Virus record (IMG/VR): IMGVR_UViG_3300037725_000018
Coordinates: 159,358-223,357 of that record
Length of the DNA stretch: 64,000 bases
Reading direction: 5' to 3' (one strand)
Shown here: positions 1 to 64,000 of the stretch, piece by piece
How the letters are laid out: each line of letters opens with the position of its first letter
How positions within the stretch are numbered: the first letter of the stretch is position 1
Notes under the pieces: generated by a model
The model's database searches: none
What the model was told of the DNA's origin: nothing
The model's input: the letters and a program-made list of their open reading frames with translations, nothing else
Position numbers and translations under genes: made by a program

Positions 1-1
1 A

Positions 2-172
2 GAGAGGGGAATGATTCCCACGATCCAAGAATCCACGTCTTCGCGGGATCGGCGTTCGAAGATCACGGAAGCCACCAAAGAAATTGAGCCGCTTGTGACT
101 TCGGTTCTTGAAGAGTTTGGCCTTGACGACACGAAGGCAGCAAGCCGCTGGAGCAAGGCAGGGCTTTTCTAA
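2..172 (+). CDS. 3' end of hypothetical protein truncated by window start
   Basis: Frame 2 open from base 2 (ERGMIPTIQES...SKAGLF*) to TAA 170-172, followed by a terminator-like hairpin. Confidence 0.45.
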   Translation, partial: ERGMIPTIQESTSSRDRRSKITEATKEIEPLVTSVLEEFGLDDTKAASRWSKAGLF

Positions 173-190
173 AAGGCGTTCGCTTCAAAC

Positions 191-222
191 AAAGGGAAGG
201 GCAAAGGCCCCTTCCCTTTTTT
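191..222 (+). terminator. Intrinsic terminator-like hairpin
   Basis: AAAGGGAAGGG..CCCTTCCCTTT stem followed by T-run. Confidence 0.7.
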
Positions 223-251
223 TATTTGAAAGCGATATAGGTGGTACTGAC

Positions 252-431
252 ATGATTGTGCTTTACGAGTCTAGAAAAGAGTGGGGGGAAATCCGCGAAT
301 TTTCTGTTGGTCCCAACCCCACGATAGAGCTTCGGGGAGAAACGTGCTCGATTGAAAACTTAGGTGATAACATTACAACCGTCAAATTCAAAAAAATTAA
401 AATCAAGCGGGCCTTAAAAGAAATTTCATAA
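252..431 (+). CDS. Family A small protein
   Basis: 59 aa from internal ATG of track ORF 108..431; starts MIVLYES, basic C-terminal helix IKRALKEIS. Confidence 0.75.
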   Translation: MIVLYESRKEWGEIREFSVGPNPTIELRGETCSIENLGDNITTVKFKKIKIKRALKEIS

Positions 432-438
432 AAAAGTA

Positions 439-466
439 GGAACCGGGCTTTATTCTCCCTGTTAAA
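439..466 (+). promoter_or_regulatory. Class B ECF-like promoter for 515..796
   Basis: GGAAC-N17-GTTAAA, then AAAGAGGGAACCCTTTT 5' hairpin. Confidence 0.65.
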
Positions 467-514
467 GCAAACGGAAAAAGAGGGAACCCTTTTCACCAAC
501 GAACCCTGTTTGCT

Positions 515-796
515 ATGAACGCCACGAAAGAAGAGATCCGCGAAAAGTTTTCTCTTCCGTCTGACAGTCGGGCAAGGAAGCTTCGGGACATGTTTTCGAA
601 GCACGTCACGTATCTGGACAAGAGCCTAAACCGGGCTTGGAAGGGTCCGGTCGAAGCGGTTGTGCCGAAAGAGAAGGCTAAAGACATGCGGGAAGCAATG
701 AGCTTCATCGGTGCTCATGTGGATAAGACCGAAAGCCTTCCGGGTGGCCGCGTTCGGCTTTACAGCCGGGGCTACTACGTTCACGTTGGGGCTTAA
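515..796 (+). CDS. Hypothetical phage protein (class B cassette inserted in family A array)
   Basis: 93 aa ORF with own promoter, 5' hairpin and terminator. Confidence 0.75.
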   Translation: MNATKEEIREKFSLPSDSRARKLRDMFSKHVTYLDKSLNRAWKGPVEAVVPKEKAKDMREAMSFIGAHVDKTESLPGGRVRLYSRGYYVHVGA

Positions 797-829
797 ATGA
801 AGCGACAGCTTCCCATTCAAACCCGCAGG

Positions 830-863
830 AAGGCCCACAGGGGGAAACCTCTTGTGGGCCTTT
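830..863 (+). terminator. Intrinsic terminator-like hairpin
   Basis: AAGGCCCACAGGGGG-AAA-CCTCTTGTGGGCCTT after 515..796. Confidence 0.7.
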
Positions 864-953
864 GCCATACCCTTTTCGGTTCCGAAAACTTCTTAGAAAC
901 AATTGTGTGGACAGGCAATATCTACCAGTAGACAAAGAAAAATAACAAAGAAA

Positions 954-1175
954 ATGATTGCAGTTATAGTCTCGACGCCAAAAGACTACGGAGAAGCTTC
1001 AAAGCTTCGGATCTATCTTTCCGTTAATGACGTTTTTAAAGAAGGAAAAAAAGACTCCAAAGAAATTCAGGTTATTTCAACCCCAAATTTCACCCGAAAG
1101 CAAAACAACCAGATTGAAGAAAAGAGTTGGTTTAAAAATATAAGGTCTAAAAAAGAACAAGTAAAAAACCTTTAA
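954..1175 (+). CDS. Family A small protein
   Basis: 73 aa, MIAVIVS (internal ATG of track ORF 903..1175). Confidence 0.75.
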   Translation: MIAVIVSTPKDYGEASKLRIYLSVNDVFKEGKKDSKEIQVISTPNFTRKQNNQIEEKSWFKNIRSKKEQVKNL

Positions 1176-1179
1176 CGGC

Positions 1180-1332
1180 ATGATCATCATACTTAGCGAA
1201 ACAGAAGAAGAAGATTATAAAGTGGAAGAAGTATTTGAATATGGCCCCGCTTCTATGTCTTGGTATCTTACAGATGATGAAGTTTCGAGAGAAGAGATTA
1301 GACACATAAAAAAAGACCTAAAAACATGGTAG
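1180..1332 (+). CDS. Family A small protein
   Basis: 50 aa, MIIILSETEEE...IRHIKKDLKTW; below track cutoff, read by hand. Confidence 0.7.
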   Translation: MIIILSETEEEDYKVEEVFEYGPASMSWYLTDDEVSREEIRHIKKDLKTW

Positions 1333-1658
1333 TTTTCTTTGAATCAAAAACGGAATTTTCAAATGCGCTTTCGAACTCTACGTCCAAAAACACACTTCTT
1401 GATCTTTCGGTTCGCGTAAACGGTGTTAAGCTTTCGTACGCGGAACACGAAAAGACATACAAAAAACATGTAAGTCCCAAATCTTTAAAGTTAGCGCAGA
1501 AGCAGGGGACGGTATTTGGGCTTTCCGACGAAAAAAAGCGGCTTACTCTGTCCGGTGGAAAGCTTGTATACAATTCGGGTTCATTTGCACTTTCTTCTGC
1601 TTTGTTTTCAACGTTTAAGTCAATATCCGGCTCGCACAAAACTGGCAATATAATATAA
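1326..1658 (+). CDS. Family A small protein (VNG subfamily)
   Basis: 110 aa, MVVFFES...VRVNG. Confidence 0.75.
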   Translation: MVVFFESKTEFSNALSNSTSKNTLLDLSVRVNGVKLSYAEHEKTYKKHVSPKSLKLAQKQGTVFGLSDEKKRLTLSGGKLVYNSGSFALSSALFSTFKSISGSHKTGNII

Positions 1659-1674
1659 CACAAGTTGAAAACCC

Positions 1675-1845
1675 ATGATTATCGTTGTGTCTGAAAATGA
1701 AAGAGATCGAAGAAGTCTTGTTGGCTTTCCTCTTCACAACAAGGGAGGATGCAAGCACGTACTAAACACAAAGCAATCTAAAGCCGCAAACTTGAAAAAG
1801 TCTATCGTGGCTAGAATTGAAATTGTGAACTTGCACGGTTGGTAA
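1675..1845 (+). CDS. Family A small protein
   Basis: 56 aa, MIIVVSENE; read by hand. Confidence 0.7.
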   Translation: MIIVVSENERDRRSLVGFPLHNKGGCKHVLNTKQSKAANLKKSIVARIEIVNLHGW

Positions 1846-1851
1846 AAGAAG

Positions 1852-2031
1852 ATGATTTTCATAATGTACGAAACAAAAAAAGAGCAGAGGCGTTCTTACA
1901 TTAACGCAAATGGAGAAGGTTTTTGTTTTTTTGGTTGGGAGGGAATGAAACTTTTGCCGGAAACAAAACTTAAAAGAATTGTAATCGAAAGGTTCAGAGA
2001 AGCTAGAGTGAAAAATGGTCGTCATTTTTGA
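1852..2031 (+). CDS. Family A small protein
   Basis: 59 aa, MIFIMYETKKE; read by hand. Confidence 0.7.
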   Translation: MIFIMYETKKEQRRSYINANGEGFCFFGWEGMKLLPETKLKRIVIERFREARVKNGRHF

Positions 2032-2260
2032 AACAGAAAAAGAAGTCGTTGACGCAATTTCATATAAAAACGTTCCCGCAAAGTGGGAAGTCAACGGAAA
2101 ACCAGTAGAGGCAAAAGAGGTTATCGTAATGCCAAATAACCTAACAAAAAATCACTTTCCCGCCCACAAACAAATTGTGAAACGAAATCTTCACGAAAAG
2201 CAAGAAGACCTCTCGATTCTAAAAAAAGTTTGGTCGTTTGCAGCGTCAATCTTCAACTAA
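2015..2260 (+). CDS. Family A small protein (VNG subfamily)
   Basis: 81 aa, MVVIFETEKE...WEVNG. Confidence 0.8.
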   Translation: MVVIFETEKEVVDAISYKNVPAKWEVNGKPVEAKEVIVMPNNLTKNHFPAHKQIVKRNLHEKQEDLSILKKVWSFAASIFN

Positions 2261-2262
2261 AA

Positions 2263-2442
2263 ATGCCCATGCCCATAATCGTCGGAAAAAGAAAGGAGCT
2301 TAAAGAGGCTTACGTTATCCCAATGACACAAAGACAGTCCCGGACCTACAAATGGTTTAAGCATTCTGAAGTAAGAAATATGGGAACTAAGATGGTCAAG
2401 GAGTTAATCAGAGAAATATCATCTGAACTTAAAAGAAATTGA
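2263..2442 (+). CDS. Family A small protein (atypical start)
   Basis: 59 aa, MPMPIIVG...MVKELIREISSELKRN. Confidence 0.65.
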   Translation: MPMPIIVGKRKELKEAYVIPMTQRQSRTYKWFKHSEVRNMGTKMVKELIREISSELKRN

Positions 2443-2452
2443 AACCCAAGTT

Positions 2453-2638
2453 ATGTTCATTGTATTTGAAAGCGAAAAAGAGCGAAAAGAAGCTGTAAAC
2501 ACCGACAAATCATCGGTTCGTTCATTTTGGATTGAGGAAGAAATGATTTCAATTAAAAACGTCATGCGGGTTTACAGTTGGGACAACATGCGGCTCGGAA
2601 AGTCTCAGGCACGCAAAAAAGTAGCACATAGGCTTTAA
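2453..2638 (+). CDS. Family A small protein
   Basis: 61 aa, MFIVFESEKE. Confidence 0.8.
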   Translation: MFIVFESEKERKEAVNTDKSSVRSFWIEEEMISIKNVMRVYSWDNMRLGKSQARKKVAHRL

Positions 2639-2645
2639 TAAGGAT

Positions 2646-2831
2646 ATGCAAATTATATTCGAGACGTACCTAAAATTTCAAGCTCACTCCACGCCGGAGC
2701 TTAGTTTTTCCGGCTTCAAGGTCGGGGAAGCAAGAGACGTGCCTTCCCGTTGCATCCATGTTAAAAACACAGACACGATCCGGTCTATAAAAAAGCGGCT
2801 TCGAAAAGGGCTCGCGCAAGGCAAAAATTGA
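2646..2831 (+). CDS. Family A small protein
   Basis: 61 aa, MQIIFET...IRSIKKRLRKGL. Confidence 0.8.
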   Translation: MQIIFETYLKFQAHSTPELSFSGFKVGEARDVPSRCIHVKNTDTIRSIKKRLRKGLAQGKN

Positions 2832-2919
2832 CTTCCATATCGAGACCGGGTAGAGAAACGATTTCAAAAGACCTACCCCCCTTCAAATAACAAGTTCAAT
2901 TGACCCCCCCCCCTTAAGG

Positions 2920-3081
2920 ATGGTTTTGATTGCACATTCGCATAAAGAACTTCAAATTGCAGTTAGAATGTCACACGACCTTCTTCTTGTTCACGATTCG
3001 GTTTTCTTTCCCCGCTCTTCATACTGGATTCGAAACAAAGAAAATATGCATCGGTTCATAAAAAGTGATTTGAAAGTGTAA
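2920..3081 (+). CDS. Family A small protein
   Basis: 53 aa, MVLIAHSHKE...HRFIKSDLKV; read by hand. Confidence 0.65.
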   Translation: MVLIAHSHKELQIAVRMSHDLLLVHDSVFFPRSSYWIRNKENMHRFIKSDLKV

Positions 3082-3098
3082 AGATTAGTAGTAACATC

Positions 3099-3308
3099 AT
3101 GGTTGTTGTATATACAAAGAAAACATTAAGGAAGATAGAATCAAAGGTCGTGGAAAAGTTTTTAGAAGAAGATGAGGACGCTTTTATTATGCCAGTGGAG
3201 CTTCCGGTGTTGAACTACAAGACGCAGCGGAGCATTGTCCAAAACGCGATTCAGTCTACGTCGTGGGAAGAATACACAAACCCTGAAATGCGACCTCAAA
3301 ACATATGA
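3099..3308 (+). CDS. Family A small protein
   Basis: 69 aa, MVVVYTK. Confidence 0.75.
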   Translation: MVVVYTKKTLRKIESKVVEKFLEEDEDAFIMPVELPVLNYKTQRSIVQNAIQSTSWEEYTNPEMRPQNI

Positions 3309-3487
3309 TCATTATCCTTCCAGAAAACGAAAAAGAACACGGGGCAGCTCTTTGGCGTCGGTGGGACAAAAATCCCAAGATACTTGTCCTTCCATACCGA
3401 ATGTCAAGTTTTCAAGGAGAAGGTGGGGCAGCCGTTTTCGGGAGGGTAAGGTTTCACGTAAAAGACAAACTAAGTAAAAAAGCATGA
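3305..3487 (+). CDS. Family A small protein
   Basis: 60 aa, MIIILPENEKE; ATGA overlap with upstream gene. Confidence 0.8.
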   Translation: MIIILPENEKEHGAALWRRWDKNPKILVLPYRMSSFQGEGGAAVFGRVRFHVKDKLSKKA

Positions 3488-3678
3488 TGGTTTTGATCTT
3501 TCAAGATGAAGAGTAAAGAAGTAAGGTTCTTGAGCAGCCCGGAGCAACCTTTTTTTCAAAAGTCAAATGCCACGACAAGAACATTAGAATTAAAGAAACG
3601 TGTGAATTTCTTCAAGGCAGGCTAAGAAACTCTAAAAAGCTGTCTAAACTTTTGAGGCTAAAAATTAAAACGGCTTAA
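3484..3678 (+). pseudogene. Family A member with in-frame stop
   Basis: MMVLIFQDEE*RSKVLEQ...KLLRLKIKTA*; single TAA at 3514-3516, frame otherwise open to 3678. Confidence 0.65.
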
Positions 3679-3686
3679 TAGAAGAA

Positions 3687-3881
3687 ATGCAAATCATCTT
3701 CAACGACATAGACGAAATCAAATCGTGCATCGAAGAGTCAATATATGCCAACTCGAAAACGCGCACCCTTAGAGGAACAAATGTTTCCATAAACGTTTGG
3801 GACATGTGGCACACCGATTATGTGCGAGCTAATGGAGCAGAGGTTATAAAAAAAGTTAGATCCAAATTGAAAGAAGAATGA
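3687..3881 (+). CDS. Family A small protein
   Basis: 64 aa, MQIIFNDIDE...VIKKVRSKLKEE. Confidence 0.8.
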   Translation: MQIIFNDIDEIKSCIEESIYANSKTRTLRGTNVSINVWDMWHTDYVRANGAEVIKKVRSKLKEE

Positions 3882-4093
3882 TTATATACTTCGAACGTGG
3901 CGAAAAACAAAAAAGCCACCTGCGCGGCCTTTTTGGAAGGCAAAAGAAAACAGACCTTTCCTTCCACTTCGGAAAGATTGAAGACACAGACTGCTATTGG
4001 TATAACATTTCCGGAAACACAAAACGAAAAAGACCGGGTGAAGGTCTTAGAAGCAGAGAGCACTTAAAATTCATAACCGAAATTGCAATTTGA
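3878..4093 (+). CDS. Family A small protein
   Basis: 71 aa, MIIYFER; ATGA overlap. Confidence 0.8.
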   Translation: MIIYFERGEKQKSHLRGLFGRQKKTDLSFHFGKIEDTDCYWYNISGNTKRKRPGEGLRSREHLKFITEIAI

Positions 4094-4100
4094 AAACCCC

Positions 4101-4286
4101 ATGCATATACTTTTTGAGGACACACGCGAATTTAAAAAATACGACGGGACGTTTTATTACTTCAACGGTGGGCCGGAAATTTACGCGCATGAAGCAAGTG
4201 TTTTGACATACAGACGCAAAAAACTTACATTAGACAAACAAAAAAGAAAGCGCGTAAAAAAGAGGCTCAAAAAAAACATCGCATAA
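4101..4286 (+). CDS. Family A small protein
   Basis: 61 aa, MHILFEDTRE...RVKKRLKKNIA. Confidence 0.75.
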   Translation: MHILFEDTREFKKYDGTFYYFNGGPEIYAHEASVLTYRRKKLTLDKQKRKRVKKRLKKNIA

Positions 4287-4305
4287 CGGCGGCAGCAGGC
4301 AAAAA

Positions 4306-4491
4306 ATGGTTATTATAGTATCGGAAGAAAACACAAAACAAAAAACGTGGACGTTTTACGATAAAAATTTTTTTTCAGATCACAAGACGTGGTTTATCCC
4401 CACGGAGTCTTATGAAATAGAGCAAGGAGAAAGGTTCCCAAGCGTCCGGAGAAAAGCGAATACATCCCATATCATCAAGTCTCTTTCTTAA
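4306..4491 (+). CDS. Family A small protein
   Basis: 61 aa, MVIIVSEE. Confidence 0.8.
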   Translation: MVIIVSEENTKQKTWTFYDKNFFSDHKTWFIPTESYEIEQGERFPSVRRKANTSHIIKSLS

Positions 4492-4495
4492 ACCA

Positions 4496-4663
4496 GTGAT
4501 TATAGCAATTCCAGAATCCAAATTTGAGTGGCAAGTTTTCTATCAAGACTTACCTTTTAAAGATTTAAAAGTTGTCCCGGAACCCCGAATTTACGATAAC
4601 TACATAGAAATGTCAAGAAAAAGAACGGTTCTTTCGATAATAAAGGAACAAACAACTTCTTGA
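4496..4663 (+). CDS. Family A small protein (GTG start)
   Basis: 55 aa, MIIAIPES; read by hand. Confidence 0.65.
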   Translation: MIIAIPESKFEWQVFYQDLPFKDLKVVPEPRIYDNYIEMSRKRTVLSIIKEQTTS

Positions 4664-4665
4664 AA

Positions 4666-4725
4666 ATGATCATCACGATTCCAGCGGAGAATAATAAAGA
4701 AAGAGAAAAATGGGAATGCTTGTAA
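4666..4725 (+). pseudogene. Truncated family A stub
   Basis: 19 aa MIITIPAENNKEREKWECL*, overlapped by next member. Confidence 0.5.
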
Positions 4726-4892
4726 TCTTTGAAAATTTTGAAGAAATGGACAAAGTTTCAAAACCGAAGGGAAAGTACGAGCTTGTCGGGGAAGCAAAAG
4801 TCCCCGCGTTCAACGTCCACGTCAAAAGAAACTTCAAACGCCCAAGCGTGTTTAGAAGAGAAATGAAAATAGCTGTGTTCTCTAAGTTGTAA
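4716..4892 (+). CDS. Family A small protein
   Basis: 58 aa, MLVIFENFEE. Confidence 0.75.
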   Translation: MLVIFENFEEMDKVSKPKGKYELVGEAKVPAFNVHVKRNFKRPSVFRREMKIAVFSKL

Positions 4893-5431
4893 GAGCAAAA
4901 GCAATAAGACAGCCATCCCGACCACTTTTCCTTGGACATGATACAGACAAAGAGTATTACAACATCCGGTCACACAAACCCGAAAGCGGTTTATTAGTAG
5001 GTGGTTTGCATATAAACGGGGAAAAGCTTTCTAGCCATTGGATATATGTCAGGTGAGTGAATGGAAGAAAGCCCCACACAAGGCAAATAAAACCTCACGT
5101 GAGGTAAAATATGGTTTTTATATTGAGACCGGGGCGAAAACCATTTCATTTTTACCGGGGGTACCGATTATAGCAAGTTATTTTTACCCCCACCCCCCTG
5201 TAGAATGTACACAGCCTTGTAGTAGATGGTAGAATGTACATGTGAATTCAAAAAGCCGTTTCAAAACGAAATGCAAAAGCTTCAATTCAAGACAAAGCAC
5301 ATGTAGTTTTTACCGTTTGCAGTTTTGGCATGGAATTTGCCTTCTGCGTCAAAACAAGACGTGTAGCTTTTACAAGGGAGGTGGGCGTTGGCATACAGTT
5401 TGCTTTAAAAAACCATAAACAGATAATTGGC

Positions 5432-5593
5432 ATGATTGTTGTTATCGAAAGAAGAGAAGACATAAACGGCTCCAGCCTTAAATTTTTTGATTCTGAAATA
5501 AGGCTAAAAGTAGGCAGGGCAGTTGTTCGTAGGTGGTGCCCGTCTGGGTGGCCTTTACGATACAAAAGAGAGTACATCCGAAAGCATATTTGA
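5432..5593 (+). CDS. Family A small protein
   Basis: 53 aa, MIVVIER...REYIRKHI (internal ATG of 5330..5593). Confidence 0.7.
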   Translation: MIVVIERREDINGSSLKFFDSEIRLKVGRAVVRRWCPSGWPLRYKREYIRKHI

Positions 5594-5612
5594 AAACCAG
5601 TTGAAAAAAGAT

Positions 5613-5786
5613 ATGATCGTTATCCTTGTTGAAGAGAAGGCCAATTCTTTTAGCGTCGAAGACTTTGAAAAAGAAGTTGCAGTTATCCCAAGTGCAAAGG
5701 CGTACGTCTCTCTTTCGGTTCTTTCAAATGTTCAAGGGCTAAAGATGCGGAGGCGACATGTGGATAATGCCATTCGAAAGCTTTAA
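5613..5786 (+). CDS. Family A small protein
   Basis: 57 aa, MIVILVEE (internal ATG of 5523..5786). Confidence 0.7.
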   Translation: MIVILVEEKANSFSVEDFEKEVAVIPSAKAYVSLSVLSNVQGLKMRRRHVDNAIRKL

Positions 5787-5859
5787 TAGAAGCCTCTGTC
5801 TTTTCTTCTAAGAAGTTTTTCATGTGTGCCCTTGCGGTGGGATAGGCAAATAAAAAAAA

Positions 5860-5893
5860 CCCCACACAAGGCAAATTGGCGCCTCGCGTGGGG
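5860..5893. terminator. Repeated bidirectional terminator-like hairpin (CCCCACACAAGGC family)
   Basis: CCCCACACAAGGC..GCCTCGCGTGGGG at a convergent junction; same left arm at 5072 and 11510. Confidence 0.65.
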
Positions 5894-5920
5894 AATTGGG
5901 TGCCCGAATGTGGCCGACGT

Positions 5921-6166
5921 TTACAGATTCATCGCCATAGCCGAAGCCAAGTGCTTCAAGAAGTGATGGATATCTCCGTTTTTGAAATCAATCTTTCGAA
6001 TGATCCTTTCAATCCGTTTCCTCTCTTGTCCCCGCGTCTGTTTGATCTGTTCAATCACATTTGAAGCTTGGATGTAGTTGACGGTTCCGTTTTCAGACTC
6101 GACGGTGTAAGTGCGGGTAGTGTCAACGTCTGCTTCCTTGAAGTACGTCGTGATGAAGTCGTTCAT
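5921..6166 (-). CDS. Hypothetical phage protein (class B)
   Basis: 81 aa MNDFITTY...; start chosen downstream of promoter and leader. Confidence 0.75.
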   Translation of the reverse strand: MNDFITTYFKEADVDTTRTYTVESENGTVNYIQASNVIEQIKQTRGQERKRIERIIRKIDFKNGDIHHFLKHLASAMAMNL

Positions 6167-6219
6167 CGGCTTTTTGTTTTGTGAAAGAGTCTCCATTGTC
6201 ACGTCTAACAACACAATTA

Positions 6220-6247
6220 AAAAACGAGCGCCCCCCAAGGATGTTCC
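6220..6247 (-). promoter_or_regulatory. Class B promoter inside terminator hairpin (weak -10)
   Basis: GGAAC-N17-GTTTTT; hairpin nearly identical to the one at 6586-6630. Confidence 0.45.
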
Positions 6248-6270
6248 CAAGGGAGGCGCTCGTCTTGGTT

Positions 6271-6540
6271 TTACCAATCCCAACTGTCCCAATTGTTTTC
6301 GGTTTCAAAAACCACTTCTCCGTCTTCGACTCGCTGAATAATGTTTTTGTTATACAACGTGTACGTTCTCATTCGCCCGTCAGAATACTTCATGACAAGC
6401 GAGTGGTCGGAAGGAAGAGTCTTCGTCTCCCGGCCTTCATTTTTGGAAAAACGAAAGTAATGCTTTGCTTCTTCTTTCCGGTAAAACACATTCAAGTGTT
6501 CATCGGAGAGAACAAAAAACGGGGCTTCGTAATCAAACAT
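6271..6540 (-). CDS. Hypothetical phage protein (class B)
   Basis: 89 aa MFDYEAPF...WDSWDW. Confidence 0.75.
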   Translation of the reverse strand: MFDYEAPFFVLSDEHLNVFYRKEEAKHYFRFSKNEGRETKTLPSDHSLVMKYSDGRMRTYTLYNKNIIQRVEDGEVVFETENNWDSWDW

Positions 6541-6585
6541 GTTTCTGTTTGCTTTTATGAAGTTTCCTCTCTTTAAGCCAGTGCA

Positions 6586-6613
6586 ATAAACAAGCGCCCC
6601 CCAAGGGTGTTCC
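6586..6613 (-). promoter_or_regulatory. Class B ECF-like promoter
   Basis: GGAAC-N17-GTTTAT. Confidence 0.65.
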
Positions 6614-6656
6614 CAAGGAAGACGCTCGTTTTGGTTTTTCAATTGCAACTTCCTTT

Positions 6657-6827
6657 TTACGAAGGAAGTGGAACTTCCGTCACGTTGGGTTCGCCATAGT
6701 TTTCTTCTAGCTCTTCAATCGAATCGTACCCGGCGTCGTCTACGTAATACGCCAAAGCATCTTCTTTGCTTTCGGCGGCGTAGAGGCCCAACATGGTTCC
6801 GTTTGCGGAAATCTCAAATGCTTTCAT
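6657..6827 (-). CDS. Small acidic hypothetical protein (class B)
   Basis: 56 aa MKAFEISANG... Confidence 0.7.
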   Translation of the reverse strand: MKAFEISANGTMLGLYAAESKEDALAYYVDDAGYDSIEELEENYGEPNVTEVPLPS

Positions 6828-6867
6828 GAGCTTCGGTGGTTTTTGTTTTCTTTCCCTGTGCAACCTT

Positions 6868-6895
6868 GTAAACCCACAGCCTACGAGTATGTTTC
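6868..6895 (-). promoter_or_regulatory. Class B ECF-like promoter
   Basis: GAAAC-N17-GTTTAC, with a TTCA box 11 nt upstream. Confidence 0.6.
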
Positions 6896-7153
6896 ACGAA
6901 CGCACGTGAACGTTTCTTCCGGCCACGGGGGACCGGAGATTTCCCGAAGCTGCCTTCCGTCTTCATCAATCTCAAAGACTTCCACATCTTCGAGCTTCGC
7001 CTCTTCCCACGGGAACAGGTTTAGCTCCATGTGGGCTTGATTTCGAGCGTTGTCTACCGCCTTTTGTGGACTTGCACTTGACCGGGCATAGACAAACCCG
7101 TATCGGCCCGAGTCCTTGCCAGTTGCAACTGCCGATGCTTCGTAGGTAGCCAT
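6881..7153 (-). CDS. Hypothetical phage protein (class B)
   Basis: 90 aa acidic ORF with A/C-rich leader. Confidence 0.75.
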   Translation of the reverse strand: MATYEASAVATGKDSGRYGFVYARSSASPQKAVDNARNQAHMELNLFPWEEAKLEDVEVFEIDEDGRQLREISGPPWPEETFTCVRETYS

Positions 7154-7199
7154 TTGTTTCTTTTGTCTTTGTGAACAGGTTCTCTTTTCTAAGCCACTA

Positions 7200-7220
7200 C
7201 AACAACAACAACAACAACAA
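7200..7220. repeat. (CAA)7 microsatellite in promoter region
   Basis: Seven perfect CAA units. Confidence 0.9.
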
Positions 7221-7289
7221 ACAAAAGGGAAGGGGAACTGCTCCCCTTCCCGTGTGAAGATTTGTTTAACTAGTGAAACTTAGCTTCAG

Positions 7290-7484
7290 TTAAGAAGAAG
7301 ACTTAGGGTAGATGATTTCCGAACCAACAGTTCGGGCGTCTTCGTCTTCGTAGCGGTAGAGAACTTCCGCGTCTTCCCCAAGACGCTTTGCGTGGTTTAT
7401 AGCCTCTACCTCCGAAAGATAAAACGCGGTGTCCGGGCCGTAGTTTCCATCGGGGGAAACAAGGTATTCTTCTGAAATCGTCAT
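7290..7484 (-). CDS. Small acidic hypothetical protein
   Basis: 64 aa MTISEEYL... Confidence 0.7.
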   Translation of the reverse strand: MTISEEYLVSPDGNYGPDTAFYLSEVEAINHAKRLGEDAEVLYRYEDEDARTVGSEIIYPKSSS

Positions 7485-7537
7485 ATCGGTTTTTGTTGTT
7501 AACTGTCTGTCTTGAAGCTTTGAGTTTCCTGTTAACC

Positions 7538-7819
7538 TCACACACTTGCCCAATCGGGATCTTCCCCTTCACGGGTAATGTCTTCGGCAGAAAAGCTTCG
7601 GACCCGGTGAGGAAAGAAATACACCTTCATATTTTCCCCATCGATAGAAGCGACGTATCCACCACTTCCTTCGGTGGCCTTGTCAAGTTGACGCCGCACC
7701 TCGTAGGATTGGGGAGTGTCGTCAAACTCGACGGTAATGGTTCCTTCTTCCTCAAGCTGGTGCCAGAACTCTTCAGTTGCCGGGTGCGGGTCTTCAACGT
7801 GAACGTGAATGTTATCCAT
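7538..7819 (-). CDS. Acidic hypothetical protein (class B)
   Basis: 93 aa MDNIHVHVED... Confidence 0.75.
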   Translation of the reverse strand: MDNIHVHVEDPHPATEEFWHQLEEEGTITVEFDDTPQSYEVRRQLDKATEGSGGYVASIDGENMKVYFFPHRVRSFSAEDITREGEDPDWASV

Positions 7820-7870
7820 AGGGTTAAGTGTTTGGGATGTTGCGGATTGTCTGCCGAAAAATGCGTGTGC

Positions 7871-7898
7871 TTAAAAAGGTGTTGGAAGATGAAGTTCC
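7871..7898 (-). promoter_or_regulatory. Class B ECF-like promoter
   Basis: GGAAC-N17-TTTTAA preceded by four TTCAC boxes (7898-7933). Confidence 0.6.
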
Positions 7899-8166
7899 GT
7901 GAAGCTTGTGTGAAGTGTGAATACTCTGTGAAGAGGGAACACTTTGTTGGTTTGAAGGTTTAAGTTAGTGCAGGGGGAGGAATATCTTTTTTTGCGTAAG
8001 TAGATTCTGTGAAGTGGAATGAATATTGCTTCGGTAGCAAATTCCATTCCAACCCTTCCGGCAGGTGTTCATTCAATATTGATTTATGTTTCCTGTAGAG
8101 ACTCAAGTAAACTTATTTTAGCCCCCAACCCTCTTAGACGCCGTTGAACGGGCTTTGGGCTTTTAT

Positions 8167-8192
8167 TTGAATATTGAATATTGAATATTGAA
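8167..8192. repeat. TTGAATA tandem heptamer repeat
   Basis: ttgaata x3 plus ttgaa in a gene-free interval. Confidence 0.85.
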
Positions 8193-8596
8193 CGCCAAGT
8201 GCCAACCAACCTGCCTTCAGCGGCTACAGACGTAGATTCTATGTTTCTCGCTCGGGGTTTGGTAAACTTATTTATTGTTGGAACGGGTTTTGCTACCGTA
8301 GACATACAATAACACATCAAATACTATGCCACACCCCAAGGCACATAGATCGCCTCTAAGCGGTTTAAGTGTTTGTAGGTATGTGGGGCAAGGCCATGTG
8401 GCGAAATCCACGCACACACGCGCACGTGCGCCCGTGAGGCTTGTCTTGATGTTAGCGGTGCAACGCTGTCCCCGCGTCTTTTGACACACGCTCCCTTGTG
8501 AGCTTAGGGACCTAAGTATGAGAAAAGATGCGGGGACGCTTTTCACGTGTCCCCGTTGACAGACGCCGAAGTTTTTTGATACACATTTGCCGGGTG

Positions 8597-8625
8597 GGAA
8601 CAAACTTATAGTTTCCCCCGTTTTA
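8597..8625 (+). promoter_or_regulatory. Candidate promoter for family A array 2
   Basis: GGAAC-N18-GTTTTA within a hairpin, 13 nt before ATG 8639. Confidence 0.45.
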
Positions 8626-8638
8626 GCGCCAAAAAAAG

Positions 8639-8812
8639 ATGATCGTCGTTATAGACAAAAAAGAAAGAGAAGACTTCGCTGCAACCAAGTTTCACAAGTT
8701 CGTAAACGTCCCTCCGGGTATGAGAAAAGACGTGGGGTGTCTTCATAACTTAGAAGACGGGTCCGGGCACCTTCTTCGGTTTGCAAAAGTTTTAGTCAAG
8801 TCTTACTTGTGA
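8639..8812 (+). CDS. Family A small protein
   Basis: 57 aa, MIVVIDKKERE; read by hand. Confidence 0.7.
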   Translation: MIVVIDKKEREDFAATKFHKFVNVPPGMRKDVGCLHNLEDGSGHLLRFAKVLVKSYL

Positions 8813-8886
8813 AAGAAAAAGCTGACGTGCGTGGTCCCCGTATACAATTTTTATTAGCCAATGCCAATGTCAATTTTTATCCGTTT

Positions 8887-9099
8887 ATGGTTGTTCTTAT
8901 TGAAACAAAAACAGAAGACGAAGAGTTTTACAATTACGTGTCCGGGATGCGGGTTTTGGTTTTGGGGACTTTTGAAACGGTCCCTTTATATCGAATACCG
9001 GATTTTGAAATTTTTAAGGTAGCCAAAACTGAAGGCTTCTGTGTAAAGGAGAATGGTCGGCTCACAATTCTTCATCACGGAATAGCAAAAGTGAGGTAA
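8887..9099 (+). CDS. Family A small protein, paralog of 9105..9308
   Basis: 70 aa, MVVLIET; shares FET..LY...F.....K.EG....E.GRL. Confidence 0.8.
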   Translation: MVVLIETKTEDEEFYNYVSGMRVLVLGTFETVPLYRIPDFEIFKVAKTEGFCVKENGRLTILHHGIAKVR

Positions 9100-9104
9100 A
9101 AAAG

Positions 9105-9308
9105 ATGGTTCTTGTTTTCGAAGACGAAACAGAAAAAGAAAGGTTTGACAAACAGGTGTCCGAAACGGGCGTGGGAGTGTTTGGCCTTTTTGAAACCCTT
9201 TCTTTGTATAAAGAAAAAGCATTTAAGGTTCTTCGGTTTGCCAAAAGAGAAGGGCTAATTACAAGAGAAGACGGGCGTCTCATTTTAGTTTACTATGGAG
9301 TAGAGTAA
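9105..9308 (+). CDS. Family A small protein
   Basis: 67 aa, MVLVFEDETE. Confidence 0.8.
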   Translation: MVLVFEDETEKERFDKQVSETGVGVFGLFETLSLYKEKAFKVLRFAKREGLITREDGRLILVYYGVE

Positions 9309-9324
9309 AACGTAGGGAAAAAAG

Positions 9325-9549
9325 ATGGTTATTCTTGTTGAAAACAAAAGAGAAAAAACCCCTTTGAAAAAAGCGTGTGGGGGAAGAGTTGAAGACGAAT
9401 TTGAACTTTTAAAAGAGCGGATTCTGTTGCACGCGGGGCACTCGTCTCCGATGGATTTTCTAGTGTACATCAAAAAAAGGCTCCACTCTTGCCCAAGCAC
9501 CGGAAGACTTACCTGCGACATAACGCCAATACGTAACAACAAAAAATAA
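9325..9549 (+). CDS. Family A small protein
   Basis: 74 aa, MVILVEN. Confidence 0.75.
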   Translation: MVILVENKREKTPLKKACGGRVEDEFELLKERILLHAGHSSPMDFLVYIKKRLHSCPSTGRLTCDITPIRNNKK

Positions 9550-9558
9550 CAGACAGTT

Positions 9559-9756
9559 GTGGTTGTTATCATTGAAGACTCGAAACTTGTTTCAGAAATT
9601 CAAGACTACTTCTCCGTCTGTTTAGAGGAAAATCTTGATGTGTATGAGCAGGTTTGGCTTTGCCGTGTGGATAGCAGCAAGCCGGAATATTTGCGTTTTA
9701 TGAAAAAACGCGGATTTGACAGGATAGAAGAGAACAAAAGAATGATTTTTAAGTAA
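9559..9756 (+). CDS. Family A small protein (GTG start)
   Basis: 65 aa, MVVIIEDS. Confidence 0.75.
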   Translation: MVVIIEDSKLVSEIQDYFSVCLEENLDVYEQVWLCRVDSSKPEYLRFMKKRGFDRIEENKRMIFK

Positions 9757-9808
9757 GCATACGCAAGGGAAAAATTAGCTCCTTCATCAAAACTGCGTAA
9801 AGTGTGCA

Positions 9809-9994
9809 ATGATTGTTTTCGTTGTTGAAAGCACAGAAGGCAAGTCCGCGTTTTTTGATTTGACAAACAAAAACCGGAAAAACTTTGGAAGCGGCGTAAG
9901 CGTGGTTTTCTCTCATAAGTACGTCGGCTCCGGAACGGCCCGAGAATGCGCTTTGAAAGTCAAACAAAAGATCAAAAAATCCAAGCAAAAGTAA
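9809..9994 (+). CDS. Family A small protein
   Basis: 61 aa, MIVFVVESTE. Confidence 0.8.
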   Translation: MIVFVVESTEGKSAFFDLTNKNRKNFGSGVSVVFSHKYVGSGTARECALKVKQKIKKSKQK

Positions 9995-10000
9995 TGAGCC

Positions 10001-10186
10001 GTGGTTATCCTAATAGAAAGCAAAAAAGAGGAAAAAGAGCTTAATAACTTAGTGAGGAGTTCTGGTTTTGAACTTGACTTTCTTGAAAGACTTCCTGCCT
10101 TTTGGCACGTGCCGGAACTTTTGCTGCGTGACCTGAAAACGGTAGGTTTTAAAACAGAACAAAGGCGATTAAAATTTAATCGGTAG
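10001..10186 (+). CDS. Family A small protein (GTG start)
   Basis: 61 aa, MVILIESKKE. Confidence 0.8.
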   Translation: MVILIESKKEEKELNNLVRSSGFELDFLERLPAFWHVPELLLRDLKTVGFKTEQRRLKFNR

Positions 10187-10201
10187 TAACCGAATCAGCT
10201 A

Positions 10202-10396
10202 ATGATTGTCATTTTGAAAAACATACAGGAGGGCAGGCATTTAGAAAATGTTAAGGGGGTGGGTCCCAAAAGAGAAGAGGTCGTATACGAATATAGATAT
10301 GGGCCACGCCTGCGGGTTCAAATCCTAAGAGATTGCAGAAAAGGGGCAAAAGAAGGTGGGGAGCGGCTGAAAATTCCGGGCCGAATACGTCAGTAA
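10202..10396 (+). CDS. Family A small protein, paralog of 10413..10613
   Basis: 64 aa, MIVILKN; shares R...L.D.R.G.K..G.RLK.P. Confidence 0.8.
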   Translation: MIVILKNIQEGRHLENVKGVGPKREEVVYEYRYGPRLRVQILRDCRKGAKEGGERLKIPGRIRQ

Positions 10397-10412
10397 AAAC
10401 AGATATGTAAAT

Positions 10413-10613
10413 ATGATCGTCATTGCAAATAACTTAAATGAAGACCGTTGGATAGTGGGACACCCGAATATCGAAAGAAAAGAAATTGCCTACGTTTACG
10501 TGTGGACACGGGAAGAGAGGACCCGTCTTTTAAAAGACTTCAGGCGGGGGATAAAAAAGAGTGGCAAAAGGCTAAAAATGCCCGATCACATGGAAACAAG
10601 TAAAAAATGGTAA
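10413..10613 (+). CDS. Family A small protein
   Basis: 66 aa, MIVIANN. Confidence 0.8.
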   Translation: MIVIANNLNEDRWIVGHPNIERKEIAYVYVWTREERTRLLKDFRRGIKKSGKRLKMPDHMETSKKW

Positions 10614-10624
10614 AAACGCTTCCC

Positions 10625-10816
10625 ATGATATTCATCTTCAAAGAGTTTGAGTACTCAAACAACATTGACTTCTTTAAAGAGACGATTATTTCAAGCGACG
10701 GGTTGGTAAAGTCCGGTTCTGTCGTTGCCGATTCTCCCGGAACAATCCCTCTAACAAAGAGTTCATACAAAAAAATCAAAGAATACGTCAAAACCCGGTT
10801 GTCAAACAAACAGTGA
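10625..10816 (+). CDS. Family A small protein
   Basis: 63 aa, MIFIFKE...KKIKEYVKTRL. Confidence 0.75.
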   Translation: MIFIFKEFEYSNNIDFFKETIISSDGLVKSGSVVADSPGTIPLTKSSYKKIKEYVKTRLSNKQ

Positions 10817-10998
10817 TCATCATCGAAGAAAACATGTTTGAACAGAAGCTAACGTTTCCCATTCGGCTTGCCCCCGAAGAACGAGTAAGCCGAAAAGACG
10901 CTTTCTTAAACGGGTGTATCTCTGCGCTTACTTTGCATAACCCAAGTGAAGGCTGGACGAAAAGGCGGCTTTGTTTAATCACCGAACGTTACCAATAA
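10813..10998 (+). CDS. Family A small protein (GTG start)
   Basis: 61 aa, MIIIEEN; GTGA overlap. Confidence 0.7.
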   Translation: MIIIEENMFEQKLTFPIRLAPEERVSRKDAFLNGCISALTLHNPSEGWTKRRLCLITERYQ

Positions 10999-11017
10999 CG
11001 AAACCCTTTGAAAAGAT

Positions 11018-11215
11018 ATGGTCGTTTGCTTTGAAAACGAAAATGAACTTGTTTCCAATACAACGATTCTTTTCGGGCGCAAGTCCGTAAACGGAATCAT
11101 TCTTGACCCTGAAGAAATTTGTATAGTCAAAAGACCGGATAATATCCATGCCCAAGTTGAAAAAAGCTTTTCGACCTGTCGCCTCACCTGTTTTGTAAAA
11201 AGTTCACGCACATAA
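11018..11215 (+). CDS. Family A small protein (VNG subfamily)
   Basis: 65 aa, MVVCFENENE...SVNG. Confidence 0.8.
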   Translation: MVVCFENENELVSNTTILFGRKSVNGIILDPEEICIVKRPDNIHAQVEKSFSTCRLTCFVKSSRT

Positions 11216-11226
11216 AAACCGGACTC

Positions 11227-11427
11227 ATGGTTGTCTATTTTGAAAAAAGAACGGAGTTTCTAAACCATTCACAATTCACAAATCGATTTCGAACAACAAT
11301 AACCGTTAACGGGCAGGTTCTTGTCAATTGCGAATATATCGTCTCGCCCAATAAAAAAGCGCCCCTTCAAATAAAAGAAAAGGACGTTCCTTTGTATCCG
11401 GGAACGCGCCTTGTTTTCGTTTTTTAA
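11227..11427 (+). CDS. Family A small protein (VNG subfamily)
   Basis: 66 aa, MVVYFEKRTE...TVNG. Confidence 0.8.
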   Translation: MVVYFEKRTEFLNHSQFTNRFRTTITVNGQVLVNCEYIVSPNKKAPLQIKEKDVPLYPGTRLVFVF

Positions 11428-11509
11428 ACGCTTGCCCAAAGCTTTGCAGAAGGCGCAAGACGGGTTTTCGGCTTTCGGTCTTTAAGGTACCCTTTACATA
11501 CAGAGAAAA

Positions 11510-11543
11510 CCCCACACAAGGCGTCCATTTGCCTCATGTGGGG
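11510..11543. terminator. Repeated bidirectional terminator-like hairpin (CCCCACACAAGGC family)
   Basis: CCCCACACAAGGC..GCCTCATGTGGGG at a convergent junction. Confidence 0.7.
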
Positions 11544-11571
11544 CCTCTTTTGTTTATGTGTTGGGGGGGGA

Positions 11572-12051
11572 TTACAAAAGCCTTCTTAGGGCTCGAAGAA
11601 GCGCCCCGCGAAAGTAGTTTCCGCTTTGCCGGGGGTCTCCGTCTCCGTAGGATCGGTACTTAACAAGCCCCCTACGCCGAAGTGCCCTCTTTGTTGCCGT
11701 TGGGTTTGCTGAAGTGACAAGCGGTTTGGTCGGGTCGTCTGCGTGAATGACGGTTGCGCGAATCACCTCCTTCATGGTTTCGGAAAGCTCTTCGGTGGAC
11801 TGAAGGCGTGCAAGCTCGACCATTGACTTGCAATCCTCCGGGTCCCACATCCGATACCAACCGTCCGCTAAGTTGCGTGCAGGGTTAATGTCAAGAAACT
11901 CCGCAAGCCGATCAAGAGCCTCCTTGACCTCCTTTTCGCTTATGTTAACACCATCGGCATTTAAAGCCATGTAAACGTCATGGGCGGTGAAGGCTTGCCC
12001 GTCCTCGTATTCGTTTTTCACCGTACTTGCAGTTTTCAAAATTACGTCCAT
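11572..12051 (-). CDS. Hypothetical protein, possible winged-helix DNA-binding domains
   Basis: 159 aa; FTAHDVY..L...EVKEALDRL and KRALRRRGLV patterns resemble wHTH. Confidence 0.65.
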   Translation of the reverse strand: MDVILKTASTVKNEYEDGQAFTAHDVYMALNADGVNISEKEVKEALDRLAEFLDINPARNLADGWYRMWDPEDCKSMVELARLQSTEELSETMKEVIRATVIHADDPTKPLVTSANPTATKRALRRRGLVKYRSYGDGDPRQSGNYFRGALLRALRRLL

Positions 12052-12103
12052 CGTCTCTTTTGTTTGTTTGTTGGAAAGGACTTCCCTCTCTGTTTCGTGT
12101 GCT

Positions 12104-12131
12104 TAAAATAGAAAAGCCCGTGGACAGTTCC
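12104..12131 (-). promoter_or_regulatory. Class B ECF-like promoter in hairpin
   Basis: GGAAC-N17-ATTTTA; upstream TTAAC..CTTCAC box. Confidence 0.65.
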
Positions 12132-12167
12132 ACGGGCCGTGTGAAGCGTTTGTTAACAAGTGATTTT

Positions 12168-12428
12168 TTAAGAAAGGTCCCACGTGATCGATTCAACCGC
12201 ATCAGCCTTATTTCGGACACTTTCCAAATCCGAATGCACTTGAATCATCTTTTTGCGCTGGAAGGCAAGACCGGCCTTCCCATCAATTTGAATGTACGCC
12301 ATTGCGACGTTTGCGGTTTTTTCCGGGTCGTAGTATTCGGGGTCCCCGTAAGAGTGTCTTCCTCGCTCTCGAAGCCGGGACTCGATCTCTTCTTGAATTT
12401 TCGAAAGCGCGTCTTCTACGATGCTCAT
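12168..12428 (-). CDS. Hypothetical phage protein
   Basis: 86 aa ORF. Confidence 0.75.
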   Translation of the reverse strand: MSIVEDALSKIQEEIESRLRERGRHSYGDPEYYDPEKTANVAMAYIQIDGKAGLAFQRKKMIQVHSDLESVRNKADAVESITWDLS

Positions 12429-12461
12429 GGGCTTTTGGTTTTGGTTTGTGAAAATTCGGCT

Positions 12462-12671
12462 TTAAGAGAAAGGATCTCGAAGATAGTCGTACCGGATATC
12501 GAAGTATGCCATTTTCTTCGTGTCAGTTACCCCGACGATGTTTCCGGTATCTTCGTCCTTTACGTGCCACTCGCTTAGGCTTTTTCGGACTTCAAAAGAC
12601 CGACCGTCTTCTCGTTTTGCGCGGTAGCGGCCCCGCTCGATCTTGCTTGTTTCAATTTCAAACGTGTCCAT
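12462..12671 (-). CDS. Hypothetical phage protein (class B)
   Basis: 69 aa ORF. Confidence 0.75.
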   Translation of the reverse strand: MDTFEIETSKIERGRYRAKREDGRSFEVRKSLSEWHVKDEDTGNIVGVTDTKKMAYFDIRYDYLRDPFS

Positions 12672-12724
12672 TTTTCAAGCCTTGTTTTATCGTTTGAAAA
12701 CGACCTCCCCTTTCTTGCGTGTAT

Positions 12725-12752
12725 ATAAACTGGTGGCCCACTGGACGGTTCC
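12725..12752 (-). promoter_or_regulatory. Class B ECF-like promoter in hairpin
   Basis: GGAAC-N17-GTTTAT; CTTCA 11 nt upstream. Confidence 0.7.
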
Positions 12753-12795
12753 AGTGGGCCACATGAAGATTCGGTAAAATAAAGCCCGTAGCCTG

Positions 12796-13002
12796 TCACA
12801 TCTTTCGGGAAGGGTTTCGGCTCTTTTCAAGGGTGTGCCGGGTAAACCCGTTTAGCCACCACTTTCGAAACGTTGAGCCTATCGCATACGGGCAATCGCT
12901 TACCCACCCGCCTTCCTTTTTCGCAGCATATCCTTCCTTGCGAATTTCTTCTTTTAGGTCCGAATGAGGGAGAGGCTCCATGTTTCCAACAAGGTCTTTC
13001 AT
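12796..13002 (-). CDS. Rmf/CrpP-fold-like small protein
   Basis: EGYAAKKEGGWVSDCPYAIGSTFRKWWLNGF matches the ribosome modulation factor pattern GYxA..G....CPY......R..WL.GW. Confidence 0.6.
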   Translation of the reverse strand: MKDLVGNMEPLPHSDLKEEIRKEGYAAKKEGGWVSDCPYAIGSTFRKWWLNGFTRHTLEKSRNPSRKM

Positions 13003-13043
13003 CGTCTTTTTGGGTTGGTTGGTAAAGGTCTTGTGGATTTGAT

Positions 13044-13277
13044 TTAGCTGAAGTTTCGGGCAAGAACCATCATGGCAGCTTTCATAAGCTGCTTTTCGGT
13101 CACGTCCGCTTTAGTATGCACAGACAGGTACTTGTACGACGAGCCGGGGCGAACCCCAAGGGTCACGTCAAAATCCATGTAGTGACCGGAGGACTCCAAG
13201 AGGTCTTTAACTTTTTCCCCCTGACCCGGAAGAATGTACCCAAGGTTTGCAGTCGTGCGGCTACCAGAAGTTTCCAT
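13044..13277 (-). CDS. Hypothetical phage protein (class B)
   Basis: 77 aa ORF. Confidence 0.7.
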   Translation of the reverse strand: METSGSRTTANLGYILPGQGEKVKDLLESSGHYMDFDVTLGVRPGSSYKYLSVHTKADVTEKQLMKAAMMVLARNFS

Positions 13278-13311
13278 TGCGTTGGGAAGCTTTTAAGTTC
13301 AACAGGCGGCT

Positions 13312-13339
13312 TTGAAAAAAACGCCGGAAGGCGGGTTTC
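13312..13339 (-). promoter_or_regulatory. Class B ECF-like promoter in hairpin
   Basis: GAAAC-N17-TTTCAA. Confidence 0.5.
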
Positions 13340-13377
13340 ACCCCCCGGCGCGTTTGGCTACTTTTGATTTTGGATTA

Positions 13378-13602
13378 TTAGAAGAACTGTTCGTCAAGCC
13401 ACTCCTCAACGATGTGGAATTCTTCGTCGGTGATCTTCTCACCGTCCTTTTCCCCATCGGAGGGGTAGTGCTCGATCCAAACGGCCCGTTCGACCTCGAC
13501 GGACGTTTCCGCAGGGGAACGCCGCGTTGCCTTCATGTGGCTAACGCTCATGTCAACTTCGATCACGCCGTCTTCGTGATGAACCGATTCGGTAACTGTC
13601 AT
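13378..13602 (-). CDS. Acidic hypothetical protein (class B)
   Basis: 74 aa ORF. Confidence 0.75.
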   Translation of the reverse strand: MTVTESVHHEDGVIEVDMSVSHMKATRRSPAETSVEVERAVWIEHYPSDGEKDGEKITDEEFHIVEEWLDEQFF

Positions 13603-13666
13603 GGCTGTAAGCTGCTTTTGTTTGAAAGATCAAACCCGAAGGGGCTTTCCCCCTTCTTGCGCTACT

Positions 13667-13694
13667 TTACACACGCGAAAAACGGATTGGTTCC
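13667..13694 (-). promoter_or_regulatory. Class B ECF-like promoter
   Basis: GGAAC-N17-GTGTAA; TTCAC..CTTCAC upstream. Confidence 0.7.
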
Positions 13695-13736
13695 CGGCCA
13701 AAGTGTGAAGCCTTTGTGAAGCCAAGCCCCGGCCCG

Positions 13737-14018
13737 TTAAAGAAGCTCACCGAGCCGGATCGGTTCCGGGGAAGAGCGGAGGGCTTCCCGCTCGCGCTTG
13801 CGGGACCGAAGCGCGGACATGCGCTTTTTGATGTTGCGCCTCTGCTCTTTGGCTTGCCGCTCTTTTTCGCGGCGAATGGCTTCTTTATACTCCGCTTTGG
13901 AGTCGTAAGAAGTCCAGTAGCGGCCCAAAGGCCCGTCCCACTCGATCCGCAGGCCATCAAAGTCGCTAAAGCGGGTGGAAGCGCGAACGGCTTTTTGGGT
14001 AGGCTCGCAAATATTCAT
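13737..14018 (-). CDS. Hypothetical protein with basic coiled coil (class B)
   Basis: 93 aa ORF. Confidence 0.7.
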   Translation of the reverse strand: MNICEPTQKAVRASTRFSDFDGLRIEWDGPLGRYWTSYDSKAEYKEAIRREKERQAKEQRRNIKKRMSALRSRKREREALRSSPEPIRLGELL

Positions 14019-14056
14019 TGTCTTTGGGGGATTGGTTCCCTCTCTTTCGCAATACC

Positions 14057-14084
14057 TTACACGCGGGGAAAGCGGGTCTGTTCC
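14057..14084 (-). promoter_or_regulatory. Class B ECF-like promoter
   Basis: GGAAC-N17-GTGTAA; CTTCA 11 nt upstream. Confidence 0.7.
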
Positions 14085-14290
14085 GGTTTAGGATGTGAAG
14101 AAGCTGTAAGCTCCTTCGGGCCTTTTGTTTTGCTTTTAAGCGTGTTTTGAACCTGCCTTTCCCCTACCCATTTCCACGGAGAGAAAAGTCCTTGTGGGCT
14201 TTCACAAAAACCTCAAAAGCCGCTGCGTAAAGGCGTGCCCCGCCGAAAATGGGCAGGGCACGCAGGCGCTACTTGCTTTTTTGGTTTCTT

Positions 14291-14503
14291 TTAAGCTTCC
14301 GGCGTGTAGGAAACAAACGCCGGGTCGCTTTCGCTTTCGAGCTTTTCGTCAATCCCGGAAAGCTCTTCCCGTTCGATCTTGTTGCGAACGTCGTAGTGAA
14401 CCACGTCCCAACCACCACGGGCGTCAAGAAAGTAAATCACCTTCTCCCCCGGCTCGATGTGGTTTTCGGCGTAGTCACGCGCTTGGGCAAGAGTCATAAC
14501 CAT
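14291..14503 (-). CDS. Acidic hypothetical protein (class B)
   Basis: 70 aa ORF. Confidence 0.75.
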   Translation of the reverse strand: MVMTLAQARDYAENHIEPGEKVIYFLDARGGWDVVHYDVRNKIEREELSGIDEKLESESDPAFVSYTPEA

Positions 14504-14558
14504 AGCAGCTTTAACTTTTTTGTTTGCTTGAAGGGGCCTTTCCCCGTCTTGCGTGTGT

Positions 14559-14586
14559 GTAAACCCACCGAAACCGGGGTTGTTTC
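14559..14586 (-). promoter_or_regulatory. Class B ECF-like promoter in hairpin
   Basis: GAAAC-N17-GTTTAC; CTTCAC..CTTCAC upstream. Confidence 0.7.
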
Positions 14587-14634
14587 GGTTTTGAATGTGA
14601 AGCGTCTGTGAAGGAAGGTTTCTTGGCAGACATA

Positions 14635-14671
14635 AAAAAGCGGGTCACGGAAAGCCCGTGACCCGCTTTTT
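14635..14671. terminator. Bidirectional intrinsic terminator
   Basis: AAAAAGCGGGTCACGG..CCGTGACCCGCTTTTT perfect stem. Confidence 0.85.
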
Positions 14672-14690
14672 GGTTCTGTGTGGCTGACTT

Positions 14691-14993
14691 TTAGCTAAGA
14701 GAATCAAGGTAGCCGGAAAGAGCGCCAACCGAAAGCCGCTTGGACTCTCCGGTTTTCATGTCGCTAACCTTCACGCGACCGTCTTCTTTAACGGAAAGCA
14801 CGTAGCGGTCAAACTCTGCAATCGACCACCCGTGACGCTCTTCCCGAACGGTCGGGCCGAAAGAGATTCCCGTGACTTTAAGCTCGTCACGGCCAATCTT
14901 CTCCCCGGTGCTAATGTCCGGGTTGGTGTATCCGGCGCTGAAAAGCTTCTGGTTGGCTTTCCGGTAGATTTCGTTTTTGGCCTTGTCAGTCAT
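14691..14993 (-). CDS. Hypothetical phage protein (class B)
   Basis: 100 aa from MTDKAK. Confidence 0.75.
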   Translation of the reverse strand: MTDKAKNEIYRKANQKLFSAGYTNPDISTGEKIGRDELKVTGISFGPTVREERHGWSIAEFDRYVLSVKEDGRVKVSDMKTGESKRLSVGALSGYLDSLS

Positions 14994-15038
14994 GGGCTTT
15001 CTCTTTTGATGAGGGGTTTCCCTTCCTAAGTGCAATAT

Positions 15039-15066
15039 GTAAATGCGCTTTTATAGGAGCAGTTCC
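15039..15066 (-). promoter_or_regulatory. Class B ECF-like promoter
   Basis: GGAAC-N17-ATTTAC; CTTCA 11 nt upstream. Confidence 0.7.
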
Positions 15067-15085
15067 AAGCTCTCTTGTGAAGACT

Positions 15086-15397
15086 TTATGAAGACAGAGA
15101 GCTTTCAAGGTCTTCAATCACCATTTCAACGCGGCTTAAAACCGGGCTTTCCTTCTCTTCGGATACAGACGTTCGGTACATTTGTCCGGTCATTTCCATA
15201 AGCCTCTCGTACGCAAATCTAGACGGGCTTCCGTATGGAAACGTTTCCACGTCTTTCATGTCTTCTGCGTGAGCCGCCAAAACCTTGTACGTGGCCTTTA
15301 AGTCCGAATAGGTGCCACGGGTTATGATCGCCTCTTTTATCTTTCGAAAATGGCTTAGAAGGCGTTGTGCAACCTCTCGCTTGCGTTTGTCTTTCAT
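15086..15397 (-). CDS. Hypothetical helical protein (class B)
   Basis: 103 aa from MKDKRK. Confidence 0.7.
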   Translation of the reverse strand: MKDKRKREVAQRLLSHFRKIKEAIITRGTYSDLKATYKVLAAHAEDMKDVETFPYGSPSRFAYERLMEMTGQMYRTSVSEEKESPVLSRVEMVIEDLESSLSS

Positions 15398-15442
15398 GTC
15401 GGCTTGGTTTTGTTTTTCTAAAAGTAGAGTGAATGCGCGTAC

Positions 15443-15470
15443 GTATACAAAAAGAAAAGGTCGGTGTTCC
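15443..15470 (-). promoter_or_regulatory. Class B ECF-like promoter
   Basis: GGAAC-N17-GTATAC. Confidence 0.6.
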
Positions 15471-15547
15471 CGCCTTTTTTGGAACACACAAGGCCACCTG
15501 TTAGTTTGGGCCTCTTGTAGAAAGCCAACAAACAAAAAGCGAAACCG

Positions 15548-15748
15548 ATGATACAAGTTGTTGTGGATACAAGTGAAGAATCCGCTTGGATGCAGACGTT
15601 TTCAAAAGAGTTTCCAACTGAAGAAGTGGACTATTTTCATTCTGGTAAGGCAATGGAAGAGCTTGGGCTAGCCCCAATAGAAACCGGATATCGAATCTAC
15701 ATTTCAAATAAGCTTGAACACAGGTTTAAAGCGACAAAAAAGACATGA
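15548..15748 (+). CDS. Family A small protein
   Basis: 66 aa, MIQVVVDTSEE. Confidence 0.7.
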   Translation: MIQVVVDTSEESAWMQTFSKEFPTEEVDYFHSGKAMEELGLAPIETGYRIYISNKLEHRFKATKKT

Positions 15749-15900
15749 CGATATTGATTGAAAAACCCAATGAGGCAAACCGTTTTTTAAACTTTAAGAT
15801 ACGGTCGGGTGAACGCATGATTGCAAAACCTAGTTCCCTCAAAAACAAAATTATTGCATTGCGCCAAATCAAAGAATCTGTAAGGGCCGAAAAGAAATGA
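15745..15900 (+). CDS. Family A small protein
   Basis: 51 aa, MTILIEKPNE; ATGA overlaps at both ends; read by hand. Confidence 0.7.
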   Translation: MTILIEKPNEANRFLNFKIRSGERMIAKPSSLKNKIIALRQIKESVRAEKK

Positions 15901-16121
15901 TCATCATTGAAAGACAAAGTCAAAAACGGTGGGAAGTTACGGTTCGCTCTGCAAAAAGGGAAGTTTTTACCAAAGAAACACATTCGGAAATGGGGGGTAG
16001 AATCGAAAAAAAGTATTCCGTCAAACATCAAGACTCCAATGTAAAAAGAGTCTTGCGCCACATGCTAAATAATTACGACCACGAATACTCTTTAGTTACC
16101 GCTAGCAGCTTCTTGAATTAG
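15897..16121 (+). CDS. Family A small protein
   Basis: 74 aa, MIIIER. Confidence 0.7.
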   Translation: MIIIERQSQKRWEVTVRSAKREVFTKETHSEMGGRIEKKYSVKHQDSNVKRVLRHMLNNYDHEYSLVTASSFLN

Positions 16122-16679
16122 TTCCTTGACAAATTCAACCCGAACGCTGTCAACGCCTGTTGGAACGCCAGCTTGAGACTTGTCAACTGCAGGAACCTCT
16201 TCGGTTCCCAAAGCTGCCGGGACGTAAGCTTGAAGAATAAAGGCGATTTGCTCGTGTGGACGCCTCATGTACCGGGAATTAAAATTAATATTGTCAACGG
16301 GAACGCCAAACATCTTGAACATAATCGGGGTTCTGTTTGCGATTTCAACAGAATCGGCTAAAAGTTTTGTGTCCATTTCCCCCGTGTTGTGGTGAAGAAG
16401 GTGAATGATCTCGTGGTTTAAAGTTTGGCTGTCCCGCCACTTTGCAAGAACGATTTCCCCCTCTTTGCGATACATACCCGCAATTGTGTTCTTTTCGTTG
16501 ATTTTGTCCAAAACTTCAACGGGAATGTCTTGCCCGATTTGGTTTTCCAAGGCCGAAAGAACCTCTTTTTCACCACGAGTGAGCCCGTGCCCGTTTTTTT
16601 TCTTATCTACGAACGTGAAGAGAAAGAAAAGGGTCAAAAACGAAATCAAAAAAGTGCGTGAAATTTTCATTGGCTTCAT
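16092..16679 (-). CDS. Membrane-anchored/secreted HExxH zinc metallopeptidase-like protein
   Basis: N-terminal hydrophobic segment (FLISFLTLFFLFTFV); TLNHEIIH motif; downstream HEQIA candidate third ligand. Confidence 0.7.
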   Translation of the reverse strand: MKPMKISRTFLISFLTLFFLFTFVDKKKNGHGLTRGEKEVLSALENQIGQDIPVEVLDKINEKNTIAGMYRKEGEIVLAKWRDSQTLNHEIIHLLHHNTGEMDTKLLADSVEIANRTPIMFKMFGVPVDNINFNSRYMRRPHEQIAFILQAYVPAALGTEEVPAVDKSQAGVPTGVDSVRVEFVKELIQEAASGN

Positions 16680-16724
16680 TTTTGCTGTTTGTGGAAAGAA
16701 ACTTTCTTTTGTCGTCTTTGTTAC

Positions 16725-16752
16725 GTGAATAGACAAACGACGAAAAGGTTTC
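16725..16752 (-). promoter_or_regulatory. Class B ECF-like promoter for the metallopeptidase
   Basis: GAAAC-N17-ATTCAC followed by AAAGAAAGTTTCTTT 5' hairpin. Confidence 0.55.
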
Positions 16753-16764
16753 TTTTTTGCTTAT

Positions 16765-16941
16765 ATGATTTTTATTATCACCGAAGACCGAAACGAGTTT
16801 TTCGAAGCTTGTGGCATGTACCAACACAGGCACGCGCCAAGTGCTCTTGCCCAAGTGCTTCCGGACCACGTTGAAATCGCTTCCCTGCCATACAGAAACA
16901 AGTTTGCAATCAAAAAACACCTTTCAAAAACCCCAAAGTAA
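16765..16941 (+). CDS. Family A small protein
   Basis: 58 aa, MIFIITEDRNE...FAIKKHLSK; read by hand. Confidence 0.7.
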   Translation: MIFIITEDRNEFFEACGMYQHRHAPSALAQVLPDHVEIASLPYRNKFAIKKHLSKTPK

Positions 16942-16943
16942 AC

Positions 16944-17228
16944 ATGTACGTAATAATTAGCGCCGAAGAAAAACGTAAGCTTTCAAAACAAAACTTCCTA
17001 TCCGGCCTAGAGTGGAGGCTGGACGTGCCTTCCTCAATTCGCGTAGTAAGAAATTTAAAGATAAACAGACAAAGAATCAAAGAAACCAAATCTGACATAG
17101 CAAGGCATTACCTCCGAAAAATGAAAACAGATAGAACTTGGATCACCGGAAGTTTAAAGGACAAAGAGGCGCTAGAGATCATTCAAGGCAAAAAGTTAAA
17201 AGACTGTCATGATCATTATTTTGTATAG
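16944..17228 (+). CDS. Family A small protein
   Basis: 94 aa, MYVIISAEE. Confidence 0.75.
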   Translation: MYVIISAEEKRKLSKQNFLSGLEWRLDVPSSIRVVRNLKINRQRIKETKSDIARHYLRKMKTDRTWITGSLKDKEALEIIQGKKLKDCHDHYFV

Positions 17229-17367
17229 AACAAATAAAGAGTGGGACGGAGTTCACGACGCTTTTAACACAGAAGCCTCTGACCCTTCCGAAGACTTGTT
17301 TATCATTCCGGATGAAAAAAGCCACTACTTTACCGCGAAACTAATTTTTGGCACAAAAAACGCTTGA
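17209..17367 (+). CDS. Family A small protein
   Basis: 52 aa, MIIILYRTNKE; read by hand. Confidence 0.65.
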   Translation: MIIILYRTNKEWDGVHDAFNTEASDPSEDLFIIPDEKSHYFTAKLIFGTKNA

Positions 17368-17386
17368 AGACAGCTTTGGCCGTTAG

Positions 17387-17869
17387 TTAATAGTCGTACA
17401 TCCCCTTTCGAAGCGGAACTTCTCCGAAGTGAAGAAACGCGCAATTTGGGCACACGATTTTTAAGTTTTCCCAACGGTGGTCTCTTTTGTCCCCGTTTTC
17501 GTGCATCAAAACAAGCGGGACTTTCTTATCTGTTACTCTCCGCTCGTCAAATCCACAGATTTCACATTCTTCTTTTTTATACCCGGAGCGAAGAAGCCTC
17601 TTTTTTAGTTTTACAGAATCGTATCCGGGCTTTTTCCCGTCAATAATGTCGTCAAGCGCGTCTTTTCCTTCATGAAGATTATGTGGGTTTGGAATCCCTT
17701 TCCCCGCTTGGTTTTTCTGCTCCTCGAAAAGCCCGTACATCTTGGCGTACTTTTTGTAGGTGTTATACGAACAGCCTAAGTATTCAGCCGCCTGCCTGCA
17801 AGACTTTGTTAGGTCATTTGCATTTTCAATCTCCGCTTTCGAGAAGTTGTATGAACTTGTATCGGGCAT
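17387..17869 (-). CDS. HNH endonuclease-like protein with N-terminal HTH (possibly degenerate)
   Basis: CEICG...LVLMHENGDKRDHRWENLKIVCPNCA; usual final His after CPNC is Ala. Confidence 0.75.
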   Translation of the reverse strand: MPDTSSYNFSKAEIENANDLTKSCRQAAEYLGCSYNTYKKYAKMYGLFEEQKNQAGKGIPNPHNLHEGKDALDDIIDGKKPGYDSVKLKKRLLRSGYKKEECEICGFDERRVTDKKVPLVLMHENGDKRDHRWENLKIVCPNCAFLHFGEVPLRKGMYDY

Positions 17870-17909
17870 AACAGTTTAAAAAAGGATTACTACTGTTAAT
17901 TGATAATGA

Positions 17910-18200
17910 TTAATAAAAAGCGTCTAAGCCGCCTAGAACGTTTAGGTCAACAACGTTTTCGATTGCCCCTGTAATGTTGTCCCAATTGAGCATAGCACCC
18001 GGATACGCCAAAATATAGACGTTTTCAGGCACTCGAATCGATTGGTTTGTGTAGTCTTCGGGGCGAATTTTAATCAAAACCCGCTCGTCTGCCGTGGAGT
18101 TTTGGGCCGCGTCAAATACTGCTTTTGAAAGCTCTGATGGGCTGTAATATTCGCGGTGCGCGTCGTTGTTTTTTGAAACTGTAATTAAACTTGTGTTCAT
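17910..18200 (-). CDS. Small tail-associated protein, homologous to N-terminus of 38333..39043
   Basis: RPEDY..I.VP..V.....PGA......G..ENVVDLN shared. Confidence 0.7.
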   Translation of the reverse strand: MNTSLITVSKNNDAHREYYSPSELSKAVFDAAQNSTADERVLIKIRPEDYTNQSIRVPENVYILAYPGAMLNWDNITGAIENVVDLNVLGGLDAFY

Positions 18201-18223
18201 TTTCTTGTAAGGCGTTTTCTTCG

Positions 18224-18604
18224 TTACAAGTCTTCAAATTGATTTTCTGCGTCTGCGAAGAACGAAAGGTTGCCTCGGGCGTCTGTCCACCACACCGGGT
18301 TGGGCTCCACGCTGTCCGGAGCGCCTTTCTCCGTGCCTTTTACGTAATTGTATGCGACCACGTAAATGTTTTCGCCACCTACAATAGCACGCTGATAAAT
18401 GATTTCGAGATCGGGCTCGGAAACCGTGTAGCTTTTGCGAGCAGCGATTCCTCGCCTTGGGTATTGAAGCCTTCGTGCTTGGTTTTCGTACCCGGCGAGT
18501 TGGATTTGCCCGGTCTTGTTGATCTTGTCAATGGTTACTGAACTGATAATCCAATATGATGCCGTGACGCCTCTCGGCGTTTCCATGTCTTTAATTAGTG
18601 CCAT
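18224..18604 (-). CDS. Putative tail fibre assembly/accessory protein
   Basis: 126 aa directly downstream of the largest fibre gene; MALIKDMETPRGVTASYWII-type start. Confidence 0.55.
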   Translation of the reverse strand: MALIKDMETPRGVTASYWIISSVTIDKINKTGQIQLAGYENQARRLQYPRRGIAARKSYTVSEPDLEIIYQRAIVGGENIYVVAYNYVKGTEKGAPDSVEPNPVWWTDARGNLSFFADAENQFEDL

Positions 18605-18625
18605 AAGAATGTTGAGTGGTTTAGG

Positions 18626-21600
18626 TTAATAGATTTCCCAATCGTCGTTCGTTGAGTTGTAAACAAGCGTAACGGAGTTGTTGTCTGTCGGAATAGTTGC
18701 GTTTGTGGAATCGTCAATGGTCGAAGATCCGGCAGTTTCAATCGTTACTGTTCCAGAGCCGTTGTTTTTAACGTTGATTTCTTTTCCGTCAATGTTTTCA
18801 GAAGATTGAATTGTTAAGGTAACGTTCCCGCTGGACGTGTCCACAGAGTAGTATCCGCTTCCGTCTGTGTTTTGTGTTGAAGAAACGTCTAAGCGGTCGT
18901 TGATGAGCGTTCCACCTATAAATTGAAGGTCGGTGTTTGTTACGACCCGATCTCCACCAAGACCAACGTAGTTTGAAGTTGAAATGGTGATGTTTCCGAT
19001 TGCAACTGCATTGTCTGCGCCAACTGTGGACCCGGAACCGACCGCAAAACTACCATTTACAGTAATAGCGCCGTTATCTAAACTTCCATTAGCTAAAAGA
19101 ACGGTATTTTCAACATCTTGTGAAAGACCGTTTCCTGACCAATAAGCTGTGATTGCGCCCTGCCCAACTCTAAATATGTTTCCCGGAAGAATAGGACCGG
19201 AAAAGTCAAAATCACTTAAATCAGAAACCCCAAGAAGGAATAGATTTTGAAGAATATTTCCGGAAGGAAATGCGTTTGTGTTGTTTCCGGATTTCCAAAG
19301 AAAGAGATCATTTGCGCTATCGGTGTTTAAGTTAAGATCGCTTCCTAAAAGAACTGACGTTGTGAGAATTTGATCTCCGGAAAATACGCTGTCTCCAATC
19401 AAAATTCCGTTTGCGTTTGAACTGGACGTTCTTCCAGATACGTCGTTTGTAGTTCCGAAGAATATCGATCCGGCTGGAGAAAATGAAAGCGCGTCTTGTG
19501 AAGCGGAAGGATTAACAGTTGCCACATAATTGGAGGTATAAACTGTAGCTTCGGTTTCGTCACTTCCACGCCGAACTACAAATGAATCTCTGCGGGAGAA
19601 TGATGTGCCCGATCCCACAACAAAGTCTTCTTCTTGATTATTCCATTCACCAACAGCCACTCCAGCTTCTTCAGTCATTTGAAGACCACGTCCAATTGTA
19701 ATTGCTGAATTATTTTCTGCGGTATTTGCTGCATTTTCTTCACCACCAAGAACAATAGAAGAAGGAAACTTTGAAGAACCTACTTCTCTAAATCCAATTG
19801 TAAATGCAAAGTTTTCATCATATGATGCTCCAAATCCCTCCGCACCAAAGTCTGTGGATTCAAGGGTTCGAAGTTCTCCCGTGGAAGTGTCTCGTATGAC
19901 AAACTCACCACCAACATCTTCAGCATTTCTAACATGATGGGTAACTACCCCGGTATCGGAAACGCTAAACGCTTTGTCAATTGAGTCTCCAACAGAAGTG
20001 TTGTATAGGTTAATGCTAAACACGTCAGATATGCTTCCACTCGACTGTTTAACAACAACACCCTCTGTATCTCCAAGAACAACACGGTTCTCGGTATCCG
20101 CAACTGCGGTTCCACCAATTGCAATAGAGTTGGTTCGGGCTTCACCTTTAATGGCAATAGCGTCAGAACCGCGAACATCACCTTTAATCGAAACGGAACG
20201 CCGCGCTTCATTCAAGTATGTCCCTGTGTCCGGATCTCTTTCGATACTTCCGTCTGCAAAAACTGCCGAATTTTCTGCCAAGTTGTCAAAATCCGATGAA
20301 GAAAAGAACGCTCTAAACGCTCCACCAACTTTGAAAAGGTTTTCAATTGAAGATGAATAAAGAGAGGTTTCTCCAACCACCGATAAGTCGTCAACTCCAA
20401 ATAAGATTGCTGACTCGATTCTTGTAGAAGGTGTAGATGAATTTCCGTTGCCACTTTCCCAAAGAAGCGATTGCACTATGTTGTCATTCGGTACAATATC
20501 GCTAGAAACAAGAATTGAGTCAAGTATATCAGACCCACTACCTATTGTAGTTTTTAGGATAATGGAATCACCTACCGAATTCGTACCCATTCCGGTAAAG
20601 TCGGAAAAATCTCCTACAACAACAGACCCTTGAACATCTACGTCTTGTTCAACGGGGTCGGAGGCAGAACTTGGAGAAAATCCTGAACTCAAAAAGGCAT
20701 TTGCATAAACTACGCTTCCATCCGAACCTTCTCGCACGTAAAAAAGATCGGATCTGTCACCATCCGATACCCCATTACCTACAGTAAATTCATAATCATT
20801 TGCGTTGTACTGCCCAAGAACAACTCTATTTGCATTTGATATATCAATTCCTCTACCAATTGCATATGAAGAACCAGTAAATGCAGGTGGATTTACGTTA
20901 ATATCTGCGCCAATTCCTATACTTAATGCCTCCGATACGCTAACTCCAAAATTATTTGAAGAATCCCCACCACCTATGGCTATTGTGCTTTGGTCATTTG
21001 CGGACACGTTCCTACCGATTGCAATGCTATCTTGTCCGCTAGCCCCTGTTTTATCTGTAGAAGTTCCACCAAAAACAATGGAATTATTACCCGTTGTTCC
21101 GGTTCTATAGCCAAATGTGAATGAATTATTGTTTCCACCGTACTTTGCTTCAAGATTATCCGAATCAGAAAGTGTAATCAACTCTCCGGTGGAAGAGTCT
21201 TGAAGGATGAAATTTGACTCAGTATCGGCTTCGGTGATACCAAGTCCAACGGAACCACCAACATCACCTTGAACGATTGTTCCGGTTTCATCTATCTCGA
21301 AAACTGTCTCGTACTGGCCCAAGCTGGCGTTATAAGCGTCAACAGAAAGGCCGTGACGAACATGGGTTCCATCCCGATACGTTACGTACAGCCCATCCAC
21401 TTCCCCGCGACCATCATAATATATGTTATCTCCGGGGCTTGCGGCAGGCGCTCCGTCCCCAACCCCAACTGCAAATATCCGGCTAGAATCTGTTAGGTTG
21501 GCGATTTGATTAATTTTGCTTGCCAGATAGTCTTCGTTGTATGTCCCCACCGTAAAGTTTGCCACGTTTTTGGAAACGGTGGCTCGCCCAATTGCCGCTG

Positions 21601-24496
21601 AATCGTTTGCGGTTGCCGTGGCGTTTCGCCCCACGGTAACAGAGAAGTTTCCGGAAGACTCTAGCCCCCGGCCAATGGCAATCGCGGCAAAGCCGCTTGC
21701 CTCCGAATCCCCAATCACGATGCTGTCGGAGCTTTCGTTTCCAGACCTTTTTCCGAACGTGAACGCCCCGTTCCCACCGTACCTAGCCGATAGGTTCGAG
21801 CCGGATAGGGTAATGAGTTCTCCGGTGGAAGCATCTTGAAGGACAAATTCGCTTGCGGCGTTTTGCCCGGTAACGTCAACGCTAACCGTAGTGGCTCCTG
21901 TGGACGGATTGAACGCGGAGGTAAGACCAATTCCAGTTTGAATGTTTGACGTGCCGCCACCGCCTCCAAGCAACGAACCGTCTACGTACTCAAGCTCTTT
22001 TGTGCTTGGGTTTCGAACAAGAACCTGTGAAGTGTTCGACCCGGAAGTGATCTCCCTTCCGATAGACAGAACGGACTCATACGTTCCGAGACTTTCGTTA
22101 TAAGCGTCAACAGAAAGGCCGTGGCGAACATGTGTCCCGTCACGATATGTGACATACAGCGAATCCACGCGGCCTCGACCGTCGAAGTAATCGTTGGCAC
22201 CAGAATTTGCTGAAGGGTTGTCTCCAGCACCAACTTGAAGCACGCGGTCGGAGGCGGCGATTCCTGAAATAGATCCGGGCTCCGTTCCCACGTCCTCGTT
22301 GTAGTTACCTATAGCTGCGCCTCCGTGGAATCCGGCTCGCGTGAACGATCCCGTGGCCAGAGCGCCAAGTCCGCTAGCCACGGTTTCGGAACCTGCGGCT
22401 AGGCTGGCGAATCCAGAGGCAACGGTGAATCCACCGAATGCGGCTGCGACGTTGTTGGTGGCTTCGGTGAACCGACCGAAAGCAACGGCATTGGGCGCTG
22501 TAGCTTTCACATTAGTTCCTTGCGTGAACGCGGACTCGCCCGTGCTGTCGTTGAATATGCCGAAGGCAACCGAACCGACGCCACTGGCCTCGTTGAAACT
22601 GCCCACCGTGAAACTGTTGCTTCCAACACTGCCCGAGCGCCCACCGAACGTGACTGCGCCGTTGCCTTCATACGTTATTTCGGAGTTTTCGACAAGCTCG
22701 CCTGAAGACTTGATGAACCCAAAGCCTGCAGCCACGTCTTCGCTACCGGGGTTCAGGTTCACCGTAAACTCGTCCGTGCTGGCGTTATAAAACGTGCTGA
22801 TGCTTGTGCCACCTGTAACGTTCACAGCTCCCGACATCAAACTGCTCCCGGCAACGTATTCAAGCTCGTTGGTGGAGGGATTGCGAACAAGAACCTGTGA
22901 AGTGTTCGTTCCAACAGAAAGGTCATTGAGCTTTAGAGTGGTTAAGATGTTCACGGAACCCCCCGATATTACTTCTAAGGCGTTCGAACGGTCAGAGTCT
23001 CCGGTTCCGTTTCCGATTATGAAAAGACGATCTTCATCGCTTGAAGTATCGCTTGGAATAGTATTGTACTCTCCAATTACAGTTGTGTGTATTTCATCTT
23101 TATAATTTAAAGAAAGTCCACGACCACTTCCAAATGTCAAGCCAAAATTATTGTTTGTATATCCACTGGTATTAAGTTCATTTTCTTTCCCAAATACAGT
23201 CAAGTTTGAAACAACTGGTCCATCATAAGTTGTAATTTCATTTAGTGATCCTGAGACAAAACCTCTCGTTAATTGTTTTGTGGAAAAACTAAAAGAAGGA
23301 ACAAATTGGAGGTCTTTTCTATCAAAAGAAGAAATATCGGTATCATTTAAAGGATTCGATGATGGAAAGGTGAGAACGTATTCGTCTGTACTCGAATTAT
23401 ACTCAACGGTGTCAGGTGTAGTCCAGTTTCCGGAACCCAACTTTCCAATTGAGTTATACTTCCATCGACCATCCAAAATGGGATTGTTTTCTAGGTTCGC
23501 ACCTATAAGACGAAGTTCATTTGTTGTAGAATTATATGAAAATCCAGCGTCTCCTCGAAATACTATGTTTATCGAATTTTCAGCTCCCTGAACAAAAACC
23601 GTATTAGCAAACGCTATAGAACTTTCTCTACTAAAATTAGCTAAATTAATAACTTCTTCTGCAGAAACGCTGTCTCCCGCAGCAAAAAAACTTTGGATAT
23701 TATTCCAATGCTGACTTTCGACACCGATTGAAGCTGATTGTACAAATTCATTTAGAACACCGGGCATTTCGCCAATGATTAAAGAACCTTCCACCGAAAA
23801 AGATTCTACCTCTTCATCTACCCTGTCAGACACAATAACAGAGTGGTTCGCCCCGTCAAATGATCCGTTCTCTTCGCTATCCCCCTGCAAAAGTATAACA
23901 GAATTGCGACTTTGTGAATTTAGCTTGGTATTATTTAATGAAATAAAAGATCGTTCTAAGTTACCATCAACTTCTCCGGAATTAGACGTAAAGAAACTTC
24001 CTTCTATATTACCACCCGAGCTTGGAATAGTGCCTGTTGCTGATACGAAACTAGTTGTTGTGCCAAGATTACCAAATGAAGCAGTGTCTCCGGACAAATA
24101 TGATGCTTGATGTCCTCCGCTACCAACGTCAAAAGCAAATCCTATAAATGAAGAGTATAAAGACACAAACGTTTGTGAGGAGAAGTCTACATCACTCCCC
24201 ACAACTAAATTTTGTATTCCCGATTCAACATTAGTTATCGTATCTCCAAGGGCTAACCCGGAACCGGAACCTTCAATTTTTAACAGGTCGTTACTTTTAT
24301 CATAAACAAAGGTAGAGTCAGATCCAAAACTTCCAGCGTCATTGAAGATGATCTCCCCGTCAGAGCCGGGTGCGATAACGTCGCTGCTATCTACACCAAC
24401 ACTAATATCCGGAAGTCCTGTGGATTGGTTGATAAAAGCGGTAATATTGGAAGATCGGTCCAAGTCTTCGACCGTTACGTGCGTCTTTTTTGCCAT
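18626..24496 (-). CDS. Giant modular tail fibre/adhesin with YadA-head-like repeats
   Basis: 1956 aa, G/S/D/N-rich and acidic; repeated A.G...A.G beta-roll turns; internal repeated modules. Confidence 0.8.
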   Translation of the reverse strand: MAKKTHVTVEDLDRSSNITAFINQSTGLPDISVGVDSSDVIAPGSDGEIIFNDAGSFGSDSTFVYDKSNDLLKIEGSGSGLALGDTITNVESGIQNLVVGSDVDFSSQTFVSLYSSFIGFAFDVGSGGHQASYLSGDTASFGNLGTTTSFVSATGTIPSSGGNIEGSFFTSNSGEVDGNLERSFISLNNTKLNSQSRNSVILLQGDSEENGSFDGANHSVIVSDRVDEEVESFSVEGSLIIGEMPGVLNEFVQSASIGVESQHWNNIQSFFAAGDSVSAEEVINLANFSRESSIAFANTVFVQGAENSINIVFRGDAGFSYNSTTNELRLIGANLENNPILDGRWKYNSIGKLGSGNWTTPDTVEYNSSTDEYVLTFPSSNPLNDTDISSFDRKDLQFVPSFSFSTKQLTRGFVSGSLNEITTYDGPVVSNLTVFGKENELNTSGYTNNNFGLTFGSGRGLSLNYKDEIHTTVIGEYNTIPSDTSSDEDRLFIIGNGTGDSDRSNALEVISGGSVNILTTLKLNDLSVGTNTSQVLVRNPSTNELEYVAGSSLMSGAVNVTGGTSISTFYNASTDEFTVNLNPGSEDVAAGFGFIKSSGELVENSEITYEGNGAVTFGGRSGSVGSNSFTVGSFNEASGVGSVAFGIFNDSTGESAFTQGTNVKATAPNAVAFGRFTEATNNVAAAFGGFTVASGFASLAAGSETVASGLGALATGSFTRAGFHGGAAIGNYNEDVGTEPGSISGIAASDRVLQVGAGDNPSANSGANDYFDGRGRVDSLYVTYRDGTHVRHGLSVDAYNESLGTYESVLSIGREITSGSNTSQVLVRNPSTKELEYVDGSLLGGGGGTSNIQTGIGLTSAFNPSTGATTVSVDVTGQNAASEFVLQDASTGELITLSGSNLSARYGGNGAFTFGKRSGNESSDSIVIGDSEASGFAAIAIGRGLESSGNFSVTVGRNATATANDSAAIGRATVSKNVANFTVGTYNEDYLASKINQIANLTDSSRIFAVGVGDGAPAASPGDNIYYDGRGEVDGLYVTYRDGTHVRHGLSVDAYNASLGQYETVFEIDETGTIVQGDVGGSVGLGITEADTESNFILQDSSTGELITLSDSDNLEAKYGGNNNSFTFGYRTGTTGNNSIVFGGTSTDKTGASGQDSIAIGRNVSANDQSTIAIGGGDSSNNFGVSVSEALSIGIGADINVNPPAFTGSSYAIGRGIDISNANRVVLGQYNANDYEFTVGNGVSDGDRSDLFYVREGSDGSVVYANAFLSSGFSPSSASDPVEQDVDVQGSVVVGDFSDFTGMGTNSVGDSIILKTTIGSGSDILDSILVSSDIVPNDNIVQSLLWESGNGNSSTPSTRIESAILFGVDDLSVVGETSLYSSSIENLFKVGGAFRAFFSSSDFDNLAENSAVFADGSIERDPDTGTYLNEARRSVSIKGDVRGSDAIAIKGEARTNSIAIGGTAVADTENRVVLGDTEGVVVKQSSGSISDVFSINLYNTSVGDSIDKAFSVSDTGVVTHHVRNAEDVGGEFVIRDTSTGELRTLESTDFGAEGFGASYDENFAFTIGFREVGSSKFPSSIVLGGEENAANTAENNSAITIGRGLQMTEEAGVAVGEWNNQEEDFVVGSGTSFSRRDSFVVRRGSDETEATVYTSNYVATVNPSASQDALSFSPAGSIFFGTTNDVSGRTSSSNANGILIGDSVFSGDQILTTSVLLGSDLNLNTDSANDLFLWKSGNNTNAFPSGNILQNLFLLGVSDLSDFDFSGPILPGNIFRVGQGAITAYWSGNGLSQDVENTVLLANGSLDNGAITVNGSFAVGSGSTVGADNAVAIGNITISTSNYVGLGGDRVVTNTDLQFIGGTLINDRLDVSSTQNTDGSGYYSVDTSSGNVTLTIQSSENIDGKEINVKNNGSGTVTIETAGSSTIDDSTNATIPTDNNSVTLVYNSTNDDWEIY

Positions 24497-24580
24497 TTAA
24501 CTATTTAGCTAGTTTAAAATTCGCCTGTGTTTCAAAAAGATGTGAAAACCTTTTAAAGTCTTTGTTAATATATAGGTAGT

Positions 24581-27500
24581 TTAAATCTCTTCAGATGTTA
24601 CGTTTCCGTTGTTGTCTACTGCAATTCGGTATTGGGTAGTTCCATCCGGTGTCGTGACAACCACTCCGTTTCCGGGGGTTTGAATGTCGATTTCATCATC
24701 AACAATGGTTACGTTTCCACCATAAAAGTCTGTGCCTCCTGTGTCCCCGATTGCAACTGTGTTTGACGTGGAAACTGACGCAATTCCACCGATTGCTACA
24801 GAGTTGTTTGCACCATCTGAAACATTTCCACCGGAAATGGAAGTTGCATTTGAAGCATTGCCGATGAATCCACCATTTTTCCCGGCTATGATAACAGACC
24901 CATCCCGTTGAAGACCACCCGCATAGGCTAAAATTTGCTTTTCGTTATATGCAAAAACCGTTACATTTGAAGTTGAATTGTTTTGTTGTCTAAACTCATC
25001 TATATTTGAAGAATCTATATCTGTTTTTATAAGGAACGTACCAAAGTCTATAGTAGCGTCAACTCCGTCAACGCTACTTGTAAACATGGCATTATCGAAG
25101 AAAGTAAGATTACTAACGTTAGTTAAAGAACTATTATAAAAGAAACTGTCGGCAACTCCCGCATCCCCCACGTCAGAATTTAGCAAAAAACTTTGACTTG
25201 GAGACCCATCTCCAGTAGAGTTAATTATTATAGAATTTGTAGGTGAACCGAATCCCGTATCGTTTAGGGTTGAATCTGTAGATGAAGGGAGATGAACAGA
25301 TGTTGTAGTAAAAATGGGAGTACCAGTTTTTACCTCTATAAACGCTCCAGTAATTCGTGTGCTGTCATTTTCACCCACCCCGACTTCAAATGAAGCATCT
25401 GACACGCCTTCATTATATGTTCCTATCAAAGTTTTACCGCTGCCAAATCCCCCCGAATTTAAGTTTAAGTTATTCCCTAAAACAACCGTTTCAGTTGGAG
25501 AATTTGTAACATTGTTTTGAAAACCAATGATTAAAGTTTCATCTGAAGAGTTTGTGTTTCCTATTCCAAAGGCAAAAGAGTTGTTTGCTTCAATGTTTTG
25601 CCGGGTTCCAGAAAAAGAACCTGCACCTCCTATGGCAACGGATCTTTCACCTCTAATATAATTTCCATAGCCCAAAGCCGCAGAAAAACGTGCTTGGTCG
25701 AAGCTACCGCTATTAATCTCGTTATAATGACCCACTATAACATTTCCTTCACCATTAGCAAAGTTTTCGGTATCTGAAGCAAGGCTTGGGTCTGCACCAC
25801 CAAAAACGGAACTATACTGTCCTGTATCGGTGCCTCTTCTATATCCTACCGTAAATGATCCGTTTCCTTCATGTTTTGCCGTGAGATCCGCACCACTAGA
25901 AAGAGAAATCAACTCTCCGGTGGAAGAATCTTGAAGAATCATATCCGATTCTGTATCGGCTTCAACCGGGTCAACATCAAGCGTTGTATTTCCTGTAGAG
26001 GCGTTGAATGTAGATGTAAGCCCAAGTCCTGCAAGAATTGCTCCACCGTTTCCACCACCACCGTTAAGTGCATTTAAGTCAAACGTCTCAATCTCTCCGG
26101 TGTTTGGGTTTCGAACAAGGGCTTCAGATATGTTAGAGCCAGAATCCGGCTTTCCGATTTTGATTGTTCCATCATCTTCAACTGTGAAAACTTGATTTAC
26201 AGCGTCTCCAACAGAAGTGTTGTATAGATTCACAGAGAAAAGGTCTGCTGTAGAACCTTGAACCTGCTTGACAACAGTTCCGTTGTCGTTTCCAAGAACA
26301 ATTCTATCCGAAGTGTTCACTTCAACATTTGGCCCGATACCCACAGAACGTGGAGCCCTCATTGTTGCCCCGCGAATGGAAAGAGAGTTTTGAACGTCTT
26401 TGATCGGGCTATCAACAGATCCGGTTCCAACCAAAACAAGCGATCCTTCTCTTTCGTTGTTTGGACCAACGGCTTGATAAGCCAAAATGGTATCGTCGTT
26501 GAACGCAAATACACTAATCGGTCCTGCTCCAGTTTCCGTTACGGCAAACTTTCTGCTGTTATCGTTATTCCCCTGACCGTCTTGACCAATTCTAGTTGAG
26601 TGAATAAAGGCATTTTCGTAAATTTCCGAAACACTATTTTGTGGAGTTAATTCGGCATTGATAAACATAGAGCCATCTCCACCTTGAGTTACGCCTTCGG
26701 ATACAATACTGCTGTTTAAAACGAAAGAACCACCTAGTTCACCCTCTCCAATTATAGAGTCAACAATAATGCTGTTAGATACGAAAGCACTACCTTCATT
26801 TACTCCGGATTCTACAGAGCTGGAAATAACGATATTTCTCCCACCGCGAAGCCCCCTCCAAGATGCTGTCGGGTCAATGTTGAGATATAGGTTATCTAGG
26901 TGAGTAACAGTTTCCTCATCTGCATTTCCTAAACGTTTAACAGCCAGTGCATTTCTTCGGGCCGAATCAGTTCCGCTTCCAACAAGAAAAGCCAAGTCCG
27001 TGCTTGAAGCAATGTCTAAGTTTCCAGACCCAATAATTACAGTTGGAAGAAAGGACGTATCTCCACTTCCCCAAGAAATATCATTACCGATAGCAAAGGT
27101 ATTATCTGATGCATCTTGAAAAATCGTGTTATTTTCACCTATTGCATAAAACGATTCAGAACCAAATGAGCTTTCAAGAGTATTATTACGCCCAAAAGCG
27201 TATCCATTTTCTGGATAAATTGTATTTCCTATTCCTATTCCAACGGTTCCGGTATTTTCTAACGTGTTGTTCGAGCCAAAGGCAAAAGACAGGTTAGTTT
27301 CGGTATTGAACGTAGAGTTAAATCCTACTGAATTTCCCGGCCCAATTGCAACGTTGTTTGTTCCGGGAGCCGAAGACGGATTGGATTCGGTAGCGCCGAT
27401 AACAACGCTGCTTTCGCCAATTCCATTTGAAACGCTTCTGTATCCAAGTGTAAGCGCCCCATTCCCTTCGTATCGTGCCCCAAGTGCAGGTGAACCACCA

Positions 27501-27781
27501 TCATCGAGCGTGATCAACTCCCCTGTTAGAGAGTCTCGAACAAGCAAATCGCCAGCCGAATCCCCGCCGTTAGGGTTGGCAAGCGTGACTTCGCCAAACT
27601 CGTTGACTTCAAACACAGATTCTTCTGTTCCCGTGCTTGGGTTAAACGATTTCACGGAAAGGGAAGACTGTTCGGTTCGAGTCAAAATTTCATCTTCTTC
27701 AAACCGAATCGCAGCGCCGGAATAATCGTAGTCTACAGAAACCGTAGGTTGATTTTTAAGTTGTGTTTCTATAAGTGCCAT
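24581..27781 (-). CDS. Modular tail fibre/adhesin with YadA-like repeats
   Basis: 1066 aa; shares modules with neighbours; C-terminal TTPDGTTQYRIAVDNNGNV motif. Confidence 0.8.
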   Translation of the reverse strand: MALIETQLKNQPTVSVDYDYSGAAIRFEEDEILTRTEQSSLSVKSFNPSTGTEESVFEVNEFGEVTLANPNGGDSAGDLLVRDSLTGELITLDDGGSPALGARYEGNGALTLGYRSVSNGIGESSVVIGATESNPSSAPGTNNVAIGPGNSVGFNSTFNTETNLSFAFGSNNTLENTGTVGIGIGNTIYPENGYAFGRNNTLESSFGSESFYAIGENNTIFQDASDNTFAIGNDISWGSGDTSFLPTVIIGSGNLDIASSTDLAFLVGSGTDSARRNALAVKRLGNADEETVTHLDNLYLNIDPTASWRGLRGGRNIVISSSVESGVNEGSAFVSNSIIVDSIIGEGELGGSFVLNSSIVSEGVTQGGDGSMFINAELTPQNSVSEIYENAFIHSTRIGQDGQGNNDNSRKFAVTETGAGPISVFAFNDDTILAYQAVGPNNEREGSLVLVGTGSVDSPIKDVQNSLSIRGATMRAPRSVGIGPNVEVNTSDRIVLGNDNGTVVKQVQGSTADLFSVNLYNTSVGDAVNQVFTVEDDGTIKIGKPDSGSNISEALVRNPNTGEIETFDLNALNGGGGNGGAILAGLGLTSTFNASTGNTTLDVDPVEADTESDMILQDSSTGELISLSSGADLTAKHEGNGSFTVGYRRGTDTGQYSSVFGGADPSLASDTENFANGEGNVIVGHYNEINSGSFDQARFSAALGYGNYIRGERSVAIGGAGSFSGTRQNIEANNSFAFGIGNTNSSDETLIIGFQNNVTNSPTETVVLGNNLNLNSGGFGSGKTLIGTYNEGVSDASFEVGVGENDSTRITGAFIEVKTGTPIFTTTSVHLPSSTDSTLNDTGFGSPTNSIIINSTGDGSPSQSFLLNSDVGDAGVADSFFYNSSLTNVSNLTFFDNAMFTSSVDGVDATIDFGTFLIKTDIDSSNIDEFRQQNNSTSNVTVFAYNEKQILAYAGGLQRDGSVIIAGKNGGFIGNASNATSISGGNVSDGANNSVAIGGIASVSTSNTVAIGDTGGTDFYGGNVTIVDDEIDIQTPGNGVVVTTPDGTTQYRIAVDNNGNVTSEEI

Positions 27782-27796
27782 AAAATTTTTATGAAT

Positions 27797-30700
27797 TTAA
27801 AGTTCTTCTGATACAATCGTACCGTCGTTCTTGACTTTCACGCGAAATCTAGTTCCATCGGGGCTTTTCAAAATTTGCCCAAGCCCCGGCGTCGTAACCT
27901 CCATTTCTCCAGACGTGACCCGAACAGAACCGCCGAAGTCAACTGCTTTCGCCACAACGTCCGAAAGCTCTACGGTGAAAGCGTCCGTGCTAGCGTTGTA
28001 GCTGGAGTCAATTCCTATGCCGCCAACAACGTTTGTCGAGCCGCCACCACCGGAAAAGTTGCTTGCATCTATGTATTCTAGCTCTTTCGTACTTGGGTTT
28101 CGAACAAGCACTTGTGAGGCGTTGGTGCCCTCTGCGATTTCACGTCCAATTGACAGAACGGTTTCAACTTGTGTTACGCCATCTACGTTCTTAATGTATT
28201 CGCCTGTGGAGTCGTTTACCTGAAATCGTTCAACCGTTAAGCCTTCACGAACATATGTTCCGTCCCTGTAGGTGACGTACAATCCGTCTGCTCTTCCAAG
28301 TCCGTCATTAAATTCACTACCAAATCCTTGTTGACTTGGATTATCACCAACTCCAACAGCAAGTAAGCGGTCCTGCGGCGTGATATCTTCAATACCGTCG
28401 GGCTCGTTGCCTGTGCCAAGGTAATCTTCATTATAAACACCTTGAGCGATTCCAGCATACGTGCGAGAGATTGTATAGTTTCCCATTGCTGTGGAACTAT
28501 AGCCTTTTGCTTCTGTGTAAATTCCCATCGCGGTAGATCCAATGCCGCTTGTTTCTGTGTTGGACCCCATTGCAACGGATTGGTTGGCGTTTGCTATTGT
28601 GCTAATTCCCATTGCAATGGAGTAAAAACCGTTTGCTTCTGTGCCAGCCCCTATTGCCGTGGAAAAACCACCGCTTGCTTCTGTGTTCTCTCCCATCGCA
28701 ACAGAATTAGCACCAACCGCACCCGCACGTGAACCCAACGTGAACGCCCCATTTCCTTCGTATTTTGCGAAAGCACTTGACCCGTCAAGCGTAATCAACT
28801 CTCCGGTGGACGAGTCCCGAAGAATCATATCCGATTCCGTATCTGAAATAATTGGATCAACGTTGAACGTCGTATCGCCTGTTGACGGGTTGAACACGGA
28901 TTCAAGCCCAGTTCCTGCAACAATGGTTTCGCCTCCACTACCCAACGTGGACCCATCTACGTATTCAAGCTCGTTTGTGTTGGGGTTTCTGACGAGAACT
29001 TGGCTTGCGTCTGTGCCCTCAGAAATCTCCGGGCCAATTCGAAGCTCGGTTTCATAGTCCCCCAAACTAGCGTTGTAACTGTCCAGAGAAAGCCCGTGCC
29101 GGATGTGCGTGCCTTCACGAACTGTAACGTACAGCCCGTCCACTCTTCCGCGACCGTCAATGTAATTCCCGTCGCCGGGGCTTGTGCTTGGGTTTTCACC
29201 CACGCCCACCGCGAATATGCGCTCAGAAAGGGATTGGAAGTCCTCGATCCCCTGCTGTGCGGGTGGTGGATTCTGGGTGAGACCGCCAAGATAGTCTTCG
29301 TTGAAGAACCCAACAACCCGGCTTGCATACGGCCACGCCACGGTGTTGTCTCCCCCGGCGTGAGAAGATCGCCCTCTAGCAAGCGTGTCGGAACCTTCGC
29401 TGTGAGAACTTGTTCCAAGAGCTTCAGTCCGAAACCCCTCGGCGTGAGCAGCCGCGCCCCCCCCGGCGACGGTCGAGTTACCTTCAGCAACGCAGTTTGT
29501 CCCCACCGCTTGGGTTCCAAGGCCCAGAGCGACGGCACCAGAATCAGTCGCCTGCGCTCCCTGTCCAGCGGCGAACGCGCCTATGTCCGTGGCCCTAGAA
29601 CCGCTTCCTAAAGCAACTGCGGCTGTGGAAGTGGCCTCTGTGTTCTCGCCAAGGGCGATAGATGCTTCTCCGGTCGCAATAAGCCCGGTGCCTCCTGCGG
29701 CGAACGAGCCGTTTCCTATCGATTGGGCTGAATCTCTCTGCCCGAAGGTGAACGCTCCACTGCCTTCGTAACGCGCCCGGTCGCCCGGAGTACGCGCAAC
29801 TTCCCCGGAAACGTCTGCGTTCATCAAAAGCCCGCCCGTTTCGGCGCTTGATGAAATTTGTCGAGTCGTAAAAAATATTTTCCCGAACGTTTCATTTTGC
29901 TGCGGGATATCCGACTGGTCCAATCCGGGAAAGTTGCTAAGAAGCGTTCCCTGCCCGGTATCCACAACGCTTGTTGTTGTGGTGTCGGTGATCTCCGCAA
30001 TAAGCCTGTAATCAAGGCTAAAGGTGCCACTGTCGAACTGCTCGACAATAACGTAATACTTCTCTGCCGACGAATTTTCTTGCCAATTCACTTCAACGGG
30101 GTTGCTGGAGTCAGGCGTTGGAAGGCTTTGGCGAAAGTCACCGTCCCTTGCGGTGAGAAGCCCACCCGGCGTCTCAGCTAAGACGAACCACGTCAGAAAA
30201 AAGTTTCCCGAATTAGAGTGCTGGACGTTCACAGTTGTCGGGATATCGGGAACAAAACCCATGTCAAACGTGCCACCCGGTTGGACGGTGAAGCCTGAAG
30301 AAATAAGTGAAGACCCGTTGAACGCAAGGTCTGGGCTTGCCCCTAGACTTCCGTTATCGTTAAATTGAACTTCATTATCATTTCCAGAAGCAACAACGTC
30401 GAAGATGGTTTCGCCCGTTGAAGCGTTAAATGTGGAGGAAAGCCCAAGTCCCGCCTGTATGGTTGAACTCCCATTCCCGCCACCGGAAAATTGACTACCG
30501 GAAACTTTTTCTATTTTTCCGGTCGTTGGGTTGCGAACAAGAACTTGATCTGTATTAGAAGCATTTGAAGGTTCTGTTATTTCGATATCACCATTTTTTC
30601 GAAAAACAAACCCGTCACTTCTGTTCCCATCATTGTTTCCATTTCCAATGACAAATAGTTTGTCATTGTCTGTAGCTGTGTCGGTTCCGGCTTCATTAAA

Positions 30701-32179
30701 TTCGCCAAATATAGCCATTGGAACTTCGTTTGAATAATCAAGATTGAGACCATTACCGAACGCAAACTTTGAACCGTATGCGTCAGATTCTGTAAACGTT
30801 TCGGTATTCATCTCATTTCCGGTACCGAACACATAAATATCGCTAGTGGAACCAGCTTGATTTTCCCCTATAGCGTTTATTTCATTAAATCTACCAAAAA
30901 CGAAAACTCGGTCATTGCCCGTACGGAACCCGCCCGGTCGATAACGAAGAACGCCTTGATTAAAATCAAATTGACTAAGATCAGAGTTGCTTAATGGCTC
31001 ACTATTAAAACTTACAGTCCAAACATTTGTTGATGAATTGAAACTAGAATTTCCAGCTTCAACATAAGAAGACCCATTTACGCTTTGGTTATCAAACTCA
31101 AAAAGACTAAAACTTGGGTTTCCAAAAAGTTCGGGACCGTCTTCTATTTTTAATTCATTTGTGGTGCTGTTGTATTCAATTGCAAGGTCTGAAACATCTC
31201 TGTAATTGACGAAATTATCAATTCCAAAGTTTCCGGAATAATCGGAATCTACAAGTGATCCGGAACTACTAAACATCAAAGAGGTTAAAGTAGAATCAAT
31301 CAAGCCTTGTTGCCCAGCCTTAATTGAATTTCTAATCCCCCTAGCCGCCGCAGATTGGGCACCTATAAAGAGATTTGATGATGAATCATTCAAATTTCCA
31401 AACTCTACCTTGTCCGGGAGAAGTCCAAGATATGCATTATACTTTCCCCCATTAGCGTTAAAGTTTCCGCTTGCTAATCCTACTATTAAACTTTTGTCAA
31501 TGTTTTCTATTGTATTTGAGCTTGTAGAGGCAACATTGACAAAAGAGTCAGTTATGTTATTTAAGGACACGCCACCGTCTGCGGCATTAACAAAACTTCT
31601 TTCTGTATTACTTATTGAACCACTACGAACATTTGCAAAAGTATATTCTACGTCTTCACCAAATGTACCACCATCCCCTGTAAGAAAGGAAGCAATTTTA
31701 TCTGTGCCAAATCCAGCCCCGGAATACGTCATATCGTTTCCGGTTGCAAAAGTAAAACCAATGTTGGAAACTTCGGAACCTTGACCCGTGACAATCGAGT
31801 TTTCTACAACGCCGGGAATTGTAATGTTAACCCCGGTAATAAAACTTTCTTTTGCGGGAATTGCAAAATCAGCAATATCTACCCCAAATCCAGTAACAAA
31901 GTTAGATTCTCCAAATTCTGTTGACGTTGGGTTTCCAAGAACAACTTGTCCGGGTTCTCCAACCGAAAGGTCCCCAATGTTAGCGTCAAACGTTAGGTCC
32001 GGGCTTGAACCAAACGTACCTTGATCGTTGAATTGAATTTCGGTGTCGTTTCCTGCTACGCTAGCAAGGATATCGGCGTCAACGTCGAAAACGTAGTTTC
32101 CCGTTGAACTGTTGAAGGTAACGGAAACGTCACCGTCAGCAAAAAGTAGATCGTCTTCTGTTATGTGAAGTCCTGCCAT
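27797..32179 (-). CDS. Modular tail fibre/adhesin with Hep/Hag YadA head repeats
   Basis: 1460 aa; tandem S.AMG..TEA.G repeats; C-terminal KSPDGTRFRVKVKNDG. Confidence 0.85.
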   Translation of the reverse strand: MAGLHITEDDLLFADGDVSVTFNSSTGNYVFDVDADILASVAGNDTEIQFNDQGTFGSSPDLTFDANIGDLSVGEPGQVVLGNPTSTEFGESNFVTGFGVDIADFAIPAKESFITGVNITIPGVVENSIVTGQGSEVSNIGFTFATGNDMTYSGAGFGTDKIASFLTGDGGTFGEDVEYTFANVRSGSISNTERSFVNAADGGVSLNNITDSFVNVASTSSNTIENIDKSLIVGLASGNFNANGGKYNAYLGLLPDKVEFGNLNDSSSNLFIGAQSAAARGIRNSIKAGQQGLIDSTLTSLMFSSSGSLVDSDYSGNFGIDNFVNYRDVSDLAIEYNSTTNELKIEDGPELFGNPSFSLFEFDNQSVNGSSYVEAGNSSFNSSTNVWTVSFNSEPLSNSDLSQFDFNQGVLRYRPGGFRTGNDRVFVFGRFNEINAIGENQAGSTSDIYVFGTGNEMNTETFTESDAYGSKFAFGNGLNLDYSNEVPMAIFGEFNEAGTDTATDNDKLFVIGNGNNDGNRSDGFVFRKNGDIEITEPSNASNTDQVLVRNPTTGKIEKVSGSQFSGGGNGSSTIQAGLGLSSTFNASTGETIFDVVASGNDNEVQFNDNGSLGASPDLAFNGSSLISSGFTVQPGGTFDMGFVPDIPTTVNVQHSNSGNFFLTWFVLAETPGGLLTARDGDFRQSLPTPDSSNPVEVNWQENSSAEKYYVIVEQFDSGTFSLDYRLIAEITDTTTTSVVDTGQGTLLSNFPGLDQSDIPQQNETFGKIFFTTRQISSSAETGGLLMNADVSGEVARTPGDRARYEGSGAFTFGQRDSAQSIGNGSFAAGGTGLIATGEASIALGENTEATSTAAVALGSGSRATDIGAFAAGQGAQATDSGAVALGLGTQAVGTNCVAEGNSTVAGGGAAAHAEGFRTEALGTSSHSEGSDTLARGRSSHAGGDNTVAWPYASRVVGFFNEDYLGGLTQNPPPAQQGIEDFQSLSERIFAVGVGENPSTSPGDGNYIDGRGRVDGLYVTVREGTHIRHGLSLDSYNASLGDYETELRIGPEISEGTDASQVLVRNPNTNELEYVDGSTLGSGGETIVAGTGLESVFNPSTGDTTFNVDPIISDTESDMILRDSSTGELITLDGSSAFAKYEGNGAFTLGSRAGAVGANSVAMGENTEASGGFSTAIGAGTEANGFYSIAMGISTIANANQSVAMGSNTETSGIGSTAMGIYTEAKGYSSTAMGNYTISRTYAGIAQGVYNEDYLGTGNEPDGIEDITPQDRLLAVGVGDNPSQQGFGSEFNDGLGRADGLYVTYRDGTYVREGLTVERFQVNDSTGEYIKNVDGVTQVETVLSIGREIAEGTNASQVLVRNPSTKELEYIDASNFSGGGGSTNVVGGIGIDSSYNASTDAFTVELSDVVAKAVDFGGSVRVTSGEMEVTTPGLGQILKSPDGTRFRVKVKNDGTIVSEEL

Positions 32180-32193
32180 AAAAATACTTTAGT

Positions 32194-34050
32194 TTAGTAT
32201 GTTAAAGGTTTTTTACTAATTTTGTAGATTGCCTCTTCATCTTCGGTACTCGTTTCATCCGTGAAATAGATATTTCCTTTATACTCTCCAATAAAAGAGC
32301 CGAACCGTCCCGTAGGACGTTCACCACGATTTCTAGGTGCCCACCAAAACGAGCGTTGCCTGTCAAGATCGTAAACGTATCTCCCCGGATCTCCAGAAAA
32401 CGTGTTGAAGTGAATTTGATTGTTAGCCACTCCTTCTCGTGCTACCGTAACGTCTTCGGGATTTTCATCTGCGTCTCCTACAACGGATGGATCAATAGGA
32501 ACTGGCGTTATTTCTAAAGTTTGAAGATTTAGTTTCCTATACCCCTCCAGTATAATATTACTTCCATTTATCGAAGTAATACCGCCGATATAAGAGTGGT
32601 TATTATCGTCTGGAACTTCCCATTTCCGGTAGTAGTCTATGCTTTCGGTAACGATATCGATAACCACAATCTGTTTATAATACTTGTTATTAGCTGTGTC
32701 CAAACTAGCTGGAACATCCACATAAAGTTTACGGTTTTCCGAAGATATAAAAATGCTGTGGTCCGAAGTGGGAGTTATGTATTTTTGATCAATGTTTGAA
32801 GACCCTATTTGTATTTCACTATCAATTTCAAGAACACTAGATACCGTTTGATTCTCAATGTCGAAACGAAGAATTTCGGTATCCGCTCTAATGAAATACA
32901 AATACTCATTTCCCTGTATGTCCACATAGTAGCTTAACCCCTGAATACTGTCCGGTATGCCGGGATCGAAAATTTTTGTAACATAAGGTTCTCCGGTGCT
33001 AGGATTTATATCATTCAAGTCAATTTTCCATATGTTTCCACCACCCGGTTCATCGGCAAAGTAAAATGTGTCCCTTACAAGATTTAAGTCTGTTGGAAAG
33101 TCAACTTCTGTGGGCTGGTCAACCAAAACAAATTCTTCGGTGTCTAAGTCCAGAATGGAAATTGCATCTATGCCATCAAACCCACCGTTATTGAATTTAA
33201 ACACATACTTTCCTATTACTTGGTTTCTTGTGCCTTGAGACAAAGCTGTTGTTCCGTCGTCTATGATTTCATAAGACGTATCATATACATCGCCTTGAAC
33301 AAACTCTATACTATCATTGTTTACTTTGAATTCAGCGGTTTTGTTTGGCTTCACAACTTCTGTGGGGGACTTCCCTTCCGATTCTGGAAACCGAACCGGA
33401 TAATCTGTGCGGTTTTCTATGGTGAACTTTTGTCCATCTCCAAGATCGTCAAATTCGCTAGGCTTAAATTCATTGTAACCACGATTAAATGGGTCTTGAA
33501 CGTCTCCGGTGTCCCAAGGCGTTTCAGCGGTAAACACAAACGTATCACCATCAGAAATTTCTTCAACTTCATAAAATCCTGAGTCAATGGTCGTAGTCTC
33601 TGGTTCCACCGGAAATGAGGTTTTACCGAAGACTAATTCTCCCCCGGAATTATAGTTTGATAAAGACTCTCCCGGTGGAACAGATACAAAGTCTTTTCCT
33701 TCTACTCCACCTGTAAAGCCAAAAGAAGACGAGTCAGGTGCAACTAAAACCTTAACAGAAGCGCGGTTTTTAATTGTCACTTCTCTGTTTTCAGAAAAAG
33801 AAGAAGGTGGAAGAACTACATTTATTTGTATCAGTTCAGATCCTGTGTTCTTTATCACGTATACATCACTTTCTACGTTATCCTCCCCAACTAGATTTAT
33901 TCCGGCTGTACCATCTACATCTATAATGCGAGATTTTAGTTTTCTTTCATCTGTTACTTCAAATTCTCCTGTGGAGGCGTTAAAAGAAAAGTCAACGTCC
34001 CCGGATGAATTTTCAAATGAATCTTTCGTTGAGTAGCTATCTACTGCCAT
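32194..34050 (-). CDS. Tail-associated protein, probable C-terminal beta-propeller
   Basis: 618 aa acidic; FNASTG motif; repeated four-strand patterns in C-terminal half. Confidence 0.6.
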   Translation of the reverse strand: MAVDSYSTKDSFENSSGDVDFSFNASTGEFEVTDERKLKSRIIDVDGTAGINLVGEDNVESDVYVIKNTGSELIQINVVLPPSSFSENREVTIKNRASVKVLVAPDSSSFGFTGGVEGKDFVSVPPGESLSNYNSGGELVFGKTSFPVEPETTTIDSGFYEVEEISDGDTFVFTAETPWDTGDVQDPFNRGYNEFKPSEFDDLGDGQKFTIENRTDYPVRFPESEGKSPTEVVKPNKTAEFKVNNDSIEFVQGDVYDTSYEIIDDGTTALSQGTRNQVIGKYVFKFNNGGFDGIDAISILDLDTEEFVLVDQPTEVDFPTDLNLVRDTFYFADEPGGGNIWKIDLNDINPSTGEPYVTKIFDPGIPDSIQGLSYYVDIQGNEYLYFIRADTEILRFDIENQTVSSVLEIDSEIQIGSSNIDQKYITPTSDHSIFISSENRKLYVDVPASLDTANNKYYKQIVVIDIVTESIDYYRKWEVPDDNNHSYIGGITSINGSNIILEGYRKLNLQTLEITPVPIDPSVVGDADENPEDVTVAREGVANNQIHFNTFSGDPGRYVYDLDRQRSFWWAPRNRGERPTGRFGSFIGEYKGNIYFTDETSTEDEEAIYKISKKPLTY

Positions 34051-34086
34051 TTTGCTGTTTTTTACTTGGTTTTTGTTTGAAAATCG

Positions 34087-34758
34087 TTAAACTGTTTCTG
34101 TTTTCAAAAGCCCGTCGTTTCCAAGCCGAACACGTTTTCTTTCGTTTCCGTCCGGACTTACAAGAATAATCCCTTTTCCCGGCTCATAAAACTCTGCATC
34201 CCCACCAACGTTTAAAGTGAATATTTCGCTAAGGCTTGAGTCTTCTGCCAAAATAAGCGGGTCCGTTTGCCCGGAGTTGGCCGTAATTGTGATTTGGTTG
34301 AGTCTTGTGTCGTCTGTTTGCCCGGAACCTACAAGACTTGTTCTCAAGTTTCCGGAATTTGTAACGTCAACAAGCCACTCGTTTCCGTTATCGGATTGAA
34401 GAACAATTCCGTCCGGGTCAATTGAAACTTCTGTTGCTCCGGTGGATGCATTAAAAGAAGTGACAATTCCGTTCTTACCGTCTAAATTCGCAGTAACGGC
34501 TTGGCTAAGTTCATCTTCTGTAACAACGCTTTGGACTGCCCCACCATCGTCGGGGTCGGTTCCGATTTTCCACTCCTCGCTTATGTTGTCATAATAAAGA
34601 ACCGCAGAAGGTTTGTTTCCGCGCCCAATCCGAAGACCTCCAAACTCCGGAAGAGCCGTTAACGTAGGGTCGGGCGTATTGACAAAATCGCTATTAAAAT
34701 CAACGATCTTGTCTTTTGCCTTAAAGTCTTCTACAAGTGTATCTACTAGTGTTGCCAT
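34087..34758 (-). CDS. Short tail fibre/structural protein
   Basis: 223 aa; FNASTG linker; LQSDNGNEW and LVSPDGNERKRVRL motifs. Confidence 0.7.
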   Translation of the reverse strand: MATLVDTLVEDFKAKDKIVDFNSDFVNTPDPTLTALPEFGGLRIGRGNKPSAVLYYDNISEEWKIGTDPDDGGAVQSVVTEDELSQAVTANLDGKNGIVTSFNASTGATEVSIDPDGIVLQSDNGNEWLVDVTNSGNLRTSLVGSGQTDDTRLNQITITANSGQTDPLILAEDSSLSEIFTLNVGGDAEFYEPGKGIILVSPDGNERKRVRLGNDGLLKTETV

Positions 34759-34817
34759 TCAGTTGCCGGGATTTCAAACGTGCATAGAAATTGTAAACCA
34801 TACTTTAAAAAAGATTT

Positions 34818-36149
34818 TTATGAAAGGCGATCAACTTCCTCTTTCAAGTCTTTCACGCTTTGAATCAAAACGCTAACCATCCGGGAGTAATTTACAGATT
34901 TTGGACCATCTTCATCAAAGCTTACAAATTCCGGGTAGACCTCGGCAACCTCCTCGGCAACAAGCCCGTACTGCTCTTCCCCGTGTTCGGTTTCATATGT
35001 GACCGGGCGAAGGCTTGAAATCTTCTCAATTTGGCTTTCTGTGCCGACAATATTGTTCTTAAACCGCTCGCTAGAAAGTTCTGTAAGTTGGTTGCATGTG
35101 ATTTCTCCAAGCCCTGAACTTCTCGTTGCCGTTGCGTCTAAGTTTCCTTGCAACGTAAGCGTTCCGGCGTTGTTGAGACTAACGTTTTCGGCGTTCATTG
35201 TCAAAACCCCGTTTCCAGTTGCAGAGCCACCGTCAAGCCCGGTAGAGTTATCCACGATAAGGGAACCGGAGTTGAAGTTGTATGTCCCCGATCCGGTGTT
35301 TGAACCTGTCGTCTTGATATAATTGTTGTCAAGGTAAGTTGTGTCAACGGAAACCTCATAATCATTTGTTCCCGTTGGGCCAGAGAGATTGATTCCGGTT
35401 CCCGCCGTTAATACTGTTCCAAGGTCAACTCTTAGCTCTAAAGTTCCCGCCGATTCATTGGTAATAGATTGAAGTCCATATGTGGAATCTACAATAATGT
35501 CAAGCCCACCAGAAGTTGCTCCACTTGGAAGATTTTGAAGGACGCCATCTAGAAATCTTCCCGTGTACACGTAGCAAGAAAGAAATGCCGAACCAACTCC
35601 AGACGTTAAAAGCTGTTCAAGTTCTTGACTTGCAACGATGATTGAGGCAACCGGGTCAACTTGCCACTCAACCGGATCTCCACCAACGGTAGCAACCGGA
35701 CTTACGCGATTGGAAGCGTTGGCAGGCGTGTTTTTGAAAAGGTCAAACCCATATCCACCTCCCGTTTCACTTGAAGACGTGTCAAGTTTTTGGGGAATGA
35801 TCTGTGTCCAGTTTCGGACTCGGCGTTGGTTCGGAGTTTTCCCGCTCATGTCCACGGAGCCAGATTTAAGTTGAAGCGTCACGCTTTCCGGAAACAGAAG
35901 TTCATATGAAAATCCCGGCTGTCCTCCACTTGGAGTTGCGCCAAGTTCAAGTTGAACTTTTTGAGCAACTCCATTGGAAACAGCCGAAGCCGGATTTTCC
36001 GATATTTCTTCTCCAAAAACCTCCGTGGCCCCAATTGAAATCTGGCTTGGGATAGACTCGTTATAAAAGGCGTTTTGGTCCTGTGTATTTGCAAATCCGA
36101 TAAGTTTCTTAAAGGATATCGCAGACCGTGTTGCGTCAGATAGTGCCAT
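34818..36149 (-). CDS. Tail fibre protein with C-terminal intramolecular chaperone (Peptidase S74)
   Basis: LSSERFKNNI...LRPVTY...YGLVAEEV.EVYPEFV...VNYSRM..coiled coil. Confidence 0.85.
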   Translation of the reverse strand: MALSDATRSAISFKKLIGFANTQDQNAFYNESIPSQISIGATEVFGEEISENPASAVSNGVAQKVQLELGATPSGGQPGFSYELLFPESVTLQLKSGSVDMSGKTPNQRRVRNWTQIIPQKLDTSSSETGGGYGFDLFKNTPANASNRVSPVATVGGDPVEWQVDPVASIIVASQELEQLLTSGVGSAFLSCYVYTGRFLDGVLQNLPSGATSGGLDIIVDSTYGLQSITNESAGTLELRVDLGTVLTAGTGINLSGPTGTNDYEVSVDTTYLDNNYIKTTGSNTGSGTYNFNSGSLIVDNSTGLDGGSATGNGVLTMNAENVSLNNAGTLTLQGNLDATATRSSGLGEITCNQLTELSSERFKNNIVGTESQIEKISSLRPVTYETEHGEEQYGLVAEEVAEVYPEFVSFDEDGPKSVNYSRMVSVLIQSVKDLKEEVDRLS

Positions 36150-36229
36150 TTTTTATTTTAAAGTTTCATTAATATTTGATACAAAGTTGTGTAACAGGTT
36201 TGAATTTGAAATTAAATGAACTTATGTTA

Positions 36230-38266
36230 CTACACTCCACCCCAAACAACTTCGATGCTTTCAATTTCTACGTTTGAAGCGTTGCCCATTGTAATGCGGT
36301 AAAACATCCGGTCTTGGTGGTTGGCCGTAAACTTCGTTTGCGTAGTGACCCCAATCGGAGTTCCGTCAAGCGTTTGGTTATCGTTCACCCCGGCGTCAGG
36401 GTTATATGCACCGTCTTCATCGGAAATGTTTCCCGTTACAAACTGTTCGGAAACGTCAAGCCAACCCGTTCCCGTTTCTCCGGAATTAGGGTCAGCTATT
36501 GACTCGTCTCCAACACGAATTTCCATGATAAACTGGTTCGTTCCAAGAGAAGACGTTCCGGCGTCAACCATCGAACCGGAGCCTTGAATTTTCAATGCAA
36601 AGTTAGCAACAGATTGAGTATCTGTAAAGTACCCAATATACCTACGAGTTCCGGTGAGCGTGTCGTACTCAATTCCGGAATTTCCCGGCCCGTAGTCGAT
36701 ATCTCCACCATTTGAAGTGTTTCGAAAATCTCCCTTCGGGTAAACAAGTTTTCCACCAAACACTTGAAGCTCATTAGTTCCAGAAAGACTTGCGGTGTTG
36801 TCATAATTTGGACTTACGTTTGCGAAGTCTCCGGTTGTTTCTTCAACCCTTCTGTTTTCGTTGATAAAGTCGTTTTGAAGGTCTGGATTTGTTTGGGAAG
36901 TCACGCTATCCACCAAGAACTTTCTATTTGCTTGAATAGTAAGTGGCGTTGGGTTGTCTTGCGTTTCATCGTTTACGCTAATTTGGAATGAAGGTTGTCC
37001 TCCCGGTGTGGAAGAGGTTCCAACAACAACCGGGGAACTTGTTCCGTTTCCAAGTTCACCTGTTTCCGTCACGTTCAAGACTTCAGCGTATGAAGACGGT
37101 GAAGGAACTGTTGGAGCGGAAATGTCAAAATCTGAAAGCTGGTCAAATGTAAGGCCGTTTTCGTCGTATGTGTAATAATACAAGTTTGCAACGTCAATGT
37201 CAGTTTCTACAGAAGCAAGCGTAAAGTAGTCAACACCACTTACAGTTTTTGAACCTGACGTTACGACAGTTCCATAGTTATAACCGTCTCCGACCGTTCC
37301 TTGTCGGGTAATTGAAATATTTTGACTACCGTTTTGAACGCTTGGGTCGTAATAGAAAACGGCTGTGTTTGTGTCCCCAATCTCGCTAGACGTGGACGGG
37401 TCAAAATGAACAACCTCAATTGTGTGAAGTCCAAACGAACCAAAGCCGCTTTCAACAACTTGAAATTGTGCGGTTCTATACCTGTTTCCAGTTGGAGAAC
37501 CATCGACAAATGTCACGTCGTCGCTTGCGTCAACAACAAACCCTGTTCCTGTTCCGAAGTTTGTTCCGCTTCCTCCGGTTGTGTTGATTGAACTTTGCGT
37601 GCTTGTAAGGTCTACAGAATCAACTTGGGTCCCATCAACGTAAAGGCGAAGTTCTCCGGTGTCTCCTTGCGTAAATGCATCGTCTGGATATTGCCCGGTT
37701 GCACCTGCCTTATCGAAATTTAAAGTTCCACGGATTCTTCCCTGCGCTCCTTGACCATCAAAAATTCCCGTTTCATACGGGTCGTTTGTCTGGTTTTCAG
37801 AGTTTGAAAAACTGTAGCCGGAAGAACGGTTGATTGTTCCAGAGCGGGTATTTGCGGATTCATTCAAACTTAGATTTTGGCTTGCTCCTTGGTCGGAGCT
37901 TGTCGTTGAAAGTACCTCCGCGTTTGGAAGAAGCTGTTCTAAAACTTCACCAACTCTTCGCCCATTGTCGTCTAAAACGAAGTCAAACGCTCGAACCGCG
38001 CCTTCAACGTCAACTTTTTCTCTTGGGGTTCCGGGCGTACCTGAAGGGAAGTTTGATCCATTTCCAATAAGAACAGAACCATCACTTGATCCCGGAAAAG
38101 CTCCGGAGTCAGACGTTGTTCTCATAACTTCAATTTGACCCGAAGAAATGTCTTGTTTTAAAAGAAGAGCAATATTTTCGTTGTTTTCATCCACGCGACC
38201 GGGTTGACCAACTTCTGGTTCGTTATCCGGATCGTTGGAAATTACACTTGAATTAAGTCTTGCCAT
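36230..38266 (-). CDS. Structural (baseplate/tail) protein
   Basis: 678 aa acidic beta-rich protein in the virion cluster. Confidence 0.65.
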   Translation of the reverse strand: MARLNSSVISNDPDNEPEVGQPGRVDENNENIALLLKQDISSGQIEVMRTTSDSGAFPGSSDGSVLIGNGSNFPSGTPGTPREKVDVEGAVRAFDFVLDDNGRRVGEVLEQLLPNAEVLSTTSSDQGASQNLSLNESANTRSGTINRSSGYSFSNSENQTNDPYETGIFDGQGAQGRIRGTLNFDKAGATGQYPDDAFTQGDTGELRLYVDGTQVDSVDLTSTQSSINTTGGSGTNFGTGTGFVVDASDDVTFVDGSPTGNRYRTAQFQVVESGFGSFGLHTIEVVHFDPSTSSEIGDTNTAVFYYDPSVQNGSQNISITRQGTVGDGYNYGTVVTSGSKTVSGVDYFTLASVETDIDVANLYYYTYDENGLTFDQLSDFDISAPTVPSPSSYAEVLNVTETGELGNGTSSPVVVGTSSTPGGQPSFQISVNDETQDNPTPLTIQANRKFLVDSVTSQTNPDLQNDFINENRRVEETTGDFANVSPNYDNTASLSGTNELQVFGGKLVYPKGDFRNTSNGGDIDYGPGNSGIEYDTLTGTRRYIGYFTDTQSVANFALKIQGSGSMVDAGTSSLGTNQFIMEIRVGDESIADPNSGETGTGWLDVSEQFVTGNISDEDGAYNPDAGVNDNQTLDGTPIGVTTQTKFTANHQDRMFYRITMGNASNVEIESIEVVWGGV

Positions 38267-38332
38267 TTATCTTTTCTTTATGTGTGGTATTCTTAGTGTA
38301 GACTTTGCTTGACTTCTGATTATATATAGAAA

Positions 38333-39043
38333 CTATGAAGTAACCTGTTGCAACTTTTTATCTAGCTCTTGAACCGCCTCTATAAGAACGGATGTAAGTT
38401 TTGAGTACTGGACGCCTAGGGGGTTTCCATCTTCATCTTTGGTCACAAATTCCGGGTACACGTCGTTGACTTCTTCGGCAATAAGACCTTTACTTTTCTC
38501 CCCATTTTCTTTCCATGTAAAATTTACCGGGTTTAAATTTCGAATCTTTTTAAGTTCTCCGTTAAGCGGACTTATATCTTTCTTTAAGTCTCTTCTTGAA
38601 AGTTCGGTAAGAGAATTACATGTGATGTTGTCGTCAACAGTTAACGTCTCTTTTACCCGAAGATTTTTTTCAAAAGTGGATTCGTTACTCGATGTGTTGT
38701 TTTGAACGGTTAAATTTCCGTTAACTGTTAGATCGTCTGGAAGAGAGAAGTTCGAGCCTGCAAGTTTGTTTAGATCCACCACGTTTTCGGTAGATCCGGT
38801 AAACGCTCCGTCGTCAAACTCTGCTCCCGGAAGAACAACAACGTTAACATAACTTGGGACGTTGATTCCGGTAATACCGCTATAATTTCCGGGCTGAACA
38901 GTTACTTGGTATTCGTTGTTGTTTCCCGGATCGGTGTCAACGTCAATAATATCTTTGATCTGCCCAAAATCAGACGGAAGAAGTTCAAACCCTTCCAAGT
39001 CTTCATTTGGTTGTGACCGCGATACTCTAGATACAATTGCCAT
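38333..39043 (-). CDS. Tail fibre protein with C-terminal intramolecular chaperone (Peptidase S74)
   Basis: LSRRDLKKDI...LNPVNFTW...GLIAEEV..VYPEFV...VQYSKL. Confidence 0.85.
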   Translation of the reverse strand: MAIVSRVSRSQPNEDLEGFELLPSDFGQIKDIIDVDTDPGNNNEYQVTVQPGNYSGITGINVPSYVNVVVLPGAEFDDGAFTGSTENVVDLNKLAGSNFSLPDDLTVNGNLTVQNNTSSNESTFEKNLRVKETLTVDDNITCNSLTELSRRDLKKDISPLNGELKKIRNLNPVNFTWKENGEKSKGLIAEEVNDVYPEFVTKDEDGNPLGVQYSKLTSVLIEAVQELDKKLQQVTS

Positions 39044-39531
39044 TACGTTTTGTCAATCCACTTTTCAAAGGTTAATGTTCCGGTTCCGTCTTGCGCTTGC
39101 GTTTCAAACGTCGCCTGCTTTTGAAATCTACCGGGGATCTCCGGGTAGAAAACGTCGCAGCCGTGCGTTCCGGGAATTCGTGTAACGATGATTTGATCCG
39201 TGAGACGGTCTACCGTCTGTCTATAAATAGATGATCCACCGCAGATGTAAAGATTGTGATATCGGTCGGAGAGAGACCTTAGCTGCTCTAAAGTGAGGTA
39301 ACGAACGTTTTCGTTTTTATTGGACTTTGACCTTGGATTTCGAGTTAAAACGAAAAACGAGCGATTCGGAAGAGCACCCATGTTTTCAAATGTTTTTCTG
39401 CCAACAGCGCACCTGCCCCCAGTCGTGTGAAACCGAAACCAAGATAGGTCTTTCGGGTAGCTCCACGGAATCCCGTGTCCGGTTTTTCCAATGCCCCGGT
39501 CTTCGTCAAATGCAACAATTTGTGTAACCAT
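39043..39531 (-). CDS. folA: Dihydrofolate reductase
   Basis: IVAFDEDRGIG..GIPWSYPKDLSWFR..T...VGRKTFENM.ALPNR...ICGGSSIY..CDVFYP. Confidence 0.92.
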   Translation of the reverse strand: MVTQIVAFDEDRGIGKTGHGIPWSYPKDLSWFRFHTTGGRCAVGRKTFENMGALPNRSFFVLTRNPRSKSNKNENVRYLTLEQLRSLSDRYHNLYICGGSSIYRQTVDRLTDQIIVTRIPGTHGCDVFYPEIPGRFQKQATFETQAQDGTGTLTFEKWIDKT

Positions 39532-39552
39532 AGTTTATATAGGATTTAGTGT

Positions 39553-39993
39553 TTATTTAAATTCAACAGTAACAAATCCCGCATCGTCTTTTCCAAAACT
39601 CACGTTTTGAAACTTTGAACGAATAGCTTTTCTGTATATTCTTTCTCTTTTTGCTGTAGACCCATCGTAGGCGTATCCTTTAAGATACGGATAATCTGAA
39701 AGCTCGGTCTTCCAAAGGTCCTGCGCTATATCAAAAACAGTTGAAACCACCTTTGTTGCTTTATCTTCACCTGTAAGTTCAAGCCAGCTTCCACCACGAA
39801 CTGCAAAGTTTATGTCAACATACTCTCTTCCATTGTTATCAAATACAACGAAATAATTGTTTTCATTTGTTTCGAAGCTAGCCTTTACGTCTACCTGTAC
39901 AGTATCTCCACGTCTGTTTATATTCTTAGTGTTATATTTCCATTCATATTGTTCATCAAAAATTTCCGTAAGTAAGTCGTTCAGCTTTATCAC
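39553..39993 (-). CDS. Hypothetical protein, possibly virion-associated
   Basis: 146 aa; MIKLNDLLTE N-terminal helix. Confidence 0.65.
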   Translation of the reverse strand: MIKLNDLLTEIFDEQYEWKYNTKNINRRGDTVQVDVKASFETNENNYFVVFDNNGREYVDINFAVRGGSWLELTGEDKATKVVSTVFDIAQDLWKTELSDYPYLKGYAYDGSTAKRERIYRKAIRSKFQNVSFGKDDAGFVTVEFK

Positions 39994-40000
39994 TTGGCCG

Positions 40001-40678
40001 CTAGTAATGTTTTAAGTATTCTTGATTTTGGACTTGGGTTTTGCTCCAAGCCGCGTATTCGGTTTGTCCGTTTCGGTTTTTGTATGCAGACAAGTTTTCG
40101 TTTCGGTTCTGCCTGTCTTGAACGTGAGACACGTGAATCCACCCGGACTCCCCAAACTCGTAAATGATTTGGTCATACGGAAGACCACTCTCTACAACAA
40201 TCCATTCGTAAACGGTAGACAAACTTTCATTTGAAACTTGAAAGTCGATTGCTTGGCCTGTGGTGTGTTGTGAATTGTCATGGGAACCAATAGCCCGGTT
40301 AAGTTTCAATGAGCGATACCCGCTTGTCACGATAACGGGTTTACCGAAGTGAGTTCGAACAGGCTCCATAACGTTTTGAAGAAGCTTTCGAAAGTTGTCC
40401 ACGTGCTTCTTTGGTGGGGTATTGTCAATCCCAAGACGCTTTGCGGTATTGGAGTGAATCATTTCTCGATACCGAAAGTGCCTTGTAAGATGGTCTTGGG
40501 GCTTTGGACGGACCCAACGCTTTTCTTGAGGCTCATATTCTACGTCTGTCGGGTCTTCTTCTTTTACGCCTACCTTAACCTCTGGAGGCTCCACAACGGA
40601 AGGCTCAAAGGAAGGTGACGGTTTATCTTGATTTTCAGATTTGAAAAACGAAGCTGCCTTTTTAAAAATGTTCTTCAT
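40001..40678 (-). CDS. Peptidase M15A (D-Ala-D-Ala peptidase-like), probable endolysin
   Basis: HFRYREM..S.TAKRLGIDN...VTSGYRS..LNRAIG...SQH..GQAIDF...WIHVS; start placed after TATATA motif. Confidence 0.88.
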   Translation of the reverse strand: MKNIFKKAASFFKSENQDKPSPSFEPSVVEPPEVKVGVKEEDPTDVEYEPQEKRWVRPKPQDHLTRHFRYREMIHSNTAKRLGIDNTPPKKHVDNFRKLLQNVMEPVRTHFGKPVIVTSGYRSLKLNRAIGSHDNSQHTTGQAIDFQVSNESLSTVYEWIVVESGLPYDQIIYEFGESGWIHVSHVQDRQNRNENLSAYKNRNGQTEYAAWSKTQVQNQEYLKHY

Positions 40679-40720
40679 ATTACACATCTTTTTGTGTATA
40701 TATAGGGCAAAAATAAAAAA

Positions 40721-40746
40721 GGGAAGACCTGTTTTCAAGTCTTCCC
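40721..40746 (-). terminator. Terminator-like hairpin downstream of tRNA
   Basis: GGGAAGAC..GTCTTCCC stem with A/T-run. Confidence 0.55.
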
Positions 40747-40770
40747 TTCGTTCTTAAAAAAGTAAGTGAG

Positions 40771-40843
40771 TACCCAAGGCAGGACTCGAACCTGCAACCT
40801 TCGGATTAGGAATCCGACGCTCTTCCGGTTGAGCTACATGGGT
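40771..40843 (-). tRNA. tRNA-Arg(CCU)
   Basis: ACCCATG/CTTGGGT acceptor stem (one mismatch), TAGCTCAA D-arm, TCGGA-TTCCTAA-TCCGA anticodon arm, GGTTCGAGTCC T-arm; no encoded CCA. Confidence 0.9.
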
Positions 40844-40863
40844 AGCCAATCTGTTTTGACTAA

Positions 40864-41178
40864 TTAGAAGCTCACGCCAACAAAAGCTCCAACGTCAACA
40901 ACGTCAAACGGCCCGACGCTATCGTTGGTTACAGAAAACGGTGTGCGTACCATAATAGAAGCGTAAATCGGATCGTTGAGGTTATCTTCGGTTAGGCGAA
41001 AGCCCACTTGGGAAAGAAGTCGGTCTTCTCCTTCAAAATCCATGTCCTTTTTCCGAAAATCCCCAACAGACACGATATCTTTTTCCGACATGACTTGATT
41101 TCCAAGCCGATCACACGTGCCATGTGTGATTAACGTATCTGTTGGGTTCCAATGCTTACAAGATTGGCAGTATTTCAT
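40864..41178 (-). CDS. Hypothetical Cys-containing protein
   Basis: MKYCQSCKHW...GTC. Confidence 0.65.
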   Translation of the reverse strand: MKYCQSCKHWNPTDTLITHGTCDRLGNQVMSEKDIVSVGDFRKKDMDFEGEDRLLSQVGFRLTEDNLNDPIYASIMVRTPFSVTNDSVGPFDVVDVGAFVGVSF

Positions 41179-41200
41179 GATTTCTTCTTAATTTGATTTT

Positions 41201-41443
41201 TTACCACCGGACTTCCCGGTACACTTCTTCTCCATTCACTTCAAACCGGGTAAAAGGCAAAGACTGAACCGTTTCTTCGGCGTTAAACTCTTGCCTGTAG
41301 ATGGAATTTTTATTTCCACCTGCAACGGCCTTTACCTTTTCACCTTCTTCGGTTTCCCCAACGTAGGTGAACGAATACTTGTAGTAAGATGAAAATTCAA
41401 GTTCAACTTCGCCGTACTTTTCTACTACTTGGGAGTATTCCAT
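41201..41443 (-). CDS. Hypothetical phage protein
   Basis: 80 aa, SSYYKYSFTY motif. Confidence 0.75.
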   Translation of the reverse strand: MEYSQVVEKYGEVELEFSSYYKYSFTYVGETEEGEKVKAVAGGNKNSIYRQEFNAEETVQSLPFTRFEVNGEEVYREVRW

Positions 41444-41454
41444 TGGTTTGCCTC

Positions 41455-41613
41455 TTAGTAGTAGTTTGCAAGAAAGGATTTGTGCTTGCGGTTTTCCGCT
41501 TCGTCCTCTTCCGGGAACGATTCTTCTTCGATCTCTTCTTCAAGGTCTTCGAAGAATCCGTAACGGAAGCGGTCAGCGGCTTCAAGGCTTTCGGTAGACA
41601 GAAAATCATCCAT
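41455..41613 (-). CDS. Small very acidic protein (class B)
   Basis: 52 aa MDDFLSTE...EDLEEEIEEESFPEEDE. Confidence 0.65.
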   Translation of the reverse strand: MDDFLSTESLEAADRFRYGFFEDLEEEIEEESFPEEDEAENRKHKSFLANYY

Positions 41614-41663
41614 CGGTCTTTGGCGTTTTTTGTTCAAGGAACTTCCCTTCTTAATCCACTACG

Positions 41664-41691
41664 TTAAATGACAAAGGGCCGGGTTGGTTCC
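41664..41691 (-). promoter_or_regulatory. Class B ECF-like promoter in hairpin
   Basis: GGAAC-N17-ATTTAA; CTTAAC..CTTCA upstream. Confidence 0.7.
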
Positions 41692-41725
41692 GGCCCTTTG
41701 TTTGAAGCGTTTGTTAAGAAGCTAG

Positions 41726-41968
41726 TTACTCTTCTTCACGTTCCCATTCGTCCATTTCGTGATAGACGGGAAGAACGGTAAACCGCGAATACCCGTACTT
41801 TTCGGCACCGAACTTTACCGCTTCTTCTTCGGTGTCGAAATCATCGTACGTTTGCCTCTTTCGCCCGTACGTACCGATTTGGCGAACGTTAAGTACCGAA
41901 TGGCATTCCCCGTCCACGCGCCGTTCCCGAAGCTTGTAAACGCGGTACTGCTTTTTGACGTTATCCAT
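41726..41968 (-). CDS. Hypothetical phage protein
   Basis: 80 aa ORF. Confidence 0.75.
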   Translation of the reverse strand: MDNVKKQYRVYKLRERRVDGECHSVLNVRQIGTYGRKRQTYDDFDTEEEAVKFGAEKYGYSRFTVLPVYHEMDEWEREEE

Positions 41969-42007
41969 AGCGGTTTTAAGCGGTTTTGATTAGAAAGAAA
42001 GGTGATG

Positions 42008-42481
42008 CTACTTAGAAGTGAAAACGCCTTCTTCAAGCCCTTCCTTCGGGCTTAGAGCGCCCATCTGGAGCCGGGTAAACACCATACCTACAATCTCGTC
42101 GGCAATTTTCACCAAGGCTCGTTCAAACCGCGCCTGTTGCTTCGAGTTGTGTTCATCTTCGAAGTAGGAAACATAATCCTTTCGCTCGACCGCCCGGAGA
42201 TTGTAGTACATCATTTCCGCAAGGTCAGTGGCCTTTTCGGAAAGATGATCTTCGCTAAGGCGAACAAGCTCACTTGCCATGTCCGTCCGGGCGTTGCACG
42301 AACCGTTGTTGTAGTGGTCGTATGTAAGATTCGAAATCGACCGAAGAAGCTCGCCTTCCTCTGTGCTTGCAGGTCCGGTAGACGGAACCAAGGCGTCGTA
42401 ATACTTCGAGTAAAGGTCGAACAGATCCGCTTCCCGGTTCCAATAGGTCTTTTCCGGGGAAGTGTCGGCAGTAGCAGGCAT
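42008..42481 (-). CDS. Hypothetical phage protein (class B)
   Basis: 157 aa; YW...LVPSTG.A.TEEGELLR..S...YD.YNNG pattern. Confidence 0.75.
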   Translation of the reverse strand: MPATADTSPEKTYWNREADLFDLYSKYYDALVPSTGPASTEEGELLRSISNLTYDHYNNGSCNARTDMASELVRLSEDHLSEKATDLAEMMYYNLRAVERKDYVSYFEDEHNSKQQARFERALVKIADEIVGMVFTRLQMGALSPKEGLEEGVFTSK

Positions 42482-42527
42482 GACGCTTTCTTTGTTGGTA
42501 AAAGGTCTCTTTCCTTAATGCAGTAGC

Positions 42528-42555
42528 TTTAATGTCCGTTAGGCACGTTTGTTTC
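42528..42555 (-). promoter_or_regulatory. Class B ECF-like promoter
   Basis: GAAAC-N17-ATTAAA; CTTCA 11 nt upstream. Confidence 0.65.
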
Positions 42556-42859
42556 AACGATCCGTTTGAAGATTTTTTGAAACTGCTGAAATGACTTCTT
42601 CACTTTCAATTTGAGACAGAATCTCACGTCCGGTGTGGGGAATGAGGTTAAAACTCCACCCCCTATCGTATCGCATAACAATCCTTTCTTCTCGCTCGTT
42701 GGTCACGTCAAGTTTGCTAACGTGGCCTTCTGCGCCAAGATCGGTGATTGCAAAGTCTTCACTTGGCTCCGGGTACACCTTCGCAGAAAAGGCAAACGGT
42801 ACACTATCGATTGTCACGGTGCCTCGTACCCAATTTCCTTTAACGCTTGTGATGTTCAT
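42554..42859 (-). CDS. Hypothetical phage protein
   Basis: 101 aa ORF. Confidence 0.75.
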   Translation of the reverse strand: MNITSVKGNWVRGTVTIDSVPFAFSAKVYPEPSEDFAITDLGAEGHVSKLDVTNEREERIVMRYDRGWSFNLIPHTGREILSQIESEEVISAVSKNLQTDR

Positions 42860-42904
42860 AGTAGATTTTTTGTTTTGGTTTCGTTGGTTTAGAGAGTTAT
42901 TAGA

Positions 42905-43147
42905 TTAGAAGTTTTGTGGAGTCAAGACCTTCTTTTCTTCAACGCCAAACTCGTTTGCAAATTCCGTTTCAAGATTTTCCGCAAAACTAAGGTCCGAAAC
43001 GCGGTCAAGCTCGGAGTTTTCAAACGGGGGGCTAAAAAACCAAACAACGCCGTGATCAAATTCCCGACGCACAAACGATCTTGGCTCTCCGCTTTTTTGT
43101 GGGGTTAAGTGGTGACTAACGTGGTGGTCGATAAACTTGCTTTTCAT
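42905..43147 (-). CDS. Hypothetical phage protein (class B)
   Basis: 80 aa from MKSKFIDHH; start re-called downstream of promoter. Confidence 0.7.
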   Translation of the reverse strand: MKSKFIDHHVSHHLTPQKSGEPRSFVRREFDHGVVWFFSPPFENSELDRVSDLSFAENLETEFANEFGVEEKKVLTPQNF

Positions 43148-43185
43148 TTTCTCTGTTGGGTCAGTTCCTTTGATAACGCAACAAG

Positions 43186-43213
43186 TTAAATGGAAAACAG
43201 CCAAGCTAGTTTC
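43186..43213 (-). promoter_or_regulatory. Class B ECF-like promoter
   Basis: GAAAC-N17-ATTTAA; CTTAAC..CTTCAC upstream. Confidence 0.65.
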
Positions 43214-43234
43214 CAACCGGACGTGAAGCGTTTG

Positions 43235-43435
43235 TTAAGAGACGAAGTGTTCAAGAGGGAACGGAAAATTTTCAAAACGGTGAAATGGGGGGCTTATCTT
43301 TGTGACGTGTGTTCTGTCTTTTTCGCCAATTCCCCGCTCCCAAACCAAAAATGTAGTGCCTTCAACGTTCCTATACAAATCTTCAAGCTCTTTTTCGTGA
43401 TCGGAAAGTTCTTCGTAGGTTAAAAGAACGTGCAT
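43235..43435 (-). CDS. Small acidic hypothetical protein
   Basis: 66 aa ORF. Confidence 0.7.
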   Translation of the reverse strand: MHVLLTYEELSDHEKELEDLYRNVEGTTFLVWERGIGEKDRTHVTKISPPFHRFENFPFPLEHFVS

Positions 43436-43448
43436 GACTTGGAAATAT

Positions 43449-43793
43449 TTAGCTAAGAAGATTGTGCGGATACATCCATCCCCGAACGGACGTGTTTTCC
43501 TTTCCGTCCCGAACGAAGGTGACTTTCACTCGGCAATAGCCATACTCAGAGCCTTTACGACGCCACGTGCGACCCGTAACTTCGACGTTCACGGCCACTT
43601 TAAGGTTTCGCCCGTCATTGTACTGCGGGTGTTTCCTTCCGGTGTCGAGCCGAAACTCAGCTTCTTTCCAATTGGTGCAATCGGAAATCAAGCCGCCTGC
43701 ACCCGGCCCGTGCTGCTCTTCCCACGAATCGGGAAGAATGTAATCTCCTTCTTGCGGGAGGTAGTCTTTCGGGGAAGAAGTCAAGCCTTTCAT
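43449..43793 (-). CDS. Hypothetical phage protein (class B)
   Basis: 114 aa ORF. Confidence 0.75.
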   Translation of the reverse strand: MKGLTSSPKDYLPQEGDYILPDSWEEQHGPGAGGLISDCTNWKEAEFRLDTGRKHPQYNDGRNLKVAVNVEVTGRTWRRKGSEYGYCRVKVTFVRDGKENTSVRGWMYPHNLLS

Positions 43794-43843
43794 ATCGGCC
43801 TCAAAGTGTTTGGTGAAAAAGTCTTCCTTGCCAAAGCACTACA

Positions 43844-43871
43844 TCAAATAAGAAAAGCCGGGGTTGGTTCC
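43844..43871 (-). promoter_or_regulatory. Class B ECF-like promoter in hairpin
   Basis: GGAAC-N17-ATTTGA; TTCAC..CTTCAC upstream. Confidence 0.7.
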
Positions 43872-43901
43872 CGGCCTTTCTGTGAAGGTTGTGTGAACAG
43901 A

Positions 43902-44060
43902 TTAGAAAAGAAACATAAGCAAAATCCCAAGCGTGATAAGAACCGCAAACGATTCAAGTGGGTTAACGGTAAACTCAAGTTCCCTCAAGTTTCCGCGTTC
44001 ATCTTCCCACGGGTAAAGAGTAACGACAAAAAGGTATGTGGTTCCACGTGGATAAAGCAT
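43902..44060 (-). CDS. Small protein with C-terminal transmembrane helix
   Basis: 52 aa MLYPRG...FAVLITLGILLMFLF; read by hand. Confidence 0.55.
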   Translation of the reverse strand: MLYPRGTTYLFVVTLYPWEDERGNLRELEFTVNPLESFAVLITLGILLMFLF

Positions 44061-44094
44061 TTCTTTGTTTTTGTTTTATTTGAAGGTTGTTTGG

Positions 44095-44340
44095 CTAGCA
44101 GCGCGGATCATCGATGCAATCGATCCACTCGTAGTTTCCAAACTCGTCAATTTCGTAAACGTCAATAAACGCCCCGTGTTCCGGGTCCTCGTTAAGAATA
44201 TCCTGTTTGGACTCTTTAAAGCTACTGCGCTCTTTAGCACACGTCTTTTTAGCTGACGCAAGATCATCGTCTCTGTCTTGAGGTGGGTTTGTCCACCACC
44301 ACGCTTCGTAAACTTTCGTTCCCGGCTTTTTACTATTCAT
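44095..44340 (-). CDS. Acidic hypothetical protein
   Basis: 81 aa ORF. Confidence 0.7.
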   Translation of the reverse strand: MNSKKPGTKVYEAWWWTNPPQDRDDDLASAKKTCAKERSSFKESKQDILNEDPEHGAFIDVYEIDEFGNYEWIDCIDDPRC

Positions 44341-44475
44341 AGCTACTGCCTGTTTTTATGGAATTTAGCTTTAACGTCGCACATCTTAAAAAAAGCGGTG
44401 GGGGACTTCAATCTCGCTTTCAATAACCATAGCAGGCTTTTTGCCTTTGGTGAAGGGTTTCCTGTCTTAACTTCA

Positions 44476-44862
44476 CTACATTACACGCCGTATCCACCGG
44501 ACAGGTTTCAAAAGATTGTGTGAAACGCGGTTCCATCCGGTAAAGTGCTCTTCTTTAACGTCAACAGTCTTTTCCTTCCACTTCACGTCTCCACGTACAG
44601 AACAGATCCCGTCGTAAAGGTCTTTTGCTTCTTTTCTTCCAGACACGTTGTACTTCTTTTTGGCGTACCAGAAGTATTTTGGCGACGTAGACTGGAAAAC
44701 ATACTTTCTTTTTTGGTGAAGAAAAAGGGAGTGATATTCATAAGTGTCTGTTTCGTAAACCGCTAAGAAGTCTCCGGTTTCGCTAACGTAAAGAAAATCT
44801 TTTCTGGACCGAAGTTTCTGATCAAGCTGATTTCTTTTTCTTTTCACCACGTCTCTTTTCAT
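44476..44862 (-). CDS. Hypothetical basic protein
   Basis: 128 aa ORF. Confidence 0.6.
   Translation of the reverse strand: MKRDVVKRKRNQLDQKLRSRKDFLYVSETGDFLAVYETDTYEYHSLFLHQKRKYVFQSTSPKYFWYAKKKYNVSGRKEAKDLYDGICSVRGDVKWKEKTVDVKEEHFTGWNRVSHNLLKPVRWIRRVM
44481..44509 (-). promoter_or_regulatory. Class B ECF-like promoter (18-nt spacer)
   Basis: GAAAC-N18-GTGTAA with CAGGAAACCC leader. Confidence 0.5.
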
Positions 44863-45064
44863 TTTGTAACAATTTCTTCAAATACAATATAAGTTCGATA
44901 TCGTTTTGAAAATTTTCCGTCCATTTTCCTTCTTCTGACCCCTCTTTTGTATAATATTTAAATCTAAAAGAAGGAAACGCTTGGGTATCAAATATAATAA
45001 GGTCTTTCTTCACGACCGAAACAGAATATGGGTTTCGGAAAGCTTCTTTCGTTATAACGATCAT
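44822..45064 (-). CDS. Family A small protein (dispersed)
   Basis: 80 aa, MIVITKE. Confidence 0.7.
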   Translation of the reverse strand: MIVITKEAFRNPYSVSVVKKDLIIFDTQAFPSFRFKYYTKEGSEEGKWTENFQNDIELILYLKKLLQNEKRRGEKKKKSA

Positions 45065-45077
45065 GATACTTGCCCGT

Positions 45078-45326
45078 TCAAATGTGGTCTTTTATTTCCT
45101 TCCGGGTTCTTCGTCTTGCTCTGCTCCCCGAAGTAGAATCTTGAGTTAGCCAGTTATATATCACTAAAGATACAAAAGACGCAACGTTTTGTTCCCACTT
45201 ATATAACGTGAAAAACTTCTCTTTTTTGGTTTCTCGAAAGAGCAGGTCTTTTTCTTTGAACTCGGGGTTGTCTTCGGCATCCGGCATATATGCCGGGGGG
45301 TCTTGTCTGTTAAGAATAATCAGCAT
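45078..45326 (-). CDS. Family A small protein (dispersed)
   Basis: 82 aa, MLIILNR...RKEIKDHI. Confidence 0.7.
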   Translation of the reverse strand: MLIILNRQDPPAYMPDAEDNPEFKEKDLLFRETKKEKFFTLYKWEQNVASFVSLVIYNWLTQDSTSGSRARRRTRKEIKDHI

Positions 45327-45499
45327 AGCCTGCGTGTTGAAATTTGAAATTCAATAATCATTCTAGTTTTTCCGAAAATTGCGTGTTCTTTTAAACAGAA
45401 GATGTTTGCTTTTGTTCCTTTTAGAATATAAATCTTGTCTCCGTCTCTCAAAAAGTCGTCTTCAATCAATCTTTGATCTGTTCTCTTTACAACAGTCAT
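45320..45499 (-). CDS. Small hypothetical protein coupled to thyA stop
   Basis: 59 aa from MTVVKRTD; ATGA overlap. Confidence 0.5.
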   Translation of the reverse strand: MTVVKRTDQRLIEDDFLRDGDKIYILKGTKANIFCLKEHAIFGKTRMIIEFQISTRRLC

Positions 45500-46410
45500 A
45501 CCGCAATCGGGGCCTTGATCCAACTTCCGCTTTCGTACCCTTTTAGATTAAAATCTTCAAACTCAAAGTCGTCAATCGACGTTTGACCTTCGGAAACTTC
45601 AAGAGAGGGGAGGGAATAGCTTTTTCGGTTCATCATTTCAACGGCAGGCTCGAAGTGATTTTTATACAAATGCGCGTCCCCAATTGTATAGACAAGTTCG
45701 CCGGGAACGTGTCCGGTAAGCCGCGAAACCATGATTGTAAGAAGAGAATAGGAGGAAATGTTAAATGGAAGGCCCAAAAACGTGTCGTTGGACCGAATGT
45801 AAATCTGGCAGTCCAGCGCCCTTTTTGGAACGTCGTATGTTTGAAGAACAGACTCGTTAACGGGTTTGCTGCACGGGCCACCTAAAACCTCTTCTTCAAG
45901 TGCCGTTACCCGCTCTTGAAAAGAAAGCGTTCGGCTGTAGAATTGAAACATGATGTGGCAAGGAAATAGGTTCATGTCTTCGAGCTTCCCTGCGTTCCAA
46001 GCGGAAACGACGTGTCTTCTACTGTCCGGGTTGGAGTTGATATTGTCAATAACGTTTTGAAGCTGGTCAATGCGGTTTCCGTCCTTGTCTTCCCACTTTC
46101 TCCATTGAACGCCGTACAACGGGCCAACATTTCCATCTTCGTCTGCCCACTCGTCCCAAATTCCAACTTCGTTTTCAACAAGGTACTTGATGGATTCTTC
46201 CCCCCGAAGAAACCATATAAGCTCGTGAACTAAGCTTCGAAACTTTGTTTCTTTAACTGTAACAATTGGAAAGTTGTCTGTTGAAACCGGGAACCTCATT
46301 TGGTGGCCGAAAACCGAACGGGTTCCTGTTCCTGTTCGGTCTTCTTTGTCTGTTCCCGTTTGGATAATTTTTTGAATTAGGTCTGTATACTGCTTATCAA
46401 CAATGTTCAT
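45496..46410 (-). CDS. thyA: Thymidylate synthase
   Basis: DRTGTGT, YGVQWR, RRHVVSAWN, FPCH, YIRSNDTFLGLPFNI (Asn, dUMP type), GDAHLY. Confidence 0.95.
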   Translation of the reverse strand: MNIVDKQYTDLIQKIIQTGTDKEDRTGTGTRSVFGHQMRFPVSTDNFPIVTVKETKFRSLVHELIWFLRGEESIKYLVENEVGIWDEWADEDGNVGPLYGVQWRKWEDKDGNRIDQLQNVIDNINSNPDSRRHVVSAWNAGKLEDMNLFPCHIMFQFYSRTLSFQERVTALEEEVLGGPCSKPVNESVLQTYDVPKRALDCQIYIRSNDTFLGLPFNISSYSLLTIMVSRLTGHVPGELVYTIGDAHLYKNHFEPAVEMMNRKSYSLPSLEVSEGQTSIDDFEFEDFNLKGYESGSWIKAPIAV

Positions 46411-46597
46411 GTTTTGATATGTGTTTGATAACTTTGTTTCTTATGTTTAACTTATCTTCGATTTTTGTTTTTCCGTATTTAAACTCCGGAAATGAACGGT
46501 ATTTGTTCTTGTAGTTTACCGGGTATACCTTATCTGAAGTAGAAGCTGGCTCTTTGAAAAGCTCAAATGTAAGCGCACGTTCAAACAAAATAATCAC
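46397..46597 (-). CDS. Family A small protein (GTG start, dispersed)
   Basis: 66 aa, MIILFER...IRNKVIKHISKH. Confidence 0.7.
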   Translation of the reverse strand: MIILFERALTFELFKEPASTSDKVYPVNYKNKYRSFPEFKYGKTKIEDKLNIRNKVIKHISKHEHC

Positions 46598-46598
46598 G

Positions 46599-46751
46599 TC
46601 ACATCTTTTCCTTAACGAATGACTTGATTCTTCGCCTTTTCTTTTCGCTTCGGAAATAGTCAACGGAGTGGATGCAATCGATGGAGAAGCTATTCTTCTC
46701 AATGACGCTCCATATTCGAAGGTTTTCTGAATTTCGAGTTAAAATCACCAA
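46599..46751 (-). CDS. Family A small protein (TTG start, dispersed)
   Basis: 50 aa, MVILTRNSE...RIKSFVKEKM; read by hand. Confidence 0.55.
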   Translation of the reverse strand: MVILTRNSENLRIWSVIEKNSFSIDCIHSVDYFRSEKKRRRIKSFVKEKM

Positions 46752-46768
46752 CGTCTAACGCTTGTTTG

Positions 46769-47350
46769 CTAGAGCCTTTGAATATCAATATCTACCTTAC
46801 CGCTTAGAGTTCTCCCGTGTGCCCCGGCAGAGTGTGGCATGGTCCACCAACGGGCAAGGCTTTTGCTTTGTCTTGGAAAAGAGACGTACCTATTTTCTTT
46901 CATGTACTCGAAGATCGTTTTGTCTTCGGTCACGTCAATTTCAACAAAGAACGGCTCCCCGTTTTCTACAGTCCCAAGCTTCTTCATAAAATCTCTGTTT
47001 TGAAGCTCTTGTCGGCTTGCGGTGGAAGGGCCAAGTCCGTTTCTGTAAACATAAGCATGAACAGAGATTTTGTCTCCGTTTTTAACCGCAACAATCCGGT
47101 CGCTGTCTTCGTGGGTTGGGCTAAAAAGCTGTCCCCAACCACCGTTTTTGACTCTTTGGTAGCTAAACGGCCTCACTTCGCTAAAACCAACGAGTTTGAT
47201 GGATTCCCCGTCTTTTACGTTTTCGCCAAAGTCAACTCGAAGCTTCCAAACTTCCCGGCTTTGGAAGGTAAAGCCCACAAAGCAGTTGTAAACCGCTCGT
47301 TTCCAAAACGGGCGAACCCACGTCTTGTCTTTTGGAATATGAAATTTCAT
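46769..47350 (-). CDS. Hypothetical beta-rich protein
   Basis: 193 aa from MKFHIPK; ATGA overlap with upstream gene. Confidence 0.65.
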   Translation of the reverse strand: MKFHIPKDKTWVRPFWKRAVYNCFVGFTFQSREVWKLRVDFGENVKDGESIKLVGFSEVRPFSYQRVKNGGWGQLFSPTHEDSDRIVAVKNGDKISVHAYVYRNGLGPSTASRQELQNRDFMKKLGTVENGEPFFVEIDVTEDKTIFEYMKENRYVSFPRQSKSLARWWTMPHSAGAHGRTLSGKVDIDIQRL

Positions 47351-47667
47351 GTCAATTCTGCAAAAATTTTGAATGTGTCTGAATCTAACCTTTTGAGTCG
47401 GATTCCACACAGAACAAGCGTGGAACCTGACTGCTCGGCAAACGAATTGATCTGTTTATAAATGCAAAGAGAAATGGACTCCATAACCTTTTGGATACGC
47501 TTCTTGTCCCTTTTATACTTGTACAAAGGGATTGCGTTCCGGTCAACCTCGATTTCAAGGTCTATAAGGTCCCCGGACTTTGAATAGTCAATTGTAAAGG
47601 AAATGTCAAACTGGTCGTAGACCTCTTGCAAATGTTTTTCGATAACTTTCTCTTTTGAAGAGTTCAT
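47347..47667 (-). CDS. Hypothetical protein
   Basis: 106 aa ORF. Confidence 0.7.
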   Translation of the reverse strand: MNSSKEKVIEKHLQEVYDQFDISFTIDYSKSGDLIDLEIEVDRNAIPLYKYKRDKKRIQKVMESISLCIYKQINSFAEQSGSTLVLCGIRLKRLDSDTFKIFAELT

Positions 47668-47676
47668 CGTTTTTTG

Positions 47677-48093
47677 TTAATTCACAAGTGCGGATTTGAT
47701 TTCTTCTCTACGGTCTTCTAAGATTTCAAACCACTCTTCCTTTCGAATTTCGTTAGTTCCAAGGTAATACTCCCAATCTTCTTCATCTACCTGTTGAATA
47801 TACGCCTCGTCTGGAACAACCGTCTTTCTTCGAAGGGCCGGGACCATATCGATTTGGTGGACAAAAGAAATTTCAACGTCTCCGTCTTTTTCCTTCCGGC
47901 TTGTCCAGTTGTCCCCACAAACGATGCACGTAAAAAACGCATTTTCCTCGCTTGTGTCATATACATCTTGATCTCGAATATCCATAAACTCCCCGTTTGC
48001 TGGCCCCTCTTGGATTTGCGGAACTACGGACTTGCAGCCGCAGCATTTGCACTCGATAAACGGGGAATCGTCGGTTTCGTGTGGTTCAAACAT
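47677..48093 (-). CDS. Zinc-ribbon protein
   Basis: CKCCGC and CIVCG motifs. Confidence 0.7.
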   Translation of the reverse strand: MFEPHETDDSPFIECKCCGCKSVVPQIQEGPANGEFMDIRDQDVYDTSEENAFFTCIVCGDNWTSRKEKDGDVEISFVHQIDMVPALRRKTVVPDEAYIQQVDEEDWEYYLGTNEIRKEEWFEILEDRREEIKSALVN

Positions 48094-48104
48094 ATAAGTT
48101 TTTA

Positions 48105-48830
48105 TTAGTTTAAGGCTTTATGAATTTCTTTACGAATGAATGTTCGAAGCGATTCGTTTTTTTCGTCTTCGTCCGGGTCACTTGACGTGTATGTTGGTTC
48201 GTCGGAATCCCCGTCTTCGGAGCTTTGATCCGCGTCGTCGGATTTTACAGATTGACGTTTCTTTCTAACAAGCTCTTCTTTTTCTTCGTCAGAAAGTTTT
48301 TCTGCCTTTGATTTTGGAACGCATTTTGGGTACTCGTGTTCCGGATTGTCTTCTCTATCTTCGTCGTCGCTTGACGCTCCACACGGCGGGTGCTCTCCGT
48401 CAACGGTTCTTGAAATATCTACCCAATTTTCCTCATCGAACCAGTTATCCAAATCTTCATCTTCGTTTAACATTCGAGAAACAGACTTGAACGTGTCAAC
48501 GTCTTCTCGAATTTGATTTCGAATGAAAGTGCGAATAACGGACTCGGATTTTCTTTGGTCGCTTGGATCTGAACTTACCATGTCTGGATCTTGCTTGTTG
48601 TCGTTGTTTTTACGTCTTTTCCGGCGAACCAAACGCTCTTTTTCTTTTTTTGTCATTTGATCCGCTTTCTTTTTCGGAACGCATTTTGGATAACCTTTCT
48701 TTTCTGTGTTCTCTCCACATTCAGGGTGAGAACCGTCGTCGTTTGTCCGGGATATATCAACCCACGTTCCACCCCCTTTGCTAGAGTCAAACCACGTGTC
48801 AAGACCGTCTTTTTCGCCTAAGATTCCCAT
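48105..48830 (-). CDS. Protein with two tandem WF..W.DISR...HP.CG...YPKCVP domains (DUF5872-associated type)
   Basis: Domain repeated twice, each copy followed by an amphipathic (I/L)RTFIR helix. Confidence 0.75.
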   Translation of the reverse strand: MGILGEKDGLDTWFDSSKGGGTWVDISRTNDDGSHPECGENTEKKGYPKCVPKKKADQMTKKEKERLVRRKRRKNNDNKQDPDMVSSDPSDQRKSESVIRTFIRNQIREDVDTFKSVSRMLNEDEDLDNWFDEENWVDISRTVDGEHPPCGASSDDEDREDNPEHEYPKCVPKSKAEKLSDEEKEELVRKKRQSVKSDDADQSSEDGDSDEPTYTSSDPDEDEKNESLRTFIRKEIHKALN

Positions 48831-48835
48831 AACTG

Positions 48836-49624
48836 CTACTTGCCGATTTGCCTTTTGATTTCTTCACGGACCACCTTCCGAAGCATTTGTTCTTCAACGG
48901 TTTCCCACTCGCCCCCAAGTTCTTCGTACCTTTGAACAGCCCAACCATTAGCGTAAGCGGAATTTCCGGTAATTGTTACTGTTGACCCTTGACGCATAAC
49001 CCACGTTCCGTGTTCAGTCTGTGGGCACCAAACATCTTCTCTTCCGTCGTCTTCAATGTGCATGTTTTGTAAACCTCGGTGGCGGCGCTCTACGTCAAAA
49101 CTTGATAATTCTTCAAGGGCTTCTCCTTCAACACTTTCCGAAAGCTTCGCAGATGTTAAAAGGTTGTAGCTCGTTGGAAGCTCAGACGTTTCAATGAGCC
49201 TTCGGTCTTCAAACTTGTTTTTTCGAAAGGCAACCCACTTGTGCCCCGGAGTGCAGCGAACATCAAAACTTACCCTGTCTTTTGACATGCGCTTTATCGG
49301 AGCATCTTCGAATCTATGTTTATCTTCAACTTTGCTCCATGAAAGCACATTTTCATCTATATCATAAGCCAAAATTTCATCGCCAATTTCAATTCGGTCA
49401 TGGGCTTTCCAACCTTCGCGAGTCAAGGCTTGACTGTCAAGGGGGACGCAAGGGTAAACGTCAAATCCATCCCCGTCGTTTGGGGCCTCGACGGTTACTT
49501 CCTCCCCGTCCACAGTTCGGGACACGGAGTTTTTTTCGCCCTTGGTTACGGCAAGCACGTCTTGCCAGAGGTCTTCATCTTTTGGCCTGTTATCTGTATC
49601 TTCTGTTAAACGTCTTCTTTTCAT
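48836..49624 (-). CDS. DUF5872-like protein interrupted by a mini-intein
   Basis: Exteins join to FDVYP|SAYANGWAVQRYEELGGEW. Confidence 0.8.
   Translation of the reverse strand: MKRRRLTEDTDNRPKDEDLWQDVLAVTKGEKNSVSRTVDGEEVTVEAPNDGDGFDVYPCVPLDSQALTREGWKAHDRIEIGDEILAYDIDENVLSWSKVEDKHRFEDAPIKRMSKDRVSFDVRCTPGHKWVAFRKNKFEDRRLIETSELPTSYNLLTSAKLSESVEGEALEELSSFDVERRHRGLQNMHIEDDGREDVWCPQTEHGTWVMRQGSTVTITGNSAYANGWAVQRYEELGGEWETVEEQMLRKVVREEIKRQIGK
48962..49450 (-). mobile_element. Mini-intein (Hint domain, no homing endonuclease), 163 aa
   Basis: Starts CVPLDSQALTREGW; block B CTPGHKW; block F DVWCPQT.HGTWV; ends ITGN before Ser +1. Confidence 0.88.
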
Positions 49625-49672
49625 CTGTTTTTGTTACTAATTTATACGACATTCATGCATAACATATATATC

Positions 49673-50266
49673 TTAGTTTTGCCTGACATTCGAGTTTTCA
49701 AGCATTTTTGAAAAGTCGTCAAAACTTACCCGCTCTGCTTGGTCGTTCATGATTTTAACCTTGTCTTTGTACTCTTCTTCATGCTTTTCGATAATCGTGT
49801 GAAGGATCTGCATCCCCTGTTTCATGTACACCGTTCCGAACGCTTCCTCGCAAAGCTCGTATCGGTTTTGAAACAGGTCTTGACTTTCTTCAACAATTTC
49901 ACCCTCAAGTTCGATGTAATACGTCATTTTGTTTGATTTGGCTTTGTTTTGATAAAAGTCTCTATTTGGGTTTTTTGTTTTCATACTGTCGTATTCTTCC
50001 ATGATCCGGTCCCCCTCTTTCGGTTCAAGCATAACAATCATCTGCCCGTCCTCTTCCGGAGAAGGCCGGACTTCAACGTTGTATTTGTCTTTTACTCGTT
50101 TGATTGGTTTTCTTCGCTCTGAGTTCACAAACCGCTCGCTAGAGAACAGAGTTTTAAACACAGAAGAGGTCTTGACATTTTCATACAAATGAGCGATTTT
50201 ATCTTTCGCCCAAAAAAGGAAAGAGAAAGGAAACGCTTCTTTAAGCTTTTGTTTCGGGGTTTTCAT
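49673..50266 (-). CDS. Hypothetical protein
   Basis: 197 aa ORF. Confidence 0.7.
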   Translation of the reverse strand: MKTPKQKLKEAFPFSFLFWAKDKIAHLYENVKTSSVFKTLFSSERFVNSERRKPIKRVKDKYNVEVRPSPEEDGQMIVMLEPKEGDRIMEEYDSMKTKNPNRDFYQNKAKSNKMTYYIELEGEIVEESQDLFQNRYELCEEAFGTVYMKQGMQILHTIIEKHEEEYKDKVKIMNDQAERVSFDDFSKMLENSNVRQN

Positions 50267-50267
50267 G

Positions 50268-50603
50268 CTACTGCCGTGTGTAGTTTATAAATTCATCAAA
50301 TCTTTCGGCGTTAAACGCCTTGTCGTCAACAAATACGTCAAAAGCGGGTTTGCCCATTTTTAACTCGTCGTATTTACACCCCCACCTTTGAAGTTGGCGT
50401 TCTGTAAGGGGCCTCCAGTTTTTCCCGGTCTTTGTTCCTCTTGCGGTCCAATAAACAACGGTATGACCGTCTTCGTAGATTTGGTTGATCTTTTTGATGT
50501 TTTCCTCGATTGGAACCGCGCTTTCGTATGAATAGTCTTCAGGGCCTTCTGTTTGGCCTCTACCTTCACAAATTACGTTATCAATGTCTACATATACGTC
50601 CAT
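50268..50603 (-). CDS. HAD-family (capsule-biosynthesis-type) phosphatase
   Basis: VDIDNVIC, YWTARG, MGKPAFDVFVDDKA motifs. Confidence 0.85.
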   Translation of the reverse strand: MDVYVDIDNVICEGRGQTEGPEDYSYESAVPIEENIKKINQIYEDGHTVVYWTARGTKTGKNWRPLTERQLQRWGCKYDELKMGKPAFDVFVDDKAFNAERFDEFINYTRQ

Positions 50604-50605
50604 AT

Positions 50606-51256
50606 CTAAAATCCGTTTAAACGCTTTCTCATGCTTTCTACAGAACCATCATGTCCGAACATCGTTTTTAGCTTCTGCACATACATACGAATATGTTCGT
50701 CCGTTTGTTCCGAGCACCACCAATCGATGTGCTGGTTTAAATCCAGTGTACGCAACCTTTCGATAAGCTTTTTTGCCCCGGACGGGCGAATCACGTAAGC
50801 CACGAAACCTACGTTTGGCTTCTTTGAATAACTTGATGGACTAGAGTACGCAGGCTTTATTTTCTTAGGGTCGTCTTCAAGCAAATCGTGGTTTGGATTC
50901 GGTCTTCGGGCAAACAGGTTGTAAAAATCCCCGTCTGGAAGCCGGGTTAAAATGCTTTCAATCTTGTCTTCAAGCCCTTTAACAAGCGGAACCGCATCGT
51001 CTTCTAAGACCAAAACTGGTACTTCCATACTTTGAACATGCATCCAAAGAGAAAGGTGGGCAATCGCCGCCCCTGCTCTACCTTTCTTTGAATCTTCATA
51101 ATTGGGATTTTTGACTTTCGACAGCGCCGTTTGCACCCGAACGTCTTCGGGGTTTTCAACCACGTCTACGGGTTCCCACTGCAAAAGATCAAACGGAAAC
51201 TTTTTTTGTTGAAGCCTGAAATCTTTATCACTCGCAATACAAAATGTTTTGAACAT
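50606..51256 (-). CDS. Glycosyltransferase family 25-like
   Basis: GAAIAHLSLW...VLVLEDDA...AYVIRPSGAKKLI...HIDW. Confidence 0.82.
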   Translation of the reverse strand: MFKTFCIASDKDFRLQQKKFPFDLLQWEPVDVVENPEDVRVQTALSKVKNPNYEDSKKGRAGAAIAHLSLWMHVQSMEVPVLVLEDDAVPLVKGLEDKIESILTRLPDGDFYNLFARRPNPNHDLLEDDPKKIKPAYSSPSSYSKKPNVGFVAYVIRPSGAKKLIERLRTLDLNQHIDWWCSEQTDEHIRMYVQKLKTMFGHDGSVESMRKRLNGF

Positions 51257-51259
51257 TCT

Positions 51260-51496
51260 TTAATACTGGTTTTTATGATGCTCGTTGACGGTGGGGTCTT
51301 CAAAACCAAGAGATTTCAAAGCTTTCTTCATTCGATCCGGGTCATTCAAGTCTTCGGTTCGAATCTAATCGGCATAGCCGAGCTTTTCAACACGCTCGTA
51401 ATACATGTCCCAATACCTACTAATCGCTTCAAGTTTTGAAAGATCCGTTGAAAAGTTCGGAAAGCATCGGGTGTGAAGTGATAACCGATTAGTCAT
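51260..51496 (-). pseudogene. Gene remnant with in-frame TAG, possibly a sulfotransferase-like C-terminal fragment
   Basis: MTNRL..CFPNF..EAISRYWDMYYERVEKLGYAD*IRTEDLND..LKSLGF; TAG at 51365-51367. Confidence 0.5.
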
Positions 51497-52276
51497 TTAT
51501 TGAAACATGTCCAATGGAATATTAAAGTAGTTGTCCACAACTTGACCGTCTCCGGGAGAGGGCTTCCAATTTTTGATGTTTCGGACCTTTCCAACAAGAT
51601 TCGAGCGGTCTAGTCTTCTTCTTGACGTGTTTTTATACTTCCAGAGAAGGTTTTCTCGAACGTTCTTCATGTGATGCATATGAACATCTTCAGGATGAAA
51701 AAGATGTCCTACGTTGTCTTCGGTATTTTTAATTTTTCTAGTAGGGTCCACCTTACAAAAGAAATCGTTTGCTATTTTGGTATTTTGATTAATTTCGCAA
51801 ATGAATGGAACATGAAAACGCCCACCTTCAGAGTACCCTTCCTTTTGATAAATGGGAAGATTCCAGTAGTTTTTGATTTTACAGGCGGTAAGAGGCAGCG
51901 TCCGGTTTTTTACTTGCCTCTTTGCCCATTCAAACTCGCGGGTCCTGTAAAATTCGTCTACATCCATAGACACAAAATGCGTACAGCCGTTTTCTAGGCA
52001 GTCTTCAATTCCGGCCATTCGTTTCTTTTTTTCATGACCCTTGGCTATGTCCACAGTTCCGGTGTCTTTTGGGTTCATCTTAATCAACTTATCAACAAAC
52101 CCCTCTTTTCTTAGAGTTTTCAACCGTTTTTTATCTACTTCTCGGATGCCTTGCCCATAGTAAGATTCGGTTTGATATACAACGTTAATATAATCTACGT
52201 GGTTTTGGACAGAAAGAATCGAATACTTTAAAAGCTCAATTCCATCAAATGCAGAATAAGAAAGTGCAAGTTTCAT
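51497..52276 (-). CDS. GT-A fold glycosyltransferase
   Basis: SILSVQNHVDYINVVY; HFVSMDVDEFY DxD motif. Confidence 0.75.
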   Translation of the reverse strand: MKLALSYSAFDGIELLKYSILSVQNHVDYINVVYQTESYYGQGIREVDKKRLKTLRKEGFVDKLIKMNPKDTGTVDIAKGHEKKKRMAGIEDCLENGCTHFVSMDVDEFYRTREFEWAKRQVKNRTLPLTACKIKNYWNLPIYQKEGYSEGGRFHVPFICEINQNTKIANDFFCKVDPTRKIKNTEDNVGHLFHPEDVHMHHMKNVRENLLWKYKNTSRRRLDRSNLVGKVRNIKNWKPSPGDGQVVDNYFNIPLDMFQ

Positions 52277-52277
52277 G

Positions 52278-52901
52278 TCACAAGTGGTTTATCGTTCCTT
52301 CATCAATCCAATGCTGAATAACTTTTGCTTCGTTTTCTAGGTCATGAATCCGGTCCAATGTATTTTCGGAGGCGCTATCGTCGTAGTAGTGAACACCCGT
52401 GTCTCCAGTTTCGGTCAAGCTATCAAATCCGGTGACGTACACGTTTTGATATCTGTCGTCCATTATGCAGTGAGACACAATGATAAGACCAGATGAAAAA
52501 TCTTTTCGTTTATGCATCCCCAGATTGTTTTTTCGGTTGCACCGATAAACGTGTTTTTTTACTCTATTGTAATTGATCGTTTCAAACTGATCTCCCATTT
52601 TTCTTTTAAGCATGTGAAGACCCCTACGAAGACTGGATTTGTGAGTCCACGTCATTAAAAAGTAAACACTTCCAAACTTCTCTTTAAAGTAGTTTTGGTC
52701 GAACTTCTTTTTCATGTCTCGAAGGGTATATATATTCGTGTTAAAAGATATCGAATCTACCTTCGAGCCAACACGGTCTTCATTTTCAAAAATTCCTTTT
52801 TCAAACCCCTTAAATCGAATGACGTGATTGAAGCTGTCAATCACGTCTCCATTTTTATCATCTAATAAGGTGTCTCCGGATGCGGCAATCAAAGTCTTCA
52901 T
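52278..52901 (-). CDS. GT29-like sialyltransferase (divergent)
   Basis: Sialylmotif L-like IDSFNHVIRF...VGSK; S-like SSGL...VYVTGFD; HYY; HDLENE. Confidence 0.72.
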   Translation of the reverse strand: MKTLIAASGDTLLDDKNGDVIDSFNHVIRFKGFEKGIFENEDRVGSKVDSISFNTNIYTLRDMKKKFDQNYFKEKFGSVYFLMTWTHKSSLRRGLHMLKRKMGDQFETINYNRVKKHVYRCNRKNNLGMHKRKDFSSGLIIVSHCIMDDRYQNVYVTGFDSLTETGDTGVHYYDDSASENTLDRIHDLENEAKVIQHWIDEGTINHL

Positions 52902-52929
52902 AATCGTTTCGTCTTTGGTTTGTGCTTAA

Positions 52930-53433
52930 TCAAACCTCCTCAATTATATCTTTCCAAGCAACCTTTCCAAAAACTCTAGCAAGCCTGTACGCGGTCCACC
53001 GAAGATATTCTGAATCTTTCGGGTCTGAAACCAATACAAGGTCTGCCTGTTTTTGAGTCAAACGCCCACCCTTAATTTGCTTCCAGCTAGTTGTTTCTGC
53101 AAATCCAACAGACGGGTTCACAGAGGGTTCTTTAACTTGATAGGTAACTTCCCCTTTGTTTTTATAAATCCAGTCGTGAGCCACCACAGAACCTTCTAAA
53201 GCGTAATAGTCAAAAAGAAGTACCTTCAAAGGTTGAACGGGCCTTGGGATGCTCATTTCATATTCATAACCTTCCGGAACCGTAAGTTTTGCCTTCTGCC
53301 CATTTAAGAGGGGAAAAACGTGTGTATAGTCTTCACATAAGGTTCGTTTTTTCTTTCCGTTTGACGGGTGGCTTTTCGGGCTGTCAACTTGCCCACATTC
53401 CCAATCTGAAATCAATCTTTCTTCGATTCTCAT
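52930..53433 (-). CDS. DUF1353-like protein
   Basis: TVPEGY...SIPR...AHDWIY...QKQADL...Y...RVFG pattern. Confidence 0.7.
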   Translation of the reverse strand: MRIEERLISDWECGQVDSPKSHPSNGKKKRTLCEDYTHVFPLLNGQKAKLTVPEGYEYEMSIPRPVQPLKVLLFDYYALEGSVVAHDWIYKNKGEVTYQVKEPSVNPSVGFAETTSWKQIKGGRLTQKQADLVLVSDPKDSEYLRWTAYRLARVFGKVAWKDIIEEV

Positions 53434-53801
53434 ACTTCTTTTTTGCTAATTCGATCTTGTATAATGATTTCTCCTTCAACCGGAAAACGAGAGTTTTCTT
53501 CGGAAGGAACGTCTACTCTAAGGTCGTAAACCGATTTTCCCGGTGATATAACTTGTACGTCTTCCGGAGCAAGGTTGAACTTGACTTCTGAAGAATCTTC
53601 ATCTAAAGAAAGTCTGCCGTTTTCTATGCTACATTCAAGGAGGCTAGTTTCATCGGATCTTCTTCTTTTTATCCGGACAAAAAAGTTCCACTCGGACACG
53701 TCTTTTGGGGTTCCGTCGCTTTTAAGAAAACGGTCAATTTCTAAGTAAAGACCGTTTCCTTCGCTTACGTGATAGTTTTTCTCTTTAGGCTGTGAGTTCA
53801 T
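53430..53801 (-). CDS. BppU-N/Ig-like phage structural domain protein
   Basis: DGTPKDVSEW.F...IK...V.F.L.PED......VYDL...VEG.III pattern. Confidence 0.6.
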   Translation of the reverse strand: MNSQPKEKNYHVSEGNGLYLEIDRFLKSDGTPKDVSEWNFFVRIKRRRSDETSLLECSIENGRLSLDEDSSEVKFNLAPEDVQVISPGKSVYDLRVDVPSEENSRFPVEGEIIIQDRISKKEV

Positions 53802-54727
53802 TTTCTAAGATCCTTTCTCTTTTCTTTTTCTTCATCTAGGAGCGTTCTTGGCGAGTTCCCGGACAGACTTTTTTCTGTATTCACAAGAATTTCAATAAGC
53901 CGATACATTTCATCCGGCTCCAAAGAAGCAAACTGGTCGCTCCCCCACATATCTCTGTCTAAGGTCACGTGGCGTTCCATCCACTTCGATCCCAAGGCAA
54001 CGGCTACTGCTGCGGTTTCAAGTTCGGTTTCATGCCCGGAGTACCCAAGCTCTTTACCGTGACCCGTTCCGTACATCTGTTGAAGTGTTCTCTTTAGGTG
54101 TCGGATGTATTGAAGTTGAAGATTTTCTGCTTTTGTCGGGTAGCTTGAAACCGAATGCATAACAACGTCCGGGTCGCAGTTCCAGATGCTTTCTTGAATT
54201 TCCCGCTCAGTTGACATTCCCGTTGAGACAATGAGAAAGTCAAACTTTTCTCTTGCGTATTCGGTAAGCTTTTTGTTTGTAAGATGTGCAGATGGAATTT
54301 TGCCTATGTCCGTGTATTGGGCCATAAAGTCAACACTTTCGGTGTCCCATACGCTAGAGAAAATGGAAACATCCAAGTCCCGGACATACCGAAAAAGTTC
54401 TTCAAACTCTTCCTTGCCAAACTCGATATACTCTTTGTACTTAATGTACGGGATAGGGTCCTCTTCAAATGGGGTTTGGCGAAGCTGGCTTTTTTTCCAT
54501 TCGGGGACGCAAACTTCCGGTGTTCTTTTTTGAAACTTCACAAAATCAAACCCACACGTTTCAGACACATCAATTAACTTTTTCGCGGTGTCTACGTCTC
54601 CGTTGTGGTTGATTCCGATTTCGCCAACCGAAGTTACGTTTTTCGGCGTAACTTGACGTTTATCTGTTGATTTTAAAAAAGAGTCGGTTTGGTTTTTTAC
54701 GTCGTCATATGTGTAAAGTGTGTTCAC
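53798..54727 (-). CDS. neuB: N-acetylneuraminate/nonulosonate synthase (short form, no SAF domain)
   Basis: GEIGINHNGD, VKFQKR, KIPSA, IVSTGMS, MHSVSSYP, GYSGHE, ERHVTLDR.MWGSDQ.ASLEP. Confidence 0.93.
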   Translation of the reverse strand: MNTLYTYDDVKNQTDSFLKSTDKRQVTPKNVTSVGEIGINHNGDVDTAKKLIDVSETCGFDFVKFQKRTPEVCVPEWKKSQLRQTPFEEDPIPYIKYKEYIEFGKEEFEELFRYVRDLDVSIFSSVWDTESVDFMAQYTDIGKIPSAHLTNKKLTEYAREKFDFLIVSTGMSTEREIQESIWNCDPDVVMHSVSSYPTKAENLQLQYIRHLKRTLQQMYGTGHGKELGYSGHETELETAAVAVALGSKWMERHVTLDRDMWGSDQFASLEPDEMYRLIEILVNTEKSLSGNSPRTLLDEEKEKRKDLRK

Positions 54728-54777
54728 GTTACTTTTAATAATATCTTGGTAGTTTGTTCTTCAAAACCTGTGTAACA

Positions 54778-55434
54778 CTAGTATTTGATTTGAATTTTAT
54801 CTTGTTGTTGCATTCGTTTCATAAGTTTCTTCTCTGCGCTGTAGTCGTGTGGCCCGGAAATGTCTTGATCCAACTCTTCAAAATAATGTCTTTTTTCCAC
54901 GTCTGACTTCATGTGAAAACCAAAACCATAAAGATCAATCTCTACGTCACTTCCAGAACACTCGCTTAACAGAATCGTCATTAAAAGTCCAAGACTCGCT
55001 TGCCCGTGAGTGTTATACTTTCGAAGCTTACGTTTTGACAGAGAATAAATTCTATTGTTTAAAAACAAAAGCTCGTTTGCCACATCTTCATAAAATTCAA
55101 CTGCCCGTTTTCTGCGTTTTGATCCAGAGGGTTTGAATATAAGACGTTCTCCGTCCGTGATTCGGGCCATATCCTCTTTAGTTGTTTCAGAGGCGTTAAT
55201 TCCGTGTCCTAAATGCATTACGGAGTTTAAACACCGAAACGTCGTCTTCGACCCAACGTGCTTTTCGTACCCCTCTACCTCTGCACCGTTGAACCTTAAA
55301 ACCCAATCATGGTCGTCAATTTCGCTTCCAAGTGTGTTTTCTAACACAACGCCGGAGTTCCCAACAATCGCCACAGATGAAGGGATCGTGTAGTTGAACT
55401 TAGATTGAAAATACGTTGAAATTCCTTTTGGCAT
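54778..55434 (-). CDS. GT29 sialyltransferase
   Basis: Sialylmotif L AIVGNSG..IDDHDWVLRFN....Y..HVGSKTTFR; S-motif; HYF; HDYSAE. Confidence 0.88.
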   Translation of the reverse strand: MPKGISTYFQSKFNYTIPSSVAIVGNSGVVLENTLGSEIDDHDWVLRFNGAEVEGYEKHVGSKTTFRCLNSVMHLGHGINASETTKEDMARITDGERLIFKPSGSKRRKRAVEFYEDVANELLFLNNRIYSLSKRKLRKYNTHGQASLGLLMTILLSECSGSDVEIDLYGFGFHMKSDVEKRHYFEELDQDISGPHDYSAEKKLMKRMQQQDKIQIKY

Positions 55435-55440
55435 TTTGAT

Positions 55441-56082
55441 TTATTTCACAATATCAAATTGATTAGACTCGCAAAACCTGTTCACAACTTCTTCTTCTTT
55501 ATCCCACGTATGAGAACCGTCGTGGTGGTCGCTCCATTGTTCCCAATAATGGCGGTTTTCAACTTTTTCTTGGTGAAACCCAAATCCGTAAAGCGTAACA
55601 TGCTCGCAAAGGCAAGAAAACGTAAGACAAGCAAACATTCCGGTTGAAGGGTGTCTATTTAACTTGTGTTTTACATCTTTTGAAATATATTCTTTAAATT
55701 CTTCAGTAAGCTCGTAAATCGTATTTGAACTATGCGTTAAATTTCGAGCAACGTTTAAAGACCTTTCGTTAACGGGGACGAATATCAAATTTTGATTTCT
55801 AAGCGTTTTAAGCCAGTTTGAAGGCGTAGACGTGTAGTTAAGCGTTTTTCCCTGCTGAAGAAGCCCGTTGACAAGCCGAAACGTCGTTTTTGATCCAACG
55901 TCTTCTTTATGTCCTTTCACTTCTGCGGCGTTCATCCGAACAACACATTCATGGCTGTCAATTTCTTCTCCATTTCCAGAACCGGAAAGGATTCCGCTAT
56001 TTCCCACCACCGCACAATCAGTGAAGCTAACTGTTTTATCTTTGAATATGCGTTGGTGGGGTTTGGGTTGCCGCTTAATCAT
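55441..56082 (-). CDS. GT29 sialyltransferase
   Basis: CAVVGNSGIL..IDSHECVVRMN...DVGSKTTFR; PSTGMF..C..VTLYGF; HYW; HTWDKE. Confidence 0.92.
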   Translation of the reverse strand: MIKRQPKPHQRIFKDKTVSFTDCAVVGNSGILSGSGNGEEIDSHECVVRMNAAEVKGHKEDVGSKTTFRLVNGLLQQGKTLNYTSTPSNWLKTLRNQNLIFVPVNERSLNVARNLTHSSNTIYELTEEFKEYISKDVKHKLNRHPSTGMFACLTFSCLCEHVTLYGFGFHQEKVENRHYWEQWSDHHDGSHTWDKEEEVVNRFCESNQFDIVK

Positions 56083-56779
56083 TCACTTTTTCTTGATATT
56101 GCCTCCAATCTTCTTTTGTGTCTACGTCAATAACTCTGTTGTTTAGTCGGTAATATATAGTATCTTTGTTATAGAGGTTTTTATTTAGAGAATCAAGTTC
56201 GTCCACCCGAAATACAGATACAAAATGGCTGTACTCGTAGACGTTTTCTCCGGAATGGATTTCAAAGTCAAGGTCTTTGAGCTTCCCCTTTGCCTCTTGC
56301 CTACGAAACTTCCCCCTTTCAGATGGAAAAACGTGACGCGCCTTCATCGTATCTGAATCAAGACGCATCATAAGATGTGAATACGTGTCTTCGGTCGGGG
56401 GCTGCAGGCAAAGAAGGGAAGAAGCTTGGTTCTTTTTGTAAAAGCCAAGGATACTTCGAACGTCTCGCTTGTATTCACGCTCCGGGTAGGTAGGGTACAA
56501 AAGAACAATGTCGTCGTTGTCGTAGAAATCAAACTTTGAAAAGACGTGTTCGATTACAGGCTTTATACTTGTTTCATCCTGTGCAAGTTCTTTGGGGCGT
56601 TCGACAAGCTTCATCCGGCTTTCACGAACGAACTCTTGAATTTTCGGGTCGTCTGTTGTCACAATGATTCGGCTTAAAACTCTACGTGGAAATTTTTCTT
56701 TGATGATCGGGACAAGCTTCCGATTTTTATTCGGAAAACCTTTTGATCCCTCTCTTGCAGGTACAATATAGTGGAACAT
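56075..56779 (-). CDS. neuA: CMP-N-acetylneuraminate (acylneuraminate) cytidylyltransferase
   Basis: IVPAREGSKGFPNKN, VTTDD, RPKELAQD, LYPTYP.R, IDVDT..DW. Confidence 0.9.
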   Translation of the reverse strand: MFHYIVPAREGSKGFPNKNRKLVPIIKEKFPRRVLSRIIVTTDDPKIQEFVRESRMKLVERPKELAQDETSIKPVIEHVFSKFDFYDNDDIVLLYPTYPEREYKRDVRSILGFYKKNQASSLLCLQPPTEDTYSHLMMRLDSDTMKARHVFPSERGKFRRQEAKGKLKDLDFEIHSGENVYEYSHFVSVFRVDELDSLNKNLYNKDTIYYRLNNRVIDVDTKEDWRQYQEKVND

Positions 56780-56825
56780 ACGTGTGTAACATTAAATTTT
56801 AGTAAGTGAATAAAGACTGGCGTTG

Positions 56826-57269
56826 CTACTCTACAACGCGGTCAATTTGATCTGTAAGACTTGTTGTGTACACAAACGATTGAATACCGGACATGTTTCG
56901 AAGATCAAATGTCCGGTACGGATTTTGCTCGAACCCAAAACTTACAATCACGCTATCGTAAAAAGACCTTGGGTTTGGAATAAAGAGGTCCAAAACCGGA
57001 AGAAAACCTTCAAGCGTGTCTGAAACGTTGTCCGGTAAAAACCCAAACGCGGTCAAGACCAAATCTAAAATCTCTTGCTCTGAAATATACTTTATATCAA
57101 TTCCGTGAAGTTTAGAATCGACGTTTTTTTCAAGCACAATCACCTTTCTAGTCTCGGTTTTTCCAGAGGATTTCAAATACTTAAACTCAATAAAGTCCCC
57201 GGACTCCACGTCTTGAAGAACCGTTGGTGATTTATCTGATATTTGATCTTCGTGGTCAAATTCTCTCAT
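56826..57269 (-). CDS. Hypothetical protein (SH3/WYL-like N-terminus, YRTF C-terminal motif)
   Basis: IEFKY..SG..ETRKVIVL...LHGID...YRTFDLRNM. Confidence 0.6.
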   Translation of the reverse strand: MREFDHEDQISDKSPTVLQDVESGDFIEFKYLKSSGKTETRKVIVLEKNVDSKLHGIDIKYISEQEILDLVLTAFGFLPDNVSDTLEGFLPVLDLFIPNPRSFYDSVIVSFGFEQNPYRTFDLRNMSGIQSFVYTTSLTDQIDRVVE

Positions 57270-57460
57270 AGCTCTTTAACACGCCTTTCAAGTTTTTTTT
57301 CAAAGCATCCCGGATATGAAAAAACAGAGTCTTGACTAGTTATTTCACAAGACTTCACGTTAAGAAGAGCCGCTCGAACCGAATCGGTTACTAAATCGGA
57401 CGCATACTTGTCATACTTTTCATTGGACTCTCTGTTGCGGTCAAAAAATATGATAACCAT
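57266..57460 (-). CDS. Family A small protein (dispersed)
   Basis: 64 aa, MVIIFFDRNRE. Confidence 0.75.
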   Translation of the reverse strand: MVIIFFDRNRESNEKYDKYASDLVTDSVRAALLNVKSCEITSQDSVFSYPGCFEKKLERRVKEL

Positions 57461-57463
57461 TTT

Positions 57464-57637
57464 TTAAAAACTGTTTGTGATTATACCCTTCACTTTTTTA
57501 GCGCCCCATGAAGGAAGGATAACCTCGTCTTCTACGGAGTCTAACAGATGATCTTCGCTATATACAAATTCAGAAGAGTAAAAGTTAACCAATCCTTCAT
57601 GGAGCTTTTCATCTTTTCTTGAAAATATGATTACCAT
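57464..57637 (-). CDS. Family A small protein (dispersed)
   Basis: 57 aa, MVIIFSRKDE...VKGIITNSF; read by hand. Confidence 0.7.
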   Translation of the reverse strand: MVIIFSRKDEKLHEGLVNFYSSEFVYSEDHLLDSVEDEVILPSWGAKKVKGIITNSF

Positions 57638-57640
57638 GTC

Positions 57641-58093
57641 CTAGCCATAAATCACTTTGCTTTTGGTTCCGTGAGTTTCGCAATGCTTTAGGGTGTTCTT
57701 GGTTCCACGGGACTTTTCATCGTCTCCACGCGCCTCTTCTGGCATAAGGGCAATAACAATTCCTCCAGCTTCGGAAACCACCTTTGCGATTTCTTCGTTT
57801 CGCTCGAAGTAATTTGTGGCCTTGTACTCCTGCCCGTAGTATTCCGGGTCATGTGCAAAGTATTCTTCATATTCGTAATGGGCCGGGGCATACTCTGTGT
57901 AGGTTACGTCTTCGAACTTCTCTTCATTTTGAAGAAGCCACTTCACCATACGGTCTACGCCTTTTGGATTCCCACCGGAAACAATTTCTAGATTTTCAGC
58001 ACCGAACTTGCTAACGGCTTTTTCAATGACTGTCCGGATCTTGTCCCATCCGTGGTCCCAACTTCTACTTCCAACAATTCCAATCTTTTTCAT
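57641..58093 (-). CDS. SLOG/YspA-like (DUF2493-type) nucleotide-binding protein
   Basis: KIGIVGSRS...IVSGG.PKGVD...RNEEI...SRGTKNT. Confidence 0.8.
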   Translation of the reverse strand: MKKIGIVGSRSWDHGWDKIRTVIEKAVSKFGAENLEIVSGGNPKGVDRMVKWLLQNEEKFEDVTYTEYAPAHYEYEEYFAHDPEYYGQEYKATNYFERNEEIAKVVSEAGGIVIALMPEEARGDDEKSRGTKNTLKHCETHGTKSKVIYG

Positions 58094-58136
58094 AATAGTA
58101 GTAATTGTAAACTGTTTTTTGATTCGTTTAATTCTT

Positions 58137-58577
58137 TCAAACTCCAAGGAAACCGTCCTCAGAGCTATTGTTTTCGCTGTTTAGTATAAACTCGTCCAAT
58201 TCAACGCCCGAAAGAACGTCTTGTTCCGAAAGAGAGATAATGCACTCGTAAGCCCCAACGCATTCTCCAACCGGGCTTTCAACGTCTTCGTCCCAAACCA
58301 TATTTTGAATTTCTTTACGGCTTGGGAGAGAAAGCCGATATCCTCCCACATCGATAGAGCTTAATCCGTCTTCTTTCTCTTTGAATTTGAAATCTCTGTC
58401 AGGGTACCGTTTTGTCAATACCCACATAATCGCATAGTCCGGGTTATGGATAAAGTCTATGTTGTTTGCGGCTCTACTTTCCGAATCTGTAAGTTCAAAG
58501 TTCCCCCGCTCAACTAAGTTTTGAAACGAAAGAGTGCTTTGATCTAGTACCGCTTGTATAAGTTCATTTGGGGTCAT
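58137..58577 (-). CDS. Acidic hypothetical protein
   Basis: 146 aa ORF. Confidence 0.7.
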   Translation of the reverse strand: MTPNELIQAVLDQSTLSFQNLVERGNFELTDSESRAANNIDFIHNPDYAIMWVLTKRYPDRDFKFKEKEDGLSSIDVGGYRLSLPSRKEIQNMVWDEDVESPVGECVGAYECIISLSEQDVLSGVELDEFILNSENNSSEDGFLGV

Positions 58578-58640
58578 TGATATATTTGCTACGTTAGTTT
58601 GTGGTTCATCTACTCATAGATATTAAAAACGTAGCCCTCT

Positions 58641-59120
58641 TTACTGTTCCAACTTGCCCCCAACCATTCTCTTTTTTACCTCTCTGTGCAAATCTTTGAA
58701 AGTGTGCCCTCTCTTTTCATACACCTTTTCTCTTTCAAATATCTTGTCTATTTTCTTGCTCAGATCACAACTTCTTTTCAACCGCACAACACTTCCATCT
58801 TTAAGTTTAACATAATACGTATCGCTAATAAAGAGTGGAAAAATGTCAAAAGACTCCGGATAAGCTACCCTTGCCACATACTTTACATTGTCGGTGCGAT
58901 AAAAATGGATCATTTTTTCCTCGGCACATACAGCGTAGTAACCATCTAAAGAAACGTAACCCGGATCTCTTGACAGCCCATAATTTTTTAGGTCTCTTTC
59001 AAGAGAATCGCATTTAGAATATGCCTTACCGTAAACTTGTAAGACAGAAACTTTTTCAAAAACGGGAATAAGAATTGCCAACAACAAAAAGTTGCCAACG
59101 AAAATTAAAAGCAGATCCAT
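58641..59120 (-). CDS. Membrane-anchored protein, paralog of 59131..59613
   Basis: N-terminal TM helix; shared LQ..G...SK, AE..I.FY..D, FP..F...Y....KD. Confidence 0.7.
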   Translation of the reverse strand: MDLLLIFVGNFLLLAILIPVFEKVSVLQVYGKAYSKCDSLERDLKNYGLSRDPGYVSLDGYYAVCAEEKMIHFYRTDNVKYVARVAYPESFDIFPLFISDTYYVKLKDGSVVRLKRSCDLSKKIDKIFEREKVYEKRGHTFKDLHREVKKRMVGGKLEQ

Positions 59121-59130
59121 TGAAATTTAC

Positions 59131-59613
59131 TTAAACGTTATCTTTTTTCCTTCGCTCGATTTCCCGCACGATTTCTGAAAACGAGAGTTCCGTATCAAGT
59201 TCACCATTTTTCGGCCTATGTGTTCCGTTAATAACCGATGAAAAATACCTGTGTAGTTCGCTAAACGGAAAAACAACTGCGCTTTTTTTGCCAAAGTCTT
59301 TTGTTAAGATCACGTAAGAGTGTGGAAAAAACATAAGTGGTGGAAAAAAGCCCCGGCGCATAGCTACACAAAGAGCCTCTTTATCCTCCCCGTAGAAGTA
59401 TATTGCATCTTCTGCAACAATATAGTCCGGGACTCCCTTTTTGCCAGATACCTCTAAGGGGCCTTTGCCATTCTCAATGTATCCCACGACCTCCGGGCGC
59501 TCATCCTTACTAAAAACAAGTCCCCCAAGAATTTGTGCCTGCAAAACCAACTCTATGAAATACAAGGCAACCACGCCTCCAACGGCAATTGAAAAAAGAA
59601 AAATCCAAATCAT
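59131..59613 (-). CDS. Membrane-anchored protein, paralog of 58641..59120
   Basis: N-terminal TM helix and shared motifs. Confidence 0.7.
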   Translation of the reverse strand: MIWIFLFSIAVGGVVALYFIELVLQAQILGGLVFSKDERPEVVGYIENGKGPLEVSGKKGVPDYIVAEDAIYFYGEDKEALCVAMRRGFFPPLMFFPHSYVILTKDFGKKSAVVFPFSELHRYFSSVINGTHRPKNGELDTELSFSEIVREIERRKKDNV

Positions 59614-59628
59614 TATTTTAATTTGAAA

Positions 59629-60141
59629 TTAAAGGGCCTGTTCTACAATTTCGTCGTGTTTCATTTCGTCGATTTTGCTTTTCTCCCCGAAAACATCCCC
59701 ACTTAGTTCTCCAGCATAGTCAAACGCACAAATTCTTCCGTCTACAACACTTTTCCCGACCTGCCTGCAATCGATGTTTTCAGCCCAAGCCGGGACCATT
59801 GATTCAAATCCTGTTTCTTTGTCCGGTTCAGAAAACGGGATCACCCGCTCCATCATAAGAACGTCAATTCCGTTCATCGAAAGCGTTCTACAGGCGGCAA
59901 GCCTATCCCGGTTCTCTGTTTGGTTTTCGTAGTTTTCTCTTTCGTCAGAGTTTTGGTGCCTTGCGGGGTAATCAATGGGAAGCTTCAAAACATAGTCAGT
60001 TCCTTCTTTAGCCCAAACTATTCTCCCCATTCCGGAGCCAATCCGAACAAACCCAAGCTCTTTAAGTCGCTTTTTACACTCCGAAACTTTTCTGTTGTAC
60101 AACTCCGCTTCGTCGCTAAATACCTCTGACACGTCGTTCAT
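59629..60141 (-). CDS. Minimal protein-kinase-like (phosphotransferase fold) protein
   Basis: RIGSGMGRIVW Gly-loop, YVLKLP Lys, N..E helix, LMMERV, D...QVG...FDY. Confidence 0.65.
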   Translation of the reverse strand: MNDVSEVFSDEAELYNRKVSECKKRLKELGFVRIGSGMGRIVWAKEGTDYVLKLPIDYPARHQNSDERENYENQTENRDRLAACRTLSMNGIDVLMMERVIPFSEPDKETGFESMVPAWAENIDCRQVGKSVVDGRICAFDYAGELSGDVFGEKSKIDEMKHDEIVEQAL

Positions 60142-60177
60142 AACAGGCTTTGGGGGTTTGACTTCAAAACTCGATAT

Positions 60178-60264
60178 TTACACGCAAAAAAGACAAAGCT
60201 TGTTCCCGGTTCACACACGCTTAATTTTTAAAACCGGGAACACACTTTTAAAAAGCCTGTTCAA
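60178..60264. promoter_or_regulatory. Divergent pair of class B promoters
   Basis: Minus: GGAAC(60202-06)-N18-GTGTAA; plus: GGAAC(60237-41)-N17-GTTCAA. Confidence 0.55.
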
Positions 60265-60307
60265 AGAGTAGAAATAAATAAGGCCCCAATGACAAAGCTT
60301 ATTAGAT

Positions 60308-60613
60308 ATGAAGCTTCTTTTTTGCCCCCATTGCGACGACATGTTCAAACTTGACAGAACTGAAACCCGCTCTTGCAAGTGCGGAAGAGTCCGGGGAAAG
60401 AAGTCTGACGGTAGCCACGCAGTTACAAACGGCTGTGGAATCCCTGTTGCTATTGACAACCGGGACTTGTTTATGGCGGCTATGAATCTTAATGAAGAAG
60501 ACTCCGGTGATATGCAATATGAAGAATTCCAGAAGAAGTATAAAATTAAAGCTTGGCTTCGGCCCCACGAAGGAAAAGGAAACCCTCGGTCTGTCGTTGA
60601 CGAAGACCTGTAG
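60308..60613 (+). CDS. Zinc-binding hypothetical phage protein
   Basis: MKLLFCPHCDD...SCKCG; only plus-strand gene in this block. Confidence 0.75.
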   Translation: MKLLFCPHCDDMFKLDRTETRSCKCGRVRGKKSDGSHAVTNGCGIPVAIDNRDLFMAAMNLNEEDSGDMQYEEFQKKYKIKAWLRPHEGKGNPRSVVDEDL

Positions 60614-60919
60614 TTAGTTGAGGGGAATCTCTTCGACCGCATTTGTTTTCTCGTTAAACCGAAGATAATACTTTCCAGCTTCCGCACCTGACTCGTAAGA
60701 CATGCAGACGTGTTTGGATATGTAAAGCTGGTGGATACTAGGATCAAAAGGGACCCAAAATATCTTTCGTTTATAGTCGCAAATCGGTGATCGATCTGAG
60801 TACGTAACAGACCAATCGTGTACGTTTCGAAAAAGGTTATACGTGCTTTTGATTCGTCGGTTTATATCAAGAGGTTCCATCATTTTCTTACTAGTCTTCA
60901 TCGATCCATTTATCATCAA
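60614..60919 (-). CDS. Hypothetical protein (start uncertain)
   Basis: 101 aa ORF. Confidence 0.55.
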   Translation of the reverse strand: MMINGSMKTSKKMMEPLDINRRIKSTYNLFRNVHDWSVTYSDRSPICDYKRKIFWVPFDPSIHQLYISKHVCMSYESGAEAGKYYLRFNEKTNAVEEIPLN

Positions 60920-61865
60920 TATATCCTTTCATTCCAGAGGGATACGAGTCGAAACGTTCTCCATCTTGATCACAAATTCCGTACTTTGAATCTCCGTTAA
61001 ACTGCTTTGAAAATGGGCAAAAGGCACACTTGAACTTTTCCGGGCGCTTTTCCATTGGCTCGGTCGTCTTTTTTCCACCCGGAAAGCCTGTCCGGAGAAA
61101 CTCGTTGAGCCAGTTGTCTACTTGTTCATGGGCCTCACTTGACGTTGGTGGAGTCCATTCGTTGATTCGGCCCGAATCCCAACGCGGGTCAACTTCTCTT
61201 TGGGCAATCCAATACGAAACGTCAACTTGCTCTTTTTTTACTCCAAGCTTGTTTGCGTAAAAGTCTCTGTATGCCAAAAGCTGGTTGACGCGCTCTGGCT
61301 CTTGTTTGTCCCACTTGTTCCAACCGCTTGTTGACGTTTTAATGTCAATGATCTTGTAAGACTCGCGGTGCTTTTCTTTTAAGATCACGTCAAGATAGCC
61401 CACAAACACAACTCCGTCTTTTACCTCTTCTTCAATGGGAACCTCAATACCAACAAGTTCAGTAAAGCTCGGATCAAAGTAATAGTCCCGGTACTTTTTG
61501 AACTCGTCAAGTATCTTTTCGGTCTTCTTGAAGTATTCAGCAAGCTCTCTAGGCGTTGTTGGGGTATCTTCGATACTTGCCCAAGGCTCATTTTCGTTCG
61601 TCTGTTTAAACGCCTCTTGAAGCTTCTCTTTAAACATTTGCTTCAAGTCAATGGCCTTAGCCTTTTCTTTTCCCTCCTCGTACAGAACTTTTAGGTAATG
61701 CTGGATTGTTTCGTGAAAAGCCGTTCCCCCGATTGTGTGAATGCTATCTGTCGGAGGTTTATGGCCTTGCACGTACCTGTACTCCCAAGACTTCGGGCAA
61801 CTCACAAACTTTTTCATTTGCGAGTAACTAATTGTGTGACTATCTGACTTTTTTGAGTTTTGCAT
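60891..61865 (-). CDS. PD-(D/E)XK nuclease, Cas4/RecB-like exonuclease
   Basis: ISYSQ....SCP..W; GTAFHETI; IE; GYLD; IIDIKT; QL.AY; CAFCP...C. Confidence 0.88.
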   Translation of the reverse strand: MQNSKKSDSHTISYSQMKKFVSCPKSWEYRYVQGHKPPTDSIHTIGGTAFHETIQHYLKVLYEEGKEKAKAIDLKQMFKEKLQEAFKQTNENEPWASIEDTPTTPRELAEYFKKTEKILDEFKKYRDYYFDPSFTELVGIEVPIEEEVKDGVVFVGYLDVILKEKHRESYKIIDIKTSTSGWNKWDKQEPERVNQLLAYRDFYANKLGVKKEQVDVSYWIAQREVDPRWDSGRINEWTPPTSSEAHEQVDNWLNEFLRTGFPGGKKTTEPMEKRPEKFKCAFCPFSKQFNGDSKYGICDQDGERFDSYPSGMKGYIDDKWIDED

Positions 61866-61892
61866 GAAGAAAGACCTTGTTTGGTTCTTTCT

Positions 61893-62111
61893 TCATATAT
61901 AGTCAGACTGTATTTTATTATGAAGTTCTTGTTTAGATTCTACTCTTAGACTAGAAGAAAATTTTTGGTAGTCGTATGCCCGAATGCCTAGCTTGCTTTT
62001 TTCTCTCCGGATGAAAAGGAGTGAAAAATTTTCATCCTTGATTAAAGAAAGAAACGGATTATCAAAGTTTGGAATACTTTGGTAATATGTGCGATCAAGA
62101 AAGATAACCAT
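61893..62111 (-). CDS. Family A small protein (dispersed)
   Basis: 72 aa, MVIFLDR...LHNKIQSDYI. Confidence 0.7.
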   Translation of the reverse strand: MVIFLDRTYYQSIPNFDNPFLSLIKDENFSLLFIRREKSKLGIRAYDYQKFSSSLRVESKQELHNKIQSDYI

Positions 62112-62117
62112 CGATCT

Positions 62118-62687
62118 TTATCGGTTATCTCCGTCTCCACGAAGAACGTTTCTTTCGCTTCTGTCAAGTAGCTTGTTTACATTTAAGCTCATAACCGTTT
62201 CTAAACTAAAGAATCCGGCATGATGAGATATATGTTTCATGGTGCTAAATATAGTCTTCAAATTTTGAGCAATGTCTTCAATCTTTTCTTCTTTTCCATC
62301 GTCACCGCGAATAATCTTTTTGATTCTTCCATTCACGCGAACAGAACTTAAAAGAAGTTGTTCGGAGTATTCTCCGATTTGTTTAATCTGCGGTCCAAGT
62401 GGGCTTCCGGAAATATCTTGATCTAACTCTTCTTGAAACTGTTCTGTGTCTATATCAAGCTCATCAATAATACGAGCAGTGTACCACATAACGTCTCCAA
62501 GCTCACCCGCAAGACTTTTCCGTTCTTTTTGGCCGTACCTTTTGTTTCTGGCTCCGGCGTATTTAGAAGCCTTTTCATGAAACTCTCCAGCTTCATCGGA
62601 AAGCCCAAGTGCAACATAAGAAATTGCTTTTTCAGATGGATAAACTGCCGTTTCTTTTGTTTTTTCGATGTACTGTTGAATATTCAT
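62118..62687 (-). CDS. MazG-like nucleotide pyrophosphohydrolase with duplicated, degenerate second half
   Basis: LGLSDEAGE...GELGDVMWY; C-terminal N..KL.DR..R.VL.G.GDNR. Confidence 0.85.
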   Translation of the reverse strand: MNIQQYIEKTKETAVYPSEKAISYVALGLSDEAGEFHEKASKYAGARNKRYGQKERKSLAGELGDVMWYTARIIDELDIDTEQFQEELDQDISGSPLGPQIKQIGEYSEQLLLSSVRVNGRIKKIIRGDDGKEEKIEDIAQNLKTIFSTMKHISHHAGFFSLETVMSLNVNKLLDRSERNVLRGDGDNR

Positions 62688-62719
62688 AACTGTATTTGTC
62701 TTATGGCTTTTGTTTGTTC

Positions 62720-63049
62720 TTAAAGGTTATCTCCGTTTTCAAACCAATGGTCATACCGAAAATCGTATCGGGTACGCTCTCTTTTTGTGGCAAATTTCGG
62801 AGGGTGTGTTTCAACCAAGTTCGGCTCCATCCACTCGATTTCAATCTCGTTGACGTTCTTTTTTAGCTTTTCAAACGCCTCTTGAAGAAGCCGATTGTTT
62901 TGCTCGATCTCCCGTCGCATAGACCCAAGACGATCCTCTCCGGTCATTTGCTTGTACTTCTTATATGCCTCTTTTAACTCTTGGTTCTTTTTGGCGTAAA
63001 ACTTACGAATTTCAGAAGGAAATTGAGAGTTTTTGATTCGCTGTTTCAT
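62720..63049 (-). CDS. Hypothetical coiled-coil protein
   Basis: 109 aa ORF. Confidence 0.65.
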   Translation of the reverse strand: MKQRIKNSQFPSEIRKFYAKKNQELKEAYKKYKQMTGEDRLGSMRREIEQNNRLLQEAFEKLKKNVNEIEIEWMEPNLVETHPPKFATKRERTRYDFRYDHWFENGDNL

Positions 63050-63055
63050 AGTCTG

Positions 63056-63424
63056 TTAATATCTTGTGTTGTTTTGTGGTTCGTTTTCTTCGGAAGAAGA
63101 AGGCGTTTGACCTTCTGTTCGTTCTTTATGTAGACTGTACATGATCTTTAGGTAGTTCAAAGCGTCTTCGAACCGCCCGTCAATCTTTTCTTCTTGATGT
63201 ATGTTGTCGCTCTTTGCATATGACATAAGGCTCGTCACATGCTTCATAAAGTAGACTGTAGCAACTAAGATCGGGTCTACGTCAAGAAAGTCCGCAATGA
63301 CCCGGAAGTTTTTATGTACGTCTTTTGCGTCCCCACTATACGCGGGGTTCTTCCTCTCTTCAGTTCTTCTTGCGTTCTTTAAAAGCTTGTTTTTTCTCTT
63401 CTGGTACTTTTTCTTTGTTGTCAT
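63056..63424 (-). CDS. Nucleotide-modification-associated domain 1-like (all-alpha NTP-PPase)
   Basis: KN.AY....DV..NF...KH......I..RF.DA.NY pattern. Confidence 0.65.
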   Translation of the reverse strand: MTTKKKYQKRKNKLLKNARRTEERKNPAYSGDAKDVHKNFRVIADFLDVDPILVATVYFMKHVTSLMSYAKSDNIHQEEKIDGRFEDALNYLKIMYSLHKERTEGQTPSSSEENEPQNNTRY

Positions 63425-63624
63425 GTCTCTTTTTCTTTCCTTAGAAATGTCTTCACAAGATGCTCTTCATCGTCGGTGGTGTAAATGGATTGCCATTTTA
63501 AGGAAACGTAAGACCCGGATCTGTTGTACCGGGTTTTCATTTCATCCCCTTCTTGGCACACAGATTTGAAAAATTCTCTATCTGGTTTATTTTCTCCCCT
63601 AGAAATGTCAAATACGAATGTCAT
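63421..63624 (-). CDS. Family A-like small protein (dispersed)
   Basis: 67 aa, MTFVFD; ATGA overlaps at both ends. Confidence 0.6.
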   Translation of the reverse strand: MTFVFDISRGENKPDREFFKSVCQEGDEMKTRYNRSGSYVSLKWQSIYTTDDEEHLVKTFLRKEKET

Positions 63625-64000
63625 ATCTGTTTGAGGTCTTTAACTTCATCTTCTTCAAGTGGGTAATTTTTCATTACCTCTTTGAACCGGGACTTATGTT
63701 TTTCGTCTTTCATGAAGATTTCAAAATACTCTTTCGCCTCCGAAACAGAGCAGTCGTAAAAGTCAACCAAATACTCGATCATCCAGTCTTTTGGAAAATC
63801 GCTTCCCTCTTCTTCCTTCTTCACATATTTGTAATACGTGTCGTCAGGAGGAAGAAGATGTTTGTACATTTTGTATGCCGCCTCGTCTGGCATTTCCATT
63901 GTAAGGTGTTGTACTTCGTTCACAACCGGACAGAGATCCGGGTTCATGGAAACGCCCCGGTTGACCATGTACGTGTTCCACTGCTTTCTCTCGGACTCAG
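63621..64000 (-). CDS. Clamp loader small subunit (T4 gp62-like), 5' end beyond window
   Basis: WNTYMVNR.VSMNPD...VNE.Q...Y...LP....Y.KY.K...Y.CS..EAKEY; frame open to window end. Confidence 0.7.
   Translation of the reverse strand, partial: ESERKQWNTYMVNRGVSMNPDLCPVVNEVQHLTMEMPDEAAYKMYKHLLPPDDTYYKYVKKEEEGSDFPKDWMIEYLVDFYDCSVSEAKEYFEIFMKDEKHKSRFKEVMKNYPLEEDEVKDLKQI

Follow-up and report, generated by a model that had tools for sequence, protein, structure and literature searches.

The 13 small genes of array 2, which lie side by side on one strand of a 64,000-nucleotide stretch of DNA (positions 159,358 to 223,357 of the IMG/VR virus record IMGVR_UViG_3300037725_000018; hereafter, the window), belong to a family of at least 47 copies whose members keep a hydrophobic N-terminal tag of 6 to 10 residues and appear almost unrelated beyond it. 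The family is best read as a birth-and-death multigene family in which the conserved N terminus would be a shared address tag, with T4-type head-assembly machinery as the preferred partner of that tag, and we give this explanation as a whole a probability of about 0.35. As part of the same explanation, array 2, whose 13 members are real protein-coding genes, would be a cotranscribed block.

Thirteen densely packed plus-strand ORFs of 57 to 74 amino acids (aa) occupy positions 8639 to 11427 (Table 1), which is the number of family units that an earlier, sequence-only reading of this DNA had counted there. Neighboring ORFs are spaced by −4 to 74 nucleotides (nt), and the packing of starts against stops includes ATGA and GTGA overlaps. 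Reading the genes required no alternative genetic code. A short TGAATAT tandem repeat lies near 8168 to 8192 in the presumed control region upstream of the array, a region in which the strains differ strongly (joints 8493→8709 and 8738→8885). At the far end of the array, the terminator-like hairpins are faced by a terminator-like site on the minus strand at 11383 to 11362, which likewise comes from a consensus scan only.

Table 1. Array 2 and related features of the window
Feature	Position	Strand	Remarks
Array 1	252..5786	+	19 defined units, plus degenerate members 954-1175 and 2263-2442
Broken array 1 unit	3484..3676	+	Family-type start MMVLIFQDEE; TAA stop at codon 11 (3514-3516); rest of frame open
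Presumed control region	7820..8638	.	About 0.8 kb without convincing ORF, between divergent minus-strand block and array 2
Unit 1	8639..8812	+	57 aa; MIVVID start; between-strain divergence highest of all units (48% aa identity)
Unit 2	8887..9099	+	70 aa; MVVLIE start; paralog of unit 3; ortholog 90% identical, dN/dS 0.41
Unit 3	9105..9308	+	67 aa; MVLVFE start; paralog of unit 2
Unit 4	9325..9549	+	74 aa; MVILVE start; by-eye alignment with units 2, 3, and 5 (G-RL end)
Unit 5	9559..9756	+	65 aa; GTG start, MVVIIE; third member of 8887/9105 subfamily
Unit 6	9809..9994	+	61 aa; MIVFVVE start; lysine-rich tail
Unit 7	10001..10186	+	61 aa; GTG start, MVILIE
Unit 8	10202..10396	+	64 aa; MIVILK start; paralog of unit 9
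Unit 9	10413..10613	+	66 aa; MIVIAN start; paralog of unit 8; missing from co-occurring sister strain
Unit 10	10625..10816	+	63 aa; MIFIFKE start
Unit 11	10813..10998	+	61 aa; GTG start overlapping preceding stop, MIIIEE; most constrained unit (95% aa identity, dN/dS 0.08)
Unit 12	11018..11215	+	65 aa; MVVCFE start; VNG at residue 24
Unit 13	11227..11427	+	66 aa; MVVYFE start; VNG at residue 27
Terminator-like hairpins, array 2 end	11385..11419	+	Consensus scan only
Array 3	15548..17367	+	Units 15548, 15745, 15897, 16765, and 17209; family-like ORF at 16944
Two scattered family members	57269..57637	-	Starts 57460 and 57637

The array 2 units are genes. All 12 of those shared with a sister strain (contig L004, 82 to 90% DNA identity) stay open there at equal lengths, and dN/dS between the sister-strain orthologs runs from 0.08 to 0.54 per unit, with a value of 0.30 when the post-tag parts are pooled. 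About 40 of the family copies lie within the first 17 kb of the window, and a position-specific scoring matrix (PSSM) for the tag found 44 starts scoring ≥8 in the genome versus 0 in the reversed genome.

A single lineage of a T4-like jumbo phage (223 kb, uncultured, from tidal-flat sediment) accounts for the whole family. The nearest complete relative, with a major capsid protein (MCP) 64% identical, contains no PSSM match to the family, and a DNA pattern for the tag gave 0 to 2 matches in four related virus records, the same as the control. Neither Pfam-A nor PHROGs matched any of 47 sequences (38 window units and nine sister-strain orthologs) at an E value of ≤0.001. When a profile of 8887, 9105, and 9559 was run against 1.84 billion protein representatives, it recovered only variants from strains of this phage and a single spurious repeat protein, and word searches with 9105, 1326, and 10813 likewise found strain variants only. 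A search for loci related to the flanking gene of 159 aa and a megablast of the tail-fiber region against a phage collection both returned nothing, the look-alikes in the ESM Atlas were unnamed viral clusters only (score of 0.81), and none of the RNA runs contained this stretch.

What the members share is concentrated at their starts. All 13 units of array 2 begin M-[IV]-[IV]-h-h-(E), residue 10 usually being another E, and the tag of the family at large is M-[IV]-[IV]-h-h-E-x-x-x-E. In the preferred explanation, this tag and a generally basic C-terminal end are what selection would keep constant from one member to the next. Synonymous codon use at tag residues 2 to 5 equals that of the genome; the tag is under selection at the amino acid level. 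The remainder tells a different story: once the first 10 residues are cut, leave-one-out profiles do only marginally better than shuffles (mean z of 0.43, t = 2.7), and apart from the pairs described below and 9559, the post-tag parts look statistically almost unrelated. Each is constrained among its own orthologs (dN/dS of about 0.3) but unlike that of the other units. A conserved tag on nearly unrelated remainders is what would be expected of a linear signal, while a shared fold core should leave more trace. The units are mostly basic, with a median pI of 9.3 and a mean net charge of +3.1 over the last 20 residues, and a weak post-tag pattern, a central hydrophobic-hydrophobic-Pro, is enriched over shuffles (P of about 0.01 to 0.02). 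AlphaFold2 (AF2) reached a pLDDT of 42 for 8887 with six sequences and of 68 for 5613 with a 47-row family alignment; the latter, still a weak model, has two helices, the C-terminal one basic, no sheet, and an unpaired N-terminal segment. The models were too weak to justify fold searches. The weak central Pro pattern and the C-terminal helix do count against a pure tag, leaving room for a common small fold.

Some neighbors are nevertheless demonstrable paralogs. The sequence-only reading had proposed that the adjacent pairs 8887/9105 and 10202/10413 align beyond their N termini, and with the first 8 residues removed from every sequence, both alignments are significant: BLASTP gives an E value of 2e-15 with 24/58 identities (41%) for the former and of 6e-10 with 15/39 (38%) for the latter, and Smith-Waterman comparison gives z = 22 and z = 15, respectively, with 0 of 1,000 shuffles scoring as high. 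The residue patterns that had been quoted for the two pairs are present as written. No other pair stands out among the 666 compared by trimmed Smith-Waterman, although 9559 joins 8887/9105 in a leave-one-out profile on tag-trimmed sequences (E value of 6.8e-5). Unit 4, when left out of the profile, was not recovered by it. The strongly alignable pairs are physical neighbors only, and related units adjoin one another, which supports the proposed growth by local duplication; divergence among the units is extreme, in keeping with the rapid divergence suggested alongside it.

A link between arrays also held. The VNG motif said to be common to 11018, 11227, 1326, and 2015 occurs in just these 4 of 47 family members, at residues 24 to 31, where shuffles lead one to expect 0.4 (P = 4e-4), and the MVVxFE start is found only in the same four units. 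This supports a subtype that would tie array 1 to array 2, although the four units fail to find each other in a profile search. The broader claim of true paralogy thus divides: it stands for both adjacent pairs and 9559, but the evidence does not carry it to the whole family, given the mean z after the tag and the VNG units that no profile links. Common descent of most units rests on the tag, size, arrangement, and restriction to one lineage, not on alignable post-tag sequence. A frameshift origin was considered as well, but when off-frame translations were matched against the post-tag parts of the other units, and when DNA was compared all against all, no score exceeded what chance would give in that many comparisons.

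The duplications had been called recent, a description that finds no support here. Synonymous sites are saturated between paralogs (pS of 0.59 for 8887/9105 and 0.81 for 10202/10413), whereas dS between sister-strain orthologs is only 0.12 to 0.56, and the sister strain already has the 8887/9105 pair. The closest paralogs are only about 40% identical, and no ongoing high-identity amplification is seen. Nor does 10413 look like a recent gain. The sister strain, which is found in the same metagenomes, lacks this unit (joint 10372→10625) and has only a 57-nt remnant of it, fused to the next unit, so that the difference looks like a loss there rather than a gain here.

Units turn over between strains, being duplicated, broken, and lost. 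In array 1, the counterpart of the broken unit is intact in a second sister contig, L105 (positions 2456 to 2650, 64 aa), which also carries two array 1 units with no counterpart in the window. One of these extra units, at 3820, resembled 4716 by eye; BLASTP gave no alignment, and we do not regard the two as paralogs. Same-strand tandem arrays with paralogy between neighbors, along with loss, gain, and a stop codon between close relatives, are the marks of a birth-and-death family. Such a family would have grown through old local duplications followed by birth and death, in which units diverge, acquire stop codons, or disappear, and sister strains may carry extra ones.

As for the role of the tag, the preferred reading is that it would serve all units as an address label, recognized by one and the same partner. 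Should T4-type head assembly be that partner, the tag would work in the manner of a T4 capsid-targeting sequence, ending in a prohead-protease site (aliphatic-x-Glu, cut after the Glu), and the proteins, diverse, small, and basic, would be loaded into the head and, injected along with the DNA, would act on the host as effectors. The phage encodes a Gp23 capsid protein (PF07068, 3.7e-67) and a Peptidase_S77 (gp21) prohead protease (PF03420, 9e-32), and the capsid-protein site that aligns with the T4 gp23 Glu65/Ala66 cleavage site is V-N-E/A. Within the tag, [ILVMF]-x-E ends at residue 5 to 8 in 32/47 units; it is lacking in the other 15, among them the 10202/10413 pair, with K or N at the Glu position. 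The internal proteins of T4 are diverse and have nothing in common but a capsid-targeting sequence of 10 residues, which is cleaved at L/I-x-E (PMC9026906, PMC3012670). The fully specified version, a lineage-specific capsid-targeting and prohead-protease leader on some 50 small basic proteins that would be packed, trimmed after the Glu, injected, and diversified by tandem duplication and loss, is one that we put forward as rather unlikely in all its parts. Against packaging, the leader, at six residues, falls short of the 10 residues of the T4 sequence and is unrelated to it, and the arrays resemble the small-gene operons of early or accessory regions. To our knowledge, a set of some 50 different packaged proteins would also be unprecedented. 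The T4 late-promoter motif TATAAATA was not enriched, with 13 occurrences against about 20 expected.

Other explanations have to be weighed against the address tag. The units might be plain diverged paralogs of one small fold, nonpackaged intracellular accessory proteins for host takeover or antidefense, in which the hydrophobic strand and Glu would be the best-conserved core or oligomerization element of a β-α-β-α-like mini-domain. We find this possible but doubtful. It accommodates the paralogy of neighboring units, the weak family-wide signals after the tag (the small profile excess, the central Pro motif, and the basic C-terminal helix), and the tight operon-like packing, which small accessory genes of T4-like genomes typically show; it sits poorly with conservation so lopsided that about 10 residues stand out and essentially nothing elsewhere does. 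No further strand or core position is conserved family-wide, and AF2 found no confident fold, its best model leaving unpaired the very segment that should form the core. Alternatively, the post-tag parts could be cargo of independent origin that gained the same start by recombination or capture, in which case the family would not be paralogous overall. The statistical unrelatedness of most post-tag sequences fits, and the internal-protein loci of T-even phages have been described in this way (PMC3012670). We consider this distinctly unlikely. No unit matches a protein outside the phage lineage, so no outside donor is visible; the tag DNA is free to vary at synonymous sites and therefore offers no long identical stretch for recombination; the MVVxFE tag variant is coupled to the internal VNG motif, which fits descent; and the off-frame and DNA-level comparisons revealed no hidden relationships.

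Two further alternatives were weighed. In one, the signal would act at the RNA level: a G-poor stretch after the AUG, with U at the second codon position, would aid initiation in a host that lacks Shine-Dalgarno pairing, and the peptide would be a by-product. Leaders in this genome are A-rich, with no Shine-Dalgarno sequence upstream of family or nonfamily genes, all tag codons have U at position 2 and rarely G at position 3, and dS is 0.16 in codons 2 to 10 versus 0.36 in the rest of the gene. Yet only 1 of 162 large ORFs of the same genome starts in this fashion, so it is not a general initiation requirement, and the preference for Ile and Val over Leu and Phe speaks for a pattern in the peptide, as does Glu, fixed at positions 6/7 and 10; synonymous codons within the tag, moreover, follow genome usage. 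An RNA-level signal would therefore seem very improbable. In the other, the units would be chance frames in a repetitive noncoding region, an idea that the very short ORFs, the missing database relatives, and the want of a confident fold might encourage. It is already contradicted by the present data, namely the 12 frames preserved with dN/dS well below 1, the 44 motif-bearing starts, and the tight start-stop packing, and we see next to no chance that it is correct.

Some 50 ORFan proteins that keep just a tag of 6 to 10 residues, all else having diverged, offer an unusually clean example from nature of a single label borne by many cargoes. Should the tag signal packaging or processing, the T4 capsid-targeting principle would extend well beyond the T-evens, an environmental jumbo phage would command a large repertoire of injected effectors, and a very short natural tag would be at hand for loading proteins into capsids. 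Even without packaging, two co-occurring strains that differ by whole units afford a direct view of the birth and death of accessory genes in a wild phage.

Large viruses are known to have both tandem expansions of paralogs and internal proteins tagged with a leader. Like precursor arrays of ribosomally synthesized peptides (RiPPs; e.g., the prochlorosins), the family consists of numerous small genes in tandem whose products are conserved at the N terminus and variable beyond it, but the leader here is 6 to 10 residues long, the variable part is about 55 residues, and there are no Cys/Ser/Thr-rich cores. The 10 largest minus-strand ORFs flanking arrays 1 to 3 contained no recognizable domain of a RiPP modification enzyme, and on these grounds, tag length and missing enzyme domains, we rejected a RiPP array. 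The tandem multigene families and "genomic accordions" of large DNA viruses (e.g., the MGF families of African swine fever virus and the gene amplifications of poxviruses) and the hyperplastic regions of T4-like phages resemble the family in their lineage-specific tandem small paralogs, rapid divergence, and gain, loss, and decay of copies between close strains. The units described here are far shorter, their similarity is almost all in the first 10 residues, and ongoing high-identity amplification is not seen. From the T4 internal proteins, which number three genes, the family differs in having about 50, set in long same-strand arrays, in a tag of unrelated sequence and 6 to 10 residues, and in the absence of the Glu from about a third of the units. 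It resembles the internal proteins of T4 and the T-evens (IPI, IPII, IPIII, and the polymorphic IP loci) in belonging to a T4-type phage with a prohead protease of the gp21 family, in varying between close relatives, and in consisting of small and mostly basic proteins with nothing in common but a short leader at the N terminus, which in 32 of the 47 units contains aliphatic-x-Glu.

The 13 plus-strand ORFs of array 2 (8639-11427; 57 to 74 aa, spaced -4 to 74 nt apart, with ATG starts in 10 and GTG in 3) all open with M-[IV]-[IV]-h-h, usually followed by a glutamate at residue 6 or 7 and another at residue 10. These ORFs are genes, because their frames are kept open in a sister strain, whose 5-kb contig L004 (82 to 90% DNA identity) carries a matching array in which just one of the 13 units is missing and the other 12 are of near-identical length; because dN/dS between the strains is 0.08 to 0.54 by unit; and because 44 starts in the genome fit the N-terminal profile, versus 0 when the genome is reversed. 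Pooled dN/dS is 0.37 for codons 2 to 10 and 0.30 for the gene remainder.

The sequence-only reading held that the adjacent units 8887/9105 and 10202/10413 (named by start coordinate) remain alignable as true paralogs, and for these pairs it was right. Without the first eight residues, the former pair still gives a Smith-Waterman z of 22 and a BLASTP E value of 2e-15 (41% identity), and the latter gives a z of 15 and 6e-10 (38% identity). These are the two strongest of 666 pairs, and that both should be physical neighbors has a chance probability estimated roughly as (34/666)^2, or ~0.003, which supports growth by local duplication; rapid divergence is supported as well. A profile of its four fellow subfamily members (tag-trimmed 8887, 9105, 9325, and 10001 with their orthologs) recovered 9559 at E = 6.8e-5, while the equivalent leave-one-out test missed 9325 and 10001. 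Family-wide paralogy, by contrast, is not demonstrated by the sequences beyond the tag (the shared first 6 to 10 residues): once the first ten residues are cut, leave-one-out profiles barely exceed shuffles (mean z 0.43, t 2.7). Nor are the duplications recent, as had been proposed, since synonymous differences between paralogs are saturated (proportion 0.59 and 0.81; ortholog dS between the two strains is 0.12 to 0.56), no two units can be aligned as DNA, and both strains possess the 8887/9105 pair.

The suggested link between arrays 1 and 2 proved real and somewhat stronger than first described. VNG occurs in 4 of 47 family members (0.4 expected; P = 4e-4), always at residues 24 to 31 and confined to the four units whose start is MVVxFE (array 1, 1326 and 2015; array 2, 11018 and 11227). 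This coupling argues for a subtype spanning both arrays, although profiles from one array's VNG units did not detect those of the other.

Differences between strains are those of birth-and-death evolution in which related copies adjoin. Unit 10413 is missing from the sister strain, where 57 nt stand in its place; these retain a start of the family type (M-V-I-V-G-N-E) plus a stretch like the last 30 nt of 10413 and are joined in frame to the following unit. The resulting ORF (see the table) appears to have been made by deletion of most of a 10413-like unit, and we infer loss by internal deletion. Both forms occur within the same metagenomes, the major type being that of the window and the minor type having the joint 10372->10625. 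For array 1, sister contig L105 (83% identity) has an intact counterpart of unit 3484 (2456-2650, 64 aa) as well as two units, 3820-4026 and 4255-4449, that are missing from the window. The first unit of array 2 (8639-8812 versus L004 209-379) is 48% identical, with a dS of 0.81, beside neighbors at ~90%, a contrast that points to mosaicism by recombination or to an allele of much greater age. Seven bases ahead of the start of unit 2920 is a run of ten Cs (2903-2912), which could be prone to slippage and is not the same in the sister strain.

Features of the arrays and their surroundings (window coordinates unless a contig is named)
Feature	Location	Strand	Remarks
Small-ORF blocks between plus-strand arrays	5921-7819 and 11572-15556	-	Many acidic
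Degenerate family-like ORF	954-1175		Starts MIAVIVS; outside the sequence-only count
Degenerate family-like ORF	2263-2442		Starts MPMPIIVG; outside the sequence-only count
Degenerate family-like ORF	16944-17228		Starts MYVIISAEE; outside the sequence-only count
Inactivated family unit	3484-3676		Single in-frame TAA at codon 11, rest of frame open
82-aa ORF of the sister strain	L004 1960-2208		Two nested family starts (MMMVIVGNE..., ...MILIFKE)

Upstream of array 2, ~0.8 kb (7820-8638) has no convincing ORF, contains a tandem repeat of TGAATAT (8168-8192), and differs greatly from strain to strain; one Bacteroidota-type TTTG...TAnnTTTG match lies near 8633 on the minus strand. G+C is 0.47 to 0.51 in the minus-strand blocks versus 0.40 to 0.44 in the arrays. 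One ORF of these blocks matches phrog_6004 (unknown function), and the others have no match. The minus-strand block is kept in the sister strain, the window being ~0.5 kb longer at 12164-12694.

The overall picture is of a very strongly kept N-terminal label of 6 to 10 residues on bodies that are each constrained yet mutually different. Beyond the tag, the units weakly share a central hydrophobic-hydrophobic-Pro motif (P ~0.01 to 0.02) and a basic C terminus (mean net charge of +3.1 over the last 20 residues; median pI 9.3), modeled as a helix by AF2 with moderate confidence. An RNA-level initiation signal behind the conserved start is a less likely explanation: synonymous codon choice within the tag is that of the genome, so selection acts on the peptide, and only 1 of 162 large ORFs opens with a tag-like start, so the tag is no general initiation feature. 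Independent-origin cargo behind a common tag is likewise less probable.

The window covers the final 64 kb (159358-223357) of an IMG/VR virus record of 223,357 bp that is rated complete. The phage is T4-like, with a Gp23-family major capsid protein, a Peptidase_S77/gp21 prohead protease, long tail-fiber genes, an endolysin, a thymidylate synthase, and one tRNA-Arg. The capsid protein most resembles that of an uncultured huge phage (66% identity), followed by Microcystis phage Mel-JY01 (52%), Flavobacterium 'immuto' phages (48%), and Rhodothermus phage RM378 (38%); the phage's DNA occurs in tidal-flat metagenomes. Across the genome, gene leaders are A-rich and Shine-Dalgarno sequences are absent upstream of family and other genes alike, which suggests a host that is probably Bacteroidota-like. 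The genome shows no enrichment of the T4 late-promoter motif, and the promoters are probably unlike those of T4. Very large tail-fiber-like genes (1956, 1066, 1460, 618, 443, and 678 aa) occupy 18626-38266 on the minus strand, some with YadA-head repeats and one with a Peptidase_S74 chaperone domain.

Conservation this lopsided is what is typically seen when a shared partner recognizes a linear signal. Among precedents, the T4 capsid-targeting sequence comes closest, being likewise a short leader on otherwise unrelated small proteins: residues 1 to 10 of the internal proteins send them into the prohead core, and gp21 removes this leader at L/I-x-E (PMC9026906, PMC3012670). The window phage encodes the same prohead protease family. 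Its capsid protein has V-N-E/A where the alignment places the Glu65/Ala66 cleavage site of T4 gp23, and in 32 of 47 units an aliphatic-x-Glu ends at residue 5 to 8. On these grounds we favor the reading that the tag may be a targeting and processing signal on effectors that would be packaged in the head and then injected. We hold its probability at about 0.25 to 0.35 because the Glu is missing from a third of the units, because some 50 packaged protein species are, to our knowledge, without precedent, and because we infer both packaging and cleavage. The main rival, also a tentative one, is a common mini-fold of which the first strand is merely the best-kept element.

At least 47 family members are recognizable, ~40 of them in three plus-strand arrays within the window's first 17 kb and the others dispersed as single genes or pairs. 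In the nearest complete relative (263 kb, with a capsid protein 64% identical), there are zero members and no comparable N-terminal enrichment. No unit matched Pfam or PHROGs, and word searches with three units plus a profile search across the full set of 1.84 billion representatives returned nothing beyond strain variants. The family is lineage restricted, and it represents a new form of two known themes, tandem viral multigene families and leader-tagged phage proteins.

What the first reader, a model, noticed from the sequence alone, without database searches (positions are those of the whole stretch)
12104..12160. Terminator and promoter fused: the -35 box sits at the loop of the upstream gene's terminator hairpin, behind a TTCAC direct-repeat box
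Seen: at 12104, 12725, 14559, 41664, 43844, 6586 and 13312 the G(G/A)AAC lies at the stem-loop boundary of a palindromic hairpin. CTTCA precedes it at a nearly fixed 10-12 nt, usually with a second TT(C/A)AC about 10-11 nt further upstream (same helical face), and the box persists where no hairpin exists (14093, 15075, 42566). Inference: a head-to-tail activator or UP-element site plus a dual-use terminator/promoter module. Cruciform extrusion could gate the promoter, loosely reminiscent of N4 hairpin promoters. The repeated module could also provide recombination homology for cassette exchange.
Basis: partly seen in the sequence, partly recalled or inferred. Interest (0 to 1): 0.6.

Follow-up and report, generated by a model that had tools for sequence, protein, structure and literature searches.

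The report
Promoter–terminator cassettes of a jumbo phage
The flagged site is one copy of a roughly 100-base intergenic cassette, repeated at least 32 times in a 223-kb T4-like phage, that joins a gene's promoter to the previous gene's terminator hairpin; this kind of element (PeSL) is already known from other T4-type phages.

Summary
It lies on the minus strand. The window is the last 64 kb of a 223,357-bp T4-like jumbo phage from tidal-flat metagenomes, probably with a Bacteroidota-type host.

The module reads TTnAC-N5-CTTCAC-N10-GRAAC-N18-TKTAA, followed by a purine-rich leader and an A-rich stretch before ATG. It occurs at 32 high-scoring sites. Shuffled sequence gives none at a comparable score. 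All 32 point toward the downstream gene, and in 29 GRAAC lies 64-94 nt before the start codon.

Eight copies carry a strong hairpin (dG -19 to -27 kcal/mol), always in the same register. The stem starts just after CTTCAC, AAC sits in the loop, and the T-rich TKTAA follows. Strong hairpins occur only where a co-directional gene ends 22-44 nt upstream (8/17 against 0/15, p = 0.003).

This matches PeSL cassettes, the composite early-promoter/stem-loop terminators of T4-type phages. In three metagenome runs, a variant about 88% identical lacks exactly one cassette (one module plus two ORFs). The related Flavobacterium phage immuto uses the same nested design with a different promoter.

The N4-like cruciform idea is not supported. 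No phage sigma factor or RNA polymerase was found, so what recognises the GRAAC/TKTAA promoter and the TTCAC boxes is unknown. I class this as a new member of a known kind.

The parts
12049..12156 (-). Full module at the flagged site, from the distal TTAAC box to the ATG of the 159-aa ORF (11572-12051)
12152..12156 (-). Distal TTAAC box, the upstream copy of the direct repeat
12141..12146 (-). Proximal CTTCAC box, ending 10 nt before GGAAC
12115..12138 (-). Terminator-like hairpin (10-bp stem, 7 GC pairs, 4-nt loop) followed by a T-rich tail. It would terminate transcription of the 86-aa ORF 12168-12428
12127..12131 (-). GGAAC, the -35-like element. GGA is in the 5' arm and AC in the loop
12103..12107 (-). 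TTTAA, the -10-like TKTAA element (19-nt spacer here, 18 in most copies). It also forms the end of the terminator T-tract
12052..12102 (-). Predicted leader: a purine-rich AGRGGGAA box, a short complementary stretch and an A-rich tract with no Shine-Dalgarno sequence
12669..12778 (-). Module with a 13-bp hairpin (12733-12762, dG -27.3). It is absent, together with its two ORFs, in a natural variant
12165..12794 (-). 630-nt cassette (the module at 12752 plus ORFs of 69 and 86 aa) missing from a variant about 88% identical in three metagenome runs
13600..13720 (-). Module (score 44.7), weak hairpin only
14016..14110 (-).
14501..14612 (-). A separate canonical terminator lies upstream at 14635-14671
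14991..15092 (-).
41611..41717 (-).
42479..42581 (-).
43145..43239 (-). Module, weak hairpin
43791..43897 (-).
44338..44535 (-). Module (score 31.5) 169 nt before the called start codon
6825..6921 (-). Module (score 26.9)
7817..7924 (-). Module (score 18.9) at a divergent gene boundary
413..517 (+). Plus-strand module (score 22.2) in the plus-strand early block
13321..13351 (-). It has no CTTCAC box and is at best a degenerate half-module
6597..6620 (-). GRAAC-N18-TTTAT is present but the CTTCAC box is not. A near-identical copy lies at 6231-6254

Best explanation
The site is one copy of a PeSL-type regulatory cassette of a T4-like jumbo phage: an intergenic module of about 100 bp that carries the early or middle promoter and leader of the downstream small gene. 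In a quarter to a third of copies it also carries the intrinsic terminator of the upstream gene.

The promoter core is GRAAC (-35-like), an 18-nt spacer and TKTAA (-10-like). An accessory direct repeat (TTnAC and CTTCAC, 11 nt apart) lies just upstream.

Where a co-directional gene ends only 22-44 nt upstream, the sequence-free positions of the promoter are used as the two arms of a GC-rich hairpin. These positions are the N10 between CTTCAC and GRAAC and the N18 spacer. GRAAC therefore ends up at the apex, and the T-rich TKTAA region supplies the U-tract.

Inferred mechanism, not shown:
- Incoming transcripts stop at that T-tract.
- New transcripts start about 6-8 nt past TKTAA.
- Each small gene is thereby an insulated transcription unit.
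- The polymerase is most likely the host enzyme, with a sigma factor or activator that has not been identified.

The repeated modules also mark the boundaries of gene cassettes that are gained or lost between strains.
For: Promoter-like properties:
- There are 32 strong sites against none in shuffles.
- All 32 are co-oriented with the next gene. GRAAC lies 64-94 nt from the start codon in 29 of them.
- The 18-nt spacing is fixed in 24/29 sites and is 19 nt in the rest.
- Two copies sit back to back at a divergent gene boundary.
- Downstream genes are small ORFans and DNA- or RNA-metabolism genes, none structural.
- Structural genes instead carry a separate CTATATAT motif that resembles the T4 late promoter.

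Terminator-like properties:
- Eight hairpins have dG -19 to -27 and z scores of -4.9 to -8.6.
- Their stem sequences differ, but the register is the same: stem from about -10 to +16..+25, loop centre +2.5 to +7.5 from the G of GRAAC.
- The consensus scan calls three of them terminator-like.
- Strong hairpins occur only where a co-directional gene ends 22-44 nt upstream: 8/17 against 0/15, Fisher p = 0.003.
- The module at 14586 lacks a strong hairpin and has a separate canonical terminator upstream.

Family context:
- The phage is T4-like, with gp23-type capsid, portal, sheath and baseplate wedge proteins.
- Published PeSLs are composite promoter/stem-loop cassettes in T4-type phages. Their stem-loops often lie between or over the -35/-10 boxes, and reporter assays showed both promoter and terminator activity (PMC2839356; PMC4122927).
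- A variant in three metagenome runs lacks exactly one module plus its two ORFs.
- The related Flavobacterium phage immuto has 27 TTG-N20-TAT(A/C)TTTAG modules, 8 of them with a hairpin at dG -8 or lower (all -12.5 or below) nested over the -33 element and spacer.
- The same module is present in the uncultured huge phage LR756508.
Against: - There are no transcript data. No RNA run holds this DNA, so start and stop points are inferred.
- The promoter matches neither the sigma-70 consensus nor the Bacteroidota consensus (TTTG / TAnnTTTG).
- No phage sigma factor or RNA polymerase was found, so the recognising machinery is unknown.
- Some hairpins have weak T-tracts, with 4-5 T in the 12-nt tail. 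The scan tool did not call the one at 41691 on the minus strand.
- Module copies are only about 41% identical on average, and exact shared runs are 15 nt or less. That is thin homology for recombination.
- The single observed indel has its ends at the module edges with a 13-nt filler, so it does not prove a crossover inside the modules.
Confidence: 0.7

Rival explanations
1. ECF-type promoter reading. This refines the best explanation rather than replacing it. The cassettes would be recognised by an ECF-type (group IV) sigma factor, either a host stress sigma hijacked by the phage or an unrecognisable phage factor. The TTCAC repeats would act as an activator site or UP-like site.
For: - GRAAC contains the GAAC core of ECF -35 elements; the E. 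coli sigma-E motif is GGAACTT (PMC3326320).
- GRAAC-N18-T.TAA has the same geometry as GGAACTT-N16-TCAAA. The -10 sequence and spacer length of that comparison come from my own memory.
- Housekeeping-type promoters are not enriched in the genome.
- Genomes of the Fibrobacteres-Chlorobi-Bacteroidetes (FCB) group carry 10-104 ECF sigma genes each.
Against: - No sigma-70 or ECF homologue is encoded by the phage, even with an unfiltered profile search.
- The usual ECF -10 CGT or GTC motif is absent.
- A scan upstream of 30 sigma genes from FCB-group genomes found no matching promoter.
- Reliance on a host stress sigma for about 32 early promoters has no precedent that I know of.
Confidence: 0.2
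2. The hairpin is a DNA-level promoter element (cruciform or single-stranded hairpin) that is recognised or gated as in N4 early promoters.
For: - The inverted repeats are long, GC-rich and exactly positioned on the -35-like element.
- Loops of 4-7 nt could extrude under negative supercoiling (inference).
Against: - Of the 32 modules, 21 have no hairpin worth the name yet keep every box and the distance to the gene.
- Hairpin presence follows the need to terminate an upstream gene.
- A- and T-tracts flank the stems, as in intrinsic terminators.
- No RNA-polymerase family matched the largest ORFs.
- N4 hairpins have 5-7-bp stems and 3-nt loops (my own knowledge).
Confidence: 0.04
3. The module is the promoter of an unrecognised phage-encoded RNA polymerase. 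The conserved TKTAA..TAGTG..AGRGGGAA stretch would then be a long single-subunit-type promoter with initiation at the G run.
For: - A stretch of about 27 nt running from TKTAA into a GGGAA box is conserved.
- This loosely recalls T7-type promoters ending in GGGAGA (my own knowledge).
- Several large ORFs have no family match.
Against: - No RNA-polymerase family was found. The PF00940 control matched nothing in any control genome, so that particular search is uninformative.
- The conserved elements extend another 45 nt upstream (GRAAC, CTTCAC, TTnAC), with sigma-like two-block spacing.
- T4-like phages use the host polymerase (established knowledge).
Confidence: 0.06
4. The repeats are not promoters but a dispersed mobile or RNA-level element, such as a MITE/REP-like repeat, an RNA processing site or a translation signal.
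For: - The module is an intergenic repeat present in many copies, with a conserved leader part and small leader hairpins.
- One cassette-level presence/absence polymorphism was seen.
Against: - Orientation and distance relative to the next start codon are strict.
- Conservation is concentrated in short boxes at fixed spacing rather than along the whole length; mean identity is 41%.
- There are no terminal inverted repeats and no Rfam match.
Confidence: 0.05

Closest known systems
PeSL (promoter-early stem-loop) cassettes of T4-type phages RB49/phi1, T4/PST and KVP40/nt-1 (Arbiol et al. 2010, PMC2839356; Comeau et al. 2014, PMC4122927)
   Same: - About 100-bp intergenic composite of a promoter, a stem-loop terminator and a leader.
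- The stem-loop often lies between or over the -35/-10 boxes.
- Clustered in hyperplastic regions in front of small ORFans.
- ORF-plus-module cassettes are present or absent between related phages.
- The host phage is T4-like.
   Different: - The promoter is GRAAC-N18-TKTAA, not a sigma-70 consensus.
- It has an extra TTnAC/CTTCAC direct repeat in place of an AT-rich UP region.
- It has no Shine-Dalgarno sequence, but a conserved purine-rich leader box.
- The hairpin register is essentially single, against five subclasses in RB49/phi1.
- Copies are less alike (about 41% identity).
- The likely host is of Bacteroidota type.
- No experimental data exist.
Intergenic modules of Flavobacterium phage vB_FspM_immuto (MW353176), described here from its sequence
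   Same: - A related T4-like capsid (48% identity).
- 27 co-oriented promoter modules in front of small ORFs.
- About a third carry a terminator-like hairpin nested over the upstream promoter element and spacer, followed by a T-run and the downstream box.
   Different: - The promoter is of the host housekeeping type (TTG-N20-TAT(A/C)TTTAG).
- It has no TTCAC boxes.
- Its copies are much more alike.
ECF (group IV) sigma promoters, e.g. E. coli sigma-E GGAACTT (PMC3326320, PMC1540707)
   Same: A GAAC-containing -35 element, and the same distance from it to a short T/A-rich -10 element.
   Different: - There is no cognate sigma gene in the phage.
- The -10 sequence differs.
- Function in a phage early programme is unproven.
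N4 early hairpin promoters
   Same: An inverted repeat sits inside a phage promoter.
   Different: - The hairpin is optional here.
- The stem and loop are much longer.
- No virion RNA polymerase was found.
- The hairpins have terminator-type A/T flanks.

Membership tests
PeSL cassettes | Resident in a T4-type myovirus genome | tested here: met
   gp23-type major head protein, portal, tail sheath, baseplate wedge and large terminase. The capsid protein has tblastn hits to T4-like phages.
PeSL cassettes | Repeated intergenic motif of about 100 bp with a two-box promoter, oriented toward the next gene | tested here: met
   32 sites against 0 in shuffles. All are co-oriented, and the distance to the start codon is fixed in 29/32.
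PeSL cassettes | Stable stem-loop within or next to the promoter, acting as terminator or attenuator for the upstream gene | tested here: met
   8 strong and 3 weak hairpins among 32 modules, in a fixed register and tied to a closely preceding co-directional gene. Terminator activity itself was not tested.
PeSL cassettes | Concentrated in hyperplastic regions in front of small ORFans or non-structural genes | tested here: met
   Clusters lie at genome positions 152-175 kb and 201-204 kb. Downstream genes are ORFans or nucleic-acid metabolism genes.
PeSL cassettes | Indels between related genomes bounded by the motifs | tested here: met
   One case: window 12165-12794 is absent from a variant seen in three runs, and the ends lie at the 5' edges of two successive modules. 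Only 5 kb was examined.
PeSL cassettes | Promoter close to the host sigma-70 early consensus | tested here: not met
   The consensus is GRAAC/TKTAA. Sigma-70-like and Bacteroidota-type consensus sequences are not enriched. Published PeSL variants already include non-consensus and MotA-type promoters.
PeSL cassettes | Promoter and terminator activity shown in reporters; mini-circle formation | not testable with these tools
   No RNA runs hold this DNA, and the host is unknown.
N4-type hairpin promoters | Hairpin present in every promoter, with a 5-7-bp stem and 3-nt loop | tested here: not met
   Only 8 strong and 3 weak hairpins among 32 modules; stems are 10-15 bp and loops 4-7 nt.
N4-type hairpin promoters | Giant virion RNA polymerase encoded by the phage | tested here: inconclusive
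   The largest ORFs (1956, 1460, 1307 and 1066 aa) have no RNA-polymerase family match. The PF00940 search found nothing, but its control also matched nothing.
ECF-sigma promoters | -35 element with a GAAC core at ECF spacing from the -10 element | tested here: met
   GRAAC is invariant in G, A, A and C, with an 18-nt spacer. The GGAACTT motif and GAAC core are given in PMC3326320.
ECF-sigma promoters | Cognate ECF sigma gene available in the phage | tested here: not met
   PF04542, TIGR02937 and PF08281 gave only helix-turn-helix hits in a homing endonuclease. An unfiltered hmmsearch with profiles built from 30 sigma genes of FCB-group genomes gave a best E-value of 0.18 with the ECF profile; the only lower value, 0.006 with the all-sigma profile, is again the homing endonuclease.
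Intrinsic terminators | GC-rich stem-loop followed directly by a T-tract | tested here: inconclusive
   The stems are clearly GC-rich. Tails carry 4-8 T in 12 nt, and the scan tool calls three of the four strong hairpins in the window.

The most novel reading that the evidence does not exclude
A T4-like jumbo phage runs its whole early or middle programme, at least 32 and perhaps about 55 promoters, from cassettes whose core has ECF-sigma geometry (GRAAC-N18-TKTAA) rather than the host housekeeping consensus, and it encodes no recognisable sigma factor. This would mean it captures a host stress-type sigma, or uses a new phage factor, possibly docking on the TTCAC direct repeats. The nested terminator-in-promoter design would then be a conserved compaction rule of this Bacteroidota-associated T4-like lineage, independent of which promoter is used.
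Probability: 0.2. Interest if true: 0.6.

Novelty: new member of a known kind. Interest (0 to 1): 0.35.

Why it matters
- It extends PeSL-type promoter/terminator cassettes from T4-type phages of Proteobacteria to a distant, uncultured jumbo T4-like lineage that probably infects Bacteroidota-type hosts.
- The terminator-inside-the-promoter layout recurs with two unrelated promoter sequences, in this phage and in Flavobacterium phage immuto. This argues that the layout itself is selected.
- It gives a ready promoter model (weight matrix and geometry) for annotating early genes in such phages.
- It flags an unassigned promoter specificity (GRAAC/TKTAA plus TTCAC boxes) whose recognising factor is worth finding.

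Tried and rejected
- An exact-pattern scan of IMG/VR gave only single matches at a number consistent with chance, with no contig holding several.
- megablast and tblastn of two giant ORFs against GenBank phages found nothing.
- The search for related loci with the 159-aa ORF found no relatives.
- No RNA runs exist, so starts and ends could not be mapped.
- Sigma-factor searches found only helix-turn-helix repeats in a GIY-YIG homing endonuclease.
- RNA-polymerase searches found nothing. The PF00940 control was silent, so that search is uninformative.
- Rfam matched only a tRNA.
- The Bacteroidota housekeeping consensus, the sigma-70 consensus and T4's TATAAATA are not enriched.
- The weight matrix finds nothing convincing in Microcystis phage Mel-JY01 and only about 4 clear copies in LR756508.
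- A scan upstream of 30 sigma genes from FCB-group genomes for the motif gave no signal.
- One apparent recombinant loose end at 15037 turned out to be the paralogous module at genome position 158423 cross-mapping, not a junction.

Full report
**Context.** The window is the last 64 kb of a single 223,357-bp IMG/VR virus record that CheckV rates as complete.
- It is a T4-like myovirus, with a gp23-type major head protein, portal, large terminase, tail sheath and baseplate wedge.
- Its capsid protein is 66% identical to that of the uncultured huge phage LR756508, 52% to Microcystis phage Mel-JY01, 48% to Flavobacterium phage immuto and 38% to Rhodothermus phage RM378.
- Only 11 of 252 genes have a Shine-Dalgarno-like word, and leaders are A-rich and G-poor.
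- Its FtsH-like protease is closest to homologues from the Fibrobacteres-Chlorobi-Bacteroidetes (FCB) group.
- Together these point, softly, to a Bacteroidota-type host.
- The DNA is found in tidal-flat metagenomes. No RNA run holds it.

**The observation.**
- At the flagged site, read 5'->3', the elements are: TTAAC (12156-12152), CTTCAC (12146-12141), a 10-bp/4-nt hairpin (12138-12115), GGAAC (12131-12127) across the stem/loop boundary, TTTAA (12107-12103), and the ATG of a 159-aa ORF at 12051.
- The strict pattern has 6 matches in the window against 0.01 expected.
- A two-block weight matrix finds 38 positions scoring 18 or more in the genome and none in two shuffled genomes.
- After removing duplicates there are 32 sites scoring 17 or more. 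All are oriented toward the next gene, and in 29 GRAAC lies 64-94 nt before the start codon.
- The consensus is TTnAC-N5-CTTCAC-N10-GRAAC-N18-TKTAA, then ..TAGTG.., a purine-rich AGRGGGAA box and an A-rich tract before ATG.
- About 20 further intergenic regions keep GRAAC-N18-TKTA without a good CTTCAC box. The upstream boxes are therefore accessory.

**The hairpins.**
- Eight of the 32 modules have a strong hairpin, with dG -19 to -27 kcal/mol and z scores of -4.9 to -8.6. Three more have weak ones.
- Stem sequences differ between copies, but the register is the same. The stem begins right after CTTCAC (about -10) and ends at +16 to +25, just before TKTAA. The loop centre is +2.5 to +7.5 from the G of GRAAC.
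- Several stems have an A-tract before and a T-tract after a GC core, the classic look of an intrinsic terminator. The consensus scan calls 12138-12115, 12762-12733 and 43881-43851 terminator-like.
- All eight strong hairpins occur where a co-directional gene ends 22-44 nt upstream of GRAAC. That is 8 of 17 modules in that context, against 0 of 15 elsewhere (Fisher p = 0.003).
- The module at 14586 has only a weak hairpin, and a separate canonical terminator lies upstream at 14635-14671.
- The simplest reading is that the intergenic space (110-125 nt) is filled by the module. A terminator can then only be built from the promoter's unconstrained positions, the N10 and the N18 spacer. This automatically places GRAAC at the apex and reuses the T-rich TKTAA as the tail.

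**Which promoter class.**
- Genes behind the modules are small ORFans, a RecA/KaiC-like ATPase, an HD-plus-kinase protein, a MoxR-type AAA ATPase, an SprT-like protease and a zinc-ribbon protein.
- Structural genes instead carry CTATATAT 27-79 nt before their start codons, analogous to the T4 late promoter.
- The module is therefore the early or middle class.
- Neither the sigma-70 consensus nor the Bacteroidota housekeeping consensus is enriched.
- No sigma-70 or ECF homologue is detectable, even with an unfiltered profile search built from 30 sigma genes of FCB-group genomes.
- No phage RNA polymerase is detectable either.
- GRAAC shares the GAAC core of ECF -35 elements (PMC3326320). Its geometry resembles that of sigma-E promoters, a comparison I make partly from memory.
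- Who reads this promoter, and what binds the TTCAC repeats, remains open.

**Comparison with the known.**
- PeSLs (promoter-early stem-loops) of T4-type phages are about 100-bp composite early-promoter/stem-loop cassettes that flank ORFans in hyperplastic regions.
- Reporter assays showed both promoter and terminator activity in those phages.
- Sister phages differ by ORFan cassettes that are replaced by a single PeSL (PMC2839356; PMC4122927).
- The present modules meet these defining features, except that the promoter is not sigma-70-like.

**Two independent lines add weight.**
- First, Logan contigs from four tidal-flat runs were laid on window 11000-16000. In three of them a variant about 88% identical skips 12165-12794. 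That segment is exactly the module at 12752 plus its two ORFs (69 and 86 aa). The ends lie at the 5' edges of two successive modules, joined by a 13-nt filler.
- Second, Flavobacterium phage immuto has 27 co-oriented TTG-N20-TAT(A/C)TTTAG modules in its small-ORF region. Eight of them have a strong hairpin nested over the TTG and spacer, followed by a T-run. This is the same architecture built on a different promoter.
- Clear copies of the GRAAC module also exist in LR756508.

**Limits.**
- There are no transcript data.
- Some T-tracts are weak.
- Module copies are only about 41% identical, with exact runs of 15 nt or less. Homologous recombination between them is therefore plausible but not shown.
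- The one indel seen is equally compatible with cassette insertion by another route.
- The cruciform/N4 idea is not supported. The hairpin is optional, follows the need for termination and does not resemble N4 hairpins.

**Verdict.** The element is a new member of the known PeSL kind, in a distant jumbo T4-like phage with an unassigned promoter specificity.

Noticed in passing
window 24575, 38329, 39542, 40705, 61902 (minus strand); 15 further sites in the rest of the genome: CTATATA(T/A) lies 11-79 nt upstream of the start codons of structural and late-type genes, including the 1956-aa and 678-aa proteins, the portal and the adaptor. It is probably this phage's counterpart of the T4 late promoter TATAAATA.
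   Followed up: partly
L221:16700-26300 (Flavobacterium phage immuto, MW353176 66.7-76.3 kb): There are 27 co-oriented modules TTG-N20-TAT(A/C)TTTAG followed by a conserved leader in front of small ORFs. Eight carry a terminator-like hairpin over the -33 element and spacer. As far as I could see, this PeSL-like system has not been described for this phage.
   Followed up: partly
window 12052-12102 and the equivalent part of other modules: A conserved purine-rich AGRGGGAA box lies about 20-27 nt after TKTAA, often followed by a short complementary CCCTT/TTCC stretch that could form a small 5' leader hairpin. It is too far from the ATG (16-22 nt or more) to act as a Shine-Dalgarno sequence, and its function is unknown.
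   Followed up: no
window 6231-6254 and 6597-6620 (minus strand): Two near-identical imperfect repeats, TTGGGAACAYCCTTGGGGGGCGCTYGTTT, lie 366 nt apart. They belong to a module subfamily without the CTTCAC box.
   Followed up: no
window 11000-16000 in runs X4-X6: A co-occurring strain about 12% divergent shows many SNPs, a 24-nt insertion behind 15603 and small indels. This indicates high microdiversity of the phage in tidal-flat sediments.
   Followed up: partly
L085:16271-17365 (minus strand, genome coordinates 16271-17365): A 364-aa GIY-YIG homing endonuclease with four helix-turn-helix repeats sits alone on the opposite strand between helicase genes. It is the only source of the sigma region-4-like hits.
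   Followed up: yes
L092:2992-4959 (minus strand): The phage encodes a full-length FtsH-like AAA protease, 52-57% identical to homologues mainly from Bacteroidota and other FCB-group bacteria. This is a possible clue to the host.
   Followed up: partly
L092:15990-16180 (genome 155992-156178): Two modules sit back to back on opposite strands (GRAAC at genome positions 156056 minus and 156103 plus) at the divergence point of two early gene blocks.
   Followed up: no
window 18626-24496 and 27797-32179 (minus strand): Giant 1956-aa and 1460-aa proteins have YadA-head-like repeats, and one has an HNH-like segment. They are probably fibre proteins and have no close relatives in GenBank phages.
   Followed up: no
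window 40770-40843 (minus strand): A tRNA-Arg (CCT) gene. Sequences with tRNA-like conserved arms also recur in intergenic regions at about genome positions 89-100 kb.
   Followed up: no

What the first reader, a model, noticed from the sequence alone, without database searches (positions are those of the whole stretch)
18626..34758. Mix-and-match adhesin cluster built from shared recombinable modules
Seen: five consecutive genes reuse the same blocks: F/YN[APS]STG linkers; ILQDSSTGELITL (19873, 21180, 21815, 25910, 27516, 28797); QVLVRNPxTxELEY (22014, 22884, 26109, 28100, 28983, 30534); DGRGxVDxLYVTxRxGTxxRxGL (21328, 22096, 28260, 29070); and C-terminal SPDG motifs. DNA identity persists: a 28-mer at 21328-21355 equals 22096-22123, and a 25-mer at 22014-22038 equals 22884-22908. 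GC content swings between segments (40/60 in line 22321-22380 versus 22/60 in line 23581-23640). Inference: YadA-like head segments are swapped by recombination at conserved linkers, giving a multi-fibre receptor-binding repertoire without a DGR or invertase.
Basis: partly seen in the sequence, partly recalled or inferred. Interest (0 to 1): 0.62.

Follow-up and report, generated by a model that had tools for sequence, protein, structure and literature searches.

The report
Modular YadA-head phage tail fibres
An uncultured 223-kb tidal-flat phage carries a row of giant tail-fibre genes built from repeated adhesin-like "head" cassettes joined by conserved trimer connectors, and a relative shows whole cassettes exchanged at exactly those connectors, the known way phage fibres evolve, here with new parts.

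Summary

The genes are minus-strand tail-fibre genes of a distant T4-like phage from tidal-flat metagenomes. gA, gB and gC contain eight head modules. Those of gC and the middle of gA are YadA-like beta-rolls by Pfam, PDB sequence search and fold search.

A homotrimer model puts the conserved DGxG-LYVT and QVLVRNP motifs on the three-fold axis, so I read them as trimer connectors.

Two results support exchange at the motifs:
- A related contig, L014, carries the gA cassette (87% DNA identity, up to 100% protein identity) in a different gene with gC-like flanks. Both crossovers fall inside the QVLVRNP and ILQD motifs.
- gA and gC each hold a block of about 500 codons with doubled GC3. No other long ORF in the genome shows this.

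The genome has no reverse transcriptase, invertase or integrase. Independent assemblies of the locus are 100% identical. This is therefore evolutionary shuffling, not programmed switching.

It is a new variant of a known kind. The connector family is rare: 24 clusters among 1.84 billion representatives.

The parts
18626..24496 (-). gA, a 1956-aa fibre protein. It has an N-terminal shaft (aa 1-533), four head modules (entry motifs near aa 590, 885, 1097 and 1533) and a C-terminal beta-sandwich-like tip.
   Evidence: ORF and translation. Motif grammar. YadA_head is sub-threshold at 24.2 bits. Phage_depo_C is weak, E 0.0011, on aa 1874-1949.
21292..23011 (-). High-GC3 block inside gA (codons about 495-1068). 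GC3 is 0.56 here against 0.28 and 0.31 in the flanks. It holds head modules 2 and 3 with DGRG-type exits.
   Evidence: Two-change-point LLR of 55, against a permutation maximum of about 10. Only gA and gC stand out among the 27 ORFs of 400 aa or more.
21170..22036 (-). The exchanged cassette (gA aa 821-1109, from the QVLVRNP motif to the ILQD motif).
   Evidence: 87.2% DNA identity over 867 nt to L014 4763-5623, where it lies in a different gene between gC-like flanks. Protein identity is 82-100%. Synonymous codon identity is 0.80-0.85.
21989..22027 (-). QVLVRNPSTKELE connector motif (gA aa 824-836). It is the upstream crossover site in the comparison with L014.
   Evidence: The identity switch falls at L014 4770-4800, which equals window 22029-21999 in gA and 28116-28086 in gC.
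21170..21208 (-). ILQDSSTGELITL entry motif (gA aa 1097-1109). It is the downstream crossover site in the comparison with L014.
   Evidence: Identity to gA drops after L014 5610-5640, which equals window 21183-21150. From there L014 matches gC at 28843-28675.
24581..27781 (-). gB, a 1066-aa fibre protein with two head modules (entry motifs at aa 80 and 615) and a TPDG C-terminal tail.
   Evidence: It shares only the entry motif with the gC/gA module profile. The head fold was not resolved.
27797..32179 (-). gC, a 1460-aa fibre protein. It has an N-terminal shaft paralogous to gA's, two YadA-like head modules (aa about 800-1007 and 1119-1291) with DGRG/DGLG exits, and an SPDG C-terminal tail.
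   Evidence: A homotrimer model of aa 1140-1460 scored 0.88 against a best control of 0.00.
28939..30343 (-). High-GC3 block inside gC (codons about 612-1080). GC3 is 0.57 here against 0.30 and 0.43 in the flanks.
   Evidence: LLR 38-39.
28238..28306 (-). DGLG..LYVTYRDGT..R.GL exit motif of the last gC head (aa 1292-1314). It is one of four copies; the others are at 21347-21415, 22115-22183 and 29090-29158.
   Evidence: It gives tight inter-chain contacts in the trimer model at aa 1302-1317. The family is rare, with 24 clusters in 1.84 billion representatives.
28076..28114 (-). QVLVRNPSTKELE connector of gC (aa 1356-1368). It is one of six copies.
   Evidence: Contacts between the same residue of different chains at aa 1356-1360 place it on the three-fold axis of the model.
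28480..28705 (-). Four DNA repeats with a 42-nt period. They encode the 14-residue YadA-head repeat of the last gC head.
   Evidence: the repeat finder family D3, 65-70% identity. Pfam YadA_head stretches lie here.
32194..34050 (-). gD, a 618-aa protein with an N-terminal FNASTG linker and a probable beta-propeller distal domain (a lead only).
   Evidence: The Atlas feature score is 0.84, to viral SGL/lactonase-like propeller clusters; that is below the 0.9 reliability mark.
34087..34758 (-). gE, a 223-aa protein with an N-terminal adaptor-like domain, an FNASTG linker and an SPDG tail.
   Evidence: Its N-terminal 85-120 aa recur at the start of a 618-aa protein in L011 (35%) and an 870-aa protein in L015 (41%).
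34818..36149 (-). gF, a 443-aa tail fibre with a C-terminal Peptidase_S74 intramolecular chaperone.
   Evidence: PHROG tail-fibre families. Pfam PF13884.
36230..38266 (-). gG, a 678-aa protein lying between the two S74 fibres. It matches no family.
   Evidence: It is syntenic with a 724-aa protein in L011 at 28% identity.
38333..39043 (-). gH, a 236-aa tail fibre with a Peptidase_S74 domain.
   Evidence: It is 50% identical to the 240-aa protein of L011.

Best explanation
The region is the tail-fibre gene cluster of an uncultured 223-kb phage. The phage is distantly T4-like, comes from tidal-flat sediment, and probably infects Bacteroidota.

Three giant proteins, gA, gB and gC, are most likely homotrimeric fibres built as beads on a string. 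Each bead has the same plan:
- an entry motif (ILQDSSTGELITL ... YEGNGAFTFG.R);
- a variable beta-solenoid head, which is a YadA-like left-handed beta-roll in gC and in the middle of gA;
- an exit motif, either DGRG..LYVT.R.GT..R.GL or F.VG.G...R..;
- a connector (QVLVRNP.T.ELEY, then a Gly-rich stretch, then FN.STG).

The conserved motifs are the parts where the three chains interlock on the fibre axis. That is why they are kept while the heads drift.

Any crossover inside a motif keeps frame and trimer register. The short islands of DNA homology that the motifs create have therefore served as junctions for general recombination, between paralogous modules and between co-circulating related phages. 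Whole head cassettes have been moved, replaced, duplicated or acquired from a different compositional background.

Shown here: the motifs, the YadA-like fold, the mosaic with crossovers at the motifs, the GC3 blocks, and the absence of dedicated diversity enzymes.
Inferred: the trimer, which rests on a model only; receptor binding by the heads; the recombination route; and the host.
For: Phage context:
- Major head protein, portal and large terminase were found by PHROGs.
- The terminase is 41% identical to Flavobacterium phage vB_FspM_immuto.
- Neighbouring genes are S74 fibres, an endolysin, DHFR and ThyA.
- The source is tidal-flat metagenomes.

Heads:
- Pfam YadA_head in gC, E 1.9e-11, four stretches.
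- phmmer against PDB: BpaC at 3.4e-9, plus CbpF, BoaA, AtaA, YadA and EibD.
- AF2 model with pLDDT above 90 over the beta-roll. Foldseek best hits are BoaA 3s6l and CbpF 9gh4.

Trimer:
- Three copies of gC 1140-1460 scored 0.88 (runs 0.88, 0.88, 0.92) against a best control of 0.00. Partner pLDDT was at least 79 and at least 78% of contacts were shared between runs.
- In the tool's calibration this mark was reached by 20 of 30 solved pairs and 1 of 23 single chains. The tool adds that these counts hold only roughly here, because my own alignment and three copies were used.
- The tightest contacts are at QVLVR (aa 1356-1360) and LYVTYRDGT (aa 1302-1317), with 14-residue periodic contacts along the head.

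Mosaic in the relative L014:
- L014 gene 2 reads gB 1-97 (98 falling to 78%), then gC 1121-1156 (75%), then an unrelated head, then gC 1292-1360 (93 falling to 72%), then gA 809-1109 (82-100%), then gC 1113-1170 (88 falling to 70%).
- L014 gene 1 keeps the gC linkers and C-terminus (82-97%), but its last head is replaced and its N-terminus is different.
- The DNA crossovers lie in 30-nt windows over the QVLVRNP and ILQD motifs.
- Synonymous codon identity ranges from 0.33 to 0.85 between segments, which points to different ages.

Composition:
- GC3 blocks have LLR 55 in gA and 38 in gC. All 25 other long ORFs score 8.7 or less.

Intragenomic copies:
- Synonymous sites are saturated in the heads (p = 0.56).
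- They are conserved in motif DNA: ILQD 59/96 against 0.37 expected, p = 1e-6; DGRG plus QVLV, p = 0.007.

More distant relatives:
- L011, and the pair L035 and L036, keep the flanking genes but differ in fibre gene number, length and module order.

Recombination genes and precedent:
- The genome has a RecA/UvsX-like ORF (26.1 bits, just under the 27-bit cut-off) and an SbcC-like gene.
Against: - The decisive relative, L014, is one 5.85-kb metagenomic contig. Assemblers can join co-occurring strains at shared k-mers, so part of its mosaic could be artificial.
- No recombinant of the reference phage itself was seen. Only Logan contigs were available, not raw reads, and contigs drop rare variants.
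- DNA identity between paralogous motifs within the genome is short. The longest exact run is 28 nt, with at most 86% over 73 nt. Frequent homologous exchange within the genome is therefore unlikely.
- The excess of shared synonymous codons in motifs could reflect selection at the nucleotide level or chance codon bias rather than gene conversion.
- The trimer is a model score. TAA heads are solved trimers, so the head part may be recalled from memory.
- gB's heads are not demonstrably YadA-like.
- No virion, host or binding data exist.
Confidence: 0.72

Rival explanations
1. In-place duplication and divergence only. The modules arose by old tandem duplications inside each gene. The motifs are alike purely through structural constraint, and no cassette has moved between genes or phages.
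For: - Synonymous sites between intragenomic head copies are saturated (0.25-0.37 observed against 0.31-0.34 expected).
- DNA similarity between copies is short and low.
- The locus is invariant in three assemblies.
Against: - L014 carries the gA cassette at 87% DNA identity and up to 100% protein identity, in a different gene and between gC-like flanks.
- Synonymous divergence differs widely between adjacent segments.
- Sharp GC3 blocks occur only in gA and gC.
- Motif DNA shows excess synonymous identity.
Confidence: 0.1
2. Assembly artefact. The mosaic patterns come from metagenome assemblers joining related strains at shared motif k-mers, either in L014 or in the window's own contig.
For: - All sequences are metagenomic.
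- Run X4 shows co-occurring variants at 85-95% identity and a fragmented assembly across the fibre genes.
- L014 has a single supporting contig.
Against: - The window's arrangement is reproduced at 100% identity by a JGI contig of 171.8 kb and by a Logan contig of 12,971 bp. The Logan contig spans all four GC3 change points.
- Exact repeats in the window are at most 28 nt, shorter than the 31-mers of the Logan assemblies.
- L014 would need at least eight separate chimeric joins in 5.8 kb.
- The GC3 mosaic does not depend on L014.
Confidence: 0.08
3. Programmed, high-frequency diversification. The cluster would be a switching system, such as an invertible segment, a shufflon or a DGR, that produces fibre isoforms within one phage population.
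For: - Many repeated motifs lie in adjacent genes.
- Several fibre genes sit in a row.
Against: - The 223-kb genome, which CheckV rates 100% complete, has no RVT_1, Resolvase or Phage_integrase match, while the controls ring.
- All genes and repeats are in direct orientation.
- Inverted repeats are at most 29 nt and 76-89% matched.
- Assemblies are identical.
- No clean joints of the reference appear in four runs.
Confidence: 0.03
4. One compound or branched fibre rather than a repertoire of independent fibres. gA to gE, perhaps with gF to gH, would be successive or branching segments of a single appendage, as in the T4 gp34-37 fibre or the Ackermannviridae tail-spike tree. The shared N-terminal FN.STG and EIQFND motifs would be docking elements. 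This rival concerns architecture only and is compatible with the shuffling account.
For: - All five proteins carry the linker motif within their first 21-107 residues.
- gA and gC share an N-terminal shaft and the EIQFND motif.
- The gE N-terminal domain recurs fused to longer proteins in relatives.
- Branched receptor-binding complexes are known (PMC11414711, listed).
Against: - No docking-domain family was detected.
- gB, gC and gE end in the same SPDG tail, which looks like a terminal tip rather than a joint.
- No interaction test was run between different proteins.
Confidence: 0.3

Closest known systems
[quoted passage not shown] 1996 and 1998, as cited in Trojet et al. 2011, PMC3157838)
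   Same: Conserved structural motifs separate variable specificity segments. Exchanges between related phages map within or near the conserved motifs. No dedicated recombinase is involved. The phage is of a distant T4-like lineage.
   Different: - The units here are whole head cassettes of 200-300 residues in proteins of 1000-2000 residues, not short hypervariable loops between glycine-rich motifs or His-box fibrous repeats.
- The motifs are unrelated in sequence.
- No host-range data exist here.
Trimeric autotransporter adhesins (YadA, BoaA, BpaC, AtaA, EibD, CbpF): modular head-neck-stalk fibres
   Same: The heads of gC and gA are homologous to YadA-like left-handed beta-roll heads by sequence and by fold. 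Several heads in series are joined by conserved connectors. A homotrimer is predicted.
   Different: - There is no YadA_anchor beta-barrel, no coiled-coil stalk and no TAA neck match.
- The connectors (DGRG-LYVT, QVLVRNP, FN.STG) have no solved relative by sequence.
- The proteins are phage-encoded virion-type proteins, not outer-membrane autotransporters.
Bacteroidota 'tail fiber domain-containing proteins' (YadA_head repeats plus Peptidase_S74 chaperone, sometimes with PF26696)
   Same: They share the YadA-like head repeats at up to about 56% identity over about 20% of the query. They come from the probable host phylum.
   Different: - gA to gE lack the S74 domain; only gF and gH have it.
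- Those proteins lack the DGRG connector, which is confined to 24 clusters.
Phages with several receptor-binding proteins (the Ackermannviridae branched tail-spike complex, PMC11414711; also phi92 and the K1-5 type, from my own knowledge)
   Same: Eight adjacent fibre-like genes have different distal domains: a beta-sandwich, the SPDG tail, a probable propeller and the S74 type. Modules are acquired horizontally.
   Different: No docking-domain homology was detected, and the virion architecture is unknown. Here the variable units are serial heads along the fibre shaft rather than one catalytic spike per gene.
Dedicated fibre diversifiers: the DGR of Bordetella phage BPP-1, and the Gin/Cin invertible fibre segments of Mu and P1 (from my own knowledge)
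   Same: The outcome is the same in kind: alternative receptor-binding specificities.
   Different: Reverse transcriptase, invertase, and template/variable-repeat or inverted-repeat structures are all absent.

Membership tests
YadA-like head domain (Pfam PF05658, left-handed beta-roll) | A sequence match to the YadA_head repeat above the curated cut-off | tested here: met
   gC scored 44.4 bits against a cut-off of 25, with four stretches. Five stretches lie over the cut-off in the genome scan, all in gC. gA is just under at 24.2 bits. gB has only one weak stretch of 16 bits.
YadA-like head domain (Pfam PF05658, left-handed beta-roll) | A beta-roll fold that superposes on solved TAA heads | tested here: met
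   The model of gC 1090-1460 has pLDDT above 90 over residues 60-190. Foldseek gives BoaA 3s6l at E 5.5e-4 and CbpF 9gh4 at 1.4e-3 with rmsd 2.9 over 130 columns, plus BpaC and AtaA. For gB the test was inconclusive: pLDDT 58.7 and no match.
Trimeric autotransporter adhesin (type Vc secretion) | A C-terminal YadA_anchor beta-barrel (PF03895), with stalk and neck (PF05662) | tested here: not met
   Pfam scans of gA to gE found only YadA_head. True TAAs among the database hits do carry PF03895 and PF05662.
Motif-guided modular shuffling of phage fibres (T-even type) | Variable segments flanked by conserved motifs, repeated within and between fibre genes | tested here: met
   There are eight head modules with a shared entry, exit and connector grammar. 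Profile matches between module types are limited to the motifs.
Motif-guided modular shuffling of phage fibres (T-even type) | Crossover points between related phages coincide with the conserved motifs | tested here: met
   Comparing L014 with the window, junction J1 lies at QVLVRNP and J2 at ILQD, each resolved to 30-nt windows. Further switches lie at the DGLG and FN.STG/EVQFND motifs. Only one close relative was available, and it is a single metagenomic contig.
Motif-guided modular shuffling of phage fibres (T-even type) | Exchange changes host range | not testable with these tools
   There is no host and no isolate.
Diversity-generating retroelement | A reverse transcriptase and a template/variable repeat pair | tested here: not met
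   RVT_1 is absent from the 223-kb genome. The longest direct repeats are at most 147 nt at 68-74% identity.
Invertible fibre segment or shufflon | A serine or tyrosine recombinase and inverted crossover sites | tested here: not met
   Resolvase and Phage_integrase are absent. Inverted repeats are at most 29 nt and 76-89% matched, and none brackets a module.
Peptidase_S74 (endosialidase-chaperone) tail fibres | A C-terminal PF13884 domain | tested here: met
   Met for gF (35.7 bits) and gH (46.4 bits) only. Not met for gA to gE.
Homotrimeric fibre | Three chains interlocked about a common axis | tested here: inconclusive
   The model passes the mark with a score of 0.88 against a best control of 0.00, and places the motifs on the axis. 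It is a prediction, and the head part resembles solved trimers.

The most novel reading that the evidence does not exclude
The connector motifs may be more than structural joints. They could be maintained at the DNA level as recombination linkers: a recombinase-free cassette system in which selection keeps synonymous sites alike, so that head cassettes can be exchanged among paralogous fibre genes and co-infecting phages. The excess synonymous identity in motif DNA (p = 1e-6) fits this. On this reading the rare DGRG-LYVT / QVLVRNP / FN.STG set would be a previously undescribed family of trimer necks evolved for evolvability.
Probability: 0.15. Interest if true: 0.7.

Novelty: new variant of a known kind. 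Interest (0 to 1): 0.48.

Why it matters
Host range of uncultured marine and sediment phages is largely unreadable from sequence. This locus gives a clear grammar: entry motif, head, exit motif, connector. It also gives an observed cassette exchange with crossovers resolved to 30 nt. The principle worked out for T-even coliphages therefore extends to giant fibres made of adhesin-type heads in a phage that probably infects Bacteroidota.

The conserved connectors are natural splice points, predicted to keep trimer register. That makes them testable as junctions for building chimeric fibres in laboratory phage-host pairs. The connector domain itself has no solved relative and is very rare. The locus also ties phage fibres to the widespread Bacteroidota surface proteins that share the same heads.

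The general phenomenon of fibre mosaicism is well known, so the advance is in the parts and the clarity of the example, not in the principle.

Tried and rejected
Searches that found nothing useful:
- Cultured-phage searches found nothing: megablast of 34000-46000, tblastn of gE, and tblastn of gC 1000-1460. BLAST's low-complexity filter may hide repeat-rich matches.
- IMG/VR scans gave little. gE found nothing. gC found only the widespread N-terminal EIQFND motif in unrelated contigs L002-L010. The gA cassette found nothing. Alignment A1 was too diverse to search with.
- Pfam and PHROGs gave nothing for gB, gD, gE or gG.
- Literature: no paper in the library combines 'YadA-like head', 'tail fiber' and 'phage'. 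Two broader searches were swamped by unrelated papers. The eCIS fibre catalogue does not mention YadA.

Results I set aside:
- The PHROG 'HNH endonuclease' hit on gC 1341-1400 covers the connector, not a nuclease. I take it as an annotation quirk.
- The gB head model (pLDDT 58.7) had no PDB match by fold or by sequence.
- Most 'joints' in the laid contigs are cross-mapping of paralogous motifs from the same contig. An example is 22030->25907, carried by the 12,971-bp reference contig. The rest are short contigs of diverged relatives. None is a clean recombinant of the reference.
- The single linker-motif hit outside the cluster (G000 ORF 58835-60355) has no similar sequence context, so I treat it as chance.
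- GC swings as a pure amino-acid-composition effect: rejected, because the shift is in GC3.

Full report
**What is there**

The window is bases 159358-223357 of a 223,357-bp IMG/VR virus record that CheckV rates 100% complete. The interval 18626-34758 is filled by five consecutive minus-strand ORFs:
- gA, 1956 aa
- gB, 1066 aa
- gC, 1460 aa
- gD, 618 aa
- gE, 223 aa

Three more fibre-type genes follow. gF (443 aa) and gH (236 aa) carry a Peptidase_S74 chaperone domain and match many PHROG tail-fibre families. gG (678 aa) lies between them. Further along are DHFR, an endolysin, tRNA-Arg and ThyA.

Elsewhere the genome encodes a major head protein, a portal and a large terminase. The terminase is 49% identical to that of an uncultured 484-kb phage and 41% identical to Flavobacterium phage vB_FspM_immuto. 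Sequencing runs that hold the locus are all tidal-flat metagenomes. This is therefore the tail-fibre cluster of an uncultured, distantly T4-like phage. A Bacteroidota host is an inference from the terminase relatives and from the homologues of the fibre heads.

**Check of the observation**

- 12 F/YN[APS]ST[GDN] linkers
- 6 motifs of the ILQDSSTGELITL type
- 6 motifs of the QVLVRNPxTxELE type
- 4 motifs of the DG[RL]G..D.LYVT.R.GT..R.GL type
- [ST]PDG tails in gB, gC and gE

The 28-mer and 25-mer identities and both GC counts are exact.

In a six-frame scan of the whole genome, 28 of the 29 matches to these four motif classes lie in this cluster's reading frames. The one outside has no similar sequence context.

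DNA similarity between copies is limited to stretches of at most 147 nt at 66-86% identity. gD and gE share only the short linker; gE also has the tail.

**Anatomy**

The motifs follow a grammar. gA and gC start with paralogous N-terminal shafts of about 550 residues. Each shaft ends in an F.IGNG...RS. exit motif, then QVLVRNP, then FN.STG.

After the shafts come head modules: four in gA, two in gB and two in gC. Each module opens with the ILQD entry motif followed by YEGNGAFTFG.R. It then has a variable repeat-rich head. It closes with either the DGRG-LYVT exit (gA modules 2 and 3, both gC modules) or the shorter F.VG.G...R exit. Profile comparison shows that the module types share only the motifs.

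The gC heads are YadA-like by three tests:
- Pfam YadA_head at 44.4 bits.
- phmmer hits to the solved heads of BpaC (3.4e-9), CbpF, BoaA, AtaA, YadA and EibD.
- An AF2 model with pLDDT above 90 over the beta-roll, which Foldseek matches to BoaA and CbpF heads.

The 14-residue repeat is even visible as a 42-nt DNA period at 28480-28705.

gA modules 2 and 3 are homologous to the gC modules at 46% identity. gB's heads could not be assigned.

None of the proteins has a TAA anchor, stalk or neck, so they are not autotransporters.

**What the conserved motifs do**

A three-copy model of gC 1140-1460 passed the tool's mark. It scored 0.88 (runs 0.88, 0.88, 0.92) against a best control of 0.00. Partner pLDDT was at least 79, and the runs shared at least 78% of contacts. 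In the tool's calibration the mark was reached by 20 of 30 solved pairs and 1 of 23 single chains, though the tool notes that these counts hold only roughly here.

Contacts recur every 14 residues along the head. The tightest contacts, including contacts between the same residue on different chains, are at QVLVR (aa 1356-1360) and at LYVTYRDGT (aa 1302-1317).

I infer that the motifs are the places where the three chains interlock on the axis. That explains their conservation. This rests on a model, not a structure, and the head part may be recalled from solved TAA trimers.

The DGRG connector is rare. A profile of it found only 24 clusters at E of 1e-3 or better, and 18 at 1e-10 or better, among 1.84 billion representatives. 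It has no solved relative by sequence.

**Evidence for cassette exchange**

(a) Relative L014. This is JGI sample 3300037314, a 5,850-bp contig with two genes.
- Gene 1, residues 331-1202, is the orthologue of gC 598-1460 at 65.5% identity. Its N-terminus is a head module rather than the gC shaft. Its last head has no close match, while the flanking linker and C-terminus are 82-97% identical.
- Gene 2 begins like gB (residues 1-40 at 98%). It then switches to gC-like sequence just after the ILQD motif, continues through an unrelated head, and returns to gC 1292-1360 (93 falling to 72%).
- Gene 2 then carries gA 809-1109 at 82-100% protein identity, with 100% over gA 910-989. After that it switches back to gC 1113-1170.
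- At the DNA level, L014 4763-5623 matches window 22036-21170 at 87.2%, while its neighbours match gC at 77%.
- In 30-nt windows the switches fall at L014 4770-4800 (QVLVRNP motif) and 5610-5640 (ILQD motif).
- Synonymous codon identity is 0.80-0.85 in the cassette, 0.60 in the gC core, 0.50-0.68 in the neighbouring segments and 0.33 in one further segment. The segments therefore have different ages.

(b) Composition.
- gA codons about 495-1068 have GC3 of 0.56, against 0.28 and 0.31 in the flanks.
- gC codons about 612-1080 have GC3 of 0.57, against 0.30 and 0.43 in the flanks.
- The change-point LLRs are 55 and 38. The other 25 ORFs of 400 aa or more score 8.7 or less, within the permutation nulls.
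- The shift is at third codon positions, so it is not an effect of Gly/Ala-rich heads.
- The change points sit next to connector motifs.

(c) Within the genome.
- Synonymous sites between head copies are saturated (p = 0.56).
- Motif-coding DNA shares more synonymous codons than expected: ILQD 59/96 against 0.37, p = 1e-6; DGRG plus QVLV, p = 0.007.

(d) More distant relatives.
- L011 keeps the order S74 fibre, 724-aa protein, S74 fibre. It then has 618-, 237-, 1572-, 1503- and 912-aa genes with a different module order.
- A second jumbo-phage lineage carrying the connector has fibre pairs of 1198 + 1400 aa in one member and 1577 + 1127 aa in another, between conserved flanks.

(e) A weak population hint.
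- A 363-bp contig was laid from run X7. The same variant letters at 22877-22910 also appear in X4.
- It is about 94% identical to gA 22847-23018. It then continues into an ILQD motif at or below 21220, skipping the high-GC3 block.
- It comes from a diverged relative, and the ILQD match could belong to any module.

**What it is not**

The genome has no reverse transcriptase, serine recombinase or tyrosine recombinase, while the control genomes ring. All repeats are direct, and inverted repeats are trivial.

A 171.8-kb JGI contig and a 12,971-bp Logan contig are 100.000% identical to the window over 24,204 and 12,971 bp. The Logan contig spans all four GC3 change points. These may derive from the same or sister samples, so they are independent assemblies but not necessarily independent populations.

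Laid contigs of four runs show no clean recombinant of the reference. The listed joints are paralogue cross-mapping or diverged relatives. Raw reads were not available, and contigs drop rare variants, so low-frequency recombinants are not excluded.

The phage does encode general recombination functions: a RecA/UvsX-like ORF just under the Pfam cut-off, and an SbcC-like protein.

**Interpretation and comparison**

The best account is ordinary but well illustrated. These are trimeric fibres made of serial heads. Their interlocking connector motifs double as safe crossover points, and general recombination among related phages and paralogous modules has moved, replaced and imported head cassettes.

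[quoted passage not shown] Four things are new here:
- The units are whole YadA-like head cassettes.
- The proteins are 1000-2000 residues long.
- The connector set is rare and structurally unsolved.
- The phage lineage is uncultured and probably infects Bacteroidota.

Whether gA to gE are separate fibres, serial segments or branches is open.

The main weakness is reliance on one short metagenomic relative. The GC3 mosaic and the more distant relatives support the same conclusion independently.

**Scores**

- Confidence in the main explanation: 0.72.
- Novelty: new variant of a known kind.
- Interest: 0.48.

Noticed in passing
window 1-11430: About 50 tightly packed small ORFs of 50-110 aa lie here, mostly on the plus strand. 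There is no ORF above about 130 aa and no Rfam match. It looks like an early-gene array of a large lytic phage.
   Followed up: partly
window 17387-17869 (-), and gC aa 1341-1400: A free-standing HNH endonuclease gene lies just downstream of gA. Separately, PHROG 13470, annotated 'HNH endonuclease', matches the QVLVRNP/FN.STG connector of gC at E 1.7e-6. That suggests some PHROG members carry this connector, or that the family name is misleading.
   Followed up: no
window 20700-26699 in run X4: At 50-70x depth the fibre genes are broken into contigs of 0.2-1.6 kb, with co-occurring variants at 85-95% identity. Variant letters cluster at 22877-22910, 24637-24757 and 26498-26638. This points to fibre microdiversity in the same sediment.
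   Followed up: partly
window 22847-23018 joined to <=21220 (run X7; same variant letters in X4): A 363-bp contig of a diverged relative, about 94% identical, links the end of the gA shaft to an ILQD entry motif. It skips the 1.6-kb high-GC3 block.
   Followed up: partly
L035, L036, L037 (Logan SRR34348032, Logan ERR11788589, JGI 3300005193; one contig is 263 kb): A second lineage of jumbo phages carries the DGRG connector. Their paired giant fibre genes differ in length (1198 + 1400 aa against 1577 + 1127 aa) between conserved flanks. A separate 186-aa protein in L035 matches the gA C-terminal tip (aa 1863-1956) at 41%.
   Followed up: partly
window 34906-34988 and 38427-38509: gF and gH are paralogous S74 fibres: 35% protein identity, with an 83-nt stretch at 71% DNA identity. 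Both have counterparts in relative L011.
   Followed up: partly
window 32194-34050 (gD): The distal two thirds of gD resemble viral SGL/lactonase-like beta-propeller clusters in the ESM Atlas (feature score 0.84, structure TM up to 0.48 by query). This is a lead only, for a non-fibrous receptor-binding or enzymatic tip.
   Followed up: partly
gC aa 39-118 (window about 31826-32065); loci L002-L010: The N-terminal E[IV]QFND.G.FG motif of gA and gC, repeated at gC aa 603, recurs at 34-74% identity in otherwise unrelated IMG/VR contigs. It is probably a widespread fibre N-terminal or attachment element.
   Followed up: no
G000:C1:123170-124252 and 52934-56107 (outside the window): A RecA/UvsX-like ORF (26.1 bits, just under the Pfam cut-off) and an SbcC-like gene lie here. 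They are candidate general recombination machinery of the phage.
   Followed up: partly
window 40770-40843 (-): A single tRNA-Arg(CCT) lies between the endolysin gene and the next ORF.
   Followed up: no
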